In this document: piece by piece, positions 1 to 64,000 of the stretch | How positions within the stretch are numbered: the first letter of the stretch is position 1 | Layout of the letters: every line of letters starts with the position of its first letter | DNA from: Candidatus Omnitrophota bacterium | Lineage (GTDB): Bacteria > Omnitrophota > Gorgyraeia > Gygaellales > Profunditerraquicolaceae | Direction of reading: 5' to 3' | Length of the DNA stretch: 64,000 nucleotides | Assembly (NCBI GenBank): GCA_049517335.1 | Contig: JBEKSD010000001.1 | Span: forward strand, 32,001 to 96,000 | Position numbers and translations under genes: made by a program | The notes under the pieces: generated by a model | Databases searched by the model: none | What the model was told of the DNA's origin: nothing | What the model saw: the letters and a program-made list of their open reading frames with translations, nothing else

Positions 1-1137
1 CGCTTTAATTTAGCCCAAATTAAGAAAATTGAAGAGAAAACCCAACACGATGTTGTGGCATTTGTTACTAACGTGGCACAATATATTGGGTCTGATGCCA
101 AATATTTACATTTAGGGCTCACCTCTTCGGATATTTTGGATACTAGCTTAGGCGTCCAAATTAAAAGCGCATCTGGTATTCTCAGGGATGATCTTAATAA
201 GCTTCTGGGCATCTTGGCCAGAAAAGCAAAACAATACAAGGATATGGTTTGCATCGGCCGCACACACGGGGTACATGCGGAACCCACAACATTTGGGCTT
301 AAGCTAGCCCTTTGGTATGATGAGACCAAGCGTAATTTAAAGAGATTAGAACGGGCTGCAAACGAAGCAGGCTTAGGCAAAATTTCCGGCGCTGTCGGTA
401 CCTATGCCAATATTGATCCTTTTGTAGAAACATACGTTTGCAGGAAGCTAGGCTTGAAAGCGGCTAATATTTCAACACAGGTCATACAAAGAGATGTATA
501 TGCCCAATATATGGCTACGCTTGCGCTAATCGGAACATCTTTGGAAAAATTTGCCACAGAGATAAGGCACTTGCAGAGAACGGAAGTTTTAGAAGTTGAG
601 GAGCCGTTTGGAAAAGGGCAGAAAGGCTCATCTGCCATGCCGCATAAGCGAAACCCTGTAATTTGTGAGCGTATTTGCGGCTTAAGCCGAATTCTACGCG
701 GTAATGCGATAGCGGCGATGGAAAATGTTGCCCTCTGGCATGAACGCGATATATCGCATTCTTCGGCTGAGCGCGTGATCCTGCCCGATTCTACAATAGT
801 CCTGGATTATATGTTGAATAAATTCATTCAGGTTGTAGAAGGGATGAGCGTTTATCCGGACAATATGCTCATTAATTTAGCCAGGACGCACGGCTTGATA
901 TTCTCCCAGAGAGTGCTTTTAGAGCTTATGCATAAAGGATTAAGGCGTATGATCGCTTACGATATCGTGCAAAGGGCGGCGATGAAGACATGGAAAGAAG
1001 GGACAAATTTCAAAGACAATCTTCTTTTAGAAAAAGAGGTTAGAAAATATCTTTCCCTAAAAGAGCTTGATAAGATTTTTGACTTGGATTATTATTTACG
1101 CCGAGTGGATTATATTTTTGACAAGGTTGGTTTATAA
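1..1137 (+). CDS. purB: Adenylosuccinate lyase (5' truncated by window edge)
   Basis: Frame is open from base 1; GRTHGVHAEPTTFG and fumarate-lyase signature GSSAMPHKRNP; first gene of pur cluster. Confidence 0.97.
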   Translation, partial: RFNLAQIKKIEEKTQHDVVAFVTNVAQYIGSDAKYLHLGLTSSDILDTSLGVQIKSASGILRDDLNKLLGILARKAKQYKDMVCIGRTHGVHAEPTTFGLKLALWYDETKRNLKRLERAANEAGLGKISGAVGTYANIDPFVETYVCRKLGLKAANISTQVIQRDVYAQYMATLALIGTSLEKFATEIRHLQRTEVLEVEEPFGKGQKGSSAMPHKRNPVICERICGLSRILRGNAIAAMENVALWHERDISHSSAERVILPDSTIVLDYMLNKFIQVVEGMSVYPDNMLINLARTHGLIFSQRVLLELMHKGLRRMIAYDIVQRAAMKTWKEGTNFKDNLLLEKEVRKYLSLKELDKIFDLDYYLRRVDYIFDKVGL

Positions 1138-1174
1138 CCCTCACCTTCAATTTTTCCAAAGGTAGTTAATTAAA

Positions 1175-4069
1175 ATGCAGTATAAGATCGAAATAGCCGA
1201 TAAACGGGGAGTCTTTGATGCCGTGGGTGAAGGCATCTTGAAGGACATCCGGGACTTAGGCATAAATTCCGCAAAGAAAGTAAAATTCATTCAGATTTAT
1301 ACTATTGAAGGGGATATTCCGGATATCCAGATAGAAAATATCTGCAGCGAACTTCTTACCGACAAAATCTCGCAGGATTATATTATTGATGGGCGCGAAC
1401 CCGCGAACTCAGGAACCCGCGAACAATTTATTATTGAAGTCGCCTATAATCCCGGCGTCATGGACCCGGTAGAAGATTCCACTTTAAAAGGTATCCGTGA
1501 CTTGGGAATTGAAGCTGCACTTGCCATTAGGACCGCCAAGAAATACATTATCCGCGGTAAACTTACCAGGCAGGAACTTAAAACTATCTCGGAAAAGCTC
1601 CTCTACAATAAACTTATACAGCATATTGTGCGGCCGGGGGAAGAGATAAAACACGCCGAAGCTTCCTATGAATTTAAGCTTATTAGCGTAGATTTATTAG
1701 CTAGAGGCGATAAAGAGCTGCTTGAGCTAAGCAGGAAGGGTCAGCTCTTTTTAAATTTAAACGAGATGCGCGCGATAAAAGATTATTTCAAGAAGCTCAA
1801 ACGTAACCCCACAGATTGCGAACTGGAGACCGTTGCCCAGACCTGGTCAGAGCATTGTTACCATAAGACTTTCCGTGGGAAAATATATTATAAAGAGAAG
1901 GGTAAAAATTTTAAAAAACTCAAAGCTAAAAAAATAGACGGCCTGCTTAAGTCTACGATTATGAAGGTTACTAAAGAGCTGAATAAGCCGTGGTGCGTTT
2001 CGGTTTTTAAGGATAACTCCGGGGTAATTAAATTTGACGATAAACATAATGTTTGCTTTAAGGTGGAAACCCATAATCATCCTTCGGCATTAGAGCCTTT
2101 CGGCGGAGCAAACACCGGAATAGGTGGGGTTATCCGTGACCCCTTAGGTACAGGCTTGGGCGCTAAGCCCATTTTAAACACGGATGTATTCTGTTTCGGC
2201 CCTCCGGAATTGCCTTTTAGCAAAGTGCCTGAAGGTTCTCTTCATCCTAAGCGGGTGATGAAAGGCGTGGTTTCCGGGGTGCGCGATTACGGGAATAAAA
2301 TGGGGATCCCTACGGTAAACGGGGCAGTGCTTTTTCATGAAGGCTTTGTGGGAAACCCGCTGGTTTACTGCGGCACAGCCGGGATTATGCCTAAAGATAA
2401 ATCTTTTAAGAAAACCAATATAGGGGATTTGGTCGTGCTGGTAGGAGGCAGGACCGGCAGGGACGGGATTCACGGCGCGACATTTTCATCGGGTGAGCTT
2501 ACCCATGAATCGGAGAAAGTTTCTTCAGGAGCAGTGCAGATCGGTAACCCTATTCAGGAAAAGAAAGTCTTAGACGGGATTTTGAAAGCGCGCGACCTTA
2601 ATTTATATACCGCAATAACTGACTGCGGAGCAGGCGGCCTCTCCAGCGCGGTCGGGGAAATGGGTGCTGACACGGGCGCAAGGGTTGACCTTGATAAAGT
2701 GCCTTTGAAATATTCCGGGTTAAGCTACATGGAGATCTGGATTTCAGAGTCTCAGGAGAGGATGGTTCTATCGGTTGCCCCGGAAAAAATTGGGGAGCTG
2801 CTGAAAGTATTTAATGATGAGAATCTGGAGGCAACTGTAATCGGTAAATTTAGCGCTAGTAAAAAATTAGAGCTGTATTATAAAAATAATCTGGTTTGTA
2901 ATATGGATATGCAGTTTTTGCATGGCGGGCCGCCGAAAATAAGCAAAGAGGCGGTATTCATTCAGCCAAAACATAAAGCGCCAAAAATCCCGCTTAAAAA
3001 AGAGCTGAGTAAATCGCTCCTTAGCTTGCTTAGTCATTATGATATTGCCTCCAAGGAGTGGATTATCAGGCAGTATGACCATGAGGTGCAGGGTGGCTCG
3101 GTGTTAAAGCCTTTAACAGGCATTGTCAACGACGGGCCCTCAGATGCCAGTATCAGTAAGCCACTGCTTGATTCTAAAAAAGGCGTTATTCTAGCAAATG
3201 GGATAAATTTCCGCTTCGGTTTTATTGACCCTTATTGGATGGCAGCTTCCTGTATCGATGAAGCTCTACGCCAGGTTATTTCAGTAGGCGGTTCTTTAAA
3301 GAGGACAGCGATACTGGATAATTTCTGCTGGGGAAATCCGGATAAGCCTGACCGCTTAGGAGGTTTGGTACGTGCTGCTTATGGTTGTTATGACGCTGCA
3401 AAAGGCTTCTCTGTACCTTTTATTTCCGGGAAGGACAGCCTTTATAATGAATACATGGTGAAGGGGAAATCTTTAAGTATACCCGGTACGCTTTTAATTT
3501 CGGCCATAAGCATCATGGATGATGTTCAGGAAGCTGTTTCCATGTATACAAAAGAAGCCGGAGACCTGATCTATATAGTGGGTGAAACTTTTGCTGAATT
3601 AGGCGCTTCGCATTATTATGATTTATGCGGCGTGATTGGCAATAATGTCCCTAAAGTGAATATGAAGAAGGCGAGACTTATTTTTGATAGTCTTACCAAG
3701 GCAACTTCGTCTGGGTTAATCAAGGCAATGCATGATTGTTCTGACGGCGGGCTGGGTGTAGCGGCTGCGGAAATGGCTTTTGCCGGCGGCTTGGGGATGG
3801 AGCTGTTTTTGTCCGAGGTTCCCTATAAGTCTAAAGAAAAAAGAAATGATTTTATATTATTTTCCGAATCCAACTCCCGTTTTATAGTCGAGGTTGATAA
3901 GGATAAGCAGAAACAATTTGAAAGGCTGCTTAAAGGTCTTCCTTTTGGTTTAATCGGATGTGTTAGAGATAAGAAATATTTTAAAGTTTACGGCCTGGAT
4001 TCCGAGGTTTGCCTTCAGGCGGATATAAAAGATTTAAAAGAGGCGTGGCAAAAACCATTTAGCTGGTGA
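1175..4069 (+). CDS. purL: Phosphoribosylformylglycinamidine synthase PurL with two N-terminal PurS-like domains
   Basis: QTWSEHCYHK, KVETHNHPS, DCGAGGLSSA, SESQERM, ISGKDSL motifs; N-terminal 150 aa has two PurS-like repeats. Confidence 0.96.
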   Translation: MQYKIEIADKRGVFDAVGEGILKDIRDLGINSAKKVKFIQIYTIEGDIPDIQIENICSELLTDKISQDYIIDGREPANSGTREQFIIEVAYNPGVMDPVEDSTLKGIRDLGIEAALAIRTAKKYIIRGKLTRQELKTISEKLLYNKLIQHIVRPGEEIKHAEASYEFKLISVDLLARGDKELLELSRKGQLFLNLNEMRAIKDYFKKLKRNPTDCELETVAQTWSEHCYHKTFRGKIYYKEKGKNFKKLKAKKIDGLLKSTIMKVTKELNKPWCVSVFKDNSGVIKFDDKHNVCFKVETHNHPSALEPFGGANTGIGGVIRDPLGTGLGAKPILNTDVFCFGPPELPFSKVPEGSLHPKRVMKGVVSGVRDYGNKMGIPTVNGAVLFHEGFVGNPLVYCGTAGIMPKDKSFKKTNIGDLVVLVGGRTGRDGIHGATFSSGELTHESEKVSSGAVQIGNPIQEKKVLDGILKARDLNLYTAITDCGAGGLSSAVGEMGADTGARVDLDKVPLKYSGLSYMEIWISESQERMVLSVAPEKIGELLKVFNDENLEATVIGKFSASKKLELYYKNNLVCNMDMQFLHGGPPKISKEAVFIQPKHKAPKIPLKKELSKSLLSLLSHYDIASKEWIIRQYDHEVQGGSVLKPLTGIVNDGPSDASISKPLLDSKKGVILANGINFRFGFIDPYWMAASCIDEALRQVISVGGSLKRTAILDNFCWGNPDKPDRLGGLVRAAYGCYDAAKGFSVPFISGKDSLYNEYMVKGKSLSIPGTLLISAISIMDDVQEAVSMYTKEAGDLIYIVGETFAELGASHYYDLCGVIGNNVPKVNMKKARLIFDSLTKATSSGLIKAMHDCSDGGLGVAAAEMAFAGGLGMELFLSEVPYKSKEKRNDFILFSESNSRFIVEVDKDKQKQFERLLKGLPFGLIGCVRDKKYFKVYGLDSEVCLQADIKDLKEAWQKPFSW
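1394..1425 (+). repeat. 4 x 8-bp degenerate tandem repeat inside purL
   Basis: CGCGAACC-CGCGAACT-CAGGAACC-CGCGAACA, encoding REPANSGTREQ. Confidence 0.8.
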
Positions 4070-4089
4070 AAAAACCGAGGGGAGGGAGT

Positions 4090-4746
4090 ATGCAAAAACA
4101 GCGCATAATCAAGAAAGACTTTACTCAGGAAGATACCTGGCGCATGTTCCGTATTATGGGCGAATTTGTTGACGGATTTGAAGTCCTCTCTCAGGTGGGC
4201 AAGGCGGTTTCCATTTTCGGCTCAAGCCGTTCTAGGTTTAATAACAAGTATTATAAATTTGCCGAAGAGATAGCTTATCTTTTAGCCAAATCCGGCTACG
4301 CTATTATTACCGGCGGCGGGCCGGGAATAATGGAGGCTGGTAACCGCGGTGCCCGGCGCGCCGGAGGGCTCTCCATTGGTTTAAATATCCAGATCCCCAC
4401 GGAGCAGAAGGCCAATGCCTATATTGATACGCTCCTTGATTTTCATTATTTTTTCGTGCGCAAAGTGATGTTCGTTAAATATGCCAAGGCATTTGTGATC
4501 ATGCCCGGAGGATACGGTACGTTGGACGAGTTTTATGAAGCCATAAACCTGATTCAAACCGAGCGTATACCCAAATTCCCGGTTGTCTTATTCGGCAGCG
4601 ATTACTGGAAAGGTATGATTAAATGGCTTAAAGAGGTAGTTCTAAAAGACGGGAATATATATCCCTATGATTTAGACTTATTTAAAGTTACCGACAAACC
4701 GCAAGAAGTAGTAACGATAGTAAAGAAATTTTATGCCAAGCGTTAA
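4090..4746 (+). CDS. LOG family (TIGR00730-type) nucleotide phosphoribohydrolase
   Basis: TGGGPGIMEA, FFVRKVMF, PGGYGTLDE motifs; ATG 4090 follows GGAGGGAG. Confidence 0.92.
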   Translation: MQKQRIIKKDFTQEDTWRMFRIMGEFVDGFEVLSQVGKAVSIFGSSRSRFNNKYYKFAEEIAYLLAKSGYAIITGGGPGIMEAGNRGARRAGGLSIGLNIQIPTEQKANAYIDTLLDFHYFFVRKVMFVKYAKAFVIMPGGYGTLDEFYEAINLIQTERIPKFPVVLFGSDYWKGMIKWLKEVVLKDGNIYPYDLDLFKVTDKPQEVVTIVKKFYAKR

Positions 4747-5515
4747 AGTTTGCATTTTGAGGACAGCCGGGACAAATTGCGATAAGGAAACCGCGTTTGC
4801 CTTTACAGCTGCGGGTGGGACAACTGAATTTGTGCATATCAAGGAATTGGTTGAAGGCAGGAAGAACCTTGTCAATTTCCAGATTCTTGTCCTCCCCGGA
4901 GGTTTTAGTTACGGAGATGATATTGCCTCGGGGAAAATATTGGCCAATGAGATGGTGAATAAATTATCGGCAGATTTAATGAAATTCATCCGTGACGGTA
5001 AATTGATCATCGGGATATGTAACGGCTTCCAAATACTGGTAAAAAGCGGCCTGCTTCCGGGAGGCCCAGGATTAAAACAGGAAACAAGCTTGATTATTAA
5101 TGACTCGGGGAAGTTTGAAGACCGCTGGGTGTATTTACGCAAATCTCACGATAAATGCGTTTGGACAAAAAATCTTGCCCCAATAATTTATTTGCCGGTT
5201 GCGCATGGAGAGGGAAAATTTGTTGTCCAGGATAGAACTGTTTTAGCAAGATTAAAGCGTAACGACCAGATTGTTTTCCAGTATTGCGATGAAAGAGCTA
5301 AACTGGAAGGATATCCCTATAATCCCAACGGTTCAAAGGAAAATATCGCTGGCATTTGCGATGAGACAGGCAGGGTTTTCGGCCTGATGCCTCATCCTGA
5401 AAGGCACATTCAATTTACTCAGGCTCCCCGCTGGACGTCTACTGCTAAAGCAGGCGCAGGCGACGGGATGCAGATATTCAGGAATGGAGTGGAATATGCG
5501 AGAGCTAAACTATAG
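4733..5515 (+). CDS. purQ: FGAM synthase glutaminase subunit
   Basis: PGGFSYGD, GICNGFQIL, AHGEG, MPHPER. Confidence 0.97.
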   Translation: MPSVKVCILRTAGTNCDKETAFAFTAAGGTTEFVHIKELVEGRKNLVNFQILVLPGGFSYGDDIASGKILANEMVNKLSADLMKFIRDGKLIIGICNGFQILVKSGLLPGGPGLKQETSLIINDSGKFEDRWVYLRKSHDKCVWTKNLAPIIYLPVAHGEGKFVVQDRTVLARLKRNDQIVFQYCDERAKLEGYPYNPNGSKENIAGICDETGRVFGLMPHPERHIQFTQAPRWTSTAKAGAGDGMQIFRNGVEYARAKL

Positions 5516-6947
5516 CGACGAAGCAAAAGAATATTGCGGCCTTTTCGGAATTGTTAACCACGCACACGCAAGCTGGCTCACCTACATGGGGCTTTACGCC
5601 CAGCAGCACCGGGGGCAGGAAGCCTGTGGGATAGCGGTGAATAATAAAGGTATTTTGACGATACACAAGAATATGGGGTTAGTCAGTGATGTATTTAACG
5701 AAGAGATCCTGGCCAAGTTAAAAGGGAATATGGCGGTGGGCCATGTGCGTTATTCTACTACCGGCTCAAGCGTATTGAAAAATTCCCAGCCGCTTTTAAT
5801 TGATTATGCCAAGGGCTCTATTTGTATCGCGCATAACGGAAACTTGGTAAATTCATTCCAGTTGCGCCGCTATCTGGAAAAAACCGGTTCCATTTTCCAG
5901 ACTACAACCGATTCCGAGATTGTAATTCATTTAATGGCGCGCTCCCGTTCCATGGATTTGGAAGAAAGCCTGATATATGCCTTAAAAAGAATTAAAGGCG
6001 CCTATTCATTGGTGATGATGGATAATAAGCATTTAATCGGAGTAAGGGACCCGTTGGGTTTTCGGCCGCTGTGCCTGGGTAAATTCGGCAACGCCTGGTG
6101 CCTGGCTTCGGAGACCTGCGCCTTTGATCTGATCGGCGCTAAATTCGTGCGCGAAATAGAGCCAGGTGAAATAATCATCATCAGCGAAAATGTGGTTAAG
6201 ATAATTAAGCCTAAAGAACTGCAGTTTAAGCGCAGGCACGCCTTCTGTACTTTTGAGCATGTATATTTTTCGCGGCCTGATTCGGTGGTCTTCGGTGAGA
6301 CCGTGCATTTGGTCAGAAGAAAGCTGGGGGAGGAGCTGGCGCGCGAGCATCCGGTGGATGCTGATTATGTTGTTCCTGTTCCCGATTCGGGGTATTCCGC
6401 GGCATTAGGATACGCCAAAGAATCCGGGATTCCTTTAGAAATGGGGATTATCCGTAACCACTATGTAGGAAGAACCTTTATCCAGCCGGCGCAGGATACG
6501 CGCGATCTGGGAGTAAGGGTAAAATTCAATTTTATGAAAGCTGTGCTTAAGGGCAAGCGCATCGTTATAGTGGATGATTCCATTGTCCGTGGAACAACTT
6601 CCAAGATACGCGTGCGTAATTTAAGGCGCATCGGCGTAAAAGAAGTGCATTTGCGGATATCCTGCCCGCCGCACCGTTTCCCCTGCTTTTACGGGATAGA
6701 TTTCCATAAGTCATCGGAACTGATCGCCAATAAATACGAGTCAATTGAAAAAATAAGGCAGTATTTGGGCGTTGATACTCTGGGGTATTTAAGCTTGGAA
6801 GGTATGCAGAAATGTATGAAGTGCGCCAAGAATTTCTATTGTAATGCCTGCTGGACGGGGAAATACCCGGTCAGGGCAGAGAAGAAACACAGCAAATTCT
6901 CTCTCGAAGAACATTGCTGCGGCCAAGGAGAGTTAGAAGCATGTTAA
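5496..6947 (+). CDS. purF: Amidophosphoribosyltransferase
   Basis: Propeptide then CGLFG, QHRGQE, GHVRYST, PRPP motif VDDSIVRGTT, Fe-S cysteines. Confidence 0.97.
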   Translation: MRELNYSDEAKEYCGLFGIVNHAHASWLTYMGLYAQQHRGQEACGIAVNNKGILTIHKNMGLVSDVFNEEILAKLKGNMAVGHVRYSTTGSSVLKNSQPLLIDYAKGSICIAHNGNLVNSFQLRRYLEKTGSIFQTTTDSEIVIHLMARSRSMDLEESLIYALKRIKGAYSLVMMDNKHLIGVRDPLGFRPLCLGKFGNAWCLASETCAFDLIGAKFVREIEPGEIIIISENVVKIIKPKELQFKRRHAFCTFEHVYFSRPDSVVFGETVHLVRRKLGEELAREHPVDADYVVPVPDSGYSAALGYAKESGIPLEMGIIRNHYVGRTFIQPAQDTRDLGVRVKFNFMKAVLKGKRIVIVDDSIVRGTTSKIRVRNLRRIGVKEVHLRISCPPHRFPCFYGIDFHKSSELIANKYESIEKIRQYLGVDTLGYLSLEGMQKCMKCAKNFYCNACWTGKYPVRAEKKHSKFSLEEHCCGQGELEAC

Positions 6948-7933
6948 CCTATAAGAAAGCAGGAGTAGATATATCAAGCGTAGCTGCCTTTAAAAACAAA
7001 CTGAAACCGTTAGTGAAGAAGTCTTTTAGGCCAGAAGTTTTAAAAGATATCGGAGGATTTGGGAGTTTTTTCAGGTTAAATAAGGATAAATACAAAGACC
7101 CGATCCTTGTTTCTTCTTCAGACGGCGTGGGCACAAAGCTTAAGATTGCGAAGTTAGTGAATAAACACGATACCGTAGGCATTGACGCAGTGGCTATGAA
7201 CGTAAATGATATTCTATGTACGGGAGCAGAGCCACTATTCTTTTTAGATTACATTGCCTTTACAAAAGTTAAAGAAGAAATATTGCTTGATCTGGTCAAA
7301 GGCATAAATGACGGCTGTATTGAATCAGGCTGTTCCTTAATCGGCGGTGAAACCGCGCAAATGCCCGGGATGTATAGGATAGATGAATACGATATTGCCG
7401 GTTTTTGTGTAGGTGTAGTTGAGAGAAAAGATATCATTGATGGTTCAAAGATTACAGCAGGAGATTTAGTTATCGGATTGGAGTCAAGCGGGTGTCATTC
7501 CAACGGTTATTCATTAGTGAGGAAGGTTTTCTCTTTAACAGAACAGAAAAGGATGGCTAAAGAATTACTTACCCCGACCAGAATTTATGTAAAACCAGTG
7601 TTAAGCTTATTACCCGAGGTAAATATACACGGCATTGCCCATATTACGGGTGGTGCTTTTTATGATAAAATTAGCCGTATTTTACCGGCTAACATAAATG
7701 TGCGCATAAATAAAGGCTCTTGGAATGTCCCGAAAATATTCAGGCTTATTCAGAACAAAGGGAATGTTAGGGAGTGCGAAATGTATCACACTTTGAATAT
7801 GGGTATCGGTATGGTTTTGATAGTCAAGCCGGATGCGGCCAAGAATATAATTTCAAAGTTTACTGCTTTGAAGCTTAAAGCATGGGTTATCGGTGCAGCG
7901 GTTAAGGGAAAGAAGGAAGTAGAGCTAGTTTAA
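6941..7933 (+). CDS. purM: AIR synthase
   Basis: YKKAGVD, DGVGTK, GGETAQMP, HSNGYSL, HITGG. Confidence 0.97.
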   Translation: MLTYKKAGVDISSVAAFKNKLKPLVKKSFRPEVLKDIGGFGSFFRLNKDKYKDPILVSSSDGVGTKLKIAKLVNKHDTVGIDAVAMNVNDILCTGAEPLFFLDYIAFTKVKEEILLDLVKGINDGCIESGCSLIGGETAQMPGMYRIDEYDIAGFCVGVVERKDIIDGSKITAGDLVIGLESSGCHSNGYSLVRKVFSLTEQKRMAKELLTPTRIYVKPVLSLLPEVNIHGIAHITGGAFYDKISRILPANINVRINKGSWNVPKIFRLIQNKGNVRECEMYHTLNMGIGMVLIVKPDAAKNIISKFTALKLKAWVIGAAVKGKKEVELV

Positions 7934-7950
7934 AAAAGGGGGTAAGTGCT

Positions 7951-8817
7951 ATGAATATCGTTTTCTTATTGGTAATTATCGCAGTCGTCGCATTTTTAAT
8001 GGGCATCAGGATAGTTAGACCTACGCATCGCGGGCTGATCGAGAGATTCGGTAAATACAACCGTTTTGCTAATCCCGGTTTTAACTGGATTATCCCGGTT
8101 ATGGAGAAAATATATCCGGTAAATATCACCGAGCAGATGGTGGATGCCGAGCCGCAGGAGATTATTACCAATGATAACTTAAACGCTAAAGTTGACGCGC
8201 AGGTTTACTTTAAAGTTAAGCCGGCTGAAACGGATGTAAAATGTGCAATTTACAATGTGTATAATTATGAGTATCAGATAGTAAACCTTGCCCGTACCAC
8301 ATTAAGGAATATTATCGGTACCCTCACCTTAAAATCAGCCAACAGCGAGCGCGGTAAGATTAATGCCGAGCTGCACAGGACCTTGATGGAGGAAACTTCA
8401 AACTGGGGTATTGAAATTGTCAGGACAGAATTAAAAGAAATCGACCCTCCGAAAGACGTGCAGGAGACAATGAATAAAGTAGTTAAGGCGGAGAATGAGA
8501 AGATTGCCGCGGTTGATTTTGCGACTGCCACTGAAACTGTTGCTGATGGCCAGAAGCGCGCAGAGATTAAGAAAGCAGAAGGTATCAAGCAGGCGCGTAT
8601 TTTGGAGGCAGAAGGAGAAGCAGCGGCAATAAAATTAGTAAATGAAGCAGCGGAACATTATTTTGTGGGTAATGCGCAAGTACTGCGCAAATTAGAAGCA
8701 GTTGAGAAGTCATTGCAGAATAACGCAAAAATTGTTGTTCCCGCGAATACAGAATTAGTTAATGTAATTGGTGAAATGGCAGGTTTTCTGCCGCTTAAAA
8801 CCGAAACGAAAAAATAG
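7951..8817 (+). CDS. SPFH/band 7 (stomatin-like) membrane protein
   Basis: N-terminal TM helix, ERFGKY..PG, ITNDN, C-terminal AEG repeats. Confidence 0.92.
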   Translation: MNIVFLLVIIAVVAFLMGIRIVRPTHRGLIERFGKYNRFANPGFNWIIPVMEKIYPVNITEQMVDAEPQEIITNDNLNAKVDAQVYFKVKPAETDVKCAIYNVYNYEYQIVNLARTTLRNIIGTLTLKSANSERGKINAELHRTLMEETSNWGIEIVRTELKEIDPPKDVQETMNKVVKAENEKIAAVDFATATETVADGQKRAEIKKAEGIKQARILEAEGEAAAIKLVNEAAEHYFVGNAQVLRKLEAVEKSLQNNAKIVVPANTELVNVIGEMAGFLPLKTETKK

Positions 8818-8853
8818 GCAGGAAAAAGAAGCAGTATTAAGAAGGAGGGTAAT

Positions 8854-9153
8854 ATGGGTGTGTATAATGTTATGCAGGCACTTGCGTTAGTTCCTGTGAC
8901 AATGTTTCTGACAGTTAGTTTTTTTGTATTATTTGTGGCGCGCAAAACCGATATGCAAGACTTAAAAATATTCGGGTATGTAGTAGTAGCACTGCTTTGG
9001 ATTTGTGCGATTTCGATGTTCACTACGGGGATTCATGCATCTTTATCCCGGGGTGGGATGATGCCTATGAGACGCGGCATGATGATGCAGGAGAAGCAGA
9101 TGGCTCCTACTCCAATGCCGAACAGCCCAACAACGACGCATCAGGCAAAATAA
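8854..9153 (+). CDS. Small two-TM membrane protein with Met-rich C-terminal tail
   Basis: Strong SD (AAGGAGG), two hydrophobic helices, GGMMPMRRGMMMQEKQM tail. Confidence 0.75.
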   Translation: MGVYNVMQALALVPVTMFLTVSFFVLFVARKTDMQDLKIFGYVVVALLWICAISMFTTGIHASLSRGGMMPMRRGMMMQEKQMAPTPMPNSPTTTHQAK

Positions 9154-9183
9154 TCGTTTTCCAGAGTGCACGCCTTAGGAATA

Positions 9184-9504
9184 ATGGCAAATATTATTGA
9201 AAAAGTGGGAAGCTTGGTTAGTTTGGTAGATTATCAAGACAGTTCTGTTGTTAGTAAAGAAGTTATTAAAAAAGAAAAAGGCACGGTAACGCTTTTTGCT
9301 TTTGATAAAGGGCAGGGGTTAAGTGAACATACCGCGCCATTTGATGCCTTAGTTTATATCTTTGACGGCAAAGCAGAAATTAGTATCGCCGGCAAGCAAC
9401 ATTACTTAAAAGCAGGCGAAACTATTATTATGCCAGCAAATAAGCCGCATTCTCTAAAGGCCATAGATCGCTTTAAGATGCTTTTGGTAATGATTAAGGC
9501 TTAA
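9184..9504 (+). CDS. Cupin domain protein
   Basis: TLFAFDKGQGLSEHTAPFDA and MPANKPHSL cupin motifs. Confidence 0.9.
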   Translation: MANIIEKVGSLVSLVDYQDSSVVSKEVIKKEKGTVTLFAFDKGQGLSEHTAPFDALVYIFDGKAEISIAGKQHYLKAGETIIMPANKPHSLKAIDRFKMLLVMIKA

Positions 9505-9562
9505 TCTGATATTAGAGCAAGAATAACTAATATTTTGCATAAGAGGAGTTGATTAAGAAAAA

Positions 9563-9892
9563 ATGTTATTAATTATCAGAGAGAAGGCGAGCGAGGAGAT
9601 TATTTCTAAGGTTGCTGAAGATCTTAAGGGATATATTAAAGTGGTTGTAGATGTCCGGCGTAAGATTTTGTCTGCCGGTGGGAAAATGCATGTGGATGGC
9701 GAAAGGCTGCTTCTGGAAGACGGAAGTAAACAGGCAGATATCTGGGGAGGCGGTTTAGACATTGAGTCCGGAGAGGTTGATTTTGATTCAATGATTAATT
9801 TAAGGCCAGGGCAAAATAATCCTAGCCGGGAAGTTTTAGATTCCGCTATACGCAAACAGATAGAAGTAATTATTCGTGCAATATTAAGGTAA
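9563..9892 (+). CDS. Conserved hypothetical protein (DUF5674-like)
   Basis: IKVVVDV..GG.MH.D.E..LL..GS.Q.DIWG, FDSMINLRP.Q.N pattern recalled for DUF5674. Confidence 0.75.
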   Translation: MLLIIREKASEEIISKVAEDLKGYIKVVVDVRRKILSAGGKMHVDGERLLLEDGSKQADIWGGGLDIESGEVDFDSMINLRPGQNNPSREVLDSAIRKQIEVIIRAILR

Positions 9893-9895
9893 ATA

Positions 9896-10183
9896 ATGAG
9901 CGCGCAAGAAATAATATTGAATATTGCTGTAAATTTAGGACGAATTGGAAGATATGCCTATGAGGGCAAGTGTTCCCGAGTCGAACAATTCTTAAATGAA
10001 ACAGATGAATATGTCCGTCAACTCGAGTCAATACCTTTAAAGCCGCGTTTTAAAGGAACATTCTATGATTTTAAGAAATCTTTAAATGAATTAGAGAAAG
10101 ATATGCGTTTAGATACATTTTGGGCAGAAACAGCCTATACTTGGGCTAATATTTTGACTCATCGCGCAAAATTAGCGGGTTAA
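9896..10183 (+). CDS. Hypothetical all-helical protein, partner of DUF5674 gene
   Basis: 95-aa ORF starting 3 nt after upstream stop, amphipathic helices, fills the gap to purD. Confidence 0.7.
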   Translation: MSAQEIILNIAVNLGRIGRYAYEGKCSRVEQFLNETDEYVRQLESIPLKPRFKGTFYDFKKSLNELEKDMRLDTFWAETAYTWANILTHRAKLAG

Positions 10184-10192
10184 AGAAATAAT

Positions 10193-11464
10193 ATGCGAAT
10201 ATTAGTGATTGGTTCTGGCGGAAGAGAGCATGCGTTGGTGTGGAAGATTGCGCAGTCAAAGCTCGTAGACAAGATTTTCTGCGCTCCGGGAAATGGTGGT
10301 ATTTCAGAAATTGCCGAATGTATTGATATTAAATCTGAAGATATCCCCAAGTTACTTGAATTTGCCAGAAAAGAAAAAATAGATTTAACTGTTGTCGGCC
10401 CTGAAGTTCCGCTTGCCGCAGGTATTGTTGATGAGTTCCAGAATTATAAGTTAAAAGTTTTCGGCCCGAATAAAAAAGCAGCGCAGATGGAAGCGAGCAA
10501 AGTTTTCTCTAAAGAGCTGATGGCTAAATATAAGGTGCCGACTGCGGATTTTAAGGTCTTTGATAATGCTGAGAAAGCAAAAGATTATATCGCTAAGCAC
10601 GGCGCTCCTTGCGTTGTAAAAGCTGATGGTCTAGCCGCGGGTAAGGGTGTAGTCGTGGCTAAGACTATTGAAGAGGCAAATAAGGCAGTAGATTCAATGT
10701 TAAAAGAAAGAATTTTCGGCGATGCCGGAAATAGAATTATTATTGAAGATTGTTTAGTCGGGCAGGAAGCTTCCATTTTAGTAATTACTGATTCAAAAGA
10801 AGTAATTGCTTTAGCTTCGGCGCAGGACCATAAGAGGATTTTTGATAATGATGAGGGCCCGAATACAGGCGGAATGGGCGTTTATTCGCCCGCGCCAGTG
10901 GTAACAAAAGAATTATTTAAAGAAATTATGGAAAAAATAGTTTACCGTACTATTGACGGCTTGGTAAAAGAAGGCATAGAATATAAAGGTGTTCTTTACG
11001 CCGGTGTTATGATTACTAAAGAAGGGCCAAAGACTTTAGAGTTTAATGTGCGTTTCGGAGACCCTGAAACACAGGCGATTCTGCCACGCTTAAAGTCGGA
11101 TTTAGTGGAAGTAATGCTTGGGGTAGCGGAAGGAAAACTTTCGCGCCTCAGGAATTTAGAGTGGGATGAGCGCGCTTGTGTCACGGTAGTCTTAGCTTCC
11201 AAGGGATACCCGGGAGATTATGAAAAGGGTAAAGAGATATCTGGGCTTAATGAAGTAGCTAAAATGAAAGATATCGTGGTATTTCACGCCGGCACTAAAA
11301 AGCAGGGGGATAAAATTGTCACCAGCGGCGGCAGGGTGCTGGGTGTGACCGGCTTAGGAAAAAATATTAAAGAAGCAATTAACAATACTTATCAGGCAGT
11401 AGCAAAGATAAGCTTTGAAGGCATACATTATAGGAAAGATATAGGCAGGAAGGCAGTGAGTTGA
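10193..11464 (+). CDS. purD: Phosphoribosylamine-glycine ligase
   Basis: GSGGREHAL, KADGLAAGKGV, QDHKR, GPNTGGMG, EFNVRFGDPE. Confidence 0.98.
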   Translation: MRILVIGSGGREHALVWKIAQSKLVDKIFCAPGNGGISEIAECIDIKSEDIPKLLEFARKEKIDLTVVGPEVPLAAGIVDEFQNYKLKVFGPNKKAAQMEASKVFSKELMAKYKVPTADFKVFDNAEKAKDYIAKHGAPCVVKADGLAAGKGVVVAKTIEEANKAVDSMLKERIFGDAGNRIIIEDCLVGQEASILVITDSKEVIALASAQDHKRIFDNDEGPNTGGMGVYSPAPVVTKELFKEIMEKIVYRTIDGLVKEGIEYKGVLYAGVMITKEGPKTLEFNVRFGDPETQAILPRLKSDLVEVMLGVAEGKLSRLRNLEWDERACVTVVLASKGYPGDYEKGKEISGLNEVAKMKDIVVFHAGTKKQGDKIVTSGGRVLGVTGLGKNIKEAINNTYQAVAKISFEGIHYRKDIGRKAVS

Positions 11465-11480
11465 GTATGCGGAGGGATTT

Positions 11481-11966
11481 ATGTCTAAATTAATCAGTAT
11501 TGTTATGGGGAGTAGTTCTGACTTTGAGATAGTAGGGAATGCTATTGAGATATTAAAACAATTCAAAGTCAGCTTTGAGGTTAAAATTTTATCCGCGCAC
11601 AGGACGCCGAAAGAACTGGCGAACTATGTTGAGAAAGCTTCTTGTGATGGAAGGAAGATTTTTATTGCCGCAGCCGGTGGCTCTGCAGCTTTGGCCGGGG
11701 TAATCGCAGCACATACAACTCTGCCGGTTATCGGCATACCCATTGAAACTAAGAGCTTAAAAGGTTTGGATTCCCTTTTATCTACGGTGCAGATGCCTGC
11801 GGGCATTCCGGTTGCTTCCATGGCCATAGGCAAGGCAGGAGCAAAGAATGCCGCGCTTTTTGCCTTGGAAATTTTAGGAACAAGTGATAAAAAGATAAGC
11901 GCTAAACTCCTTAACTACAGGAAAGAGATGCACGTGAAAGTAAAAAATAGCAAAGTAAGGTTATGA
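11481..11966 (+). CDS. purE: N5-CAIR mutase / AIR carboxylase
   Basis: MGSSSD, SAHRTP, LDSLLSTVQMP. Confidence 0.96.
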   Translation: MSKLISIVMGSSSDFEIVGNAIEILKQFKVSFEVKILSAHRTPKELANYVEKASCDGRKIFIAAAGGSAALAGVIAAHTTLPVIGIPIETKSLKGLDSLLSTVQMPAGIPVASMAIGKAGAKNAALFALEILGTSDKKISAKLLNYRKEMHVKVKNSKVRL

Positions 11967-13021
11967 GCGTAAAAGTAGTTAAAGTTGACCCGAAGGGCCC
12001 TGAAGAAAAGAATGTTCAGCAGGCGGCCGAGGTTTTAAAGAACGGCGGGCTGGTAATTATCCCCACGGAAACCGTCTATGGTATTGCGGCAGATGCGCAA
12101 AATCAGAAAGCCCTTGAAAGGTTATATGAAATAAAGAAGCGGCCCAAAGATAAGCCCTTCTCTTTGCTTATTGCCGATAAGGAGAAAGTTGATGAGCTTG
12201 CCCAAGGGTTAGCGCCTCAGGCTTATCGGCTTATGGATAAGTTCTGGCCCGGGCCTTTGACATTGATATTGAATGCAAAAGAAAAAGGCACGGTGGGCAT
12301 ACGCATGCCGGATAATCCGGTTGCTTTGGAGATAATCCAGCGCTCAGGCGTTCCCGTGGCCTGTCCTTCGGCGAATATTTCCGGGAAAAATCCTCCGGTA
12401 AATTTTGATCAGGCGATAAAAGAATTGGGAACTTTGGTTGATCTTGGCGTAGATAGCGGGCCTACGAAACATAAAATTGAATCTACGATAGTTGATTTAA
12501 CTTCGGATAAAGTAAAAGTTATCCGCGAAGGGGCAATTAAAAAAGAGCAGATTGAAACAACCGCAAGAAGAAAACAGGTGCTTTTCGTCTGCACTGGAAA
12601 TTCCTGCCGTTCGGTGATGGCGGAGGTATTGTTAAAAAAGAAACTCAAAGATAATAAGCGTGACGACGTTGAGGTGATTTCAGCTGGCATAATCTTGTTA
12701 GGCGGGCTTGGCGCAAGCGAGGGCACGAAAGAGGTTTTAAGTAAGGCCGGTCTTGATGTTTCAGGGCACCGTTCGCAGCGGGTGAGCAAAGACATTATCA
12801 GGCGTTCGGATTTGATCCTCGTTATGGAGAAAATACATGAGGAGGAGATCCTGAAGATCGCTCCTGATGCTAAAAATAGGGTGTTTTTACTTAAAGAATT
12901 TGCTAAAATACGGGATGATGACTTAGAAATCCATGACCCTTTAGGGCATACATTGGATTATTACGAGAATATTTATTACATAATAAAGGAAGCAGTAGAA
13001 AGGATAAGCGGGGTTTTATGA
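11963..13021 (+). CDS. tsaC: Threonylcarbamoyl-AMP synthase (YrdC/Sua5) fused to LMW protein phosphatase
   Basis: PTETVYG, KKRP, FWPGPLT, PSANISG; C-terminal VCTGNSCRS P-loop and DP motif. Confidence 0.9.
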   Translation: MSVKVVKVDPKGPEEKNVQQAAEVLKNGGLVIIPTETVYGIAADAQNQKALERLYEIKKRPKDKPFSLLIADKEKVDELAQGLAPQAYRLMDKFWPGPLTLILNAKEKGTVGIRMPDNPVALEIIQRSGVPVACPSANISGKNPPVNFDQAIKELGTLVDLGVDSGPTKHKIESTIVDLTSDKVKVIREGAIKKEQIETTARRKQVLFVCTGNSCRSVMAEVLLKKKLKDNKRDDVEVISAGIILLGGLGASEGTKEVLSKAGLDVSGHRSQRVSKDIIRRSDLILVMEKIHEEEILKIAPDAKNRVFLLKEFAKIRDDDLEIHDPLGHTLDYYENIYYIIKEAVERISGVL

Positions 13022-13470
13022 TGGAAAAAATTCTTATTGCCTCTGACCATGCCGGTTTTAATTTAAAAGAAAAACTTAAATCCTATCTGCTAAAGAAAAA
13101 TTTGGAAATAGTTGATTTGGGTACCTGTTCAAAAGAGCGCTGCGACTACCCGGAGTTTGCCTATTCCCTGGCCAAGAAAATATCCGCAGGGAAATTCAAG
13201 AGGGGTATTTTAATTTGTAAGACCGGCATCGGCAATTCCATTATGGCAAACCGCCTGCGCGGGGTGCGTGCGGCATTAGCTTACAATGTTAAGGCAGCGC
13301 GTTTAAGTAGGGAGCATAATGACAGCAATGTTTTAGTCCTGGGTTCTGTATTTGTAACTAAAAAGCTGGCTAAAAAAATCATAGATGTCTGGCTAAAGAC
13401 GCCTTTTCAGGGCGGACGGCACTTAAAGCGCCTTAATTTGATTAAGCGGTTTGAAAGAGAGGCACGGTAA
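13018..13470 (+). CDS. rpiB: Ribose-5-phosphate isomerase B
   Basis: [26 protein letters not shown]. Confidence 0.95.
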
Positions 13471-13471
13471 T

Positions 13472-14722
13472 ATGAAGCATTTAAAGAAAAGCGATGCGCA
13501 GGTTTATAGAGCAATAAAAAATGAAATCGGCAGAGAGGAAGATACCTTGGAGCTGATTGCCTCGGAGAATTTTACTTCCATGAGCGTGTTTGAAGCCCAA
13601 GGCTCGGTATTGACCAATAAATACGCCGAGGGCTATCCGCATCACCGCTGGTACGGCGGGTGTGAATTCATGGATGAAATAGAGGAGTTGGCAATTGAGC
13701 GCGCCAAAAAGCTTTTTGGCGCGGAGCACGTCAACGTGCAGGCGCATTCGGGGTCTCAGGCAAATATGGCGGTCTATTTTACCTTACTTCAGCCCGGGGA
13801 TACTGTTTTAGCCATGGATTTATCTGCCGGCGGGCACCTTACTCACGGCCATCCGCATAATTTCTCGGGAAAGTTTTATAAAATAGTAGGTTATGGCGTG
13901 GACCGTAAGACGGAAATGCTTGACTATGAGCGCATAATGGATCTGGCCAAAAAACACAAACCGAAAATGATTTTAGCTGGCGCTTCCGCCTATCCGAGGA
14001 AAATTGATTTTAAGGCATTCCGCAGGATATGCGATAGAGTAGGCGCTTATTTATTCGTGGATATGGCGCATATTGCGGGGCTAGTTGCTGCGGGCGTACA
14101 TCCTTCGCCTGTGCCTTATGCAGAGTTCGTAAGTTCCACTACGCATAAGACTTTGCGCGGCCCAAGGGGCGGGTTCGTAATCTGCAGGAAAGAGTTTGCC
14201 AAAAGATTAGACGCGGAGATATTCCCTGGGATTCAGGGCGGGCCGCTTATGCATGTTATCGCAGGCAAGGCAGTAGCTTTCCGCGAAGCAATGACTCCAG
14301 CCTTCCGCGTTTATCAGCGCCAGATTGTGAAAAACTCTAAGGAACTGGCAAAGTCCCTTGCTAATTTGGGTTTTCGCATAGTTTCCGGCGGGACAGATAC
14401 CCATTTGATGCTGGTTGATTTATCCGAGAAAGGGGTTACCGGCGCGGATGTCTCGTGTATATTAGGGCAGGTGGGAATTACGGTGAACAAGAACCTCATT
14501 CCTTTTGACAAGAAAAGCCCGGCAGTGGCAAGCGGTATCCGCCTCGGGACTGCGGCAGTTACCAGCCGCAGCCTTAAAGAAGTGCATATGCGGAGAATTG
14601 CAAAGTTCATTAACGAAGCTATTGAAGGAAGCGATGATTTAAAAAGGTTAGAACAGGTGAGGAAGGAAGTCCTTAATTTAACCAAAAAATATCCATTATA
14701 TCCGGAGCTTTCAAGAGAATGA
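13472..14722 (+). CDS. glyA: Serine hydroxymethyltransferase
   Basis: [33 protein letters not shown]. Confidence 0.98.
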
Positions 14723-15186
14723 AAAAGAAAAACTTTGATAAACGGCCGACGTGGGAAGAATATTTTATTGACGTAGCAATCCTTGTATCCAAAAGGGCAA
14801 CTTGTTTGAGGCGTAAAGTCGGCTCGGTTTTGGTTAAGGATAAACGCATATTGGCGACGGGTTATAATGGCGCGCCTTCAGGGCTTGATGATTGCCTTGA
14901 GATGGGCAGATGCCTGAGGGATAAATTAAGGATCCCTTCGGGCCAGCGGCATGAACTTTGCCGTGGTTTGCATGCGGAGCAGAATGTTTTAATACAGGCA
15001 GCGCTCCACGGCATAAGCGTTAAAGGCAGCACCCTTTATGCCACGCACCAGCCCTGTCTTATCTGCGCGAAAATGCTGATTAATGCGGGAATAGCCGAGA
15101 TTGTCATTTCTGAAGGTTATCCTGACGAAATGTCTTTACAATTTCTGAAGGAAGCCGGAATAAGAGTGACGAAAGCCAGACACTAA
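14719..15186 (+). CDS. dCMP deaminase (ComEB-like)
   Basis: TGYNG, HAEQN, PCLIC zinc motifs. Confidence 0.92.
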
Positions 15187-15191
15187 AAATT

Positions 15192-15659
15192 ATGAAATGT
15201 CCATATTGCGGTTTTAAAGAAGATAAAGTAGTGGACTCGCGCGCCACAGCCGAAGAATCAGCCGTAAGGCGCAGGCGGGAGTGCTTAAAATGCGGTAAGC
15301 GTTTTACTACTTACGAATATATTGAGGAAGTTTCCCTGATGGTCATAAAGAAAGACGGCAGGAGAGAGCCGTTTGACAGGAAGAAGATTTTAGCCGGCAT
15401 TATCAGGGCCTGCGAAAAAAGGCCGGTGAGCATGGAGAAGATGGAAGAGATTATCACCCAGGTTGAGCGCTCAATACAGAAGAAAAGCGACCGCGAAGTT
15501 TCCGCCTCGCGCATAGGCGAGCTGGTGATGGAAAAACTAAAAGTTTTAGATGACGTAGCTTACGTGCGCTTTGCTTCCGTGTACAGGCAGTTTAAGGACG
15601 TCGGGCAGTTCATGGTTGAGTTAAAGGACATTTTGAGTAAAGAGAAGAAAAGGAAATAA
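15192..15659 (+). CDS. nrdR: Transcriptional repressor NrdR
   Basis: [26 protein letters not shown]-cone, AYVRFASVY. Confidence 0.97.
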
Positions 15660-15662
15660 TTC

Positions 15663-16064
15663 ATGGTAGAGATGGAGTTAAGCAGGATTGTCATTGACGA
15701 AAAACGGCATGACCAGTTGATCGTCTTAAAAGAAAAAAACGGGACCCGTTTATTGCCTATTGTCATTGGTTTAGCGGAGGCATCGGCCATAAAATTAAAA
15801 ATAGGCGGCTTTAACCCTCCACGGCCGCTTACGCACGACCTGCTGCATACGACGATTAAGAATTTAGAAGCGAGCGTTGACAGGATCATAATTGACAAGC
15901 TGGAGGAAAACACCTTCCACGCAAAAATAGTCCTTAAAACCGCAAGCGGAGAGCTTAAAACAGTTGACGCCCGTCCATCGGACAGCATAGCTTTGGCAGT
16001 CCGCGCGCACGCCTCCATTTTTGTTGACGATGAGATCATTAAGAAGTCCGAAAATCCGAAATAG
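15663..16064 (+). CDS. Bifunctional nuclease family (DUF151) protein
   Basis: LPIVIG..EA, RPLTHDL, DARPSDSIALA. Confidence 0.93.
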   Translation: MVEMELSRIVIDEKRHDQLIVLKEKNGTRLLPIVIGLAEASAIKLKIGGFNPPRPLTHDLLHTTIKNLEASVDRIIIDKLEENTFHAKIVLKTASGELKTVDARPSDSIALAVRAHASIFVDDEIIKKSENPK

Positions 16065-16118
16065 CGCCTAAATCGGCAAAGCGGATTCGGAATTAATCCC
16101 GAAGCGGTTTAAAAGAGT

Positions 16119-17576
16119 ATGCTTAAATTCCCTAAAAAAGATCGTGATCTGATGCAGCCGGTTATTGAGTTCGCCAAAAAACGAAAGGTAAAGCTTTACC
16201 TTGTAGGCGGGGCTCTGCGCGATTTGATTTTAGGGAGATTGAAAGAAAATCCTGATTTTGATTTTGCCCTTAAAAGAGGGGCTATAAGTTTCGGCAAGGC
16301 GCTGGCCAAAGAATTATCTTGCGGGTTTGTCATTTTAGATAAAGAGCATGGTTCCTGTCGCTTGGTCAGGAAATTAAAGCATAAAATATGCACTTATGAT
16401 TTTACGGATTTTCGCGGCATAAATATTGCAGACGACCTGCTGCACCGCGATTTTAGCATTAATGCGCTTGCCCTAGAAGCACATCATATTTTATCCGGTA
16501 AAGATTTAAGCCTTTCTTTAATTGACCCTTATGCTGCAAGACTAGGTATAAATAAAAAAATAATAAAAGAAATCAGCAGAAGTTCGTTTAAAGAAGATCC
16601 GCTGCGCGTATTGCGGGCATTCAGTTTTGCCTCAATCCTTAAGTTTAAAATACAACCTTCCGTTTTTAGATTAATTCCGCCGGTAAAAAATAAACTAAAA
16701 GCAGTTTCAGGAGAACGCGTGCGCGACGAATTATTCAAAATTTTTGCAACAGAGGATGCTTACGCATGCCTTAAGCAATTGGATAAAGCGGGTATTCTGA
16801 AAATAATCTTTCCTGAAAGCTCAAGTATGCGCGGCATAGGGCAAGGGCCGTATCACCATCTGGATGTATGGAACCATACCCTTGAAACATTAAAGCAGTT
16901 GGAATCGATATTTAAAAATGTTAAAAAAACAGAAATTATTGATTTTCTTGACGAAATTATATCCGCTGAGCGCAAAAGAAATGCTCTTTTAAAACTGGCG
17001 GCATTACTGCATGATGTCGGAAAACCCGCTACCTTAAGACATGAAGAAGACGGGAAAATTACTTTTCATGGGCATGAGAGGGCCGGACTTAATATCGCAA
17101 CCGCTATTGCCAGGCGCTTAAAGCTTTCAAACGACGAAATTAATATCTTAAGAAGGGTGATTTTATGGCATCTGCGCCCGGGGTATCTTTCGGACTTGGA
17201 GATTTTGACTGCCCGGGCAAAGTTCAGGTATTTCAGGGATACGGCTCATGAGGCATTGAGCGTGTTTCTTCTTTCTCTGGCTGACCAGCGCGCAACCAAG
17301 GGCCGGCTTACTACCGCATTATCGCGTAAGCGCCATGAAAAGACCGTGGGTATTTTAACCAAAGAATTATTTAAGAAGAAAGAAGAAAAAAAGCAGGTTC
17401 GCCTTATCACGGGTGATGATTTGATTAGAGAGTTTAAGCTTAAATCTTCGCCATTAATCGGAAAACTCCTTTCTGATATAGAAGAACTTCGTGCGATAGG
17501 TAAAATTGCGGACAAGGCCTCTGCTTTGAAGGCCGCAGCCAGAATAATTAAAGCCTCAAAGGCTAAAAAATCCTAA
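16119..17576 (+). CDS. Class II tRNA nucleotidyltransferase with HD domain (probably CC-adding type)
   Basis: LVGGALRD, DFDF, RDFSINA, EDPLRVLR, ERVRDE, LLHDVGK. Confidence 0.88.
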   Translation: MLKFPKKDRDLMQPVIEFAKKRKVKLYLVGGALRDLILGRLKENPDFDFALKRGAISFGKALAKELSCGFVILDKEHGSCRLVRKLKHKICTYDFTDFRGINIADDLLHRDFSINALALEAHHILSGKDLSLSLIDPYAARLGINKKIIKEISRSSFKEDPLRVLRAFSFASILKFKIQPSVFRLIPPVKNKLKAVSGERVRDELFKIFATEDAYACLKQLDKAGILKIIFPESSSMRGIGQGPYHHLDVWNHTLETLKQLESIFKNVKKTEIIDFLDEIISAERKRNALLKLAALLHDVGKPATLRHEEDGKITFHGHERAGLNIATAIARRLKLSNDEINILRRVILWHLRPGYLSDLEILTARAKFRYFRDTAHEALSVFLLSLADQRATKGRLTTALSRKRHEKTVGILTKELFKKKEEKKQVRLITGDDLIREFKLKSSPLIGKLLSDIEELRAIGKIADKASALKAAARIIKASKAKKS

Positions 17577-17587
17577 GCTTTCGCTAA

Positions 17588-20026
17588 ATGAAAAAAAAGA
17601 TTCTCATAGCCCTACTCATTCTTATCTTTATTATCTCGGGCGGAATTATCTACCTCAATAGCGTAGTTCTCCCTACCCGAATCAAATCCCTTGTAATTAA
17701 AGGCCTAGAAGAACAGACCGCCAAAAAGGTAAGCCTTGATTCATTGCAGTTTAATATATTTAAGGGCCTGGTCTTAAGAAACCTGGTCATAGAGGATAAT
17801 GGTAAGAAAATCATCAGCGCCAGAGAAGTGTCCTGTTCATTTTTACTGCTGCCGATGTTTAAGAAAAACATCATTATCCCATCCGTGACTATAAAATCCC
17901 CGGCGATTATCCTGGAAAGGCTGCCTGATAATAGTTTTAACCTACAGAGTTTGTTTGTTTCCAAGCCTGCTGCCAAAGAAAGTAAGTTTCAGTTTGTCCT
18001 TTACAAAATAAACATTACCAACGCCAATGTTTATTTTCAGGATAATACTTTAAAACAGCCTTTTAGAAAGGATATCGAAAATTTAAACCTTGTAGTTAAT
18101 TTATCGCTGCCCGCAAGTGTCAGATTCAGGGTTAAGGCAAGAATCCCCGCTACCGCTAAATTACCTATGGAGATATCCGGTCAGGGTGAGTATAAATTAA
18201 TCCAGAAAGAGCTGCTCTCTAATATCTCTCTTAAGGATATCGACCCCAGAGAATTCGCGCCTTACTATGAACCGTTCCAAGTCAAAATATCCGATGGTCT
18301 GATTAATTCCGAAATAAAGTTAAGATTTAAAGATGAGCTTGTAACTGCGGATATTTCAGTGCAGAGTAAAGGTTTAATAATAGCGCAGGATAAATTGTCC
18401 GCAGAGATAAACTCGGATTTGGAAGCCCAGGTAAAATACAATTTAAAAGATAAGGGTTTATCCTATGCAGGAAAAGGCGGTTTTGTCAATTCGCAGATTT
18501 CAGGGTTAGAGCCGGTTGGCACACTTGTTAATATAAATACGGAGGTGAGTTTTAATAATGCAGGCTTATCAACGGATAAGATCTCTCTAGTTTTATCCGG
18601 AGTCCCCCTTGAGGCGAAATTGAAGTTAACAGATTACAGCAATCCTTTACTGAATATCGATATCGCGCATCTGAAGCTTGATTATTTGCCTCAACTGCTT
18701 AAGGATAAAATGAAATTTTCCTTTCCCGGACAATTAACAGGGGATGCGGCTTTAACTTTAAAGATTAAATCTTCGCAGGTTGAAGGCGTCCTGACTCTCT
18801 TGAATGCTTCGGCAAAGTTAGAGAAGCCCGCGCTTTTCTTGGAAAATATCAGCGGTAAAATCCAGTTTAATCCTGCATACGTTAAATGGGAGGCTTTGAA
18901 CTTAAAATATCAAGGCGTTCCTTACAAGGTTTCCGGTTCAGTTTCAAATTTCAATACCCCATTTGTCCAGTTAGGGCTTATTTCGAAAGACCTGAAGCTC
19001 GATTCTGAATTCAGGTTAGAGGATAAGCTTATTCATCTGCTTAAATTTAACGGCGGTTATTTAAACTCTAAATTTTCCATAAAAGGCGATCTGGATATTT
19101 CTGATACAAGTAAACTTGTGCCTAATCTTGAAGGAGATATCAATTTTAACCTCCAAGACCTAAATATCCTTATGGCTAAATTCAAGGGACAACTTGAAGA
19201 GATAAAACCGCAGGGTATTTTGAATGCGCATTTTTCTTTGGGCGGAGACTTGAATGATTTCAAAAACTGTGCGCTACAGGCGAAGGTTACCTCCGAGGAG
19301 GTTTCAGCATATGGCTTAAAAGCTGGGCGCCTTAATTTGCAGTATAACCAGGAAAACGGGCTCATTGATATTCCGTCAATGAATTTGGTTTTATATGACG
19401 GCATAGTTAACGCAGCGGTAAAAGTAAATTTGAATTCGAAAGATACTCTTTATTCATTGGATTTGGATATAGACGGAGTAAAAATTGAGAAGTTAAAGAA
19501 CGACACTGCGGCTAAGAAAAAAGATATCGCCGGAAATTTAAAAGCGCAGTTGAAGTTAAACGGCGTGCTGCAGGATATCTCAAAGCTTAGTGCAACAGGT
19601 AAAATTTATATTAACGACGGCAGGCTTTGGCAGCTGAATTTATTCCAAGGGTTAGGCTCATTATTATTCATACGCGATTTCTCCGAGATTGTCTTTAGCG
19701 AGGGTTCCTGCAGCTTTATCGTACGCGATAAGGTTATTTCTACGAAAGATTTAGTGATGAAAAGTAATATTACTAATCTTGATGGCACTGTGCAGATAGG
19801 TTTTGATTCCCATATCGATGCCTCATTGAATGTGCAGGTGCTCAGTGATAATGTGCCTTTAACGGGGACATTCAAAGATCTGGCTACTGCTATTATCGGA
19901 GGGGCTGAGCATTTTGGGACAATACGTATTACGGGGACGTTAAAAGAGCCAAAATACAGGTTTCATCCTGCGGTGGGAAATATCCTTAACTCTTTGAAAG
20001 ATAGTATTTTAGGTAAAGCTAATTGA
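17588..20026 (+). CDS. AsmA/DUF748-like periplasmic bridge protein
   Basis: N-terminal TM anchor, long repetitive beta-strand pattern, C-terminal ITGTLKEPKY. Confidence 0.78.
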   Translation: MKKKILIALLILIFIISGGIIYLNSVVLPTRIKSLVIKGLEEQTAKKVSLDSLQFNIFKGLVLRNLVIEDNGKKIISAREVSCSFLLLPMFKKNIIIPSVTIKSPAIILERLPDNSFNLQSLFVSKPAAKESKFQFVLYKINITNANVYFQDNTLKQPFRKDIENLNLVVNLSLPASVRFRVKARIPATAKLPMEISGQGEYKLIQKELLSNISLKDIDPREFAPYYEPFQVKISDGLINSEIKLRFKDELVTADISVQSKGLIIAQDKLSAEINSDLEAQVKYNLKDKGLSYAGKGGFVNSQISGLEPVGTLVNINTEVSFNNAGLSTDKISLVLSGVPLEAKLKLTDYSNPLLNIDIAHLKLDYLPQLLKDKMKFSFPGQLTGDAALTLKIKSSQVEGVLTLLNASAKLEKPALFLENISGKIQFNPAYVKWEALNLKYQGVPYKVSGSVSNFNTPFVQLGLISKDLKLDSEFRLEDKLIHLLKFNGGYLNSKFSIKGDLDISDTSKLVPNLEGDINFNLQDLNILMAKFKGQLEEIKPQGILNAHFSLGGDLNDFKNCALQAKVTSEEVSAYGLKAGRLNLQYNQENGLIDIPSMNLVLYDGIVNAAVKVNLNSKDTLYSLDLDIDGVKIEKLKNDTAAKKKDIAGNLKAQLKLNGVLQDISKLSATGKIYINDGRLWQLNLFQGLGSLLFIRDFSEIVFSEGSCSFIVRDKVISTKDLVMKSNITNLDGTVQIGFDSHIDASLNVQVLSDNVPLTGTFKDLATAIIGGAEHFGTIRITGTLKEPKYRFHPAVGNILNSLKDSILGKAN

Positions 20027-20060
20027 CAATGAATATTTAAGGACTACTATTGATCAATAG
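20023..20060 (+). promoter_or_regulatory. Sigma70-like promoter overlapped by a perfect 14-bp palindrome
   Basis: TTGACA(20023)-16 nt-TACTAT(20045); CTATTGATCAATAG at 20047-20060. Confidence 0.45.
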
Positions 20061-20346
20061 AAAAAGGTCAGACTTAATTTTGATATAAAAATTATACCAT
20101 ACGGAGATTAATTTTGTGCCCAAAATGTACCCATCCAAGTCCTCGCGTCATTAGAGAGTCTAGAAAATATTGATCTACGGTCAATAGCTTTTTTACCTGT
20201 ATACAGAGAGTCTTTCTGCCGCGCCATATTTCTGGGCGTCCTCACGGGAGTCACCTCTCAAATTTACCAATAGCTGTGTGCGGAGAGTCACGTCAGTATT
20301 TGAGAAAAATCCGTTCCAGGAATAACTGAATATTCTCGAGAAACCA

Positions 20347-20375
20347 TTGACAAAATATCACTTTCCAGTTAAAGT
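20347..20375 (+). promoter_or_regulatory. Sigma70-like promoter of autotransporter gene
   Basis: TTGACA-17 nt-TAAAGT, 43 nt upstream of ATG. Confidence 0.6.
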
Positions 20376-20418
20376 AAAGACAATTTATATTTTTTGTGCT
20401 CTCGTAATCTATTTCTAA

Positions 20419-23385
20419 ATGAGAGAAACTAATACCATAAAGACTAAATATCTGGCCGCGTGTATCATCGCGGTTTTTTTTATTCTTCCTTTTACGGCTT
20501 CAGCTGCGTTGCCTCCAGACTACACCCATGCCATTTCGCAGGCCCAAGCGCATATAAACAATCCTTCCGGATGGATCCCCACCGATGGCTCTATCATTAC
20601 CATAACCGGTAATTCCGCTACCGAGAATCCTTCTTTCGGCCTAACCTATAATAATAGTTTTAGCGATGGTAATAATTACCTGATAGTCAGGACCTTGACT
20701 AATGTAGGTTATTATGCGAATACTAGCAGCGGAGCCCTGCAATACGGCGTAGGAGCCTATACTACTTACGATGACAATCCAACTAAGTATCAGCAGGCTT
20801 CTTGGGTAACAACCGGTAATGATGCGACTAAATTTATCGATACCAACGTTACTTCTCCCAGTAGTCTAGTTACGACTATGGAGAGCGGGCTTGGCATGAA
20901 TAATGCTGGCTCACATACTGCAATTGTGGAGTATGCGGTTTTACCCAACAACAATAACCTTATGCGGCCTACGTTAAACCCGGATATATCGACTTATCCC
21001 ACAGATGCTTCTAGTTACGGCTATTCCAATCCTTTTACTCCGAATAAACCAAGCGGCATGTCCGATGCTGTTTACACCTATCTACAAAAGTATCTTGATT
21101 ATTGGCAGACAACTGCCTTGGGCGGGGCGGGTACTTTCCCTTGGACTCAGCTGGGGTACACCTATTTCTGGGGTAACGGAGACGCGCTTAACCAGATAAA
21201 AGGGATGAGTGAGTTTATTATTTTAGGTGGCACGCAAGTGAAAATTATCGGTATTTATTCACCGGAATCTTATATGTATACTAAAAACAAGAACGGCGTC
21301 TTTAGCACTGATTCGGACGCCGAATACGGTAATGGTTTTGCTAGTTTTAATGTTACCGGAAACTGCGATACTATCTGGGCGGGAAATGCTTTTCAGGTGA
21401 ATGCCAGCAGTGATCCTAGTAATCCGAATCAGATAATTATAGCCAAAAGCTCTACCATTTCCGGCGGTCAGGGAATTCTGGTTTGGTCGCCCAACTATAC
21501 CGTTACCAATTACGGCACGATCAGCGGGGCAACTCTCAAAAAGTTAAGGGACGATAATAGCCATCCATCTAACCCGGGGATGCTCGGTACGGATAATGTT
21601 GCGCTACTTTTTTTAGGAGACACTACTTACGGTAATATTGCGGGAGGTAAGAATATACTCATCAATTCGGGGAGGATCTCTAGCGATCCCAGCAACTCTA
21701 GTACAGCCGTAGAGGCAGATGCTGGTAATACTGAGATAACCAATAGCGGAACAATTTCCGGATATACCTACGGCATTCATTTCTTAAGCGGCAGCAATAA
21801 AATCACCAATACCGGAACTATCGCTGCTACGGGCGGGGTAGGTGCCTTAGCAGCAATTCAAATTGACTCCGGAACTACTGCTGTCAATAGCACCGGTGGA
21901 GTTATCAGCGGAGATGTAATTCTGGCTAATAATTCTACAGCTGCTTTGGATGTAGGCAATACTAATTTGCCAGTTACCGGAACATATGTTCAGAATCCAA
22001 ACTCTACTTTAAAACTAACTGCCAATTCCCCTACTGATTTTGGTAAGGTCACCGCTACCAGTAACCTTACCTCAGTGGATTTGCATAGCAATGTTATTGT
22101 TACAGTCGGCGGATACATCCCAAATAATACTACTTTAAGCAATGTGGTAAGCGGCACCGGAAGTAATAGTATCAATGTTCCCGCAACGATCAGCAGCAGC
22201 AGTCCTATATTTACTTTTTCCAGCGCAAATGGAACAGGGGATCATCTTAGTTTGACTGCGACTAGAGCTAATTCCTATAGCAGTTTTGCTACTAACGCCA
22301 ATTCAAGCGCTGTGGGAGGAGTCTTAAATACCATAGCAAATAGCGCTACAGCAAGCGGGGATATCACAAATATTTTAGGTGCGCTTGATTCTTTGGGCTC
22401 AGGCAATCAAATTGATCAGGCCTTAAGCTCGCTTACTCCCAATGTTAACAATAGCTGCCCGCAGGTGAATTATGAAACGCAAACCAGGTTTATTAATACT
22501 ACTGTTGAGCACATCAATACTGTTTTTCAAGCTACTCCGGCTTCTTCAGGGGGCTTAGATCCGGCAGTATGGGCGCAGCCATTCGGTACTTACTTGCATC
22601 AGGACCCCAGAGGGACAAGTAATGGTTATAACGCCAGTGTCTGGGGTATTTTAGGCGGTTATGATAAGCAAGTGCGCAATGACCTTGCCTTTGGCGTCAG
22701 CATAGGATATGCCCGCGATGAAATCCGGACTAAGGATTTTAGCGGCCAGACAGGGGTTGATAGTTACCAGCTTGGACTTTACGGAAGCTTTACCCGGTCA
22801 GCTTATTATATAGACGGGATTTTTTCCTTTGCCTATAACCGTTATGATTCATCGCGCGAAATTAATTTCGGTGGGCTTAACCTTACTCCGGCAAGTAACT
22901 ATGACGGTCAGCAGTATTCTTTGTATTTTGAAGGTGGATATAACTTTAATTTTAATAAACTCGAGATTACTCCGCTTGCCTCAATTCAGTATATGCGCCT
23001 TAATATCGACGGCTACACCGAAAAAAATGCTGATGCTGCAGATCTTACGGTAGATGGCCAGGGTTATAATCTACTCCAGTCAGGGCTGGGAGCAAGAATT
23101 GCCTATACGTTAGAAAAAAAGAATTTCACCGTTATCCCGGACTTTCACTTTAAATGGCTCTATAATTTTATCAATGATAACCAGCAGGCTACATCTACTT
23201 TCGCCGGAGGAGGCGCTTCCTTTCCTACAAGCGGATTTAACCAGCCAAGATCAAGTTATAACCTTGGAACTAAATGGACTATACTTACAAAAAATAATAT
23301 TTCGTTTTCTCTCAACTACGATTATGAGCTGAAGCCGGGTTTCTACAGCCATTCAGGTTATATAAATGTGCGTCATGAATTCTGA
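20419..23385 (+). CDS. Autotransporter (type Va) outer-membrane protein
   Basis: Signal peptide (..ASA), ITNSGTISG-type beta-helix repeats, C-terminal ~280-aa barrel ending in F. Confidence 0.9.
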   Translation: MRETNTIKTKYLAACIIAVFFILPFTASAALPPDYTHAISQAQAHINNPSGWIPTDGSIITITGNSATENPSFGLTYNNSFSDGNNYLIVRTLTNVGYYANTSSGALQYGVGAYTTYDDNPTKYQQASWVTTGNDATKFIDTNVTSPSSLVTTMESGLGMNNAGSHTAIVEYAVLPNNNNLMRPTLNPDISTYPTDASSYGYSNPFTPNKPSGMSDAVYTYLQKYLDYWQTTALGGAGTFPWTQLGYTYFWGNGDALNQIKGMSEFIILGGTQVKIIGIYSPESYMYTKNKNGVFSTDSDAEYGNGFASFNVTGNCDTIWAGNAFQVNASSDPSNPNQIIIAKSSTISGGQGILVWSPNYTVTNYGTISGATLKKLRDDNSHPSNPGMLGTDNVALLFLGDTTYGNIAGGKNILINSGRISSDPSNSSTAVEADAGNTEITNSGTISGYTYGIHFLSGSNKITNTGTIAATGGVGALAAIQIDSGTTAVNSTGGVISGDVILANNSTAALDVGNTNLPVTGTYVQNPNSTLKLTANSPTDFGKVTATSNLTSVDLHSNVIVTVGGYIPNNTTLSNVVSGTGSNSINVPATISSSSPIFTFSSANGTGDHLSLTATRANSYSSFATNANSSAVGGVLNTIANSATASGDITNILGALDSLGSGNQIDQALSSLTPNVNNSCPQVNYETQTRFINTTVEHINTVFQATPASSGGLDPAVWAQPFGTYLHQDPRGTSNGYNASVWGILGGYDKQVRNDLAFGVSIGYARDEIRTKDFSGQTGVDSYQLGLYGSFTRSAYYIDGIFSFAYNRYDSSREINFGGLNLTPASNYDGQQYSLYFEGGYNFNFNKLEITPLASIQYMRLNIDGYTEKNADAADLTVDGQGYNLLQSGLGARIAYTLEKKNFTVIPDFHFKWLYNFINDNQQATSTFAGGGASFPTSGFNQPRSSYNLGTKWTILTKNNISFSLNYDYELKPGFYSHSGYINVRHEF

Positions 23386-23488
23386 TGAATACAGGAAACA
23401 TAGGAATATATGCATTGAGAAGGATTAAGCCAGCTTGCGCTATGGTCTCATACATACGCTATAATAACAGACTAAAAGAGGGTGCATA

Positions 23489-24532
23489 ATGAAAAAGATA
23501 CCGAAAGAATACGAAATTGGCGATAAAACCATAGATGGCTTAATAGATGAACTTACCAAGAGTTCCGGTTCTATTGAAACCGAACACGTGCTGCGTGAAA
23601 TACTTACGACTGCTGTTAAGTTAGGAAAGGAATCAAAAGATAAGGGAGATCTAAAGCTTGTAAATAATGCGCTGAAAGAATTACGATATTCTTTCAAGAT
23701 ATTTTCTCCTTATAGAAACGTCAAAAAGGTAATAATCTTTGGGTCGGCGAGATCGAAAAAGACATCAGCCGGATATAAGATGGCTGAGGAATTTGCGCGA
23801 AAGCTAACAGCGAAAGGCTACATGATTGTAACCGGAGGCGGCCCCGGAGTTATGGAGGCCGGAAATAAAGGCGCCGAAGCTGGCAAAGAATTTGCATTAA
23901 ATATAAGGCTTCCTTTTGAACAAAAGCCCAATCCATACATTGACGAAAAAGATAAAATAATAAACTTTAAATATTTTTTTACCAGGAAGCTAATTTTTGT
24001 AAAAGAGACTGACGCAACCGCTCTTTTCCCGGGGGGATTTGGCACGCATGACGAGGGGTTTGAAATGCTTACTCTGATGCAAACCGGTAAATCTAAGCCC
24101 CGGCCGATAATTTTGATGGAGCCTGAAGGCTCGGCATATTGGAATGCGTGGAAACGTTATGTAATTGACCACCTGCTTAAAAATAGCTTTATCAAAAAGG
24201 AAGACCTTAAGCTTTTTTGTATCGCACGAACTGTTGATGAGGCAATAAAATATATAGAAGATTTTTACAGGGTATATCACTCGATTAGATACGATTCGGG
24301 TCTGACTGTAATAAGGCTGAATAAAGAAATCTCAGGGAAGACGTTAAAGCTTATTAATCAAAAATTTAAAGACATTTTGACAAGCGGCGAGATTAGGCTT
24401 TCGCCTCCGACGAATAAAGAGATCCAGGATGGGGAATATCTTAGCTTGCCTAGGATTCTGATGGAGTTTAATCTACGTGACTATGGCAGGCTTTGCGAGA
24501 TGATTCATGTTATCAATAGAGACCAATTGTAA
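23489..24532 (+). CDS. Long-type LOG family protein (second paralog)
   Basis: FGSAR, TGGGPGVMEA, YFFTRKL, PGGFGTHDE. Confidence 0.9.
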   Translation: MKKIPKEYEIGDKTIDGLIDELTKSSGSIETEHVLREILTTAVKLGKESKDKGDLKLVNNALKELRYSFKIFSPYRNVKKVIIFGSARSKKTSAGYKMAEEFARKLTAKGYMIVTGGGPGVMEAGNKGAEAGKEFALNIRLPFEQKPNPYIDEKDKIINFKYFFTRKLIFVKETDATALFPGGFGTHDEGFEMLTLMQTGKSKPRPIILMEPEGSAYWNAWKRYVIDHLLKNSFIKKEDLKLFCIARTVDEAIKYIEDFYRVYHSIRYDSGLTVIRLNKEISGKTLKLINQKFKDILTSGEIRLSPPTNKEIQDGEYLSLPRILMEFNLRDYGRLCEMIHVINRDQL

Positions 24533-24536
24533 ACGA

Positions 24537-24615
24537 TGTCGCTCTTTTTGGCATAATATTTGTAACTATTTGAGCTACAGATAGTTACAAGAAATAGATT
24601 ATTTAAAAAGCGACA
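24537..24615. repeat. Long imperfect inverted repeat (att-like or terminator)
   Basis: TGTCGCT/AGCGACA outer arms; TTGTAACTAT/ATAGTTACAA perfect inner arms. Confidence 0.7.
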
Positions 24616-24756
24616 AAAACGACAGTTTTATCAAGGAATCACTTATTGCGACGGTAGGCATTGATTACAGGTTTCTGACTAACTTTTAAACTCTTTGTTA
24701 TTGCCCCAAATGACATCCCCAGCTGAAATAATTCCCCTACTTTTTTTGCCAATCTT

Positions 24757-24765
24757 TGCTATAAT
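24757..24765 (+). promoter_or_regulatory. Extended -10 promoter element
   Basis: TGCTATAAT about 100 nt upstream of the aspartic protease gene. Confidence 0.45.
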
Positions 24766-24863
24766 GGGATTCGTTGCAGTGGTGCGCTTCCCGAGGAAGA
24801 TTTGAATAAGTCACTTGAATCTATCAAGCATTTGCCGAAGAGGCATAAAAAGAAGAGCGGAAA

Positions 24864-25541
24864 ATGGTAGGAAGGCTCATTTTAATATTTTTGTTGATTC
24901 TGGTGACAAATGTTTACGCGGACACCCTCTATTTAAAAAACGGCCGCCAGATTGAAGGGATAATTAAGAGCGAAGACAACGCTGTAGTGGAACTGGAAGT
25001 TTACGGTGGTTCGATTAAAATCCATAACCTTGAAATAGAGAAGATTGAGAGAAGCACAGAATTTGATGATGCATTGATACGCAAGCAATGGAACAACCAA
25101 AAGACCGCTCTAGAGGAGAGATTAAAACAGGTTAAGGCTGAAGAAGAGCGCCAGCCTAAAGAAGTGGAGTTCTCGGACGAAAGCCAAAGTATCATGGTGA
25201 AAGCATTACTGAATGGAGAGCTTCCTGTCAACCTTGTTTTAGATACCGGGGCATCGGCAATAATGCTAAAGAGAGCTTTGGCTGAGAAGCTGGGTATAAA
25301 ATTGGATAAGCCCGATACCAAGGTTACTCTTGCCGACGGAAAGACGGTTAGTGCCAAGCATATTATTTTGGAGAGCGTAAAAGTGCAGGATAGCGAAGTT
25401 TCCAAAGTTGATGCCGTCATGCTTCTGGAGGAAGAGAGCGCCTTAGGACCTGTCGACGGTCTACTCGGGATGTCCTTCCTGAAACATTTTTCTTTTAAAA
25501 TAGACCGCAAGGACAAAAAACTAATACTGGAGAAACTTTAA
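24864..25541 (+). CDS. Secreted retropepsin-like (clan AA) aspartic protease
   Basis: Signal peptide, LDTGAS catalytic motif, GLLGMSFL. Confidence 0.9.
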   Translation: MVGRLILIFLLILVTNVYADTLYLKNGRQIEGIIKSEDNAVVELEVYGGSIKIHNLEIEKIERSTEFDDALIRKQWNNQKTALEERLKQVKAEEERQPKEVEFSDESQSIMVKALLNGELPVNLVLDTGASAIMLKRALAEKLGIKLDKPDTKVTLADGKTVSAKHIILESVKVQDSEVSKVDAVMLLEEESALGPVDGLLGMSFLKHFSFKIDRKDKKLILEKL

Positions 25542-25958
25542 ATGAAAACTTATACCCAATACCTTGTCTTTAATACCAAGGAAAAGCGGGAAATCATCAA
25601 TATAACTCAGGAAGTAGAAGAGGGCTTAAGAAAGAGCGGGATAAAAGAAGGCTTATGCTTGGTAAACGCCATGCATATAACCGCAAGCGTTTTTATTAAT
25701 GACGACGAAAGCGGGCTGCATCAGGACTTCATTGTCTGGCTTGAAAAACTTGCACCCTATGGAATAGAAAAATATAAACATAATTTGACCGGGGAAGATA
25801 ACGCGGATGCGCATTTAAAGCGCACAATAATGGGCAGGGAAGTAGTGGTGGCCGTTTCGTCAGGGAAATTGGATTTCGGGCCGTGGGAGCAGATTTTTTA
25901 CGGGGAGTTTGACGGCCAGCGCAGGAAGAGAGTTTTGGTTAAGATAATCGGGGAGTAG
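25542..25958 (+). CDS. yjbQ: YjbQ/UPF0047 family protein
   Basis: [27 protein letters not shown]. Confidence 0.93.
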
Positions 25959-25975
25959 CTACTTTAAAAATAAAT

Positions 25976-26914
25976 ATGAAGATAAAAGATACGGAAATCA
26001 AGGTTATTCAGGGTGATATTACGCAGCTGGAAGTTGAGGCCATAGTCAATGCGGCAAATAATAAATTGCTTATGGGAGGAGGGGTTGCGGGTACAATAAA
26101 AAGAAAAGGCGGCAAAGTTATTGAGGATGAAGCGCTAAAAAAAGCCCCGATTGCCATAGGAGAAGCGGTTGCGACAAAAGCAGGATTACTTAAAGCAAAA
26201 TATGTAATACATGCGGCGACTATGGGCTTGGATTTTAAGACCGATGAAATCAAGATTAGGAATTCCTGCAGAAGTTCCCTAAAAGCGGCTGCAGAATTAG
26301 GGGTCAAATCCATTGCTTTCCCGGCCTTAGGCTGCGGCACGGGGGGTTTCTCGCTCTTAGCTTCGGCAAAGATTATGGCTCAAGAGGTATTGAAGTATTT
26401 ACGCGAAGAAAAGATAACCTTCAAAGAAATAATCTTTTGCCTTTACGATGAAGAAGCGCTCGCTATTTTCAAGAAAGGGGTTTTAGGGTATTTAGAGTAC
26501 GTAACCACCAAACTTTCCCAGGGGCCTTATCTGACTGTGGATGCGATTATTGAATTGCCTGAAGGTATCGTGGTTATCCAGAGAAGTAATCCGCCTTTTG
26601 GCTGGGCTTTACCGGGAGGTTTTGTGGATTATGGGGAAAGCCTGGAAGATGCGGTAAAAAGAGAAGCAAAAGAAGAGACGGATTTAGATTTGACTGAAAT
26701 TAAACAATTCCATACTTATTCTCATCCCCAGCGCGATCCGCGCTTTCATACTGTCGGCACGGTATTTATTGCCCAAGCTAAAGGCAAGCCTAAAGCCGGG
26801 GATGATGCCGCAGGTATAAGCGTGGTTAAGTTTGAAGATATCAGAAAACTTAGCTTTGCCTTTGATCATAAACAGATAATTGAAGATTATTTAAAAGAGA
26901 GAAATGTTTCTTAA
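25976..26914 (+). CDS. Macro domain-Nudix hydrolase fusion
   Basis: [26 protein letters not shown]; Nudix box [22 protein letters not shown]; RDPR. Confidence 0.92.
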
Positions 26915-26928
26915 AAAAAAGGAAAGAT

Positions 26929-26949
26929 TGTCCCTTAAGGGGACATTTT
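26929..26949 (+). terminator. Hairpin between convergent genes, probable intrinsic terminator
   Basis: TGTCCC-TTAAG-GGGACA followed by TTTT. Confidence 0.55.
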
Positions 26950-26959
26950 AAACGAAGGT

Positions 26960-28843
26960 TTAAGAAGCTTCCCTCAGTTGTTTTTCCGCATCAATGATGC
27001 CGCGGTTTAAGACGCGGATGGTTTCGTGGATGCGCTCTTTTAATACGGAAGAAGAAAATTTCCCCGAGCTTATCTCGCGTAAAACCTGTACACTCATCCT
27101 GAAATAGCGCACTATTTCGCCTTCATCAGTATCGGTAAAACGCATAATTTTATCAAAGCTCGCGCCCCTGAGCCAGGCTTCTATGCAGGAGCTTAAGTGA
27201 AAATAGGGGGTTTTGCTTTGCGGATAGATTTTGAATCTTTGCTCCTTATGTTCAATCCTCGCGTAGATCTCTTCGCAGGCGGTTTTAATCCTTCGCGTAT
27301 TTTTGGATAACCCCAAAGGCAGGCGCTGATTTTTCCTAGGCTCAAATACCACTGCCGAGGCAATCACCCCTAAGCCGAATTCATCTATCTCTTCTAAGAT
27401 CTGCTGCTCATAAAGTTCAGCCAGGATCAATTCATAGCCGTAAACAGCTTTGGCGAATATGCCTTTATCGGTTAATTTACCTTCATAAATATAACCCGCA
27501 TCTTTTAACAGTTTCAATTTTGCCTCAATTAACCTTAAGGCTTCTTTTTGTTCTACGGGCCGGGACTGGAAAAAATGCAGGGAGAGAGGATAAATTTTAA
27601 AAAGCTCTTCTTTATGTTTTTCATAGATATTCAGTATGGTCGCGTATGAAGTATTGAACTGGCTCTTTACTTCTTCGGGCTTACCGTAAATAATACGTTT
27701 TGCTTCCTCAAAGGTTATCCGGTTCGGGTTTATGCGGCAGTAAACGAAACCTTCCTTATCCAAGCCGCGCCTTCCTGCGCGGCCGGCCATCTGGTAGAAA
27801 TCGCGCGTCTTCAAGTTACGCACGTAACGGCCGTAGAATTTTCTTAAGTCATCAAACATGACCGAGCGGCTGGGCATGTTGATGCCTAAGGCAAAAGTTT
27901 CCGTGGTAAAAATCACTTTAAGCAGACGGCTGGTAAATAAACGCTCAATCACCTCTTTTAAGGTAGGGAGCATGCCCGCGTGATGATAAGCTATCCCGTT
28001 TTGGATTAAGGGAAGCATAAATTGCGCTGTTTTATCCGTTTTTAAATCAAACCTTTGGCATAAAGAATCATAAAGTGCCGTGATCTCTTGCTTTTCGTTT
28101 TTATCTAGGAAGTTGAAACTATATAATTCCTCGGCGAGTTCTTCGGCGCGCCTTCTTCCGAAGACAAAATATATGGCCGGTAAGCCTTCGCGCTGGCGCA
28201 AATAATTTATTAAGGTATGTAGCTTATTAGGCTTGCCGTATTTTAGGCGCTTAAGCTGCTCAATCTTATCCACTATTTCATTCTGGGACTGAAAGAAGAA
28301 ATGCAGCGGCACGGGACGCTTCTCTTCAATTACGGTCTTGACCTGCTTATCATGAATACTCTCAATCCAGGAAGCGAATTGTTTTATGTTTGGTATGGTA
28401 GCGGAGAGTCCGAGTAGTTTCATCTGTTTAGGCAGGAAGATCAGCGATTCCTCCCAGACGCTGCCGCGCTCAGGATTATCTATATAATGTATTTCATCAA
28501 AAATTATCCAGCTGTATTTTTCTAATGATTCCGGCTCATCCAGTATCTTATTGCGGAATATCTCCGTGGTCATGATTAAGACGGGGGCCTGAGGGTTTAT
28601 GGAAACGTCCCCGGTCAATATACCTATTTTATCCCCGAACTGGTTCTGGAAGTCGCGGAATTTCTGGTTAGAGAGGGCTTTAATCGGAGCGGTATAGATT
28701 ACGCCGATATTACCCTCAAGGGAAGAAAGGATTACGTGTTCGGCAATCGCGGTTTTCCCTGCCCCGGTGGGAGCGGAAACGATTACCGAGTGCCCCTGAT
28801 TTATATAATCAATGGCTTCCTGTTGGAACTTATCGTATCGCAT
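26960..28843 (-). CDS. Ski2/HelY-like DExH RNA helicase
   Basis: APTGAGKT, PIKALSNQK, DEIH, SAT, QMAGRAGRRG, C-terminal DSHCT-like EGEIVR. Confidence 0.93.
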   Translation of the reverse strand: MRYDKFQQEAIDYINQGHSVIVSAPTGAGKTAIAEHVILSSLEGNIGVIYTAPIKALSNQKFRDFQNQFGDKIGILTGDVSINPQAPVLIMTTEIFRNKILDEPESLEKYSWIIFDEIHYIDNPERGSVWEESLIFLPKQMKLLGLSATIPNIKQFASWIESIHDKQVKTVIEEKRPVPLHFFFQSQNEIVDKIEQLKRLKYGKPNKLHTLINYLRQREGLPAIYFVFGRRRAEELAEELYSFNFLDKNEKQEITALYDSLCQRFDLKTDKTAQFMLPLIQNGIAYHHAGMLPTLKEVIERLFTSRLLKVIFTTETFALGINMPSRSVMFDDLRKFYGRYVRNLKTRDFYQMAGRAGRRGLDKEGFVYCRINPNRITFEEAKRIIYGKPEEVKSQFNTSYATILNIYEKHKEELFKIYPLSLHFFQSRPVEQKEALRLIEAKLKLLKDAGYIYEGKLTDKGIFAKAVYGYELILAELYEQQILEEIDEFGLGVIASAVVFEPRKNQRLPLGLSKNTRRIKTACEEIYARIEHKEQRFKIYPQSKTPYFHLSSCIEAWLRGASFDKIMRFTDTDEGEIVRYFRMSVQVLREISSGKFSSSVLKERIHETIRVLNRGIIDAEKQLREAS

Positions 28844-28849
28844 ACCCTT

Positions 28850-28894
28850 ATTATATCTAAAATAGTTGCTTTATCTAATAAAAAATAGTAAAAT
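28850..28894. promoter_or_regulatory. Overlapping divergent sigma70-like promoters
   Basis: Minus strand TTAGAT-17-TATAAT (6 nt from helicase ATG); plus strand TTGCTT-17-TAAAAT (7 nt from ATG 28902). Confidence 0.6.
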
Positions 28895-28901
28895 AAAAAA
28901 A

Positions 28902-29453
28902 ATGAGCTATGATGCGGCTAAGCATAAAGCCTGGGATGAGCTGTCCGAATTAAAGCCCGCCGGAAAAGAGGAAGTAAAATTATTAGGGGAAGGGTTTGCA
29001 GTTGATTTAAAGAATAAATCGGTGGTCTCGCTTTTAACTTCCTCCCCGGCCAAGGATTTCAGCGCAATCTTAATACTCCATTATCTGGCCCGAAGATTAA
29101 AGGGTCTGCCGCAATTAAATAATGAATGGCTTACCTTCAGGGAATTATCCGGTGTTGAGGGTTACGCTGAAGCTTTTAGGAGGCGGGCCATTGAGCCGAT
29201 AGTAAAAAAATACGGCTTGAATCCGCAAGGCATATGCGCTGATTTAAACAAGTTCCCTGCAAAAAAAATTGAAGGCGCAGATGTTGGGATTATCGTTGAG
29301 GCCTTCCCGAACGTGCCTGTTTTGATTAAAGTCTGGATGCTTGATGCAGAGTTTGAAGCGGATGCCAATATTTATTTTGACCGCAGCATTTTGAAGATTT
29401 TTTGCACCGAGGATATCGTAGTTTTAGCCGGAATTATTGCTTCGAAATTATAA
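28902..29453 (+). CDS. DUF3786 family protein
   Basis: ILILHYL, WLTFREL, PNVPV..W..D.EF...ANI.FD, TEDI pattern. Confidence 0.8.
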   Translation: MSYDAAKHKAWDELSELKPAGKEEVKLLGEGFAVDLKNKSVVSLLTSSPAKDFSAILILHYLARRLKGLPQLNNEWLTFRELSGVEGYAEAFRRRAIEPIVKKYGLNPQGICADLNKFPAKKIEGADVGIIVEAFPNVPVLIKVWMLDAEFEADANIYFDRSILKIFCTEDIVVLAGIIASKL

Positions 29454-29463
29454 GGAGAAAGAA

Positions 29464-30036
29464 ATGAAACGAGTGTTTTGGGCTGTTTTCCTGATCACCC
29501 TGCTTTCGCTTGTCGGCGGATACCTCCACGGGGCCGATTCGGAAAACTGGACGAAACCATCGGAAGAATTCAAGTTATCCCTGCCCTTTGGGAGAACTTA
29601 TAATTACGCTGATGTTTTAGTTAAGAGGGCGGTGGACGGCAATACCCTATTACTGGAAACAGGAGAACGGGTGCGTTTAATCGGTATTGATACCCCAAAG
29701 ATGCAGCAGTCAAGTAAGCTTGATCGCGATGCCGAGCGCACTCAAGAGAAGACATCGCTGATTCAGCAGCTTGGTCTACGCGCTTATAAATTTACCAAAG
29801 AGTTGGTTGAAGGCAAACGTGTAAGCCTCGAGTTCGATCTAGAAAAATATGATAAAGATGGCCAGTTGCTTGCTTACATATATTTGAATGATTCGGCTAA
29901 GACTTTCGTAAACGCCGAGATTGTAAAACAGGGGTACGCCTCTCTGCTGACTATCCCCCCGAATGTCAGGTATGCGGATTTATTCAAAAAATTATACCAG
30001 GAGGCGCGTGAAAATAGAAGGGGCCTCTGGCAGTAA
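29464..30036 (+). CDS. Secreted thermonuclease (SNase) homolog with degenerate active site
   Basis: Signal peptide; VDGNT, VRLIGIDTPK, DKDGQLLAY, NAEIVKQGYA, RRGLW. Confidence 0.88.
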   Translation: MKRVFWAVFLITLLSLVGGYLHGADSENWTKPSEEFKLSLPFGRTYNYADVLVKRAVDGNTLLLETGERVRLIGIDTPKMQQSSKLDRDAERTQEKTSLIQQLGLRAYKFTKELVEGKRVSLEFDLEKYDKDGQLLAYIYLNDSAKTFVNAEIVKQGYASLLTIPPNVRYADLFKKLYQEARENRRGLWQ

Positions 30037-30060
30037 GAAGAAAGGATAGAGGAGGTTATT

Positions 30061-31098
30061 ATGTTACGATGCTTAAGCGCAGGCGAGTCGCACGGAAAAG
30101 GGATCATGGCCATACTTGAAGGTATGCCGGCAGGGTTAAAAATAGATACGGCTATCCTGAACCAGGAATTAAAGCGTAGACAGGCGGGATTTGGCCGGGG
30201 CGAGCGCATGAAGATTGAGAACGACCGGGCCCAAATCATCTCCGGACTTAAAAATAATATTACTTTGGGCAGCCCACTTTCCGTTTTAATAGAAAATAAG
30301 GATTTCAGCATAGAAAAATTGCCTAATGTCTTTTGCCCCCGGCCGGGGCACGCTGACCTGGCGGGCGCTTTAAAGTACGGCTTTGAGGATATACGGGCAG
30401 TTTTGGAACGCGCCTCAGCCCGAAGCACTGCGGCTAGCGTAGCCGTTGGCGCTCTGTGTAAAATATTCCTTAAGAGCTTCGCTATCAATATAATGAGCAG
30501 GGTCCTTTCCATCGGCGGAGAAAATACCCGTGCGGGGATGATGGAAAAAATAAAAGAAGCCGTAAATAATAAGGATAGCGTGGGAGGTATATTTGAGGTT
30601 ACCGCTAAAAATGTCCCTGTCGGGTTAGGTAGTTATGTCCAGCCGGACAGGCGTCTTGACGCCCGGCTCGCTCAAGGGATAATTTCCATTCCGGGCATTA
30701 AAGCAGTGGAAATCGGTTTAGGTTTAGGGTTTGGCTTCAGTTTCGGCTCGGAAGTCCATGATGCCATTTACTACAAAAACGGAAAATACCTGCGTAAGAC
30801 CAATAATGCCGGGGGCATAGAAGGCGGCATTTCAAACGGAGAAAATATAATTATCCGCGCCTGCATGAAACCCATTTGTACTCTGATAAGCCCGCTTGAT
30901 TCGGTTAACATCAAAAGCAAAAAAAGCGCTAAAGCTGCTGTTGAGCGGTCTGACACCTGTGTCGTTGAAGCTGCGGGTGTGGTCGCGGAATCGGTGTTTG
31001 CTTTTGTCTTAGCCGATGCGTTTTTAGAGAAATTCGGCTCAGACGCTTTAAGCGATATCAGGCAAGCTTATAAAAATTATTTAAAAAGAATCCGTTAG
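30061..31098 (+). CDS. aroC: Chorismate synthase
   Basis: GESHG, RPGHAD, ERASAR, NNAGGIEGG, MKPI, ERSD. Confidence 0.97.
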   Translation: MLRCLSAGESHGKGIMAILEGMPAGLKIDTAILNQELKRRQAGFGRGERMKIENDRAQIISGLKNNITLGSPLSVLIENKDFSIEKLPNVFCPRPGHADLAGALKYGFEDIRAVLERASARSTAASVAVGALCKIFLKSFAINIMSRVLSIGGENTRAGMMEKIKEAVNNKDSVGGIFEVTAKNVPVGLGSYVQPDRRLDARLAQGIISIPGIKAVEIGLGLGFGFSFGSEVHDAIYYKNGKYLRKTNNAGGIEGGISNGENIIIRACMKPICTLISPLDSVNIKSKKSAKAAVERSDTCVVEAAGVVAESVFAFVLADAFLEKFGSDALSDIRQAYKNYLKRIR

Positions 31099-31143
31099 AT
31101 ATTGCCAGCTCTTTGCTCTATTTAAGTAAAGGAGAGGACTTAG

Positions 31144-31176
31144 GGAATGCTTCTTAAAATACTTGAGAAGCGTTCC
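31144..31176 (+). other. 14-bp RNA stem-loop in aroC-aroK spacer
   Basis: GGAATGCTTCTTAA / TTGAGAAGCGTTCC, only deviations are two G-U pairs, 5-nt loop. Confidence 0.6.
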
Positions 31177-31187
31177 TAGTAAAAGCT

Positions 31188-31694
31188 ATGAATATCTATC
31201 TCGTAGGATTCATGGGTACAGGTAAGACAAGCGTAGGCAAAGAATTAGCCAAAAAGAAAAAATGGCCGTTTGTTGACCTTGATGACCTTATTGAGCTTAG
31301 AGAGAAAAGGCTCATTTCAGAAATCTTCGCCAAAGAAGGCGAGCCTTATTTTCGCCGCACCGAAAAGCAGGCGTTATCAAAGGTTAGTAAAGAGAAAAAC
31401 TTCATCGTTGCCTGCGGCGGAGGGATAGTCTTGGATAAAGCTAATATTAAAACCATGAAAAAAACCGGGATAATGGTTTGCCTTACTGCAGATGTGAATA
31501 TAATATTAAAAAGGACATCCGCCTTTACACATAGACCCCTTCTTAAAGTAGCTCAGCCTAAAAAACAAATTGAGCTCTTGCTTAAAATGCGCGCTCCTTA
31601 CTATGCGCAGGCTGATAAAATCATAGATACCTCTAAATTATCGGTTAAAGAAATTACAGCCCGGCTCAGCAAAATTACCTCCAAAATTAAATGA
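31188..31694 (+). CDS. aroK: Shikimate kinase
   Basis: GFMGTGKT, GEPYFR, GGG, RPLL. Confidence 0.96.
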   Translation: MNIYLVGFMGTGKTSVGKELAKKKKWPFVDLDDLIELREKRLISEIFAKEGEPYFRRTEKQALSKVSKEKNFIVACGGGIVLDKANIKTMKKTGIMVCLTADVNIILKRTSAFTHRPLLKVAQPKKQIELLLKMRAPYYAQADKIIDTSKLSVKEITARLSKITSKIK

Positions 31695-31866
31695 ACCGCC
31701 TTGAAGCGTTGATCAGCCTGGAGAGGGTCAAACAACCCTAGTCATACTGATGAGCTTATTGTTGAAACAAATCTGGATATTGTCCGTGTTTCTGATATAC
31801 TTTTAGCTTTAAGGCTAAAAGAAGCTGATCCGGGAACTTCCCGGGAAATATGATATAAGGATATAA
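31691..31866 (+). pseudogene. dprA: dprA remnant (N-terminus plus C-terminal winged helix; internal deletion and frameshifts)
   Basis: MNRLEALISL.. then, in other frames, PSHTDELIVETNLDIVRVSDILLALRLK / KLIRELPGKY; canonical slot upstream of topA-xerC. Confidence 0.8.
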
Positions 31867-33843
31867 ATGAAGAATAAAGGTCTGGTTATAGTCGAATCAC
31901 CGACAAAAGCAAAGACGATCAGTAAAATACTGGGCAGGGATTTTACCGTAGTCTCCACCATGGGCCATCTCTATGATCTGCCGTCTAAGAAGCTGGGCGT
32001 GGATATTGAAAAAGGGTTTGAGCCGGAATATACGATATTGGTCGGAAGGAATAAGATTTTAGCTTCCCTGAAGAAGGAAGCCAAAGATAAAGATGTTGTT
32101 TACCTGGCCACAGACCCGGACCGGGAAGGCGAGGCCATAGGCTGGCACCTTAAAGATAAGCTCTTCAAAAAGCAGAAAGTACTGCGGGTTACCTTCCATG
32201 AGATTACCCCTGCCGCCGTCAGCAGTGCCTTTAAGCATCCGCGCGATTTCGACTCAAAAATGATTGAAGCGCAGGGCTCAAGGCGTATTCTTGACAGGCT
32301 GGTAGGTTATTTCTTAAGCCCCTTGTTATGGAAAAAGATTAGCCGCGGCCTAAGTGCAGGAAGAGTGCAGTCGGTAGCCTTGAGGTTAATAATTGACAAG
32401 GAAAGGGAAATCCAGAAGTTTGTCCCTCAGGAATACTGGGAGATAGAGGCGCAGTTGGGTAAGGCAGAGGCTGTTTTCAAGGCGAAACTGGAAAAAATTG
32501 ACGCAGAAAAAGCGCAAATTAAAAACGGACCTGATGCAGAGAGAATTTGCGCAGATATCAAAACCAACCGTTTTAAAGTTACGCAGATAAAAAAGACGGA
32601 AAAGAAGCGTAACCCCGAAGCGCCTTTTATAACCAGCACTCTGCAGCAGGAAGCGTTCAACAAGTTAAGGTTTAACGCGACCAAGACCATGATTATTGCC
32701 CAGCAGCTTTATGAAGGCATTGATATAGGTCAGGAAAACCCCGTGGGCCTTATTTCTTACATGAGGACGGACTCCCCAAAAGTTGCGCCTGAAGCAATAG
32801 CCGAAGTGAGGAACTTAATAAAAAGTAAATTCGGTAAAGATTATCTTCCGGATGAAGCGAATGTTTATAAGGTGAGGAAACTTGCCCAGGAGGCGCATGA
32901 AGCGATAAGGCCGACTTTGATAGCTAGACCAGCGGAAAGCCTGCAAACTTACCTTAGCGCGGAACAGTATAAACTTTATGAGTTGATTTATAACCGTTTT
33001 CTATCCAGCCAGATGACCAGCGCGCGCTATCTTTCAACTTCCGTAGATATCAAGGCGGGTAAATACCTGTTTTCAGCTTCCGGAAGCGTTACTATATTTG
33101 ACGGATTTACGGCGCTCTATAATAAAAACGGCGATGAGAAAGAAAAGAATACAATACCCGATTTAGAGGAAGGCATGGACCTCGCGCTCCTAAAATTAAC
33201 CCCTTCGCAGCATTTTACCAAGCCGCCGGCAAGATATTCCGATAGCTCATTAGTCAAGGCTTTGGAAGAAGACGGGATAGGCCGGCCTTCTACTTATGCG
33301 CCCATAATTTATACCCTTCTTTTACGCAATTATGCGCGCAGGGTAAGGGGGTATTTCCAGCCATCGGAACTGGGGTTTATGGTCTGTGACCTTTTGGTAG
33401 AGTATTTCCCTAAAATCATGGATATCGGTTTTACGGCACTAATGGAAGAGGAACTGGATGAAGTTGAAGAGGGCAAAGCCGATAAACTTAAGGTGCTAAA
33501 AGATTTCTATGAACCGTTCAAAATCAGCCTTGATTATGCGCAGGCGAACATTAAAAAGGAAGTGGTTTTTACGGACCAGATTTGCGACAAATGCGGTAAG
33601 CCTCTGGTAGTAAAATGGGGAAGACGCGGGAAATTCTTAAGCTGTTCCGGTTTCCCTACCTGCAAGAATTCAAAATCCATAACCACTGGGATTAAATGTC
33701 CGCAACCCGGATGCACGGGAGAACTGATTGAACGCCGTTCAAAAAGGGGCTTCTTTTTCGGCTGTTCTAACTTTCCAAAATGCACTTTTACTTCGAAAAC
33801 CCTTCCCTCCGATAAGGAGCAGGGCAAAGAGGCCGAGGAGTAA
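31867..33843 (+). CDS. topA: DNA topoisomerase I
   Basis: IVESPTK, DPDREGE, SAGRVQS, YMRTDS, GIGRPSTY, C-terminal zinc ribbons. Confidence 0.97.
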   Translation: MKNKGLVIVESPTKAKTISKILGRDFTVVSTMGHLYDLPSKKLGVDIEKGFEPEYTILVGRNKILASLKKEAKDKDVVYLATDPDREGEAIGWHLKDKLFKKQKVLRVTFHEITPAAVSSAFKHPRDFDSKMIEAQGSRRILDRLVGYFLSPLLWKKISRGLSAGRVQSVALRLIIDKEREIQKFVPQEYWEIEAQLGKAEAVFKAKLEKIDAEKAQIKNGPDAERICADIKTNRFKVTQIKKTEKKRNPEAPFITSTLQQEAFNKLRFNATKTMIIAQQLYEGIDIGQENPVGLISYMRTDSPKVAPEAIAEVRNLIKSKFGKDYLPDEANVYKVRKLAQEAHEAIRPTLIARPAESLQTYLSAEQYKLYELIYNRFLSSQMTSARYLSTSVDIKAGKYLFSASGSVTIFDGFTALYNKNGDEKEKNTIPDLEEGMDLALLKLTPSQHFTKPPARYSDSSLVKALEEDGIGRPSTYAPIIYTLLLRNYARRVRGYFQPSELGFMVCDLLVEYFPKIMDIGFTALMEEELDEVEEGKADKLKVLKDFYEPFKISLDYAQANIKKEVVFTDQICDKCGKPLVVKWGRRGKFLSCSGFPTCKNSKSITTGIKCPQPGCTGELIERRSKRGFFFGCSNFPKCTFTSKTLPSDKEQGKEAEE

Positions 33844-34712
33844 TGGAGAAGTATATCGGGAAATTTATCCGCTACCTTGAAATAGAAAAGAATTATTCTC
33901 CTCATACCATATTGAATTATAAACTGGACCTGGAGGATTTCAGTAAGTTCTTAAGCCCGGGTGATATTCAAAAAGTAGATTACCTGCTCTTAAGAAAATA
34001 TCTTGCCGTATTAAAAGAAAAGAATTTAAGCGCCCGCTCCGTCGGCCGTCGCTTATCCGCTTTACGCTCATTTTTTAAATTCCTGACGCGCGAAGGTTAC
34101 CTTAAAAATAACCCCATCCTTATGCTCCTCAGCCCCAAGTTGGACAAGCATCTGCCGCAATTCCTCACTGAAGAAGAGGTTGTTAAGTTAATTGAGAGCG
34201 CCTTTGCTCACGGCGCAGCAGACGAAAGGGGCTTGCGGGACAGGGCAATCCTGGAAACATTTTATTCAACCGGTATGCGTATTTCAGAATTGGTATCTTT
34301 AAGCGCGGAGGATATTGATTTTATCGGCGGCACGCTAAAAGCTTTCGGGAAAGGCAGGAAAGAGCGGCTCGTGCCTATCGGCGATGTGGCCATGAACGCG
34401 ATTAAAAAGTACCTTGATACGAGAAAAAAAGAGGACCGCGCGCTTTTTTTAAATAAAAACGGAAAACGCCTAACCACAAGGGGGGTACGTAATATCGTGG
34501 ATAAGTATATCCACCTCGCCGGGATAAGGCAGGGAATTTCTCCGCATACCTTAAGGCATTCATTTGCTACCCATATTCTAAACCGGGGGGCTGATTTGCG
34601 CACGGTCCAGGAGTTATTGGGGCATGCTAATTTATCAACAACGCAGATATATACCCACTTGACTACAGCTAAATTAAAGAGCGTTTATGATAAGGCGCAC
34701 CCGCATGCTTAA
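33843..34712 (+). CDS. xerC: Tyrosine recombinase XerC
   Basis: TGMRISE, GKGRKER, HTLRHSFATH, LLGH, TQIY; downstream of topA. Confidence 0.9.
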   Translation: MEKYIGKFIRYLEIEKNYSPHTILNYKLDLEDFSKFLSPGDIQKVDYLLLRKYLAVLKEKNLSARSVGRRLSALRSFFKFLTREGYLKNNPILMLLSPKLDKHLPQFLTEEEVVKLIESAFAHGAADERGLRDRAILETFYSTGMRISELVSLSAEDIDFIGGTLKAFGKGRKERLVPIGDVAMNAIKKYLDTRKKEDRALFLNKNGKRLTTRGVRNIVDKYIHLAGIRQGISPHTLRHSFATHILNRGADLRTVQELLGHANLSTTQIYTHLTTAKLKSVYDKAHPHA

Positions 34713-34719
34713 TTGAAGG

Positions 34720-35991
34720 ATGTTTATAATCTACGATTTTATATTTTTTCTCTTCATTTTAATACAGTTCCCCGTTTATTTATTTAAGGGGAAGCTGAAG
34801 AAAGATTTTTTGCCGCGCTTTGGCCTCCTGCCGCGCAACCTTGATTTAGGCAGGCCCATATGGATACACGCGGTAAGCGTAGGAGAAGCTCAGGCGGTAA
34901 AGGCGCTGCTGGAGGAATTAAGGAAAATTTACGTGGGAAAAAAGTTTGTTATTTCTACGGTAACGGTAACAGGGAATAAAATTGTCCGGGGATACGCTGA
35001 AAAAAACGATTTTGTTACTTACCTGCCGTTGGATTTAAGTTTCATTGTCAGGCACGTAGTGGACAAAATTAACCCGTCTCTCTTTATCATTGTGGAAACC
35101 GAGATATGGCCGAATATAATCTCTGCCCTGCATCAGAAGAATATCCCTGTTGTCCTGGTAAACGGCAGGATTTCGGAGGCATCGTTACGCGGGTACCTGG
35201 CGGTAAAATTTCTACTAAAAGATGTTTTAGGCAGGATTTCCGCCTGCTGCGTCCAGTCAGAGCGCGATGCTTTAAGGTTTAAGATGATCGGGCTTAAGGC
35301 GGACAAAATCAGGGCTACCGGGAATATGAAGTTTGATGCCGCGCTGGAAAAGGGAGACTCCAAGGTAAACAATCGGCTGCGGGATAAGCTTGGGTTTAAA
35401 GGAATGGATATGCTTCTGGTCTGTGGTTCAACGCACCGGGGCGAAGAAGAAATAATCCTCAGGGCGTATAAAAAAATACTGGTTAAGTTCGGAAATTTAA
35501 GATTACTTATTGCGCCAAGGCATCCGGAGAGGAGTAAAGAAGTTGAGGGATTAATCTTAAAGTACAACTTTGACAGCGCAATGGTATCTACCTTGCCGCT
35601 AGGCTCGGAGCATCGCAATAAAACCGTCTTTATCCTTGATACCGTCGGCTCCCTGGCTGATTACTATAGCATTGCGGATATAGTTTTTGTCGGCGGAAGC
35701 TTAATTAATAAGGGCGGGCACAATATCCTTGAGCCGGCGGGTTTCAGTAAGCCTGTTATTTTCGGCCCATTTATGTCTAATTTCCGTGATATAGCCGGTT
35801 TATTCATAAACAATAATGCCGCGATAATGCTGCATAATGCTTTAGAACTGAGTCCAGTTATCAGCAGGCTGCTGCATAATCCTCAGGAAGCACAGATGCT
35901 GGGCAGAAAAGGCAATGATCTTATTACGCTGAATAAAGGCGCTACGCTAAGGAATGTGGAAGTTATAAAAGAGGTTCTCTCCCCTTTTTAA
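34720..35991 (+). CDS. waaA: Kdo transferase
   Basis: WIHAVSVGE, ETEIWPN, GSTH, PRHPER, GGHNILEP. Confidence 0.96.
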   Translation: MFIIYDFIFFLFILIQFPVYLFKGKLKKDFLPRFGLLPRNLDLGRPIWIHAVSVGEAQAVKALLEELRKIYVGKKFVISTVTVTGNKIVRGYAEKNDFVTYLPLDLSFIVRHVVDKINPSLFIIVETEIWPNIISALHQKNIPVVLVNGRISEASLRGYLAVKFLLKDVLGRISACCVQSERDALRFKMIGLKADKIRATGNMKFDAALEKGDSKVNNRLRDKLGFKGMDMLLVCGSTHRGEEEIILRAYKKILVKFGNLRLLIAPRHPERSKEVEGLILKYNFDSAMVSTLPLGSEHRNKTVFILDTVGSLADYYSIADIVFVGGSLINKGGHNILEPAGFSKPVIFGPFMSNFRDIAGLFINNNAAIMLHNALELSPVISRLLHNPQEAQMLGRKGNDLITLNKGATLRNVEVIKEVLSPF

Positions 35992-36020
35992 GATTTGTTT
36001 TTTATGGTATTATTTATCCT

Positions 36021-36740
36021 ATGGAAATACGGGCAAGGCAAAAGGGTAACATAATAATTCTAGAGTTAGCCGGGCGCATTGACGTTAATTCCGCCAACCT
36101 CGTGGAAGCGGTGGGTCAGTGCGTGCGTGACGGCTACAATGAGGTTCTCTGTAATCTTGAGGATATTGAGTTCATTGACTACATGGGCGTTTCGGTTATT
36201 GTCATTGCCTACAAAGAGGTTGTTAATAACAACGGCAGGATGAAATTTTGTTGCGTCCCCGCCCATTTAAAGGGGGTATTTTCCGTAGCCGGGCTGGAGA
36301 GGGTAATGGAATTCTATGCGACTGAAGACCTTGCTTTAGAAACCTTTAATGAAGATAAGGTTATTGAGAAGATTCAGAAGTTGCAGCTAAGAAGGCGTTT
36401 TAAGCGCCTGCCTATAGATATAAAAATTGAAATAAAACAAAAACGCGCAGAGCGTCCAGTTTGCCTTAATGCGGATATCTTGAATTTAAGCGCCATAGGC
36501 GCCTACATATACGGTTGCAGCAAATTTAAGTTAGGCGACGAACTGCTTATTAAGCTTAAGCTTTCTCCCAAGGGTGAGGAAATTGAACTTAATTCCAAAG
36601 TAGTCTGGCTTCCTGACAAACAGGTGCAGCCGCAAACCTGGCCGGGAATGGGGGTTGAATTTATCAATTTGTCCGGCTCTGTGCAGCAGAAGCTCCTTGA
36701 ATTTATCGAAAGAAACCTCTCTTTTATGTCCTCGGATTAG
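36021..36740 (+). CDS. STAS-PilZ fusion protein
   Basis: N-terminal anti-sigma-antagonist fold; PilZ RRFKR and NLSAIG motifs, GMGVEF. Confidence 0.85.
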   Translation: MEIRARQKGNIIILELAGRIDVNSANLVEAVGQCVRDGYNEVLCNLEDIEFIDYMGVSVIVIAYKEVVNNNGRMKFCCVPAHLKGVFSVAGLERVMEFYATEDLALETFNEDKVIEKIQKLQLRRRFKRLPIDIKIEIKQKRAERPVCLNADILNLSAIGAYIYGCSKFKLGDELLIKLKLSPKGEEIELNSKVVWLPDKQVQPQTWPGMGVEFINLSGSVQQKLLEFIERNLSFMSSD

Positions 36741-36802
36741 CTTCGGGGGTACCCTGGTGATAACATATATAAATTCGCCGTTTTACGGAGGAAATTTTTA
36801 AG

Positions 36803-37840
36803 ATGTTAGAATACCTCTATAGCCTTGCTAGCGACAAAAGAAAGGGCGTAATTGCGCAGTCCTTAAAAGCCATACTCTTTGTCCTTGCTATTATCTACGG
36901 AGCATTCATCAGGCTGCTTATTTGTCTCTCTTTAATCAGACGTAAAAAGCTCCTTTTAAAGGTTATTAGCGTAGGGAATATTACTCTGGGGGGTACAGGG
37001 AAGACCTCATTAGTTGAGTTTATCGCACTTAAGCTTAAAAATAACGGCCATAGGAGCGCAATATTAAGCCGGGGTTACAAAAGTGCGAAAGGAAATATCG
37101 GGGATGAGCCGGTCATGCTTGCGGAAAAGTTAAGTGGGGTAGAGGTGATTACCGGTAAAGACAGAATAAGTTCCGCTAATCAAGCAGCAGCTATTCCGGG
37201 CGTAGATACGGTCATTTTAGATGATGCTTTCCAGCAGTGGAGAATTATCAAGGACCTTGATATTGTTCTCATTAACGCCTTGGAGCCGTTCGGGAATTTA
37301 CAAATGCTTCCCCGCGGTATTTTACGCGAGCCGCTGTCATCGCTTAAGCGCGCCGGTATTTTTGTCATTACCAAAACCAATTTAGTCAGGGATACGCAAA
37401 AAATAAGACAACTATTGAATAAAATAAATCCTGCTGCGCAAGTTTTTGAAGCAGTGCATTTAGCAGAAGGTTTTTATAGTATTAATAATAAAGAAAAGAT
37501 TATGGGCCCTGAGTCTTTAAAGGGTAAAACTGCTCTAATTTTTTCCGGCATAGGGGATCCGGATTCGTTTGAAAGGCTGCTCTCTGCCCAAGGCTTGAAA
37601 ATTAGCTTGTCTTTTAAATTCCCTGACCACCACAATTATGCAAAGCATGATTTAGACAGTATTATCAGCGCTGCGCAGGGTGAAAATATTGATACCATAA
37701 TTACCACGGAAAAGGATGCTGTCCGGCTTAAGGGACTGGCATTACCGCAGGGGTTAGAGATTCTGGTTCTAAAAATAAAACTGGCCATAATAAATGAAGA
37801 AAAATTCATCAGCCGATTACTCGGCATTTATCCTGCTTAA
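36803..37840 (+). CDS. lpxK: Tetraacyldisaccharide 4'-kinase
   Basis: SVGNITLGGTGKT, SRGY, GDE, LDDAFQ, PRGILRE, TTEKD. Confidence 0.96.
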   Translation: MLEYLYSLASDKRKGVIAQSLKAILFVLAIIYGAFIRLLICLSLIRRKKLLLKVISVGNITLGGTGKTSLVEFIALKLKNNGHRSAILSRGYKSAKGNIGDEPVMLAEKLSGVEVITGKDRISSANQAAAIPGVDTVILDDAFQQWRIIKDLDIVLINALEPFGNLQMLPRGILREPLSSLKRAGIFVITKTNLVRDTQKIRQLLNKINPAAQVFEAVHLAEGFYSINNKEKIMGPESLKGKTALIFSGIGDPDSFERLLSAQGLKISLSFKFPDHHNYAKHDLDSIISAAQGENIDTIITTEKDAVRLKGLALPQGLEILVLKIKLAIINEEKFISRLLGIYPA

Positions 37841-39740
37841 GGTTTTAGGCCCGCTTTTTAGGTCTTTACCAGTCGGTTTCTGCTATTTTTTCGGCAAGGC
37901 CTTGGGTTTTTTTATTTATCATCTTGACAGGCGGCACAGGGAGATAGCCTACGCCAATATCAAAGAAGCGCTTGGACTCAAATTTAAGCCAAATGAAATT
38001 TCCGGCATCACCAAAAGTTTCTATCAGTCTTTCGGCCAGAGCATAATTGAGCTCTTTCTTATTCCCCGTATTGATAAAAAATATTTGAAGAAGTATGTTG
38101 ACCTTGTGGGAGAAAAGAATATCCATAATGCGCTTAAGAAAGGCAGGGGGGTTATTTTGCTTGTGGTGCATGAATGCGGCTGGGAGCTTTCCAATATTGT
38201 CGCAGCTTCTTTAGGCGTTCCTTTCAATGTAATTGTCCGCGACCAGGGTTTACCCCGCTTAAACGGCCTGTTAAATGATTTCCGCCGCCAAAAAGGCGCC
38301 AAAGTGATAAGCAGAGGCGGGGAATTACGACAGCTGGTTTCGGCACTAAAAAATAACGAATCTGTGGCAATGACTTTGGATCAGGGAGGCTCAAGCGGTG
38401 AGTTGGTTAAGTTTTTCGGCAGGAACGCTTCAATATCTAGCGGGGCAATCAGGCTGGCTTTAAAATACGGCACAGAGGTCCTGCCGGTTTTCTTTGAGAG
38501 AACCAGGGGCGCTTATGCGCGGATAATTATAAATGCGTCGCTTAAGATAGAGAAGAGCGGGAATCCGGAAGAAGATTTGCATAATAATTTGCAGAAAGCC
38601 ATAAATATTTTTGAAGGACATATTGCCGCGCATCCTAAGGAGTACCTTTGGACTTATAAAATCTGGAAATATAGCGATTTAAAAAGGGTTTTGCTGCTTT
38701 CGGACGGGTTGCCCGGCCATTTACGCCAGGTGCAGGCGGCTGCAGAGATTATCAAAGAACTCCTTAAAGAAAAAGGGGCTCAAACCGAACTGCGCAGCGA
38801 GGTACTTGCTTTCCGGAATAAAGCCGCTAAAACCGCTTCTCTTTTAAGCAGTTGTTTTGCCTCAAAATTCAGCTGTCAAGGTTGTTCATTATGCCTGAAA
38901 AAATTACTCAAAAAAGGTAGCTACGACAGCTTAAGCCTTTATAAACCGGATATTGTGATTTCCTGTTCTTCTTCTGTATCTGGAATCAATTATATTATTG
39001 CCAAGATTAATATGGCTAAATCAATTGTAATCATGCGCCCCTCCTTATTAAACTTAAATAAGTTTGATTTAATCATTGCGCCTAAACATGATAACTTAGG
39101 CAGAAAAAAGAATGTTTTAGAAATAAACGGCGCTCTAAATTTGATTAACGAGGGATACCTTAAAACTCAAGGCAACCTGCTTAAAGAATACATCCCCGGC
39201 TATAACCCCAAAGCCATTTATATCGGCGTATTAATCGGAGGGGACAGCAAAAAATTTAAGCTCATTGAGGGAATGATGAGAGAACTTATTCTTGAATTAA
39301 AGAAAGCAGCAGATGAGTTTGATACCGGAATCCTGCTGACTACTTCGCGCAGGACGCCGGAGAAAATAGAAACACTCCTTAAGGATGAGTTTAAGGATTA
39401 TCCTCGCGCCAAACTGCTGGTCATTGCCAATGAAAATAATATCCCGCAGACTGTAGGAGGGATTTTAAGCTTAAGCAGCGTCATCGTAACCAGCCCAGAG
39501 AGTATCTCAATGGTTTCAGAAGCTGCAAGCAGCGGAAAACCAACCATCGTTTTTAACATGCCCAGACTTTCTAAAAAGCATAAGACTTTCCTTCAGAATC
39601 TTTCTCAGGATAGGTTCATTTGCTTGATTAAAATTAATGAAGTGGCCGGGAACATAAAAACCCTATTAACACCGGGAAATAAGCTTAATAAGCTTGACGA
39701 CGCTATCCTGGTAAAGGAAGCGTTAAGGAAAATACTATGA
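37794..39740 (+). CDS. Lipid A late acyltransferase (LpxL/HtrB-like) fused to ELM1/GtrOC1-like domain
   Basis: HECGWE, DQ, VKFFG, P.EYLW..K.WK; C-terminal SDGLPGH, TTSRRTP, SISMVSEAASSGKP. Confidence 0.82.
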   Translation: MKKNSSADYSAFILLKVLGPLFRSLPVGFCYFFGKALGFFIYHLDRRHREIAYANIKEALGLKFKPNEISGITKSFYQSFGQSIIELFLIPRIDKKYLKKYVDLVGEKNIHNALKKGRGVILLVVHECGWELSNIVAASLGVPFNVIVRDQGLPRLNGLLNDFRRQKGAKVISRGGELRQLVSALKNNESVAMTLDQGGSSGELVKFFGRNASISSGAIRLALKYGTEVLPVFFERTRGAYARIIINASLKIEKSGNPEEDLHNNLQKAINIFEGHIAAHPKEYLWTYKIWKYSDLKRVLLLSDGLPGHLRQVQAAAEIIKELLKEKGAQTELRSEVLAFRNKAAKTASLLSSCFASKFSCQGCSLCLKKLLKKGSYDSLSLYKPDIVISCSSSVSGINYIIAKINMAKSIVIMRPSLLNLNKFDLIIAPKHDNLGRKKNVLEINGALNLINEGYLKTQGNLLKEYIPGYNPKAIYIGVLIGGDSKKFKLIEGMMRELILELKKAADEFDTGILLTTSRRTPEKIETLLKDEFKDYPRAKLLVIANENNIPQTVGGILSLSSVIVTSPESISMVSEAASSGKPTIVFNMPRLSKKHKTFLQNLSQDRFICLIKINEVAGNIKTLLTPGNKLNKLDDAILVKEALRKIL

Positions 39741-41830
39741 ATGTTTTACAGGTATTGCCCCAATTAAATGTAGGCGGCGTTGAGACAGGTACGCTTGACT
39801 TTGCCAGATATCTGGTTAAGGGAGGGCACAAAGCTGTAGTGGTTTCAGCAGGAGGAGCCCTGGTAGGAGAACTGGAATCTTCCGGGGCTGTTCACTATCA
39901 GTTGCCGGTGGAAAGGAAATCATTAGTTAAAATGCTAAAAGCTGTTCCGGCTCTGGTTGAGATAATTAAAAAAGAAAAAATTGACATCGTCCATGCGCGT
40001 TCCCGCGTGCCTGCCTGGATAGCTTATTTTGCCTGCCGCCGCACCAACGCTGTTTTTATCACTACCTGTCACGGTTATTATAGGAAACATTTTTTCAGCT
40101 CGGTAATGGGATGGGGTAAGCGGGTAATCGTTTTAAGTAACATTATCGGCAGGCACATGATTGAGGATTTTTCCGTCCCATATGAGCGCATAAGGTTGGT
40201 TCCCCGCAGCGTGGATTTGGAGAAGTTTAAATATATAAGCCCTGACACAAAGAGAAAAGATGAGTTCAATATCGGCATAATCGGCAGGATCACGCCTTTA
40301 AAAGGACACCTGCATTTTATAAAAGCGATGGCCAAAGTTTACCGCGTAATTCCGCGCTTGAAAATCTGGATTGTCGGAGAGGCACCGGTTTCCAAACAGG
40401 TATATAAAGAGCAGGTCCAGCTTTTAGTCAGGAGGCTGGGCTTAAGCCATTGCACCGAATTCTTAGGTACGCAAAGAGATATACCCGGTATCTTAGCTAA
40501 CCTTGACCTGCTGGTCTTAGCGACAACCACCCATGAGGCCTTCGGCAGGGTAATCCTGGAAGCGCATGCTTCAGGAGTGCCGGTTGTAGCGACAAAAGTC
40601 GGCGGGGTGGTGGATATTATTGACGACGGCTTAACCGGCCTGCTGGTTAACCCCGCAGACCCCGGCAGTATGGCTGAGGCAGCACTTAAGATATTCAAGG
40701 ATAAGCAGCTGGCCCGCTCGCTCGCTGAGAACGCTTACAGGAAAGTAAAAGAAAAATACAATGTTGAGCTTATGGTTAAAAATACGCTTGATGTCTACCA
40801 TGATGCGCTGAACAATTTTAAAATCCTGATCATTAAACTAAGTTCTTTAGGCGATATCATCCTTTCAACTGCCGCGATAAGGGCTATAAGAGAGAAATTC
40901 GGGCAGCATTATAAAATCAGTTTTCTTATCGGGGAAGAATCAAAGGATGCGCTTTTAAGGTGTCCTTATATTGACGAATTATTGGTCGCGGATTTTCAGG
41001 GTAAAGACAGAGGGTTTAAGGGCCTACTCAAGATGGTCGCGGATTTAAAAAAGAAGTGTTTTGATATAGTTATTGATTTGCAGAATAACAGGAAGAGTCA
41101 TATCTTGTCATATCTTTCTTTGGCGCTTAAACGCTACGGGTACGATAATAAGAAGTTCGGATTTCTCTTGAATTACCGCATTAAAGACGCTAAGGCGCCT
41201 ATTGACCCGGTTACGCATCAGTTCAGGATTTTAAAAATGCTGGGGATAGATTTAAAAGATAACCGGCTTGAACTCTGGCCGTCTAAAGAAGACGAGGAGC
41301 ACGTTGAAAGTTTCCTGAATACCCAGTGGTTAAGCCCGAACCAGAAATTAGTGGGAATCAATATTTCAGCCAGCCCGCGCTGGCTTACTAAGAGCTGGCC
41401 GGAAAAACATATAGTAAAACTCTGCGAGGAACTGGGTTTTAAGGATATGCGCGTTGTCCTTACCGGCACGGAAAAAGATATCCCTTACGCAGAGTCGTTA
41501 ACCAACAGCGTTAAGAATACTAAATTAATAAACGCCTGCGGCACGACTTCGGTGAACCAACTGGCATGCCTGATTAAAAGGTGTGGCGTATATATTTCAG
41601 CGGATTCTTCTCCGTTGCATATCGCCTCAAGTGTCGGCACGCCTTTTATCGCCCTGTTCGGTCCGACTGACCCGCGAAGACATCTGCCGCCCTCCGCAAA
41701 TAATTATATTTTAATAAAAAAGGATATATCCTGCAGCCCGTGTTATAAGCCTGAATGCAGAAGCAAGAGGTGCCTAGAGCTGATAACCCCGCAGGAAGTA
41801 TTGGAAGCAGTAGAAAAACTAATAAAGTGA
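39737..41830 (+). CDS. GT4-GT9 glycosyltransferase fusion
   Basis: GGVE, HARSR, EAFGRVILEA (GT4); SSLGDII, KSWP, DSSPLHIA, LFGPT (GT9). Confidence 0.9.
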   Translation: MNVLQVLPQLNVGGVETGTLDFARYLVKGGHKAVVVSAGGALVGELESSGAVHYQLPVERKSLVKMLKAVPALVEIIKKEKIDIVHARSRVPAWIAYFACRRTNAVFITTCHGYYRKHFFSSVMGWGKRVIVLSNIIGRHMIEDFSVPYERIRLVPRSVDLEKFKYISPDTKRKDEFNIGIIGRITPLKGHLHFIKAMAKVYRVIPRLKIWIVGEAPVSKQVYKEQVQLLVRRLGLSHCTEFLGTQRDIPGILANLDLLVLATTTHEAFGRVILEAHASGVPVVATKVGGVVDIIDDGLTGLLVNPADPGSMAEAALKIFKDKQLARSLAENAYRKVKEKYNVELMVKNTLDVYHDALNNFKILIIKLSSLGDIILSTAAIRAIREKFGQHYKISFLIGEESKDALLRCPYIDELLVADFQGKDRGFKGLLKMVADLKKKCFDIVIDLQNNRKSHILSYLSLALKRYGYDNKKFGFLLNYRIKDAKAPIDPVTHQFRILKMLGIDLKDNRLELWPSKEDEEHVESFLNTQWLSPNQKLVGINISASPRWLTKSWPEKHIVKLCEELGFKDMRVVLTGTEKDIPYAESLTNSVKNTKLINACGTTSVNQLACLIKRCGVYISADSSPLHIASSVGTPFIALFGPTDPRRHLPPSANNYILIKKDISCSPCYKPECRSKRCLELITPQEVLEAVEKLIK

Positions 41831-42891
41831 ACATTTTATATTTAGCCAACCATTTAAATACCGGTGGCATCACCAGTTATTTATTCAGCCTTGCTTCGGG
41901 GATGAAGAAGAAAGGCCACAATGTCTTTATAGCGTCGCACTCAGGGGAGAGCCTTGATAAATTCTTAAAGCTCGGCGTAAACTTTATTGAAATTCCGATT
42001 AAGACCAAAAAGGAAATAAGCCCGAGCGTTATTTTTAGTTACCTTAAGCTAAGGAATAAATTAAAAAAGAACAAAATAGACATTGTGCATTCTAACAGCC
42101 GCACCACGCAGGTATTGGGATGCCTTTTAAATAAATTTGAAAACATTGCGCACGTGTCAACCTGTCACGGTTATTTTAAAAGAAGGCCGCTGCGTCTAAT
42201 CTTTCCCTGCTGGGGAATGAAGGTCATCGCTATAAGCGAGCAGGTGAAAGAGCACCTTATGCATGATTTCAAACTGGATGAAGGCTGTATCAGGGTAATC
42301 AATAACGGAATAGACATAGATAGGTTTAGAATTAAAAAGGGCCTGGCTTACAGGGACGGCCCGGTAGTGGGCATAATCGCGCGGCTTTCCGATGTAAAAG
42401 GGCATATCTACTTAATCCGGGCAATGAAAATAGTTCTGGAGAAATTCCCTTCGGCAAAGCTGCTTGTTGTCGGAGAAGGAAAGATGTATAATATATTGCT
42501 AAGGTTAGTGGAAGAGCTGAATATTGAGAAGCATGTTGAATTTATCATGCGCACAGAAGATACAAGGATAGAATTAGCTGCAATGGATGTCTTTGTCATG
42601 CCGTCGTTAAAAGAAGGGTTAGGATTGGCGCTTATGGAAGCGATGACCAGCGCTAAGGCGGTTGTGGGAACCGATGTCGGTGGGATTAAAAGCCTGATTA
42701 AGGATAAGGTAAACGGTTTACTGGTTAAGCCGGCTGACCCGGAAGGTTTAGCCGGCGCAATTAGCGAACTGTTGAGTAATCCTACACAGGCTGAAACTTA
42801 TGCTCAGGCAGCGGCAAGGTTTATCGCAGAAAACTTCCCGCTTGATAAAATGGTTAATCAGACCGAGAAGGTCTATTTGGAATGCGTATAA
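41827..42891 (+). CDS. GT4 glycosyltransferase
   Basis: GTG start overlapping upstream stop; KGH, EGLGLALMEAM. Confidence 0.9.
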   Translation: MNILYLANHLNTGGITSYLFSLASGMKKKGHNVFIASHSGESLDKFLKLGVNFIEIPIKTKKEISPSVIFSYLKLRNKLKKNKIDIVHSNSRTTQVLGCLLNKFENIAHVSTCHGYFKRRPLRLIFPCWGMKVIAISEQVKEHLMHDFKLDEGCIRVINNGIDIDRFRIKKGLAYRDGPVVGIIARLSDVKGHIYLIRAMKIVLEKFPSAKLLVVGEGKMYNILLRLVEELNIEKHVEFIMRTEDTRIELAAMDVFVMPSLKEGLGLALMEAMTSAKAVVGTDVGGIKSLIKDKVNGLLVKPADPEGLAGAISELLSNPTQAETYAQAAARFIAENFPLDKMVNQTEKVYLECV

Positions 42892-42913
42892 AGTACCGCT
42901 AAGGATAAAAAGA

Positions 42914-43942
42914 ATGGAAGTAACTAAGCGCATACTCATTTTTAATGTCAATTGGCTCGGCGATGTTTTATTTTCTACTGCCGCAATAAGGAATATCCGC
43001 AGGAATTTCTCCTCAAGCTATATTGCCTGCGTTATCCCCAGCCGCTGTTATCCGGTATTAAAAGACAACCCGCATTTGGATGAAATCATCATATTTGATG
43101 AGAAAGATCGGCATAAGAGCATCTTTTCCCGCCTTGATTTCATAAAAATACTCAAAGCAAAGAAGTTTGATACGGTATTCCTGTTGCACCGGTCGCTCAC
43201 CCGCGCGCTTATTTGTCGCCTTGCCGGCATACCGAAAAGGATAGGCTATTACACGAAAAAACGCGGCTTTCTGCTTACAAAAAAGATAACTATGCCTAAA
43301 ATAAATACTCTTCACCGCATTGATTATTACCTGAATATTATAGAAAAAGCGGGTCTTAAGGTGGAAGACAGGTATACGGAATTTTTTATTACCCATGAAG
43401 ATGAAGAATCGGTGGACGCCTTCCTGAAGAAGAATTCGATAGGAAAAGGTGATTTTATTGCGGTTTTAAACCCTGGAGGGAATTGGGGCCCTAAGAGATG
43501 GCCTAAGGAATATTGGAGCGAGCTTGCCAATATGCTCTCCAACGGCTTTAAAGCGAAAGTAATCTTAAGCGGAGCGCAAAATGATTTGAATTTAGCCAAC
43601 CAGATTAAGATGGCGATGAAGGAAAGGCCGATAATTGCCTGCGGCGTCCTGAATCTGAAGCAGCTGGCCGCACTTGCCAAAAGAGCCGGACTTTTTATCA
43701 CCGGCGATACCGGGCCGCTGCATATTGCCAATGCGGTCGGAGCAAAAAGGATCATTGCTTTATTCGGGCCGACAGACCCGTTTCTGACCGGCCCGTTTCC
43801 CGCAAATAACGTAATTGTCATCCGCAAAGACGTAAATTGTAAAATCCCCTGTTACCAGGTAAACTGTAAAGACAATCGCTGCATGAAAGCGATAACCCCC
43901 AAAGACGTAATTAGTGAAGTTAATAAAATACTCCATAAATAA
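42914..43942 (+). CDS. GT9 LPS heptosyltransferase (WaaF-like)
   Basis: NWLGDV, KRWP, DTGPLHIA, LFGPT. Confidence 0.9.
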   Translation: MEVTKRILIFNVNWLGDVLFSTAAIRNIRRNFSSSYIACVIPSRCYPVLKDNPHLDEIIIFDEKDRHKSIFSRLDFIKILKAKKFDTVFLLHRSLTRALICRLAGIPKRIGYYTKKRGFLLTKKITMPKINTLHRIDYYLNIIEKAGLKVEDRYTEFFITHEDEESVDAFLKKNSIGKGDFIAVLNPGGNWGPKRWPKEYWSELANMLSNGFKAKVILSGAQNDLNLANQIKMAMKERPIIACGVLNLKQLAALAKRAGLFITGDTGPLHIANAVGAKRIIALFGPTDPFLTGPFPANNVIVIRKDVNCKIPCYQVNCKDNRCMKAITPKDVISEVNKILHK

Positions 43943-43944
43943 TA

Positions 43945-45978
43945 ATGGACAGAAAAATAAGTAGGATTTTATTTATTACTTTAAGTAATATCGGCGATTG
44001 CATTATGACTTTACCTACTCTGGATATGCTTATTTCCCGTTATCCTCAGGCTCAAATTACGGTGATGTCCGGTCCGCGTACAAAAGAAATATTTGAAAAT
44101 AACCCCAATATTCATAAATTTATTCTCTACGATAAACATTCCACGCTAAAAGAGAATATCAAACAGCTCAATGAATTAAAAAAGGAAAATTTTGATTTGG
44201 TCGTAGATTTGCGCAATACTTTCTTCGGCGTATTTTTGCCGACTCATATCAAAACGTCTCCGTTTTTGTTTATCCCCAAAGAAATAAGGCACATGCGGGA
44301 CAGGCATCTTTATCAGCTCGGGGCCCGGGCTGCGGAGCTCAAGGCTAAAACTGAAGCGAAGTCGTTATATATAAGCCGTAAAGACCAAGAGTATGTAGAA
44401 AATTTATTTAAGGAAAACGGCATTCTTCCGGAGAGCAGGATAGCGGCGGTTGCTCCGGGAACACGCAGCCATATAAAAAGATGGCAAAAAGAGAAGTTTG
44501 CGGAGCTTATTTCTTCATTAGGTAAAGAATTCGGCCTTAAGATAATTCTCATTGGCGATAAGGAAGATTCAGAGGTTGCCAGGTTCATCAAAGATAATAC
44601 AGGCGCAGGAATAATTGATTTTACTTCTCGGACCACAATTACGCAGCTGGCCTGTCTTTTGAAGAAGGCTGAACTTTTGATTACCGGGGACAGTGGGGTA
44701 ATGCATTTGGCGAGTTATTTAAATGTCCCGGTAGCAGCGGTATTTGGGCCGACGGATGAAGAAAAATACGGGCCATGGTCAAAGGTAGCTTCAGTGATAA
44801 AAAAAGATATTTTCTGCCGGCCGTGCAGCAAGGCGCAATGTAAATTCGGCACCCTTGATTGCATGCGCGTAATAAAAACAACGGATGTCTTTTTGGCAGT
44901 AAAGGACATTTTGAACCCACGGACCTACGGACCCACGGACCCACGAATTAATGTTTTTAAGCGTATTCTAATCGTGCGTACCGATAGAATGGGCGATGTG
45001 CTTTTATCAACTCCTGTAATTAGGGTCCTGCGCCGGAACTTCCCGAATAGCTATCTTGCGATGATGGTTTCAGCCAGTACCAAAGATATCGTGGAAGGCA
45101 ACCCTTACTTGGATGAGGTGATTATTTATGATAAGGACGGAAGGCATAAAGGCTGGCAGCAGACCTTTAGATTCGCAAGAAACTTAAAAAAGAAGCGTTT
45201 TGATTTAGCGATAATATTGCATCCGACTAACAGGGTGCATCTGGTAACTTACTTGGCGGCTATACCGCGGCGCATAGGCTATGACAGGAAATTAAGTTTT
45301 TTACTTACAGATAGGATTCCACATACCAAGCAGTCAGGGCTAAAGCATGAATTAGAATACAATCTGGATCTGTTAAAATATCTGGGCATTGAAGCAGAAG
45401 ATAAAGAGTTATTTATGCCGGTTAAAAATGAATCGGAAAAAACTGTTGAAAAGATATTTGCGAGCTCCGGGATCAGAAAAACAGATAAAATACTTGCGAT
45501 ACATCCTTCTGCCAGCTGTCCGTCAAAGGTCTGGCCTGCGGATAGATTTGCGCAGGTTGCCGATATATTAGCGCAGGAACACGGTTTTAAAATTGTGGCT
45601 GTTTCGGGCCCGAAAGATATTGCCAGGACAGAGGATGTAATCAATAGGATGCATTGCGCGGTCATAGATTTAGCGGGGAAGGTTTCCGTCAGCCAGCTGG
45701 CGAGCGTGTTTAAAAGGTGCGCTCTTTTCATATCTAATGATTCCGGGCCGGTGCACATGGCTGCAGCTTTAGGTATTCCGGTTATCTCTATTTTCGGCAG
45801 GGCACAGGCGGGGTTAAGCCCGAAACGCTGGGCTCCGATGGGAAAAGCAGCAAGGGTTTTGCATAAACAGGTTGGCTGTATTGAGTGCCTGGCGCATAAC
45901 TGCCAAAAAGGGTTCGCCTGCCTTAAGGCAATCACCGTCGAAGAAGTCGTCTCTGCCGCCGAATCGCTTTTATCGTAG
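43945..45978 (+). CDS. Tandem GT9-GT9 heptosyltransferase-like protein
   Basis: Two complete GT9 motif sets (NIGD..DSGVMH..FGPT; RMGD..DSGPVH..FG). Confidence 0.9.
   Translation: MDRKISRILFITLSNIGDCIMTLPTLDMLISRYPQAQITVMSGPRTKEIFENNPNIHKFILYDKHSTLKENIKQLNELKKENFDLVVDLRNTFFGVFLPTHIKTSPFLFIPKEIRHMRDRHLYQLGARAAELKAKTEAKSLYISRKDQEYVENLFKENGILPESRIAAVAPGTRSHIKRWQKEKFAELISSLGKEFGLKIILIGDKEDSEVARFIKDNTGAGIIDFTSRTTITQLACLLKKAELLITGDSGVMHLASYLNVPVAAVFGPTDEEKYGPWSKVASVIKKDIFCRPCSKAQCKFGTLDCMRVIKTTDVFLAVKDILNPRTYGPTDPRINVFKRILIVRTDRMGDVLLSTPVIRVLRRNFPNSYLAMMVSASTKDIVEGNPYLDEVIIYDKDGRHKGWQQTFRFARNLKKKRFDLAIILHPTNRVHLVTYLAAIPRRIGYDRKLSFLLTDRIPHTKQSGLKHELEYNLDLLKYLGIEAEDKELFMPVKNESEKTVEKIFASSGIRKTDKILAIHPSASCPSKVWPADRFAQVADILAQEHGFKIVAVSGPKDIARTEDVINRMHCAVIDLAGKVSVSQLASVFKRCALFISNDSGPVHMAAALGIPVISIFGRAQAGLSPKRWAPMGKAARVLHKQVGCIECLAHNCQKGFACLKAITVEEVVSAAESLLS
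44915..44946 (+). repeat. 4 x 8-bp tandem repeat in GT9-GT9 linker
   Basis: ACCCACGG-ACCTACGG-ACCCACGG-ACCCACGA, encoding NPRTYGPTDPR. Confidence 0.9.
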
Positions 45979-46077
45979 TATCTATATTTCTTTTTTAATA
46001 TTTATTCAAGCGCCTGAGCTGATTTGTGATAGGGCATAAGCTAAAAATTTTTAATACGATTTTCCTGAGGTTTTTGG

Positions 46078-46105
46078 TTGATTTAGTCTGATTTTGTGTT
46101 ATAAT
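46078..46105 (+). promoter_or_regulatory. Sigma70-like promoter with extended -10
   Basis: TTGATT-16 nt-TATAAT with TG at the extended position, 11 nt upstream of ATG 46117. Confidence 0.6.
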
Positions 46106-46116
46106 CACTACTTCCT

Positions 46117-47046
46117 ATGATTAATATTAATAAGGTAAGAAGGTACCCGGTTAAGGCCCGTTTTAGCAAAGTTAATCTGGCTGATTTTGCCAAGCCGCCT
46201 GCGCGTAAGCGCAGTTTTGCTAAATTCTTTGATTCCCTACCTAATATATTAAAGGCCAAGGAGATACGCGATATTACCGCTGCAATAGTAAGGGCAAAAA
46301 GAAAGAAGAAGCCGGTAATTTTCATGGCTGGGGCGCATGTGATTAAATGTGGTCTTAACCCGGTATTGATCGAACTGATAAAGAAGAAAGTGATTACCTG
46401 CATATGCTTAAATGGCGCGGGGATAATTCATGATTTTGAGTTGGCTTTTCAGGGAAAAACTTCCGAGGATGTGTCTGAGAACCTAAAGGATGGAAGTTTC
46501 GGGATGGGCAAAGAAACCGCGGATTTCCTTAATAACGCGGCCAAGGAAGGCGTTAGTGAAGGGTTAGGGTTGGGTTATGCAGTGGCAAAAAAGATAAGTG
46601 AAGCAAAGCTTAAGTATAAAGAATTGAGCTTGCTTTATAATGCCTATAAGTACAGAGTGCCGGTTTGTGTCTTCGTCGCCATAGGTACGGACATCATCCA
46701 TCAGCATCCTTCGTTTAACGCTTCCCTTACTGCCGAAGGCTCTATAAGGGATTTTTATCTTTTGACTGAGAATATCGGTAATTTAAACTCCGGTGGAGTA
46801 GTATTAAATTTCGGCTCCGCGGTGATTATGCCGGAAGTTTTCCTAAAAGGCCTTAATTTATCGCGGAATTTAGGCGCGCAGGTGAAGGATTTCGTTACCG
46901 CGAATTTTGATATGATTTACCATTACCGTCCGAGTCAGAATGTATGCCTCCGGCCGGTCTCTTCCGGTGGAAAAGGCTATTATGTAATCGGCCACCACGA
47001 AATAATGCTTCCGTTGCTTGCGCAGGCAGTGATTGAAAAATTATGA
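46117..47046 (+). CDS. Uncharacterised deoxyhypusine-synthase-like fold protein
   Basis: GAHVIKCG, NGAGIIHDFE, GTDIIH, GSAVIMPEVFLK, GHHEIMLP. Confidence 0.65.
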   Translation: MININKVRRYPVKARFSKVNLADFAKPPARKRSFAKFFDSLPNILKAKEIRDITAAIVRAKRKKKPVIFMAGAHVIKCGLNPVLIELIKKKVITCICLNGAGIIHDFELAFQGKTSEDVSENLKDGSFGMGKETADFLNNAAKEGVSEGLGLGYAVAKKISEAKLKYKELSLLYNAYKYRVPVCVFVAIGTDIIHQHPSFNASLTAEGSIRDFYLLTENIGNLNSGGVVLNFGSAVIMPEVFLKGLNLSRNLGAQVKDFVTANFDMIYHYRPSQNVCLRPVSSGGKGYYVIGHHEIMLPLLAQAVIEKL

Positions 47047-48056
47047 AAACCCTGGAAAACATAATCTCAAGATTCAATAAAACCAAAATCCTCGTCATAG
47101 GCGACCTGATACTTGACCAGTATATCTGGGGCTCGGTGGACAGGGTTTCCCCTGAAGCGCCCGTCCCGGTAGTTTGGGCGAATAAACGCACTTATCTTCC
47201 CGGAGGGGCGGCGAATGTGGCAAATAATATTTCTTCCCTCGGAGGCAAAGCAACCCTTGTGGGGGTTATGGGACGCGATAACCACGCCAAAATACTTACG
47301 CAGGAATTGCATAAACGCAACATTGATACGAGGGGGGTTTTCACAGCGCAAAACAGGCATACCATCTTAAAGTCCCGCGTTATCGCCGGGCATCAGCAGA
47401 TAGTCAGGGTTGACTGGGAGAACAGGGAGTCCCTTGGCGCAGGGTTGAACAAAAGAATAATCGGCTTTATTAAAAGGAGTATCTTAGCTTATGACGCGCT
47501 GATTATTGAAGATTACGGCAAGGGCGTAATTAACAAAGACCTATTGGAAGATCTGATTTCGCTTGCACACGAAAATAAGAAGATTATCACCGTTGATCCT
47601 AAAGAGGATCATTTTCAGTTTTACCGGAAAGCAACCACAATTACCCCCAACCGTAAAGAGCTTGAGAATGCTATCCGTAATTTAAAAATAAAGGATGAGG
47701 AAAACCGGTTTAAATTAAATAGCGACCGCCTGTTTACCGACAGAGATATAGATTTGGCGGCGTTTGAGATCATGGAATATCTGGAGCTTGAATCCATACT
47801 CGTTACGCTGGGTGAGCAGGGGATGAAATTATTTGAGAAAGACGGGCGCGCAACCCATATCCCGACACAGGCACAGGCGGTATTTGATGTTTCGGGCGCC
47901 GGAGATACGGTAATTAGCGCATTTACTCTGGGCCTTTCCGCCGGCGCAAAGAAACTTGAAGCTGCGTATATCGCCAATTATGCCGCAGGCATAGTAGTCG
48001 GCAAAGTCGGCACCGCGGTTACCACAAGGGAAGAGCTTTTAAAGAGGATTAAATAG
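47043..48056 (+). CDS. rfaE1: D-glycero-beta-D-manno-heptose-7-phosphate kinase (HldE/RfaE domain I)
   Basis: GDLILD, RVSPEAPVPV, GGAANVA, DYGKG, DVSGAGDT. Confidence 0.94.
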   Translation: MKTLENIISRFNKTKILVIGDLILDQYIWGSVDRVSPEAPVPVVWANKRTYLPGGAANVANNISSLGGKATLVGVMGRDNHAKILTQELHKRNIDTRGVFTAQNRHTILKSRVIAGHQQIVRVDWENRESLGAGLNKRIIGFIKRSILAYDALIIEDYGKGVINKDLLEDLISLAHENKKIITVDPKEDHFQFYRKATTITPNRKELENAIRNLKIKDEENRFKLNSDRLFTDRDIDLAAFEIMEYLELESILVTLGEQGMKLFEKDGRATHIPTQAQAVFDVSGAGDTVISAFTLGLSAGAKKLEAAYIANYAAGIVVGKVGTAVTTREELLKRIK

Positions 48057-48061
48057 GGCAT

Positions 48062-48802
48062 ATGGATGTCATCGGAGTAATTCCGGCGCGGTATTCATCA
48101 ACCAGGTTTGAGGGCAAGGTGCTTGCGGACATAAACGGCAAGCCCATGATCCAACACGTCTGGGAAAGGGCAAAACAGGCAAAAATCCTTGATGAAATCA
48201 TTATCGCCTGCGACCATGAATTGGTGGAGAAAGTTGCCTTAAGGTTCGGCGCAAAAACCGTGCTTACCTCAAAATCGCATATGTGCGGCACAGATAGGAT
48301 CGCCGAGGTAGTAAACCCGTTGGATGTAAAAATTATCGTTAATATTCAGGCTGATGAGCCGTTAATCCATCCCTTGATGATTGATAGTGTTGCCCGGGCG
48401 TTATTGGATGATAAGGATCTTTCTATGGCTACTTTAAGGAAGCGTATAGACGACGAAGCGCTTATCAATGACCCGAATGTAGTCAAGGTTGTGGTGGATA
48501 AGTTTGATTTTGCCCTGTATTTTTCGCGAGCACGCATTCCCTTTCCGGCAGCAAACTCTGAAGTGGAGAAACCGTTATATTACAAGCATATCGGGTTATA
48601 CGCATATACGAAAGATTTCCTTTTCACTTTTAAGAAGCTCCCGGTTTCAAATCTGGAGAAGGCCGAGAAATTGGAGCAGCTCAGGGTTTTGGAAGAGGGT
48701 TTCCGCATCAAGGCAATTGAAACAAAATATGATAGTATCGGCGTGGATACTCCGGATGACCTTCTACGGGTAAAAGAATACCTCGCCCAAGGGAATATCT
48801 AA
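48062..48802 (+). CDS. kdsB: CMP-Kdo synthetase
   Basis: [34 protein letters not shown]. Confidence 0.97.
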
Positions 48803-48803
48803 T

Positions 48804-49634
48804 ATGATGACTAAAGAGATAAAAATCAGGGATGTTTTAATCGGAGGCAGTAGTTTTGTTTTAATTGCCGGGCCCTGCGTAATTGAATCAGCAGGCCATT
48901 GCCTTGATACTGCAAAGAGTATCAAAGATATTACGCATAAATTAAACGTGCCCTTTATTTTTAAGTCCAGCTTTGATAAGGCGAACCGGATGTCCCTTGA
49001 ATCATACCGGGGGCCGGGAATAAAAAAAGGCTTAGAGGTCTTAAATAAGGTTAAGCAGCAATTAAAGCTGCCTGTGCTAAGCGATGTCCACTGCATAAGC
49101 GAAATAAAGGAAGCGGCTGTAGTCTTGGATATAATACAGATTCCCGCTTTTTTAAGCAGGCAGACGGATATCGTGGTGGCTGCGGCTAAGACGGGCAAGG
49201 CCGTTAATATCAAAAAGGGACAGTTCTTGGCGCCCTGGGATATGCTGCCCATAATCAAGAAGGTTGAATCTACCGGCAATAAACGGATTATCATTACCGA
49301 GCGGGGAGTAAGTTTCGGGTATAATAATCTGGTTACGGATTTTCGCTCCCTTGCCATTATGCGCGAGTTTGGATACCCTGTAATTTATGACGCAACCCAT
49401 AGCGTCCAGTTGCCGGGCGGCAGAGGTAATTCTTCCGGAGGCCAGCGGAAGTTTGTGGAAGGATTATCCCGCGCAGCAGCAGCTTTTGGATGCGACGGAT
49501 TATTCCTGGAAGTCCACCCGGCTCCGGATAAGGCGCCTTGCGACGGGCCGAATATGATTGACTTAAAACAATTGGAAAAACTATTGAAGCAGGTAAAAAA
49601 GATAGAAAAGACCTTAGGGGAACGGCTAAATTGA
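48804..49634 (+). CDS. kdsA: Kdo-8-phosphate synthase
   Basis: [33 protein letters not shown]. Confidence 0.97.
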
Positions 49635-49638
49635 ACAT

Positions 49639-50607
49639 ATGAAAATAAATATCATAAAAAGGGCAAAGGAAGTTTTGGAGATCGAAGCTTGCGCGATTAC
49701 AGATCTAAAAAACCATGTAGGTAGGGATTTTGAAAAAGCGGTAAATTTGATTTTGAAATCCAAAGGCCGCATCGTGGTAAGCGGTATGGGTAAAACCGGT
49801 ATTATCGCCCAGAAATTTTCAGCCACTTTAGCTTCAACCGGCACCCCCAGTTTATTTTTGCATACTGCAGAGGCAATCCACGGAGATCTCGGTAAAGTAA
49901 TTGCTGATGACGTAGTTATTATCCTTTCAAACAGCGGCTCAACCGAAGAGATGAAACAGCTCTTGCCTTTGTTAAAAAAAATCGGATGCAAGGTAATTGC
50001 CATGACTGGCAATATAAAATCCGTTTTAGCAAAATACAGCGATATAGTTTTGGACGTTTCGGTAAAAAAAGAGGCCTGCCCACTGGGGTTGGCTCCTACG
50101 GCGTCCACCACGGCGGTTTTGGCTATGTGTGATGCCTTGGCAATATGCCTACTGGAATTAAAAGGGTTTAAGGAAAAGGATTTTGCTTTTTTCCATCCGG
50201 GAGGCGCGTTGGGCAAACGGCTGCTTTTAAGGGTTGAAGAGATCATGAGGCGTGGCGAGGCAAACCCTATTGTTAATGAGGACAAATTAGTCCCGGAAGT
50301 TTTATTGAAAATTACTCAGGCGCGCGCGGGTTCGGCAACAGTGGTAGATAAAAAAGGTAAGCTTACCGGGATTTTTACGGACGGCGACCTGCGCCGGCAC
50401 CTTGAGCTGGAAAAAGACCTTAGTGGACAGAAAATCGGGAAAGTAATGACTAAAAATCCCACGGCAGTGAATAAAGAGATGCTGGCAGCGGAAGCGATGC
50501 GGATTTTACAGTTGAAAAAAATAGACGAACTCCCCGTAGTGGATAAATTTAACCGCCCCGTAGGCCTGCTTGATGTTCAGGACTTACTTAAAGCAGGGCT
50601 CGTTTAG
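49639..50607 (+). CDS. kdsD: Arabinose-5-phosphate isomerase (KpsF/GutQ)
   Basis: GMGKTG, EAIHGDLG, EACPLGLAPTAST, HPGG, CBS pair. Confidence 0.96.
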   Translation: MKINIIKRAKEVLEIEACAITDLKNHVGRDFEKAVNLILKSKGRIVVSGMGKTGIIAQKFSATLASTGTPSLFLHTAEAIHGDLGKVIADDVVIILSNSGSTEEMKQLLPLLKKIGCKVIAMTGNIKSVLAKYSDIVLDVSVKKEACPLGLAPTASTTAVLAMCDALAICLLELKGFKEKDFAFFHPGGALGKRLLLRVEEIMRRGEANPIVNEDKLVPEVLLKITQARAGSATVVDKKGKLTGIFTDGDLRRHLELEKDLSGQKIGKVMTKNPTAVNKEMLAAEAMRILQLKKIDELPVVDKFNRPVGLLDVQDLLKAGLV

Positions 50608-50612
50608 ACAAA

Positions 50613-51155
50613 ATGTTAAATATGGAAGTAAAGCAGGAGTTAAGGGAACTGGCAGGCAAGGTTAAATTATTATTGCTTGATGTTGACGGCGTGCTTACGG
50701 ACGGGCGCATTATTTATGATTCGCGTGGTAGGGATTCAAAATTTTTTGACGTACACGACGGGATGGGCGTGTACGCCTTAAATAAGGTGGGGATTAAAAC
50801 AGTGCTTATCACCGCCAAGGGTTCGCGTTCCATAATCCCGCGGGCCCGCGACATGCGCGTCGCCGAAGTATTTGCGGATGTGTCCCCCAAATCTTCCGTG
50901 CTGGATAAAATCCTGAAGAAATATAAAGTGGATATGAGCGAAGTGGCTTTTGTAGGTGATGACCTCGTGGATATCTGTCTTATGAAAAGAGTGGGTTTTC
51001 CGATAGCGGTTTTTAACGCCTGTCCGGAAGTGAAGCTCGCCGCCAGTTACATTACCTTGAAATCCGGGGGGCGGGGAGCGGTGCGCGAGGTGGCCGAACT
51101 TATCTTAAAATCACAGAATAAATGGGAGAAAATCGTAAAGTTCTATAATGTTTAA
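50613..51155 (+). CDS. kdsC: Kdo-8-phosphate phosphatase
   Basis: DVDGVLTDG, GDDLVD, GGRGAVRE. Confidence 0.95.
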   Translation: MLNMEVKQELRELAGKVKLLLLDVDGVLTDGRIIYDSRGRDSKFFDVHDGMGVYALNKVGIKTVLITAKGSRSIIPRARDMRVAEVFADVSPKSSVLDKILKKYKVDMSEVAFVGDDLVDICLMKRVGFPIAVFNACPEVKLAASYITLKSGGRGAVREVAELILKSQNKWEKIVKFYNV

Positions 51156-52059
51156 AAAAATATTAATTTGCGCTTTTATAATTTTTTTATTGAAACCACC
51201 GGCTCATGCGGCAGAAGAGCCTGCGAATACGGACTCCGGACAGCAGATTAATGATTTTTCCCTCTCCGGTTACGGCGAAAAAGGAAAGAAAAGCTGGGAT
51301 GTTTCCGGCAAGTCCGCGGATATATTCAATGACGTGGTAAAGATGAACAAGGTTGTCGGCAATATGTACGGCGACGACGAGAACATAAAGCTTACCTCCG
51401 AAAGGGGAGATTTTAACAAGGCGGAAGGCAAGGTGCATTTGCAGGATAATGTAGTTATTACCACCTCTTCGGGCGCTAAACTTACTACCGACTCTCTTGA
51501 TTGGGATAGGAAGGCCCAGTTCGTGTCGACAAAAGATCTGGTCAACATCCAGAAAGACGGTATGACTCTGGTGGCAATAGGGGCAAGGGGCGAGACGAAT
51601 TTAAAGACAGTGGCTTTAGAGAAGAATGTCCGGCTTGATATTGACCAGCAGACTAAAGGTGAATCAGGCCTAACGGATGAAAAAAATAAAATAATAATCA
51701 CCTGCGACGGCCCGCTGGAGATTGATTATGAGAAAAATGTTGCTGTTTTTAAGAATAATGTTAAAGTAGAAAGGCCTGACTCGGTTATTTACAGTGATAA
51801 AATGGACGTATTTTTTATCCGAAGTAGGGAATCCAAGGCTCAGGATAAAAAAGAAGAAAAGAAGTCTTCTGGAATAATGTCCGGCAGTAAAATCGATAGG
51901 ATAGTTGCCCGCGGTAATGTGAAAGTTACCAGAGGGCAAAATACGTCGTTTAGCGATGAAGCAGTTTATTCTGCCGCGGACCAGAAGCTGATTTTAAGCG
52001 GAAGGCCTAAGCTTGTGATTTATTCCACGGAGGATCTGAATGCACCTGTTGGAAATTAA
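51148..52059 (+). CDS. LptC-LptA-like fusion (LPS transport periplasmic bridge)
   Basis: Signal/TM, LptC-like half (LTTDSL.W), OstA/LptA-like half (A.F..NVKV, A.GNVKV, L.G.P); between kdsC and lptB. Confidence 0.8.
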
Positions 52060-52762
52060 AGGGTTAAGCAAGTCTTACGACGGAAGGGAAGTGGTCAAGG
52101 GAGTAGACCTTCTGGTAAAGCGGGGCGAGATCGTCGGGCTGCTGGGTCCCAACGGGGCGGGAAAGACCACGACGTTTTACATGGTAGTTGGGATTATCCC
52201 TCCCAACCGGGGAAAGATTATTTTTGATAATAACGATATCACCTCCCTGCCCATACACGAACGCGCACGTTGCGGTATCGGCTATCTTTCGCAGGAGGCG
52301 TCCATTTTCAGGAAACTTACGGTTGAAGGAAATATTATGGCAATACTTGAGACTTTGCCTATCGGTAAACAGGAAAGGAAACACAGGCTGAAAGCTTTAT
52401 TAGAAGAGTTGAATATTTCTCATCTTGCCAAAAATAAGGCTTATACCTTATCCGGCGGCGAGAGAAGGCGTCTTGAGATTACGCGCGCGCTGGTCACAAA
52501 TCCGTCTTTCATACTTTTAGATGAGCCTTTTTCGGGCATTGACCCTATCGTAGTTAATGAAGCGCAGGAGATTATCAAAGAATTAAGGGATAAGGGCTTA
52601 GGGATCTTGCTTACCGACCACAATGTCAGAGAGACACTCTCCATAACGGACAGGGCTTATTTAATCGCGGAAGGAAAGATACTTATTTCTGGCACGGCAA
52701 ACGACCTGATAAATGACCCGCAGGCCCGGCAGGTTTACTTGGGTGAGAAGTTCAGTATGTAA
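52040..52762 (+). CDS. lptB: LPS export ABC ATPase
   Basis: [39 protein letters not shown]. Confidence 0.97.
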
Positions 52763-52798
52763 GTTACGGATTCATTTAAGAAAGGAAACAAAGTTAGC

Positions 52799-53677
52799 AT
52801 GAAAATTTCAGTTAAGAAACTCGATGACAATAAGAGGGAAATTATTGTTGAAGCAGGTGACGATATCGTCAAGAATAAATTTGAGGATGTTTTCAAAAAG
52901 ATAACTCAGGAAGCGAAGGTTCCCGGTTTCCGGCCGGGACACGCGCCGCGTGATTTAGTGGAAAAACATTATGGTTCTGCCGTGCACGAGCAGGTTCTAA
53001 AGGAGCTGGTGCCCGATATCTATAATCAGGCAATTGATAAGGAGGGCTTGGACGTCATTGAGCTACCCCAGATTACAGACGTAAAACTTAACCGCGAAAG
53101 CCTTATCTTAAAAGCAACGGTTGAGGTGAGTCCGGAAATAGAGGTAAAGAATTATAAGGGCATAAAAATTGATTACAGGAAAGTTGAGGTAACTGCCGAT
53201 GACATTAAGCGCAGCATTGATTCGGTAAAAGAATCCCGCAAGCTTGAGAAAGCGGATGAGAGCTTCGCAAAGACGTTAGGTTACCCCAGCATGCAAGAGT
53301 TGGAGAAAACTTTTGAGAAACAGATATACCTGCATAAAGAGAATCAGGAACGCCAGAGGATAGAGAATGAGATAATCTTAAATATAAGTAAGGGGTTGGA
53401 TTTTAAAGTCCCACAGTTACTGGTTGAGCGCCAGCTGCAGGATATGCTCAGGCAGACCAAGGTGGATTTAGCCATAAAAGGCGTAGCGCGCGAGAAGATA
53501 GAAGAGCAGGAAAAAACCATGCTCTCTGAGCTTGAGCCTGAGGCAAGGAATCAGGTCAAGATTTACCTTATATTATCGGCGATTGCTAAAAAAGAAAATA
53601 TTACTTTGGACGACCATATGCCGCGTCATGTCATGGAGTTCCTGTTAAGGGAAGCGGACTGGAAAGAAGCAGCTTAA
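52799..53677 (+). CDS. tig: Trigger factor, short form
   Basis: PGFRPGHAP ribosome-binding loop; 292 aa; upstream of clpP. Confidence 0.88.
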
Positions 53678-53691
53678 AACGGAGGTGTGAT

Positions 53692-54300
53692 ATGAGCATT
53701 AAGGCCCAAACATTAGTTCCCATGGTTATAGAGCAGACTTCCCGGGGTTACGAACGCGCCTATGATATTTATTCGCGCTTACTTAAAGACCGCATCGTAT
53801 TCATTGGTACTCCTATTGATGATTATGTTGCCAACCTCATTATTGCGCAATTATTGTTCTTGCAAATGGAAGAGGTAAGTAAGGATATCGCGGTTTATAT
53901 CAATTCTCCGGGAGGCTCGGTAACCGCAGGCCTTGCAATTTATGACACCATACAGTTTGTCAAATGTGATGTGGCAACTTACTGCGTGGGCCAGGCATCA
54001 AGCATGGGGGCAATACTGCTTGCCGCGGGCGTTAAAGGAAAGAGGCATGCGCTTCCCAATTCAAGGATCATGATCCACCAGCCTTGGGGCGGGGTGCAGG
54101 GCGCTGCCGAAGATATCTCGCGCCATGCCAAAGAAATATTAAAGATGCGCGACAGGATAAATGAAATATTGGCAAAACATACCGGAAACCCGCTGGAGAA
54201 GATTGAAAAGGACACTGACCGCGATTATTTTATGTCGGCGGAAGAGGCAAAAGAATACGGTTTGATTGACGAAGTAATTATAGAGCAGAAAAAGAAGTAG
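53692..54300 (+). CDS. clpP: ATP-dependent Clp protease proteolytic subunit
   Basis: [28 protein letters not shown]. Confidence 0.98.
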
Positions 54301-54350
54301 ATAATATTAGTGACGAATTTCAAAATAAAGGTTTTGTAGGAGGATATCTA

Positions 54351-55487
54351 ATGAAGAAGAATTACTTACTTACGCCCGGGCCCACGCCGTTGCCGCCGCA
54401 GGTTTTGGAGGCAATGAGCAGGCCGATTATACACCACCGCACCCCGCAATTTCAGGAGATACTTAAGGAAGCGACTGAGGGCTTAAAATACGTATATCAG
54501 ACTAAGAATGACGTCTTTATACTTACTTCTTCCGGAACGGGAGCAATGGAAGCAGCGGTGGTAAATCTTCTTTCTCCTCAGGATATCGCTTTAGTTGTAC
54601 AGGGCGGTAAATTCGGCGAGAGATGGGCTGAGATTTGTAAGGCCTTCGGTATTAATACCGATATAATTAACGTGGAGTGGGGGAAAGCCGTAGAGCCGAA
54701 AGAGATAGCTGCCAAGCTTAAAAACAATCCAAAGATTAAAGCCGTATTTACTACCCTTTGCGAAACCTCAACCGGCGTAAATAACGATATTGAAGCAATC
54801 GGCAAGGTTGTGGCTGGTTCCGAGGCAGCCTTAGTTGTTGATGCCATAAGCGGTTTAGGCGCAATTGACTTAAAAACCGATGCCTGGTCGTGTGACGTTG
54901 TTGTTTCTGGCTCCCAGAAGGGCTTTATGCTGCCTCCGGGGTTGGGTTTTATTTCGGTGAGCGCAAAAGCGTGGAAATTAATTGAAGACTCAAAAAGCCC
55001 TCGTTATTACCTTGATTTAAGGAAAACAAAAAAAGCTATTGAGAAGACCGATACGCCGTTTACTCCTGCGATAACGCTGGTTATCGCGCTTGTTGAAGTG
55101 CTGAAGATGATTAAGCAAGACGGACTGGAGAATGTATTTAACCGGCATGAAAGAATGGCTCAAGCAGTAAGAGCGGCAATGAAGGGGCTGGGTTTGGAAT
55201 TATTCGCGCCTAGTGCCGCATCCGGTGCTGTCACCGCAGTCAAGGTTCCTGCGGGCCTTGACGCTGAAAAACTGGTCAAAACCATGCGCGATACTTACGG
55301 GGTCACCATTGCCGGCGGGCAGGATGAATTGAGGGGTAAGGTTTTCCGCATCGCGCATATGGGTTTTATCGGAGAGTTCGATATTATCACAGTTATATCG
55401 TGTTTAGAGAAAGTTTTGCAGCAGATGGGCTATAAGTTCGTTTTAGGTGAAGGCGTAAGAGCAGCGGAAGAAGTATTTTTAAGATAA
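54351..55487 (+). CDS. Class V aminotransferase (serine-pyruvate/AGT family; likely phosphoserine aminotransferase role)
   Basis: TPGP, SGTGAME, ETSTG, VDAIS, GSQKG; adjacent to serA. Confidence 0.88.
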   Translation: MKKNYLLTPGPTPLPPQVLEAMSRPIIHHRTPQFQEILKEATEGLKYVYQTKNDVFILTSSGTGAMEAAVVNLLSPQDIALVVQGGKFGERWAEICKAFGINTDIINVEWGKAVEPKEIAAKLKNNPKIKAVFTTLCETSTGVNNDIEAIGKVVAGSEAALVVDAISGLGAIDLKTDAWSCDVVVSGSQKGFMLPPGLGFISVSAKAWKLIEDSKSPRYYLDLRKTKKAIEKTDTPFTPAITLVIALVEVLKMIKQDGLENVFNRHERMAQAVRAAMKGLGLELFAPSAASGAVTAVKVPAGLDAEKLVKTMRDTYGVTIAGGQDELRGKVFRIAHMGFIGEFDIITVISCLEKVLQQMGYKFVLGEGVRAAEEVFLR

Positions 55488-55497
55488 GGAGTCAGAA

Positions 55498-57084
55498 ATG
55501 TTCAAGATATTAGTCAGTGATCCCCTTTCGGAAGAGGGGTTAAAAATCCTAAAAGAGGTAAAAGAATTTCAGGTTGATGTCAAGACCGACCTTAAACCGG
55601 ATTCCTTAAAAGAAGCAATCAGGGACTACGATGCCCTTGTTGTGCGTTCCGCAACCAAAGTTACCAAGGAGATCATCGCGGAGGCGGGAAAATTAAAAGT
55701 AATCGGTCGCGCGGGAGTAGGGTTGGATAATGTTGATTTGGAAGCGGCAACTACCAAGGGTATTATTGTCATGAATACTCCGGGTGGAAATACAATTTCA
55801 ACCGCGGAGCATACCATGAGCATGATTCTTTCGCTTTCGCGCAATATACCGCAGGCGAACAGTTCTACAAAAAAGGGCGAATGGAAACGTTCAAAATTTA
55901 TGGGTGTTGAGCTTTACGGTAAAACGCTCGGCATAGCCGGTTTCGGCAGGATTGGTTCGGAAGTCGCCAAAAGGGCGCTTTCATTCGGAATGAGGGTTTT
56001 GGCGTTTGACCCCTTTTTATCGCGTGAAGTCGCACAGGCAATAGGTGTTGAGGTTGTAGAGTTAAAAGATATACTGGAGAGTGCGGATTATATCACCGTG
56101 CATACTCCCCTGACCGAAGAAACCAAACACATGATTTCTAAGAAAGAATTCGCCGCAATGAAAAAGGGCGTGCGTATCGTAAACTGCGCAAGAGGCGGGA
56201 TTATTGACGAAGTAGCCTTGATTGCGGCCATTAAAGAAGGTAAAGTTGCCGGAGCAGCGCTTGACGTCTTTGAACAGGAACCGGTATCACCGGAAAATGA
56301 ATTGTTAAAACTGGAAAATGTAATCGTTGCGCCGCACTTGGGCGCTTCTACGGAAGAAGCACAGGTGAATGTGGCCATAGAAGTTGCGGAAATTGTCCGT
56401 GACGCTTTGCTTGGGAGAGGCATCCGCAATGCCGCAAATTACCCCTGCCTTAAGGCGGAAGTCTGCAAGATCATAGAGCCTTATATTAATCTGGCTGAGA
56501 AAATCGGCGCGTTCGCAAGCCAGCTGGCTGAAGGAAGGACGCAGGAATTGAATATTACTTACGGCGGAGATATTATCCAGTATGATTTAAGCAGCCTGAC
56601 TCTGGCTATCGTCAAAGGAGTACTCTATCCGATTATGCAGGAGACGGTAAATTTTGTCAACGCCGTGGCCTTAGCCAAAGAAAGAGGCATTAAGATAAAT
56701 GAAGTAAAATCTTCCAAGGAAGAAGAATTCGTCAACCTCATACAGCTAGAGATTAAGACCGACAAAGAGGCGCGAAAAATACTCGGCACTCTTTCTTCCA
56801 ATAAGCAGCCGCGTATCGTTAAAATTGACGAATACTATCTGGACCTTTCGCCCGTGGGGGTAATGATATTTATCCGGAACTGGGATAAACCGGGCTTAAT
56901 CGGCAGCCTCGGTACGTTCTTGGGTAAACAGAACATCAATATCGCGACGATGACTTTTGGCCGCGATAAGCCGGGAGGAAGAGCAATCAGCGTTTTGAAC
57001 GTGGACAGCCCTATCCCGTCTGCCATGCAGGAGCAAATCCGGAAATTAGAGAATATTCTGACGGTAAAAGTAATTAAGGCATGA
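55498..57084 (+). CDS. serA: D-3-phosphoglycerate dehydrogenase
   Basis: RAGVGLDN, GFGRIG, NCARGG, PHLGAST.EAQ, C-terminal ACT. Confidence 0.96.
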   Translation: MFKILVSDPLSEEGLKILKEVKEFQVDVKTDLKPDSLKEAIRDYDALVVRSATKVTKEIIAEAGKLKVIGRAGVGLDNVDLEAATTKGIIVMNTPGGNTISTAEHTMSMILSLSRNIPQANSSTKKGEWKRSKFMGVELYGKTLGIAGFGRIGSEVAKRALSFGMRVLAFDPFLSREVAQAIGVEVVELKDILESADYITVHTPLTEETKHMISKKEFAAMKKGVRIVNCARGGIIDEVALIAAIKEGKVAGAALDVFEQEPVSPENELLKLENVIVAPHLGASTEEAQVNVAIEVAEIVRDALLGRGIRNAANYPCLKAEVCKIIEPYINLAEKIGAFASQLAEGRTQELNITYGGDIIQYDLSSLTLAIVKGVLYPIMQETVNFVNAVALAKERGIKINEVKSSKEEEFVNLIQLEIKTDKEARKILGTLSSNKQPRIVKIDEYYLDLSPVGVMIFIRNWDKPGLIGSLGTFLGKQNINIATMTFGRDKPGGRAISVLNVDSPIPSAMQEQIRKLENILTVKVIKA

Positions 57085-58835
57085 AGATTGATTTTAAGAT
57101 TTTAATTTTACTTCTTACGGTGTTTGGATTTACCTTTCGCGCATACGCAGGTTCAAACACTAAAGAGATCACTTTAATATATACCGGGGAAACGCACGGT
57201 ATGATTTATCCCTGTAACTGCCCTATTGAACCTGACGGCGGAGTAGCGCGCAGGGCTACGCTTGTAAAGCAGCTTAGGCTAGAATACCCGGCATCTTTGC
57301 TTCTTTCTACGGGCGGTTTCTTTGCCGCCGGGCCCCTGGATCAGTATTCCCAGAATGCCGAACTGGATAAGCAGCGCACCCTGGTAAATTTAGCCGCAAT
57401 GGAAGAGATGAAATATGACGCGGTGGCAGTGGGGGATGATGAGTTTAATTTCGGTAAAGCCTTTCTCTCGGATAATATCGCAAAGAGCAGCCTTCGTTTC
57501 CTCTCGGCTAATATTAAAATGCAAAAAGCCGCGCCTTATATCATAAAAGAAACCGCCGGGCTTAAAATAGGCATTACTGCAGTAACTTCTCCTAAAGCCG
57601 GGCAAAAAACAGAAGGCCTTGAGATTTTTAACCCTAAAGAAGCGGTTATTCAGGCAGTAAAAGAACTAAAAGCCAAAGGCGCAAATATAATTATCCTCTT
57701 AAGCAATTTAGGGGAAGATGAAGACACAAGGTTAGTTCAGGATGTTTCGGGAATAGATATCGTAATCACGGGGCGCGCTCTTATTAATAGCGAAGAATTG
57801 TCCCTAAAAAAAGGGGATACTTTATTTTTAAGGACCAGTTGGCAGGGTAGAAAATTGAATAAAGCGGTTTTAAGCATAGAAGATAACAAAATAGCGGATT
57901 ATAAAGCCGAAGGCATACGCCTGGAAAAAGGGATTGTCGATGATCCGGATATCCTAAAAATCCTTCCCCGTTGTTTCTCCGATACTAATTGCAGGAAAGA
58001 AAGCCTCATAGGAGTCTGCCGGAATGCGGGCAGCATGAATGCTTCCTGTATGTTCAGCGAGCCAAAAAGGATCGGCCTTACGGTAATTACTTCAAAGGCA
58101 TGCACTACCTGTAAGGCGGAGAGCTTTGTTAATTATCTTAAAAAACTGTTTCCCGGGCTGCAAACTATTTATTTGTATTACCCTGACCCTGACAGCGAAG
58201 CCAAAGATATTATTAAGAAATTCAATCTGGATGCGCTCCCTCTTTATTTTCTGGAAAGGGCCGCGGAAAATGAGAAGAATTTCAGCATAATAAAGGATCT
58301 GGTTGAATTAAAGGGCGATAATTACCTGATCAAAGCGCAGCTGGCAGGGGTGGGTTATTTCATAAACAGGGATAAGACTAAAGGTACATTGGATGTTTTT
58401 TTAAGCCTTTTTGAAAATAATACGCTGGCGGTATTAAACGCATTAAGAGAGTTTGACCCTAAAGTCCACTTCCTTGTTACTTATGCCGACGGAGCTTTTG
58501 ACGCGCTTAAAGGCAGCATGGAGGTTGAGGAGGATTTACGGGCAGTGTGCGTGCAGAAATATTATCCGGAAAAATTCTGGGATTATCTTGTCTGCCGCGC
58601 AAACAATATTAACAGTTCATGGTGGGATGATTGCTTAGGGAAAAGGGCGGATATTAATAAGATAAAAACGTGCGCCCGAGGGCCTGAGGGGAAAAAATTA
58701 CTGGAAGAGAATTCTAAAATTAACAAAGAATTACGCGTAATGACGGGAACAGCGTACCTTGTGGATAATGTAGAAATATTCGCTTCGGAAGGCGCGCCTT
58801 CAAAAGAATTGTTGAAAAAAATACTCAAGAGGTGA
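57081..58835 (+). CDS. Secreted UshA-like (degenerate metallophosphoesterase) protein with Cys-rich, thioredoxin-like and GILT-like regions
   Basis: Signal peptide; TGETHG, PCNCP, GGVARR; CTTC; EVEEDLRAVC..FWDYLVC. Confidence 0.65.
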   Translation: MKIDFKILILLLTVFGFTFRAYAGSNTKEITLIYTGETHGMIYPCNCPIEPDGGVARRATLVKQLRLEYPASLLLSTGGFFAAGPLDQYSQNAELDKQRTLVNLAAMEEMKYDAVAVGDDEFNFGKAFLSDNIAKSSLRFLSANIKMQKAAPYIIKETAGLKIGITAVTSPKAGQKTEGLEIFNPKEAVIQAVKELKAKGANIIILLSNLGEDEDTRLVQDVSGIDIVITGRALINSEELSLKKGDTLFLRTSWQGRKLNKAVLSIEDNKIADYKAEGIRLEKGIVDDPDILKILPRCFSDTNCRKESLIGVCRNAGSMNASCMFSEPKRIGLTVITSKACTTCKAESFVNYLKKLFPGLQTIYLYYPDPDSEAKDIIKKFNLDALPLYFLERAAENEKNFSIIKDLVELKGDNYLIKAQLAGVGYFINRDKTKGTLDVFLSLFENNTLAVLNALREFDPKVHFLVTYADGAFDALKGSMEVEEDLRAVCVQKYYPEKFWDYLVCRANNINSSWWDDCLGKRADINKIKTCARGPEGKKLLEENSKINKELRVMTGTAYLVDNVEIFASEGAPSKELLKKILKR

Positions 58836-58838
58836 AAT

Positions 58839-60077
58839 ATGCCAGAGAAAAATAAAATTTATATCATTGACGTAACTAACCGTGACGGAGTGCAGACTTC
58901 GCGCATATGCCTTTCTAAATTACAGAAGACAATGATCAATCTCTATCTGAATGAGATGGGGATATACCAATCGGAGTTTGGTTTCCCCATTACCCGTCAT
59001 GAGACAAATTACTTGAACGCCAACCTTGAATTGGTAAAGAAGGGCGTACTTTCACCGATAAGGTTAGGCGGGTGGATCAGGGCTACAAAAGATGACGTAA
59101 AGGCGTCTTTTAAGTTCGTGCCGCAGATAAAACACCTGAACCTTTCCATATCTACCTCTGACCAGATGATTATTCATAAATTCAAGGGTAAGCTTGACCA
59201 CTCTTCGGTAATAAAGGAGATGGTTGAAGCGGTGCATGAGGCCAGAAAACTGGGGGCGGAATCTTTGGGCGTGAACGCGGAAGATGCCTCGCGGACCAAA
59301 ATGGATTATCTGATTGAATTTGCCTGCGCCGCAAAAGAGGCCGGGGCGGATAGGGTTCGTTACTGCGACACCTTAGGCTGTGATACGCCGTTTTCAATTT
59401 ATGAAAGGATTAAACTTCTGGCAGAGGCTGTGAAGATATCTATTGAGGTGCACTGCCATAACGACTTAGGGCTGGTTGTGGCGAATTCAATTGCCGGCGC
59501 AAGGGCCGCTAATGACGCAGGATGCGATGCTTTTATTAACACCTGCGTTAACGGTATGGGCGAGCGCGCGGGAAACGCGGATTTAGTTTCGGTTATACTT
59601 GCCTTAAAATACGGTAGCGGCATGCAGGACTATGAACTTGGCCCAAGGGTGCACTTAAAGATCGCCTGGAAGATATGCAAATATGCTTCTTACGCTTTTG
59701 GTGTGCCCATCCCGATAAACCAGCCGGGCGTGGGTTCAAACGCTTTCGCGCATGAGTCGGGAATTCATGCCGACGGCGCGCTTAAAGACAGGCGCAATTA
59801 TGAGCTTTACGATTATGAGGAGTTAGGAAGAGGCGAGCCGGAAATAATTGAAACCGGGCGTAAGATTACCGCGGGGGAGTATTCGGGGATAAAGGGATTC
59901 CGCAACGTTTATGAAAAACTGGAAGTTACTTTTAAGGATGACGCGGAAGCAACCGAAATCCTTGAGCTGGTCAGGTACGCTAATGTCCATAATCAGAAGC
60001 CGCTGGTAGATGAAGAGCTGAAATTCATAGCAACGCATCCGGATATTGCCCGTAAAATTTTTACAATGACGCCGTAA
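58839..60077 (+). CDS. DRE-TIM metallolyase, homocitrate synthase-like (possibly Re-citrate synthase)
   Basis: DVTNRDGVQ, HCHNDLG, GMGERAGNA, HESGIHADG; no LeuA regulatory domain. Confidence 0.85.
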   Translation: MPEKNKIYIIDVTNRDGVQTSRICLSKLQKTMINLYLNEMGIYQSEFGFPITRHETNYLNANLELVKKGVLSPIRLGGWIRATKDDVKASFKFVPQIKHLNLSISTSDQMIIHKFKGKLDHSSVIKEMVEAVHEARKLGAESLGVNAEDASRTKMDYLIEFACAAKEAGADRVRYCDTLGCDTPFSIYERIKLLAEAVKISIEVHCHNDLGLVVANSIAGARAANDAGCDAFINTCVNGMGERAGNADLVSVILALKYGSGMQDYELGPRVHLKIAWKICKYASYAFGVPIPINQPGVGSNAFAHESGIHADGALKDRRNYELYDYEELGRGEPEIIETGRKITAGEYSGIKGFRNVYEKLEVTFKDDAEATEILELVRYANVHNQKPLVDEELKFIATHPDIARKIFTMTP

Positions 60078-60109
60078 TTGAACAGGCAACCGGATAACGG
60101 GAAGACTAA

Positions 60110-61381
<1,272 letters not shown>

Positions 61382-61386
61382 AATCC

Positions 61387-61415
61387 TTGACTATAAATTT
61401 TGCTTGTGTTATAGT
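61387..61415 (+). promoter_or_regulatory. Sigma70-like promoter
   Basis: TTGACT-17 nt-TATAGT with extended TG; SD AGGAG and ATG 61444 downstream. Confidence 0.7.
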
Positions 61416-61443
61416 AAAATCTCAAGAAAAAAGGAGAAGTAAA

Positions 61444-62103
61444 ATGAAAAACAAAATCTTTAAAATGACTTTAGCCGCCTTATTGACTTTAAGTTTAGCC
61501 GGCTGCACCTTTATTTTTCAGACAGGCAGGAGATCGGATACGGAGAAGATTAAGCAATTATCAAACCAGCTTGATGATTTAGCTCAGGCTAAAAAATTAC
61601 TGGAAGAGCGCTTAAGCGGTGAAATTCAGGATAAACAGGTAAAATTACAGATGATGGAAAAGGGCCTGGTTATCACTGTCGTAGGAGACCTGTTGTTTAA
61701 TTCAGGCAAGGCTAAGATACGACCCGAAGCTTATCCTCTGCTTAATAAAGTCGCAGCAGTCTTAAAAGAAAATATGGCGCAGTTTCAGGTAGGCATTGAA
61801 GGCCACACCGACAATGTCCCTATTAAGCACTCTGCGTGGAAATCCAATTGGGAACTTTCCAGCGCCAGGGCTTTAAGCGTTTTACATTACCTTATTAATA
61901 AAGAAGATATTTCTCCGGATCGCCTTTCCGCAATCGGTTACGGAGAATTCCAGTCCGTGGCACCAAATGATACAAAAGAAGGCAGACAGTTGAATCGCAG
62001 GGTTGAAATAGTAATCCTGCCTCGGGCTACAAAAGTAAAAAACCCGGTCACGCCGCAACCGGCTGAGAGAGGCTTTTCAGTACCGCAGGAAAATTTAAAA
62101 TAA
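61444..62103 (+). CDS. OmpA/MotB-like peptidoglycan-binding lipoprotein
   Basis: Lipobox LAGC, coiled coil, EGHTD, SNWELSSARA, NRRVEI. Confidence 0.88.
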   Translation: MKNKIFKMTLAALLTLSLAGCTFIFQTGRRSDTEKIKQLSNQLDDLAQAKKLLEERLSGEIQDKQVKLQMMEKGLVITVVGDLLFNSGKAKIRPEAYPLLNKVAAVLKENMAQFQVGIEGHTDNVPIKHSAWKSNWELSSARALSVLHYLINKEDISPDRLSAIGYGEFQSVAPNDTKEGRQLNRRVEIVILPRATKVKNPVTPQPAERGFSVPQENLK

Positions 62104-62121
62104 CAGAAAAAGGATATTTTA

Positions 62122-62505
62122 ATGGAAGAAAAAGTTAAGAATAAACTCATCTTCATATTGGCTGTTGTTTGCGTATTGTTTTTAGTTCTCGCGGTAAGCT
62201 CCTGTAACGGCGCTTCGCGCCAAAAACTTGCCCGGGATAAAGAAGTGGCCGCCCGTTTTAATCTGGAAGAGAAAATGAGTAAATTTAGTCAGGAAAAAGC
62301 GGGCTTGGATGCAGAAATCAGAGCGAAAGAAAAGGAGCTCTCCGAAGCGCGCTCTGAATTGGATGCCGTAAAAAAAGCTCTCCAGCAGGAACAGATGGTA
62401 AGCTCAAGCCTGAAAGATGAGCTTGCCACGGTTGTAAAAGTTAAGGAAGGCCTGGAAGCGGAGCTGGAAAATGTCCGGGCTAAGAATAAGAAGACTACAA
62501 GATGA
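62122..62505 (+). CDS. Membrane-anchored coiled-coil protein (possible lipoprotein)
   Basis: Hydrophobic N-terminus ending VSSC, then E/K-rich heptads. Confidence 0.7.
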   Translation: MEEKVKNKLIFILAVVCVLFLVLAVSSCNGASRQKLARDKEVAARFNLEEKMSKFSQEKAGLDAEIRAKEKELSEARSELDAVKKALQQEQMVSSSLKDELATVVKVKEGLEAELENVRAKNKKTTR

Positions 62506-62554
62506 CTTAAAACGCACAAGGGGGAAAAAGAACGGATGAAGTAAGTTCTTTTCT

Positions 62555-62579
62555 AAGGGGGATAACAATCCCCTTTTTT
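62555..62579 (+). terminator. Probable intrinsic terminator
   Basis: GGGGAT-AACA-ATCCCC followed by TTTTTT. Confidence 0.65.
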
Positions 62580-62597
62580 ATTGGCAAGGAGGAACCC

Positions 62598-63347
62598 ATG
62601 AGGGTAAAAAAAATGCTTAAGAAAAAGAAAACGGCTAAGACTAACAAGGCGCTCAGAAACAGGAAGGCAATAAAACGCACCCATAAGAGCCGTAAGGTTC
62701 AGCTTAAAAGAAGAAAACAAATATCTCTTGTCGCAGATGAACTTACGGTTGAAAAAGCTAAATTCTTTCCGCCTCAGCCTGAGGCGCAACCTCCGAAAAA
62801 AGATTTATCCAGCGAGCTTCCTTTTAAATACGGGCAGGATAAGATTACGCTTATGGTCAGGGACCCTTCATGGTTATACGTATGGTGGGAAGTAAAGGAT
62901 TCTACTGTAGCCGGATTTGAGACGAAGTTTAAGGATATTTTCTGGCAGGCCAAAAAAGTATTGCGTGTTTACGACGTCACTGACATTAATTTTAACGGCC
63001 GTAATGCCCACAGGTATTTTGACATTGAAGTAGGCACTTTTATAGGGAACTGGTTTATTGAAATAGGCGGCTCGGGAAGGTCATGGTGCGTGGATTTAGG
63101 GTTATTGTTCCCGGACGGCAGGTTCGTTACTATCCTACGTTCCAATACAGTTGCGACTCCCCCGGATGGTCCATCGGATGTCCTTGATGAAGAATGGATG
63201 ATACCTGATTATATGTTTGCCCGTCTATATGGGATGGGTTTCGGTTTCGGAAAAAGCTCTCCTGTGGGCCAGGGCTGGCAGGAAAGATTCAGACACATCT
63301 TAAGCTCAGGGGTAAGTTCCGGAGCATCCAGTATCCTGAAAAAATAG
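62598..63347 (+). CDS. DUF4912 domain protein
   Basis: ELP..YG..KITLMVRDP.W...WWE, LRVYDVT, RSN.V.TP; basic N-terminus; upstream of GH57. Confidence 0.85.
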   Translation: MRVKKMLKKKKTAKTNKALRNRKAIKRTHKSRKVQLKRRKQISLVADELTVEKAKFFPPQPEAQPPKKDLSSELPFKYGQDKITLMVRDPSWLYVWWEVKDSTVAGFETKFKDIFWQAKKVLRVYDVTDINFNGRNAHRYFDIEVGTFIGNWFIEIGGSGRSWCVDLGLLFPDGRFVTILRSNTVATPPDGPSDVLDEEWMIPDYMFARLYGMGFGFGKSSPVGQGWQERFRHILSSGVSSGASSILKK

Positions 63348-63363
63348 TACTTTGAATATTAAA

Positions 63364-64000
63364 ATGCCGAAAGATAATCATAAAGGATATTTATGCATGG
63401 TCTTGCACGGCCACCTTCCGTATGTGCGCCATCCGGAGCATGAGAATTTCCTTGAGGAGGATTGGCTGTATGAAGCAATTACCGAAACTTACATCCCATT
63501 GATTTCGGTCTTTGAAAAACTGGTTGAAGAAGGGGTAGACTTTCGTCTTACCATGACCTTAAGCCCGTCGCTTATTTCCATGTTAAGCGACCAGCTTTTG
63601 GAGGAACGCTACCTTAAGCATATAAACAAATCCATAGAACTTGCGCATAAGGAAGTTGAGCGGACCCATGCGCAGCCCGAATTTAACCGCTTAAGCTGGA
63701 TGTACCTTGATAATTTTACTCACGCCCGCAGTACCTTTGAAAAATACAACCGTAACCTAGTCTGGGCGTTCAAGAAATTCCAGGACCTAGGCAAGCTTGA
63801 AATCATTACCTGCGGCGCAACCCACGCTTATTTTCCGCTCATGGATACGCGTAGGGAATCGGTAAGGGCGCAAGTTAAGGTTGCGGTGGCTCATTACGAG
63901 AGCGTCTTCGGTAGAAAGCCTAAAGGCATCTGGCTTCCTGAATGCGGTTATCAGCCGGGGCAGGATGCGATATTAAAGGAATCCGGGATACGTTATTTCT
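63364..64000 (+). CDS. GH57 1,4-alpha-glucan branching enzyme-like (DUF1957), 3' truncated by window edge
   Basis: Manual translation: LHGHLPYVRHPE, EEDWLYEAITETYIP, ATH, GIWLPECGY. Confidence 0.92.
   Translation, partial: MPKDNHKGYLCMVLHGHLPYVRHPEHENFLEEDWLYEAITETYIPLISVFEKLVEEGVDFRLTMTLSPSLISMLSDQLLEERYLKHINKSIELAHKEVERTHAQPEFNRLSWMYLDNFTHARSTFEKYNRNLVWAFKKFQDLGKLEIITCGATHAYFPLMDTRRESVRAQVKVAVAHYESVFGRKPKGIWLPECGYQPGQDAILKESGIRYF

Follow-up and report, generated by a model that had tools for sequence, protein, structure and literature searches.

Heptamer and octamer tandem repeats encode interdomain linkers of Omnitrophota enzymes and are probably homogenised in place

The window analyzed here, a single 64-kb stretch of Omnitrophota DNA, contains two fusion genes that each carry a short tandem array of 8-nt units within the coding sequence. 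The genes (identified with Pfam) and their arrays are as follows.

1175 to 4069, plus strand: PurS-PurS-PurL fusion gene, 964 amino acids, host of array 1
1394 to 1425, plus strand: array 1, four 8-nt units, CGCGAACC, CGCGAACT, CAGGAACC and CGCGAACA
43945 to 45978, plus strand: GT9-GT9 fusion gene, 677 amino acids, host of array 2
44913 to 44949, plus strand: array 2, GAACC followed by CACGGACC, TACGGACC, CACGGACC and CACGAATT

Analysis with TRF gave a period of 8 and 3.9 copies for both arrays, with 73% matches and a score of 41 for array 1 and 91% matches and a score of 55 for array 2 (core 44915-44945), and these were the only period-8 arrays with more than three copies in the 64-kb window. 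Sequence and TRF therefore bear out the initial annotation, which had placed four 8-bp units on the coding strand at 1394-1425 and at 44915-44946. When the window was shuffled with its dinucleotides preserved, none of 100 shuffles contained any array of period 7 or 8 with at least 3.5 copies and a score of at least 41, as compared to the two observed. The 8-nt unit is translated in all three frames in both arrays, to yield REPANSGTREQ (residues 74-84 of the ORF at 1175-4069) and NPRTYGPTDPRI (residues 324-335 of the ORF at 43945-45978). Both arrays belong to the long-unit simple sequence repeats (SSRs), defined by units of 5-11 nt in at least three head-to-tail copies, above chance. Their periodicity lies at the nucleotide level, as seen from the three-frame reading, from orthologue DNA and from a peptide back-translation test, and the earlier view that an 8-bp period is not codon-derived was upheld by the latter two. 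The arrays are confirmed as genuine, with one array of 8-nt units per linker, and both are somewhat decayed. An RNA structure or known RNA family at the arrays was rejected, since a scan of the window against Rfam returned no match and the RNA fold at the arrays was ordinary (z-scores of -0.55 and +1.82).

The ORF at 1175-4069 encodes PurS (residues 3-71), an FGAR-AT linker domain (184-231), AIRS and AIRS_C according to Pfam. Residues 85-167 could be aligned to the first PurS domain with 36% identity (E 3e-13), revealing a second PurS-like half, and the array 1 peptide joins PurS domain 1 to PurS domain 2. This domain order is that of a PurS-PurS-PurL protein (FGAM synthase), and an identical Pfam set was found in 120 orthologues, which are named PurL or PurSL of Omnitrophota in their source records. 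In the ORF at 43945-45978, Glyco_transf_9 was detected in two stretches, in agreement with a tandem GT9 fusion; relatives of this protein are named heptosyltransferase II in their source records, and its orthologues are 665-716 amino acids long. The AlphaFold model of the GT9-GT9 protein consists of two Rossmann-type halves with a mean pLDDT of 86.7, whereas the array 2 segment falls below 50 at residues 327-334, between a helix (312-323) and a strand (340-344). In the model, the peptides encoded by arrays lie in loops of low confidence. Pfam, the internal PurS duplication and the AlphaFold model thus agree with the location at interdomain linkers given by the initial annotation, and within the window the arrays probably serve at present just as coding sequence for two flexible linkers of 11-12 residues each.

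The same linkers were analyzed in Omnitrophota orthologues by back-translation of their peptides, a fit being scored when a repeat unit read in three frames accounted for 8 or more of 10 linker residues. Among GT9 linkers, 58 of 119 orthologues fitted a 7-nt unit (25 of them perfectly) as opposed to 1 of 329 control segments, while an 8-nt period was found in only 4 of the 119. An 8-nt unit fitted the PurS linkers of 15 of 120 orthologues and none of 347 controls, on the evidence of peptides only. At the DNA level, a period-7 or period-8 array (score of at least 11) was present in the GT9 linker of 18 of 68 loci, and the units differed by locus, among them CCGAACA, GAGCACC, GCCAACT, GAAGACA, AGACCAA, ATTACCG and the octamer AGTCACAA, which is carried by locus L015; a further heptamer, GTCACAA, was deduced from the peptide of orthologue P0004. 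The PurS linker of P0127, REPANPRTREQ, is an exact three-frame reading of CGCGAACC, and that of P0162 is LEPANLRTREK. The PurS peptide thus does recur among orthologues, but it recurs as a repeat and not as the conserved non-repetitive sequence that the initial annotation had named as the contrary outcome, so that this check came out mixed. The notion of one repeat family particular to these two genes must also be given up, the same linkers being periodic across Omnitrophota orthologues. In this phylum, 7- or 8-base repeats read in three frames very often write protein linkers, and a 7- or 8-residue periodicity in the peptides of these proteins should be annotated as a by-product of the DNA and not as a structural motif.

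Units at one site differ in a concerted manner. In L009 the GT9 linker holds four copies of CCGAACA and in L035 four copies of CCGAGCA, with immediate flanks that are almost identical. When units related by one step were joined by single linkage, the largest cluster comprised 16 of 38 orthologues. Flank identity was 0.84 for pairs with identical units and stayed flat beyond them, and we abandoned unit relatedness as a clock because unit distances of 1, 2 and at least 3 were all accompanied by a flank identity near 0.74.

The units of arrays 1 and 2 are identical at 6 of 8 positions in the best rotation on the same strand. The probability of a match at least this good was 0.04 under the composition of the window, 0.23 under that of the pooled arrays and 0.37 under the composition of each unit itself, and 7 of 88 pairs of period-8 units from different genomes also reached 6/8. 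The likeness is therefore true but poor evidence of kinship, and it is probably mainly compositional. Both units are T-poor, which is to be expected where linkers are hydrophilic, since every base of a non-triplet unit occupies the second codon position once. The argument that independent slippage would be unlikely to converge on one unit is not supported by these values. Elsewhere in the 64 kb we found no additional tandem copies of the unit. Single units occurred 7 times versus 3.6 expected, a number reached in 10 of 100 shuffles, so that an enrichment of single units was discarded. A 16-mer pattern allowing up to three mismatches matched the window 8 times, 7 of these inside the arrays and 1 by chance with three mismatches. 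With a lower array threshold, three arrays were found in the window, no excess over the null mean of 2.65. At the other hot spots of Omnitrophota, namely the GT9 N-domain loop, the GT4 linker and the LpxK C-terminal site, the window carries no array.

In neither gene does the presence of an array alter the length of the linker. PurS linkers measured 15 amino acids with or without an array and GT9 linkers 16 with or without one, and anchor-to-anchor lengths determined from DNA were likewise equal (29 vs. 29, 26 vs. 26 and 39 vs. 39 amino acids). Because of this equality the arrays are not insertions, contrary to the wording of the initial annotation. A mobile cassette or MITE-like insertion was rejected because no matching length difference was seen and the 64 kb held no tandem copies besides the two arrays.

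To place the arrays in context, tandem repeats of at least three copies were collected with TRF from the window and 80 Omnitrophota loci, which together make up 1.25 Mb in 81 sequences. Period 7 dominated, with 72 arrays versus a mean of 2.7 in ten dinucleotide shuffles; the corresponding numbers were 14 vs. 1.9 for period 8, 7 vs. 2.6 for period 6 and 4 vs. 1.0 for period 9. The neighbourhood covered by this census is the LPS gene cluster around the GT9-GT9 gene, and 16 of 91 arrays lie in the very linker by which the loci were retrieved. Open frames of at least 150 amino acids held 64 of the 91 arrays but 94% of the bases, an approximately five-fold enrichment outside frames. The T fraction of the units was 0.21 within frames and 0.32 outside, and T was absent from 19 of the 64 in-frame units. 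Arrays rich in T give rise to hydrophobic segments at the N terminus, for instance in the LptC fusion of L040. Copy numbers formed a plateau at 3-5, with almost none above 5.3. Perfect two-copy heptamer seeds numbered 155 vs. 96 in the null (1.6-fold), a count that was not filtered for homopolymers, so that no weight is placed on its higher classes.

The reading that we favor, and hold to be somewhat better than an even bet, is that the window arrays are heptanucleotide/octanucleotide simple repeats of a known type, homogenised in place in unconstrained linkers. Both would be ordinary members of a class of short repeats, of 7 nt and less often 8 nt, that pervades Omnitrophota genomes and belongs to the long-unit SSRs over-represented in many prokaryotes. 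Arrays in coding DNA would survive only at unconstrained sites (between domains, in surface loops, or in signal or anchor segments at the N terminus); they would require all three frames to be free of stop codons and, in soluble linkers, units that are poor in T, since a non-triplet unit places each of its bases once at the second codon position. The length of the segment would be set by the protein while periodicity is maintained in place, possibly through a one-unit misalignment of the nascent strand that is then corrected against a template. Such concerted evolution would leave length unchanged, and for this reason the frame would never be broken. Simple slippage leaves the copy-number plateau at 3-5 unexplained, and two-copy heptamer seeds exceed the null by a factor of only 1.6. 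Repeats with a non-triplet period would ordinarily be expected to disappear from coding sequence; in Omnitrophota they occupy, throughout the phylum, linkers of conserved enzymes of purine synthesis, lipid A and LPS core. If the favored reading is correct, they offer a case of concerted evolution within open reading frames with the frame kept, and a countable instance of simple repeats from which gene fusions form and renew their linkers, and some proteins their hydrophobic N-terminal segments.

Homogenisation in place would not by itself lead one to expect units, and a palindromic insert, common to unrelated genes, as seen in some genomes. As an alternative, we considered whether ectopic conversion passes sequence among the dispersed arrays of a genome, or whether a small mobile or templated element writes them, so that each genome would have its own unit family and both window arrays would be products of it. 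In L030, AG[AG]GTTC arrays interrupted by one and the same palindromic insert, CTGCCTGTCCGGCAGGCAGGCAG, occur at three sites: in the linker of GT4 (8355), in the N-domain loop of GT9 (10373) and in the linker of GT9 (11003). One heptamer is shared by the GT4 gene (8629) and the GT9 linker (11988) of L018, 7/7 by rotation, and ACG[GA]A-type units occur in four arrays of L068. With a possible duplication dropped beforehand, heptamer pairs were more alike within than between genomes, the observed mean being reached in 64 of 3000 label permutations and the observed number of within-genome pairs matching at 6/7 or better in 82 of 3000, although genome base composition can inflate such likeness. The units CGCAAACC/CGCGAACC were found again in other genes and genomes, in KdtA of L018 (at 1242) and in the PurS linkers of P0127, P0144 and P0208. 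Both window arrays have the rarer 8-nt period although GT9 linkers seldom do, and this hints at a genome-specific factor. On the other hand, the window units match at only 6/8, with the probabilities given above, hot spots within many genomes (e.g., L009, L028, L034) carry unrelated units, and arrays bring no added length. Within the 64 kb we detected no target duplications, terminal repeats or other flanking element around the arrays, no second copy of the array sequences such as the template repeat of a diversity-generating retroelement, and, among those window genes that were annotated, no candidate enzyme. We regard exchange between loci as possible but a good deal less probable than homogenisation in place. 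The shared generating process proposed by the initial annotation accordingly stands insofar as a process wider than two genes is concerned, given the arrays found across Omnitrophota and the units common to several genes in some genomes, but is not supported, for this window, in its specific forms of template-directed repeat addition or cassette scars. A more far-reaching version appears slightly more doubtful still: that Omnitrophota actively rewrite DNA by a process specific to periods of 7 or 8 nt, which overwrites unconstrained segments of ~25-35 nt in place with length unchanged, carries units and a small palindromic insert from one locus of a genome to another, unrelated one, turns simple repeats into linkers, loops and also signal or anchor peptides, and, in the version of this genome, produced both window arrays, perhaps with the need of a putative dedicated enzyme.

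Selection on nucleic acid rather than on the linker peptide is an unlikely source of the arrays. They could in principle be cis-elements, either platforms on which a single-strand nucleic-acid-binding protein would find 4-5 sites (one protein to every 7-8 nt) or a DNA structure, with the peptide as a by-product. Persistence at the same sites across the phylum, a copy number capped near 4-5 and the enrichment outside open frames are what such elements would show; paired inverted arrays form long hairpins (z -4.5 to -9.3, with none of 200 shuffles folding as well), and binders of the Csp/S1/Csr type have been proposed for TAACTGA heptamer repeats (PMC4679880). The unit sequence, however, varies between species at one site, periodicity is lost in many orthologues while length is kept, and the window arrays have neither unusual RNA structure nor an Rfam match. 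Non-triplet units in LPS glycosyltransferase genes are also the classic setting of phase variation, in which gain or loss of one unit would shift the frame and uncouple or silence the downstream domain. Two loci are suggestive of this, L069 with a split GT9 pair, in which KRILVVRTDR is closely preceded by a stop and then a start codon, and L068 with two separate GT9 open frames and an array between them. Such switches are nevertheless very improbable here, because the arrays are short (up to about 5 units) and often imperfect, as the match percentages of both window arrays illustrate, one of them lies in the housekeeping gene purL, and the frame continues through the linker in 67 of 69 anchor-bearing loci among the 81 sequences, the two others, L012 and L069, having stops upstream. 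Coincidence of two unrelated chance repeats is the least credible account of all: the likeness of the units is by itself not significant, but no shuffle of the window yielded even one such array, and dozens of orthologues show periodicity at these very linkers. Homogenisation in place thus remains our preferred reading of the observed arrays.

Among long-unit repeats, heptanucleotides are reported to be the most frequent class in the majority of prokaryotic genomes, and polymerase slippage has been proposed as their source (Mrazek 2007, as summarised in PMC4679880); the summaries of Mrazek, Guo and Shah (2007) in PMC4679880 and PMC4692102 give slippage with a footprint of roughly 7 nt as the suggested cause, and a preference for four units is reported in PMC4692102. 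The Omnitrophota arrays share with these SSRs a 7-nt tandem periodicity far above chance, which occurs in phylogenetically scattered bacteria. According to the same summaries, long-unit repeats in coding regions are multiples of three, whereas those of Omnitrophota are non-triplet, in frame, fixed in enzyme linkers phylum-wide and without effect on length. GGGNATC heptamers of Xanthomonas and Nostoc (PMC4692102) resemble the Omnitrophota arrays in their genome-wide spread, approximately four units, some hairpin-capable inverted pairs and non-coding enrichment, but have one G-rich unit per organism, a link to G-quadruplexes and under-representation in coding DNA. TAACTGA repeats of marine Beggiatoaceae and some cyanobacteria are likewise heptamer arrays, of 2-6 copies, with few inside ORFs (PMC4679880). 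In reverse orientation inside ORFs they encode a 7-residue peptide repeat, LSVISYQ, and their authors consider insertions to be tolerated at protein ends or between modules (PMC4679880). They differ from the Omnitrophota arrays in a single conserved unit found mostly just upstream of start codons, and recurrence in orthologous linkers with changing units is not described for them (PMC4679880).

The units of Omnitrophota, unlike GGGNATC, are very diverse, mostly without a G-tract, and in many cases translated. The STRR heptamers of heterocystous cyanobacteria, reportedly the subject of work by Mazel in 1990, are grouped here with the GGGNATC-type heptamer repeats. Phase-variable simple repeats known as contingency loci occur in Haemophilus, Neisseria and Campylobacter LPS genes, and they resemble the Omnitrophota arrays as non-triplet repeats in glycosyltransferase genes; their tracts, however, are long, perfect, polymorphic and near the 5′ end, whereas the Omnitrophota arrays are short, often imperfect, interdomain and present also in purL. 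A literature search for Omnitrophota tandem repeats or heptamers, and for in-frame heptanucleotide linkers, gave no account of such arrays among the matches listed, those for in-frame linkers dealing with frameshifting or unrelated subjects.

A tiny in-frame palindromic element that adds seven residues was observed in Omnitrophota arrays at three sites of L030 and in L014 and L036; the identical copies at three sites of one genome suggest that it may be mobile. It is absent from both window arrays, and three loose regular-expression matches to the CTGCC...GGCAG palindrome in the window do not adjoin an array. Palindromic elements within genes, in frame, occur in Rickettsia, and the small dispersed repeats (SDR) of Nostoc are said to be very small mobile elements inside heptamer arrays or genes (a description attributed to Elhai and colleagues, 2008). 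The element of Omnitrophota resembles both, although the window arrays themselves lack one. After cyanobacteria, Omnitrophota would then be another, independent lineage that combines heptamer arrays with tiny palindromic inserts, and the preference for 7 nt could be tested by comparing the two.

In the window, two tandem arrays of an 8-nt unit were re-read, each within a gene:

Array 1, 1394-1425: units CGCGAACC CGCGAACT CAGGAACC CGCGAACA; peptide REPANSGTREQ; ORF 1175-4069
Array 2, 44913-44949: GAACC CACGGACC TACGGACC CACGGACC CACGAATT; peptide NPRTYGPTDPRI; ORF 43945-45978

Tandem Repeats Finder (TRF) assigned both a period of 8 and 3.9 copies, with 73% and 91% matches, respectively, and showed them to be the window's only period-8 arrays of more than three copies. 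The initial annotation's observation of both arrays is thereby confirmed. A period-7 or -8 array of this quality arose in 0/100 dinucleotide shuffles of the window. No further tandem copies of the units occurred within the 64 kb, and single units were not enriched there (7 found vs. 3.6 expected). ORF 1175-4069 encodes a PurS-PurS-PurL fusion, with Pfam matches to PurS at residues 3-71 and then to the FGAR-AT linker and AIRS domains; a second PurS is encoded 3′ of array 1 and shares 36% identity with the first (E 3e-13). ORF 43945-45978 has two GT9 stretches by Pfam. The AlphaFold model of this GT9-GT9 protein, built from a 46-sequence alignment, has a mean pLDDT of 86.7; in it, the array 2 peptide is the sole long low-confidence stretch separating the GT9 halves, with pLDDT <50 at residues 327-334 between a helix (312-323) and a strand (340-344).

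Source names of homologs placed the window in the Omnitrophota, where both fusions are conserved. Alignment of the linkers of 120 orthologs per protein revealed peptides that repeat every 7 or 8 residues, for example TNYQLPITNYQ, TSYELRVTSYE, and PNTEHRTPNTE in GT9 and REPANPRTREQ and KPTNQQTNKPTN in PurS. Such peptides are exactly the product of a 7- or 8-nt unit read in three frames. Each 10-residue linker window was compared with all stop-free periodic translations, using segments of the same proteins as controls.

Fit of linker peptides to periodic translations
GT9 linker, 7-nt unit: fit of at least 8/10 in 58/119, perfect in 25; controls 1/329
GT9 linker, 8-nt unit: fit of at least 8/10 in 4/119, the window among them (9/10), perfect in 2; controls 0/337
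PurS linker, 8-nt unit: fit of at least 8/10 in 15/120, perfect in 5; controls 0/347
PurS linker, 7-nt unit: fit of at least 8/10 in 8/120, perfect in 2; controls 1/343

Periods of 6 and 9 gave nothing comparable in this test of the linkers. The peptide of ortholog P0127, which is 66% identical to the window protein over its own first 260 residues, fits the perfect form of the window purL unit, CGCGAACC. The PurS linkers of orthologs P0144 and P0208 fit CGCAAACC, one base off the window purL unit; the identical unit occurs as three perfect copies between the two halves of the Kdo transferase (KdtA) in locus L018 (1242-1265).

The DNA sample consisted of 80 Omnitrophota loci around GT9-GT9 orthologs (L numbers; 1.19 Mb); the census covers this one gene neighborhood only. 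Between conserved anchors, 18/68 loci had a GT9-linker array with a score of at least 11. Clean arrays at the linker occupy one site with units that differ between loci: the heptamers GGTGTCA, CCGAACA, GCCAACT, GAAGACA, GAGCACC, AGACCAA, ATTACCG/ATTGCCG, and CCGTACC, and the octamer AGTCACAA. TRF was run on all loci and the window for arrays of at least three copies, with ten shuffles as the null.

Arrays by period, observed and shuffle mean
Period 7: 72; 2.7
Period 8: 14; 1.9
Period 6: 7; 2.6
Period 9: 4; 1.0

At scores of at least 40, 41 period-7 arrays were observed vs. 0 in shuffles, and 9 period-8 arrays vs. 0.3. The GT9 linker itself accounts for 16 of the 91 arrays of period 7, 8, 14, or 16, as counted from the array listing.

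Other array sites
GT4 glycosyltransferase, interdomain linker
LpxK, two loops
First GT9 domain, loop
KdtA, between its two halves (L018 1242)
LpxL-Elm1 fusion
LptC-LptA and KdsB, N-termini
Intergenic DNA

The initial annotation had the repeats inserted into the linkers, and this was not borne out. Measured from anchor to anchor in DNA, sites with and without an array are equally long (29 vs. 29 residues at the GT9 linker, 26 vs. 26 at the GT4 linker, and 39 vs. 39 at the LpxK C-terminal site), as they are in protein alignments (GT9, 16 vs. 16; PurS, 15 vs. 15). The exceptions are 7 residues longer, each with a small palindrome. This GC-rich element (CTGCC...GGCAG, ~19-23 nt) lies in frame within heptamer arrays at L030 8355, 10373, and 11003, L014 8620, L036 2907, L012 1098, and L065 2736, adding 7 residues; it encodes peptides such as LPVRQAGR and CLSGRQA, and similar ones occur in the linkers of orthologs P0040, P0058, P0097, and P0104.

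Open frames of at least 150 aa hold 64/91 arrays but 94% of bases, so that arrays are about five-fold enriched outside genes. The T fraction of units is 0.21 in frame vs. 0.32 outside, and 19/64 in-frame units lack T. This is expected, since every base in a non-triplet unit takes the second codon position once, and T at that position specifies a hydrophobic residue. In line with this, hydrophobic segments at N-termini are encoded by T-rich arrays, as with GTTTTTGG in L040, which yields VFLFLSFWIFGFLG in an LptC fusion. A-rich followed by T-rich arrays were also seen at the 5′ ends of open frames (L040 17370-17442, L018 18140-18176, L048 786-810, L055 522-551), where they would encode a basic stretch and then a hydrophobic segment; in the LptC-LptA fusion of L040, KTKKPKNGKT precedes VFLFLSFWIFGFLG. 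Simple repeats thus appear to be a source of signal or anchor peptides.

At the GT9 linker, L009 (CCGAACA x4) and L035 (CCGAGCA x4) differ by the same A-to-G change in every unit, with almost identical immediate flanks. The heptamer GTCACAA (ortholog P0004, deduced from peptide) and the octamer AGTCACAA (L015) likewise reveal a unit change of one base that has spread through an array. Among the 38 orthologs with a fit of at least 9/10, a single-substitution chain joins 16, and unit distance carried no signal of protein relatedness beyond identical units, so unit turnover is fast. From the unchanged length and the kept frame, we infer that transient one-unit misalignment with templated correction may homogenize the arrays. 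A period of ~7 nt has been proposed to reflect polymerase contact (Mrazek et al., 2007, as cited in PMC4679880). Good heptamer arrays in the TRF results for all loci plateau at 3-5 copies and end near 5.3 copies (~37 nt), a cap that simple slippage fails to account for; every longer array is strongly degenerate.

The initial annotation had also assigned both window arrays to one family and suggested that they may share a generating process, an interpretation that is partly supported. A process linking arrays at separate loci exists in some genomes: L030 carries the heptamer AG[AG]GTTC at three sites, each split by an identical 23-nt insert, CTGCCTGTCCGGCAGGCAGGCAG; in L018 one heptamer is common to two genes; and four arrays in L068 are of the ACG[GA]A type. 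The three L030 sites, with the same palindromic insert and heptamer, are distinct protein sites. Heptamer pairs were more alike within than between genomes (1/2000 permutations initially; 64/3000 and 82/3000 once a possible duplication was removed). For the window, a shared process is only a minority reading. Period 8 in both arrays speaks for it, being rare for GT9 linkers, but units at the hot spots of many genomes are unrelated. Moreover, both window units are T-free or almost so, which probably accounts for most of their likeness: the probability of at least 6/8 matches is 0.04 at window composition, 0.23 at array composition, and 0.37 at each unit's own composition.

That the arrays serve as binding platforms is suggested by the copy-number cap (almost none exceed 5.3), by their enrichment in intergenic DNA, and by inverted arrays that form long hairpins (z -4.5 to -9.3). 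However, unit sequence is not conserved, the folds of the window arrays are unremarkable, and the window had no Rfam matches. The hairpin arms are tandem 7/8-mers, in which adjacent arrays have roughly reverse-complementary units (L022 9830-9965; L042 7600-7715 and again near 8731-8827; L044 8615-8712; L040 17365-17447), and 0/200 shuffles folded equally well. Phase variation would accord with the split GT9 pairs of L068 and L069, but is unlikely given how short and imperfect the arrays are and the presence of one of them in purL. In L068 (1594-4080), a 14-nt-period array lies between two separate GT9 open frames; in L069 (near 1029), a stop and then a start codon just precede the second GT9 domain, upstream of which L012 (near 1152) has a stop or frame change.

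Small dispersed repeats occur in cyanobacteria. Heptanucleotide repeats are described as over-represented in prokaryotes (PMC4692102, PMC4679880), including GGGNATC in Xanthomonas and Nostoc, with four units preferred and under-representation in coding DNA (PMC4692102), and TAACTGA in Beggiatoaceae (PMC4679880). Our literature search turned up no account of heptamer or octamer arrays lying in frame at conserved linkers, and none of repeats of this kind from Omnitrophota. The interest of the arrays lies in their phylum-wide, in-frame, length-preserving behavior.

Three minor features of the window were also recorded. A 21-nt unit occurs twice within the second GT9 domain (45537-45577; 85% matches, TRF score 61). 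Nearly all long ORFs of 1-64000 lie on the + strand. GC skew is positive over this whole length, and its cumulative curve climbs steadily, as for one replichore arm whose genes are co-oriented. A weak period-7 match, TAAGGGA (3.1 copies), is common to the window (52584-52605) and L018 (19556-19577); the encoded peptide context, LRDKGLGI, is shared by the two, and the match appears to be a conserved protein motif, not an array.
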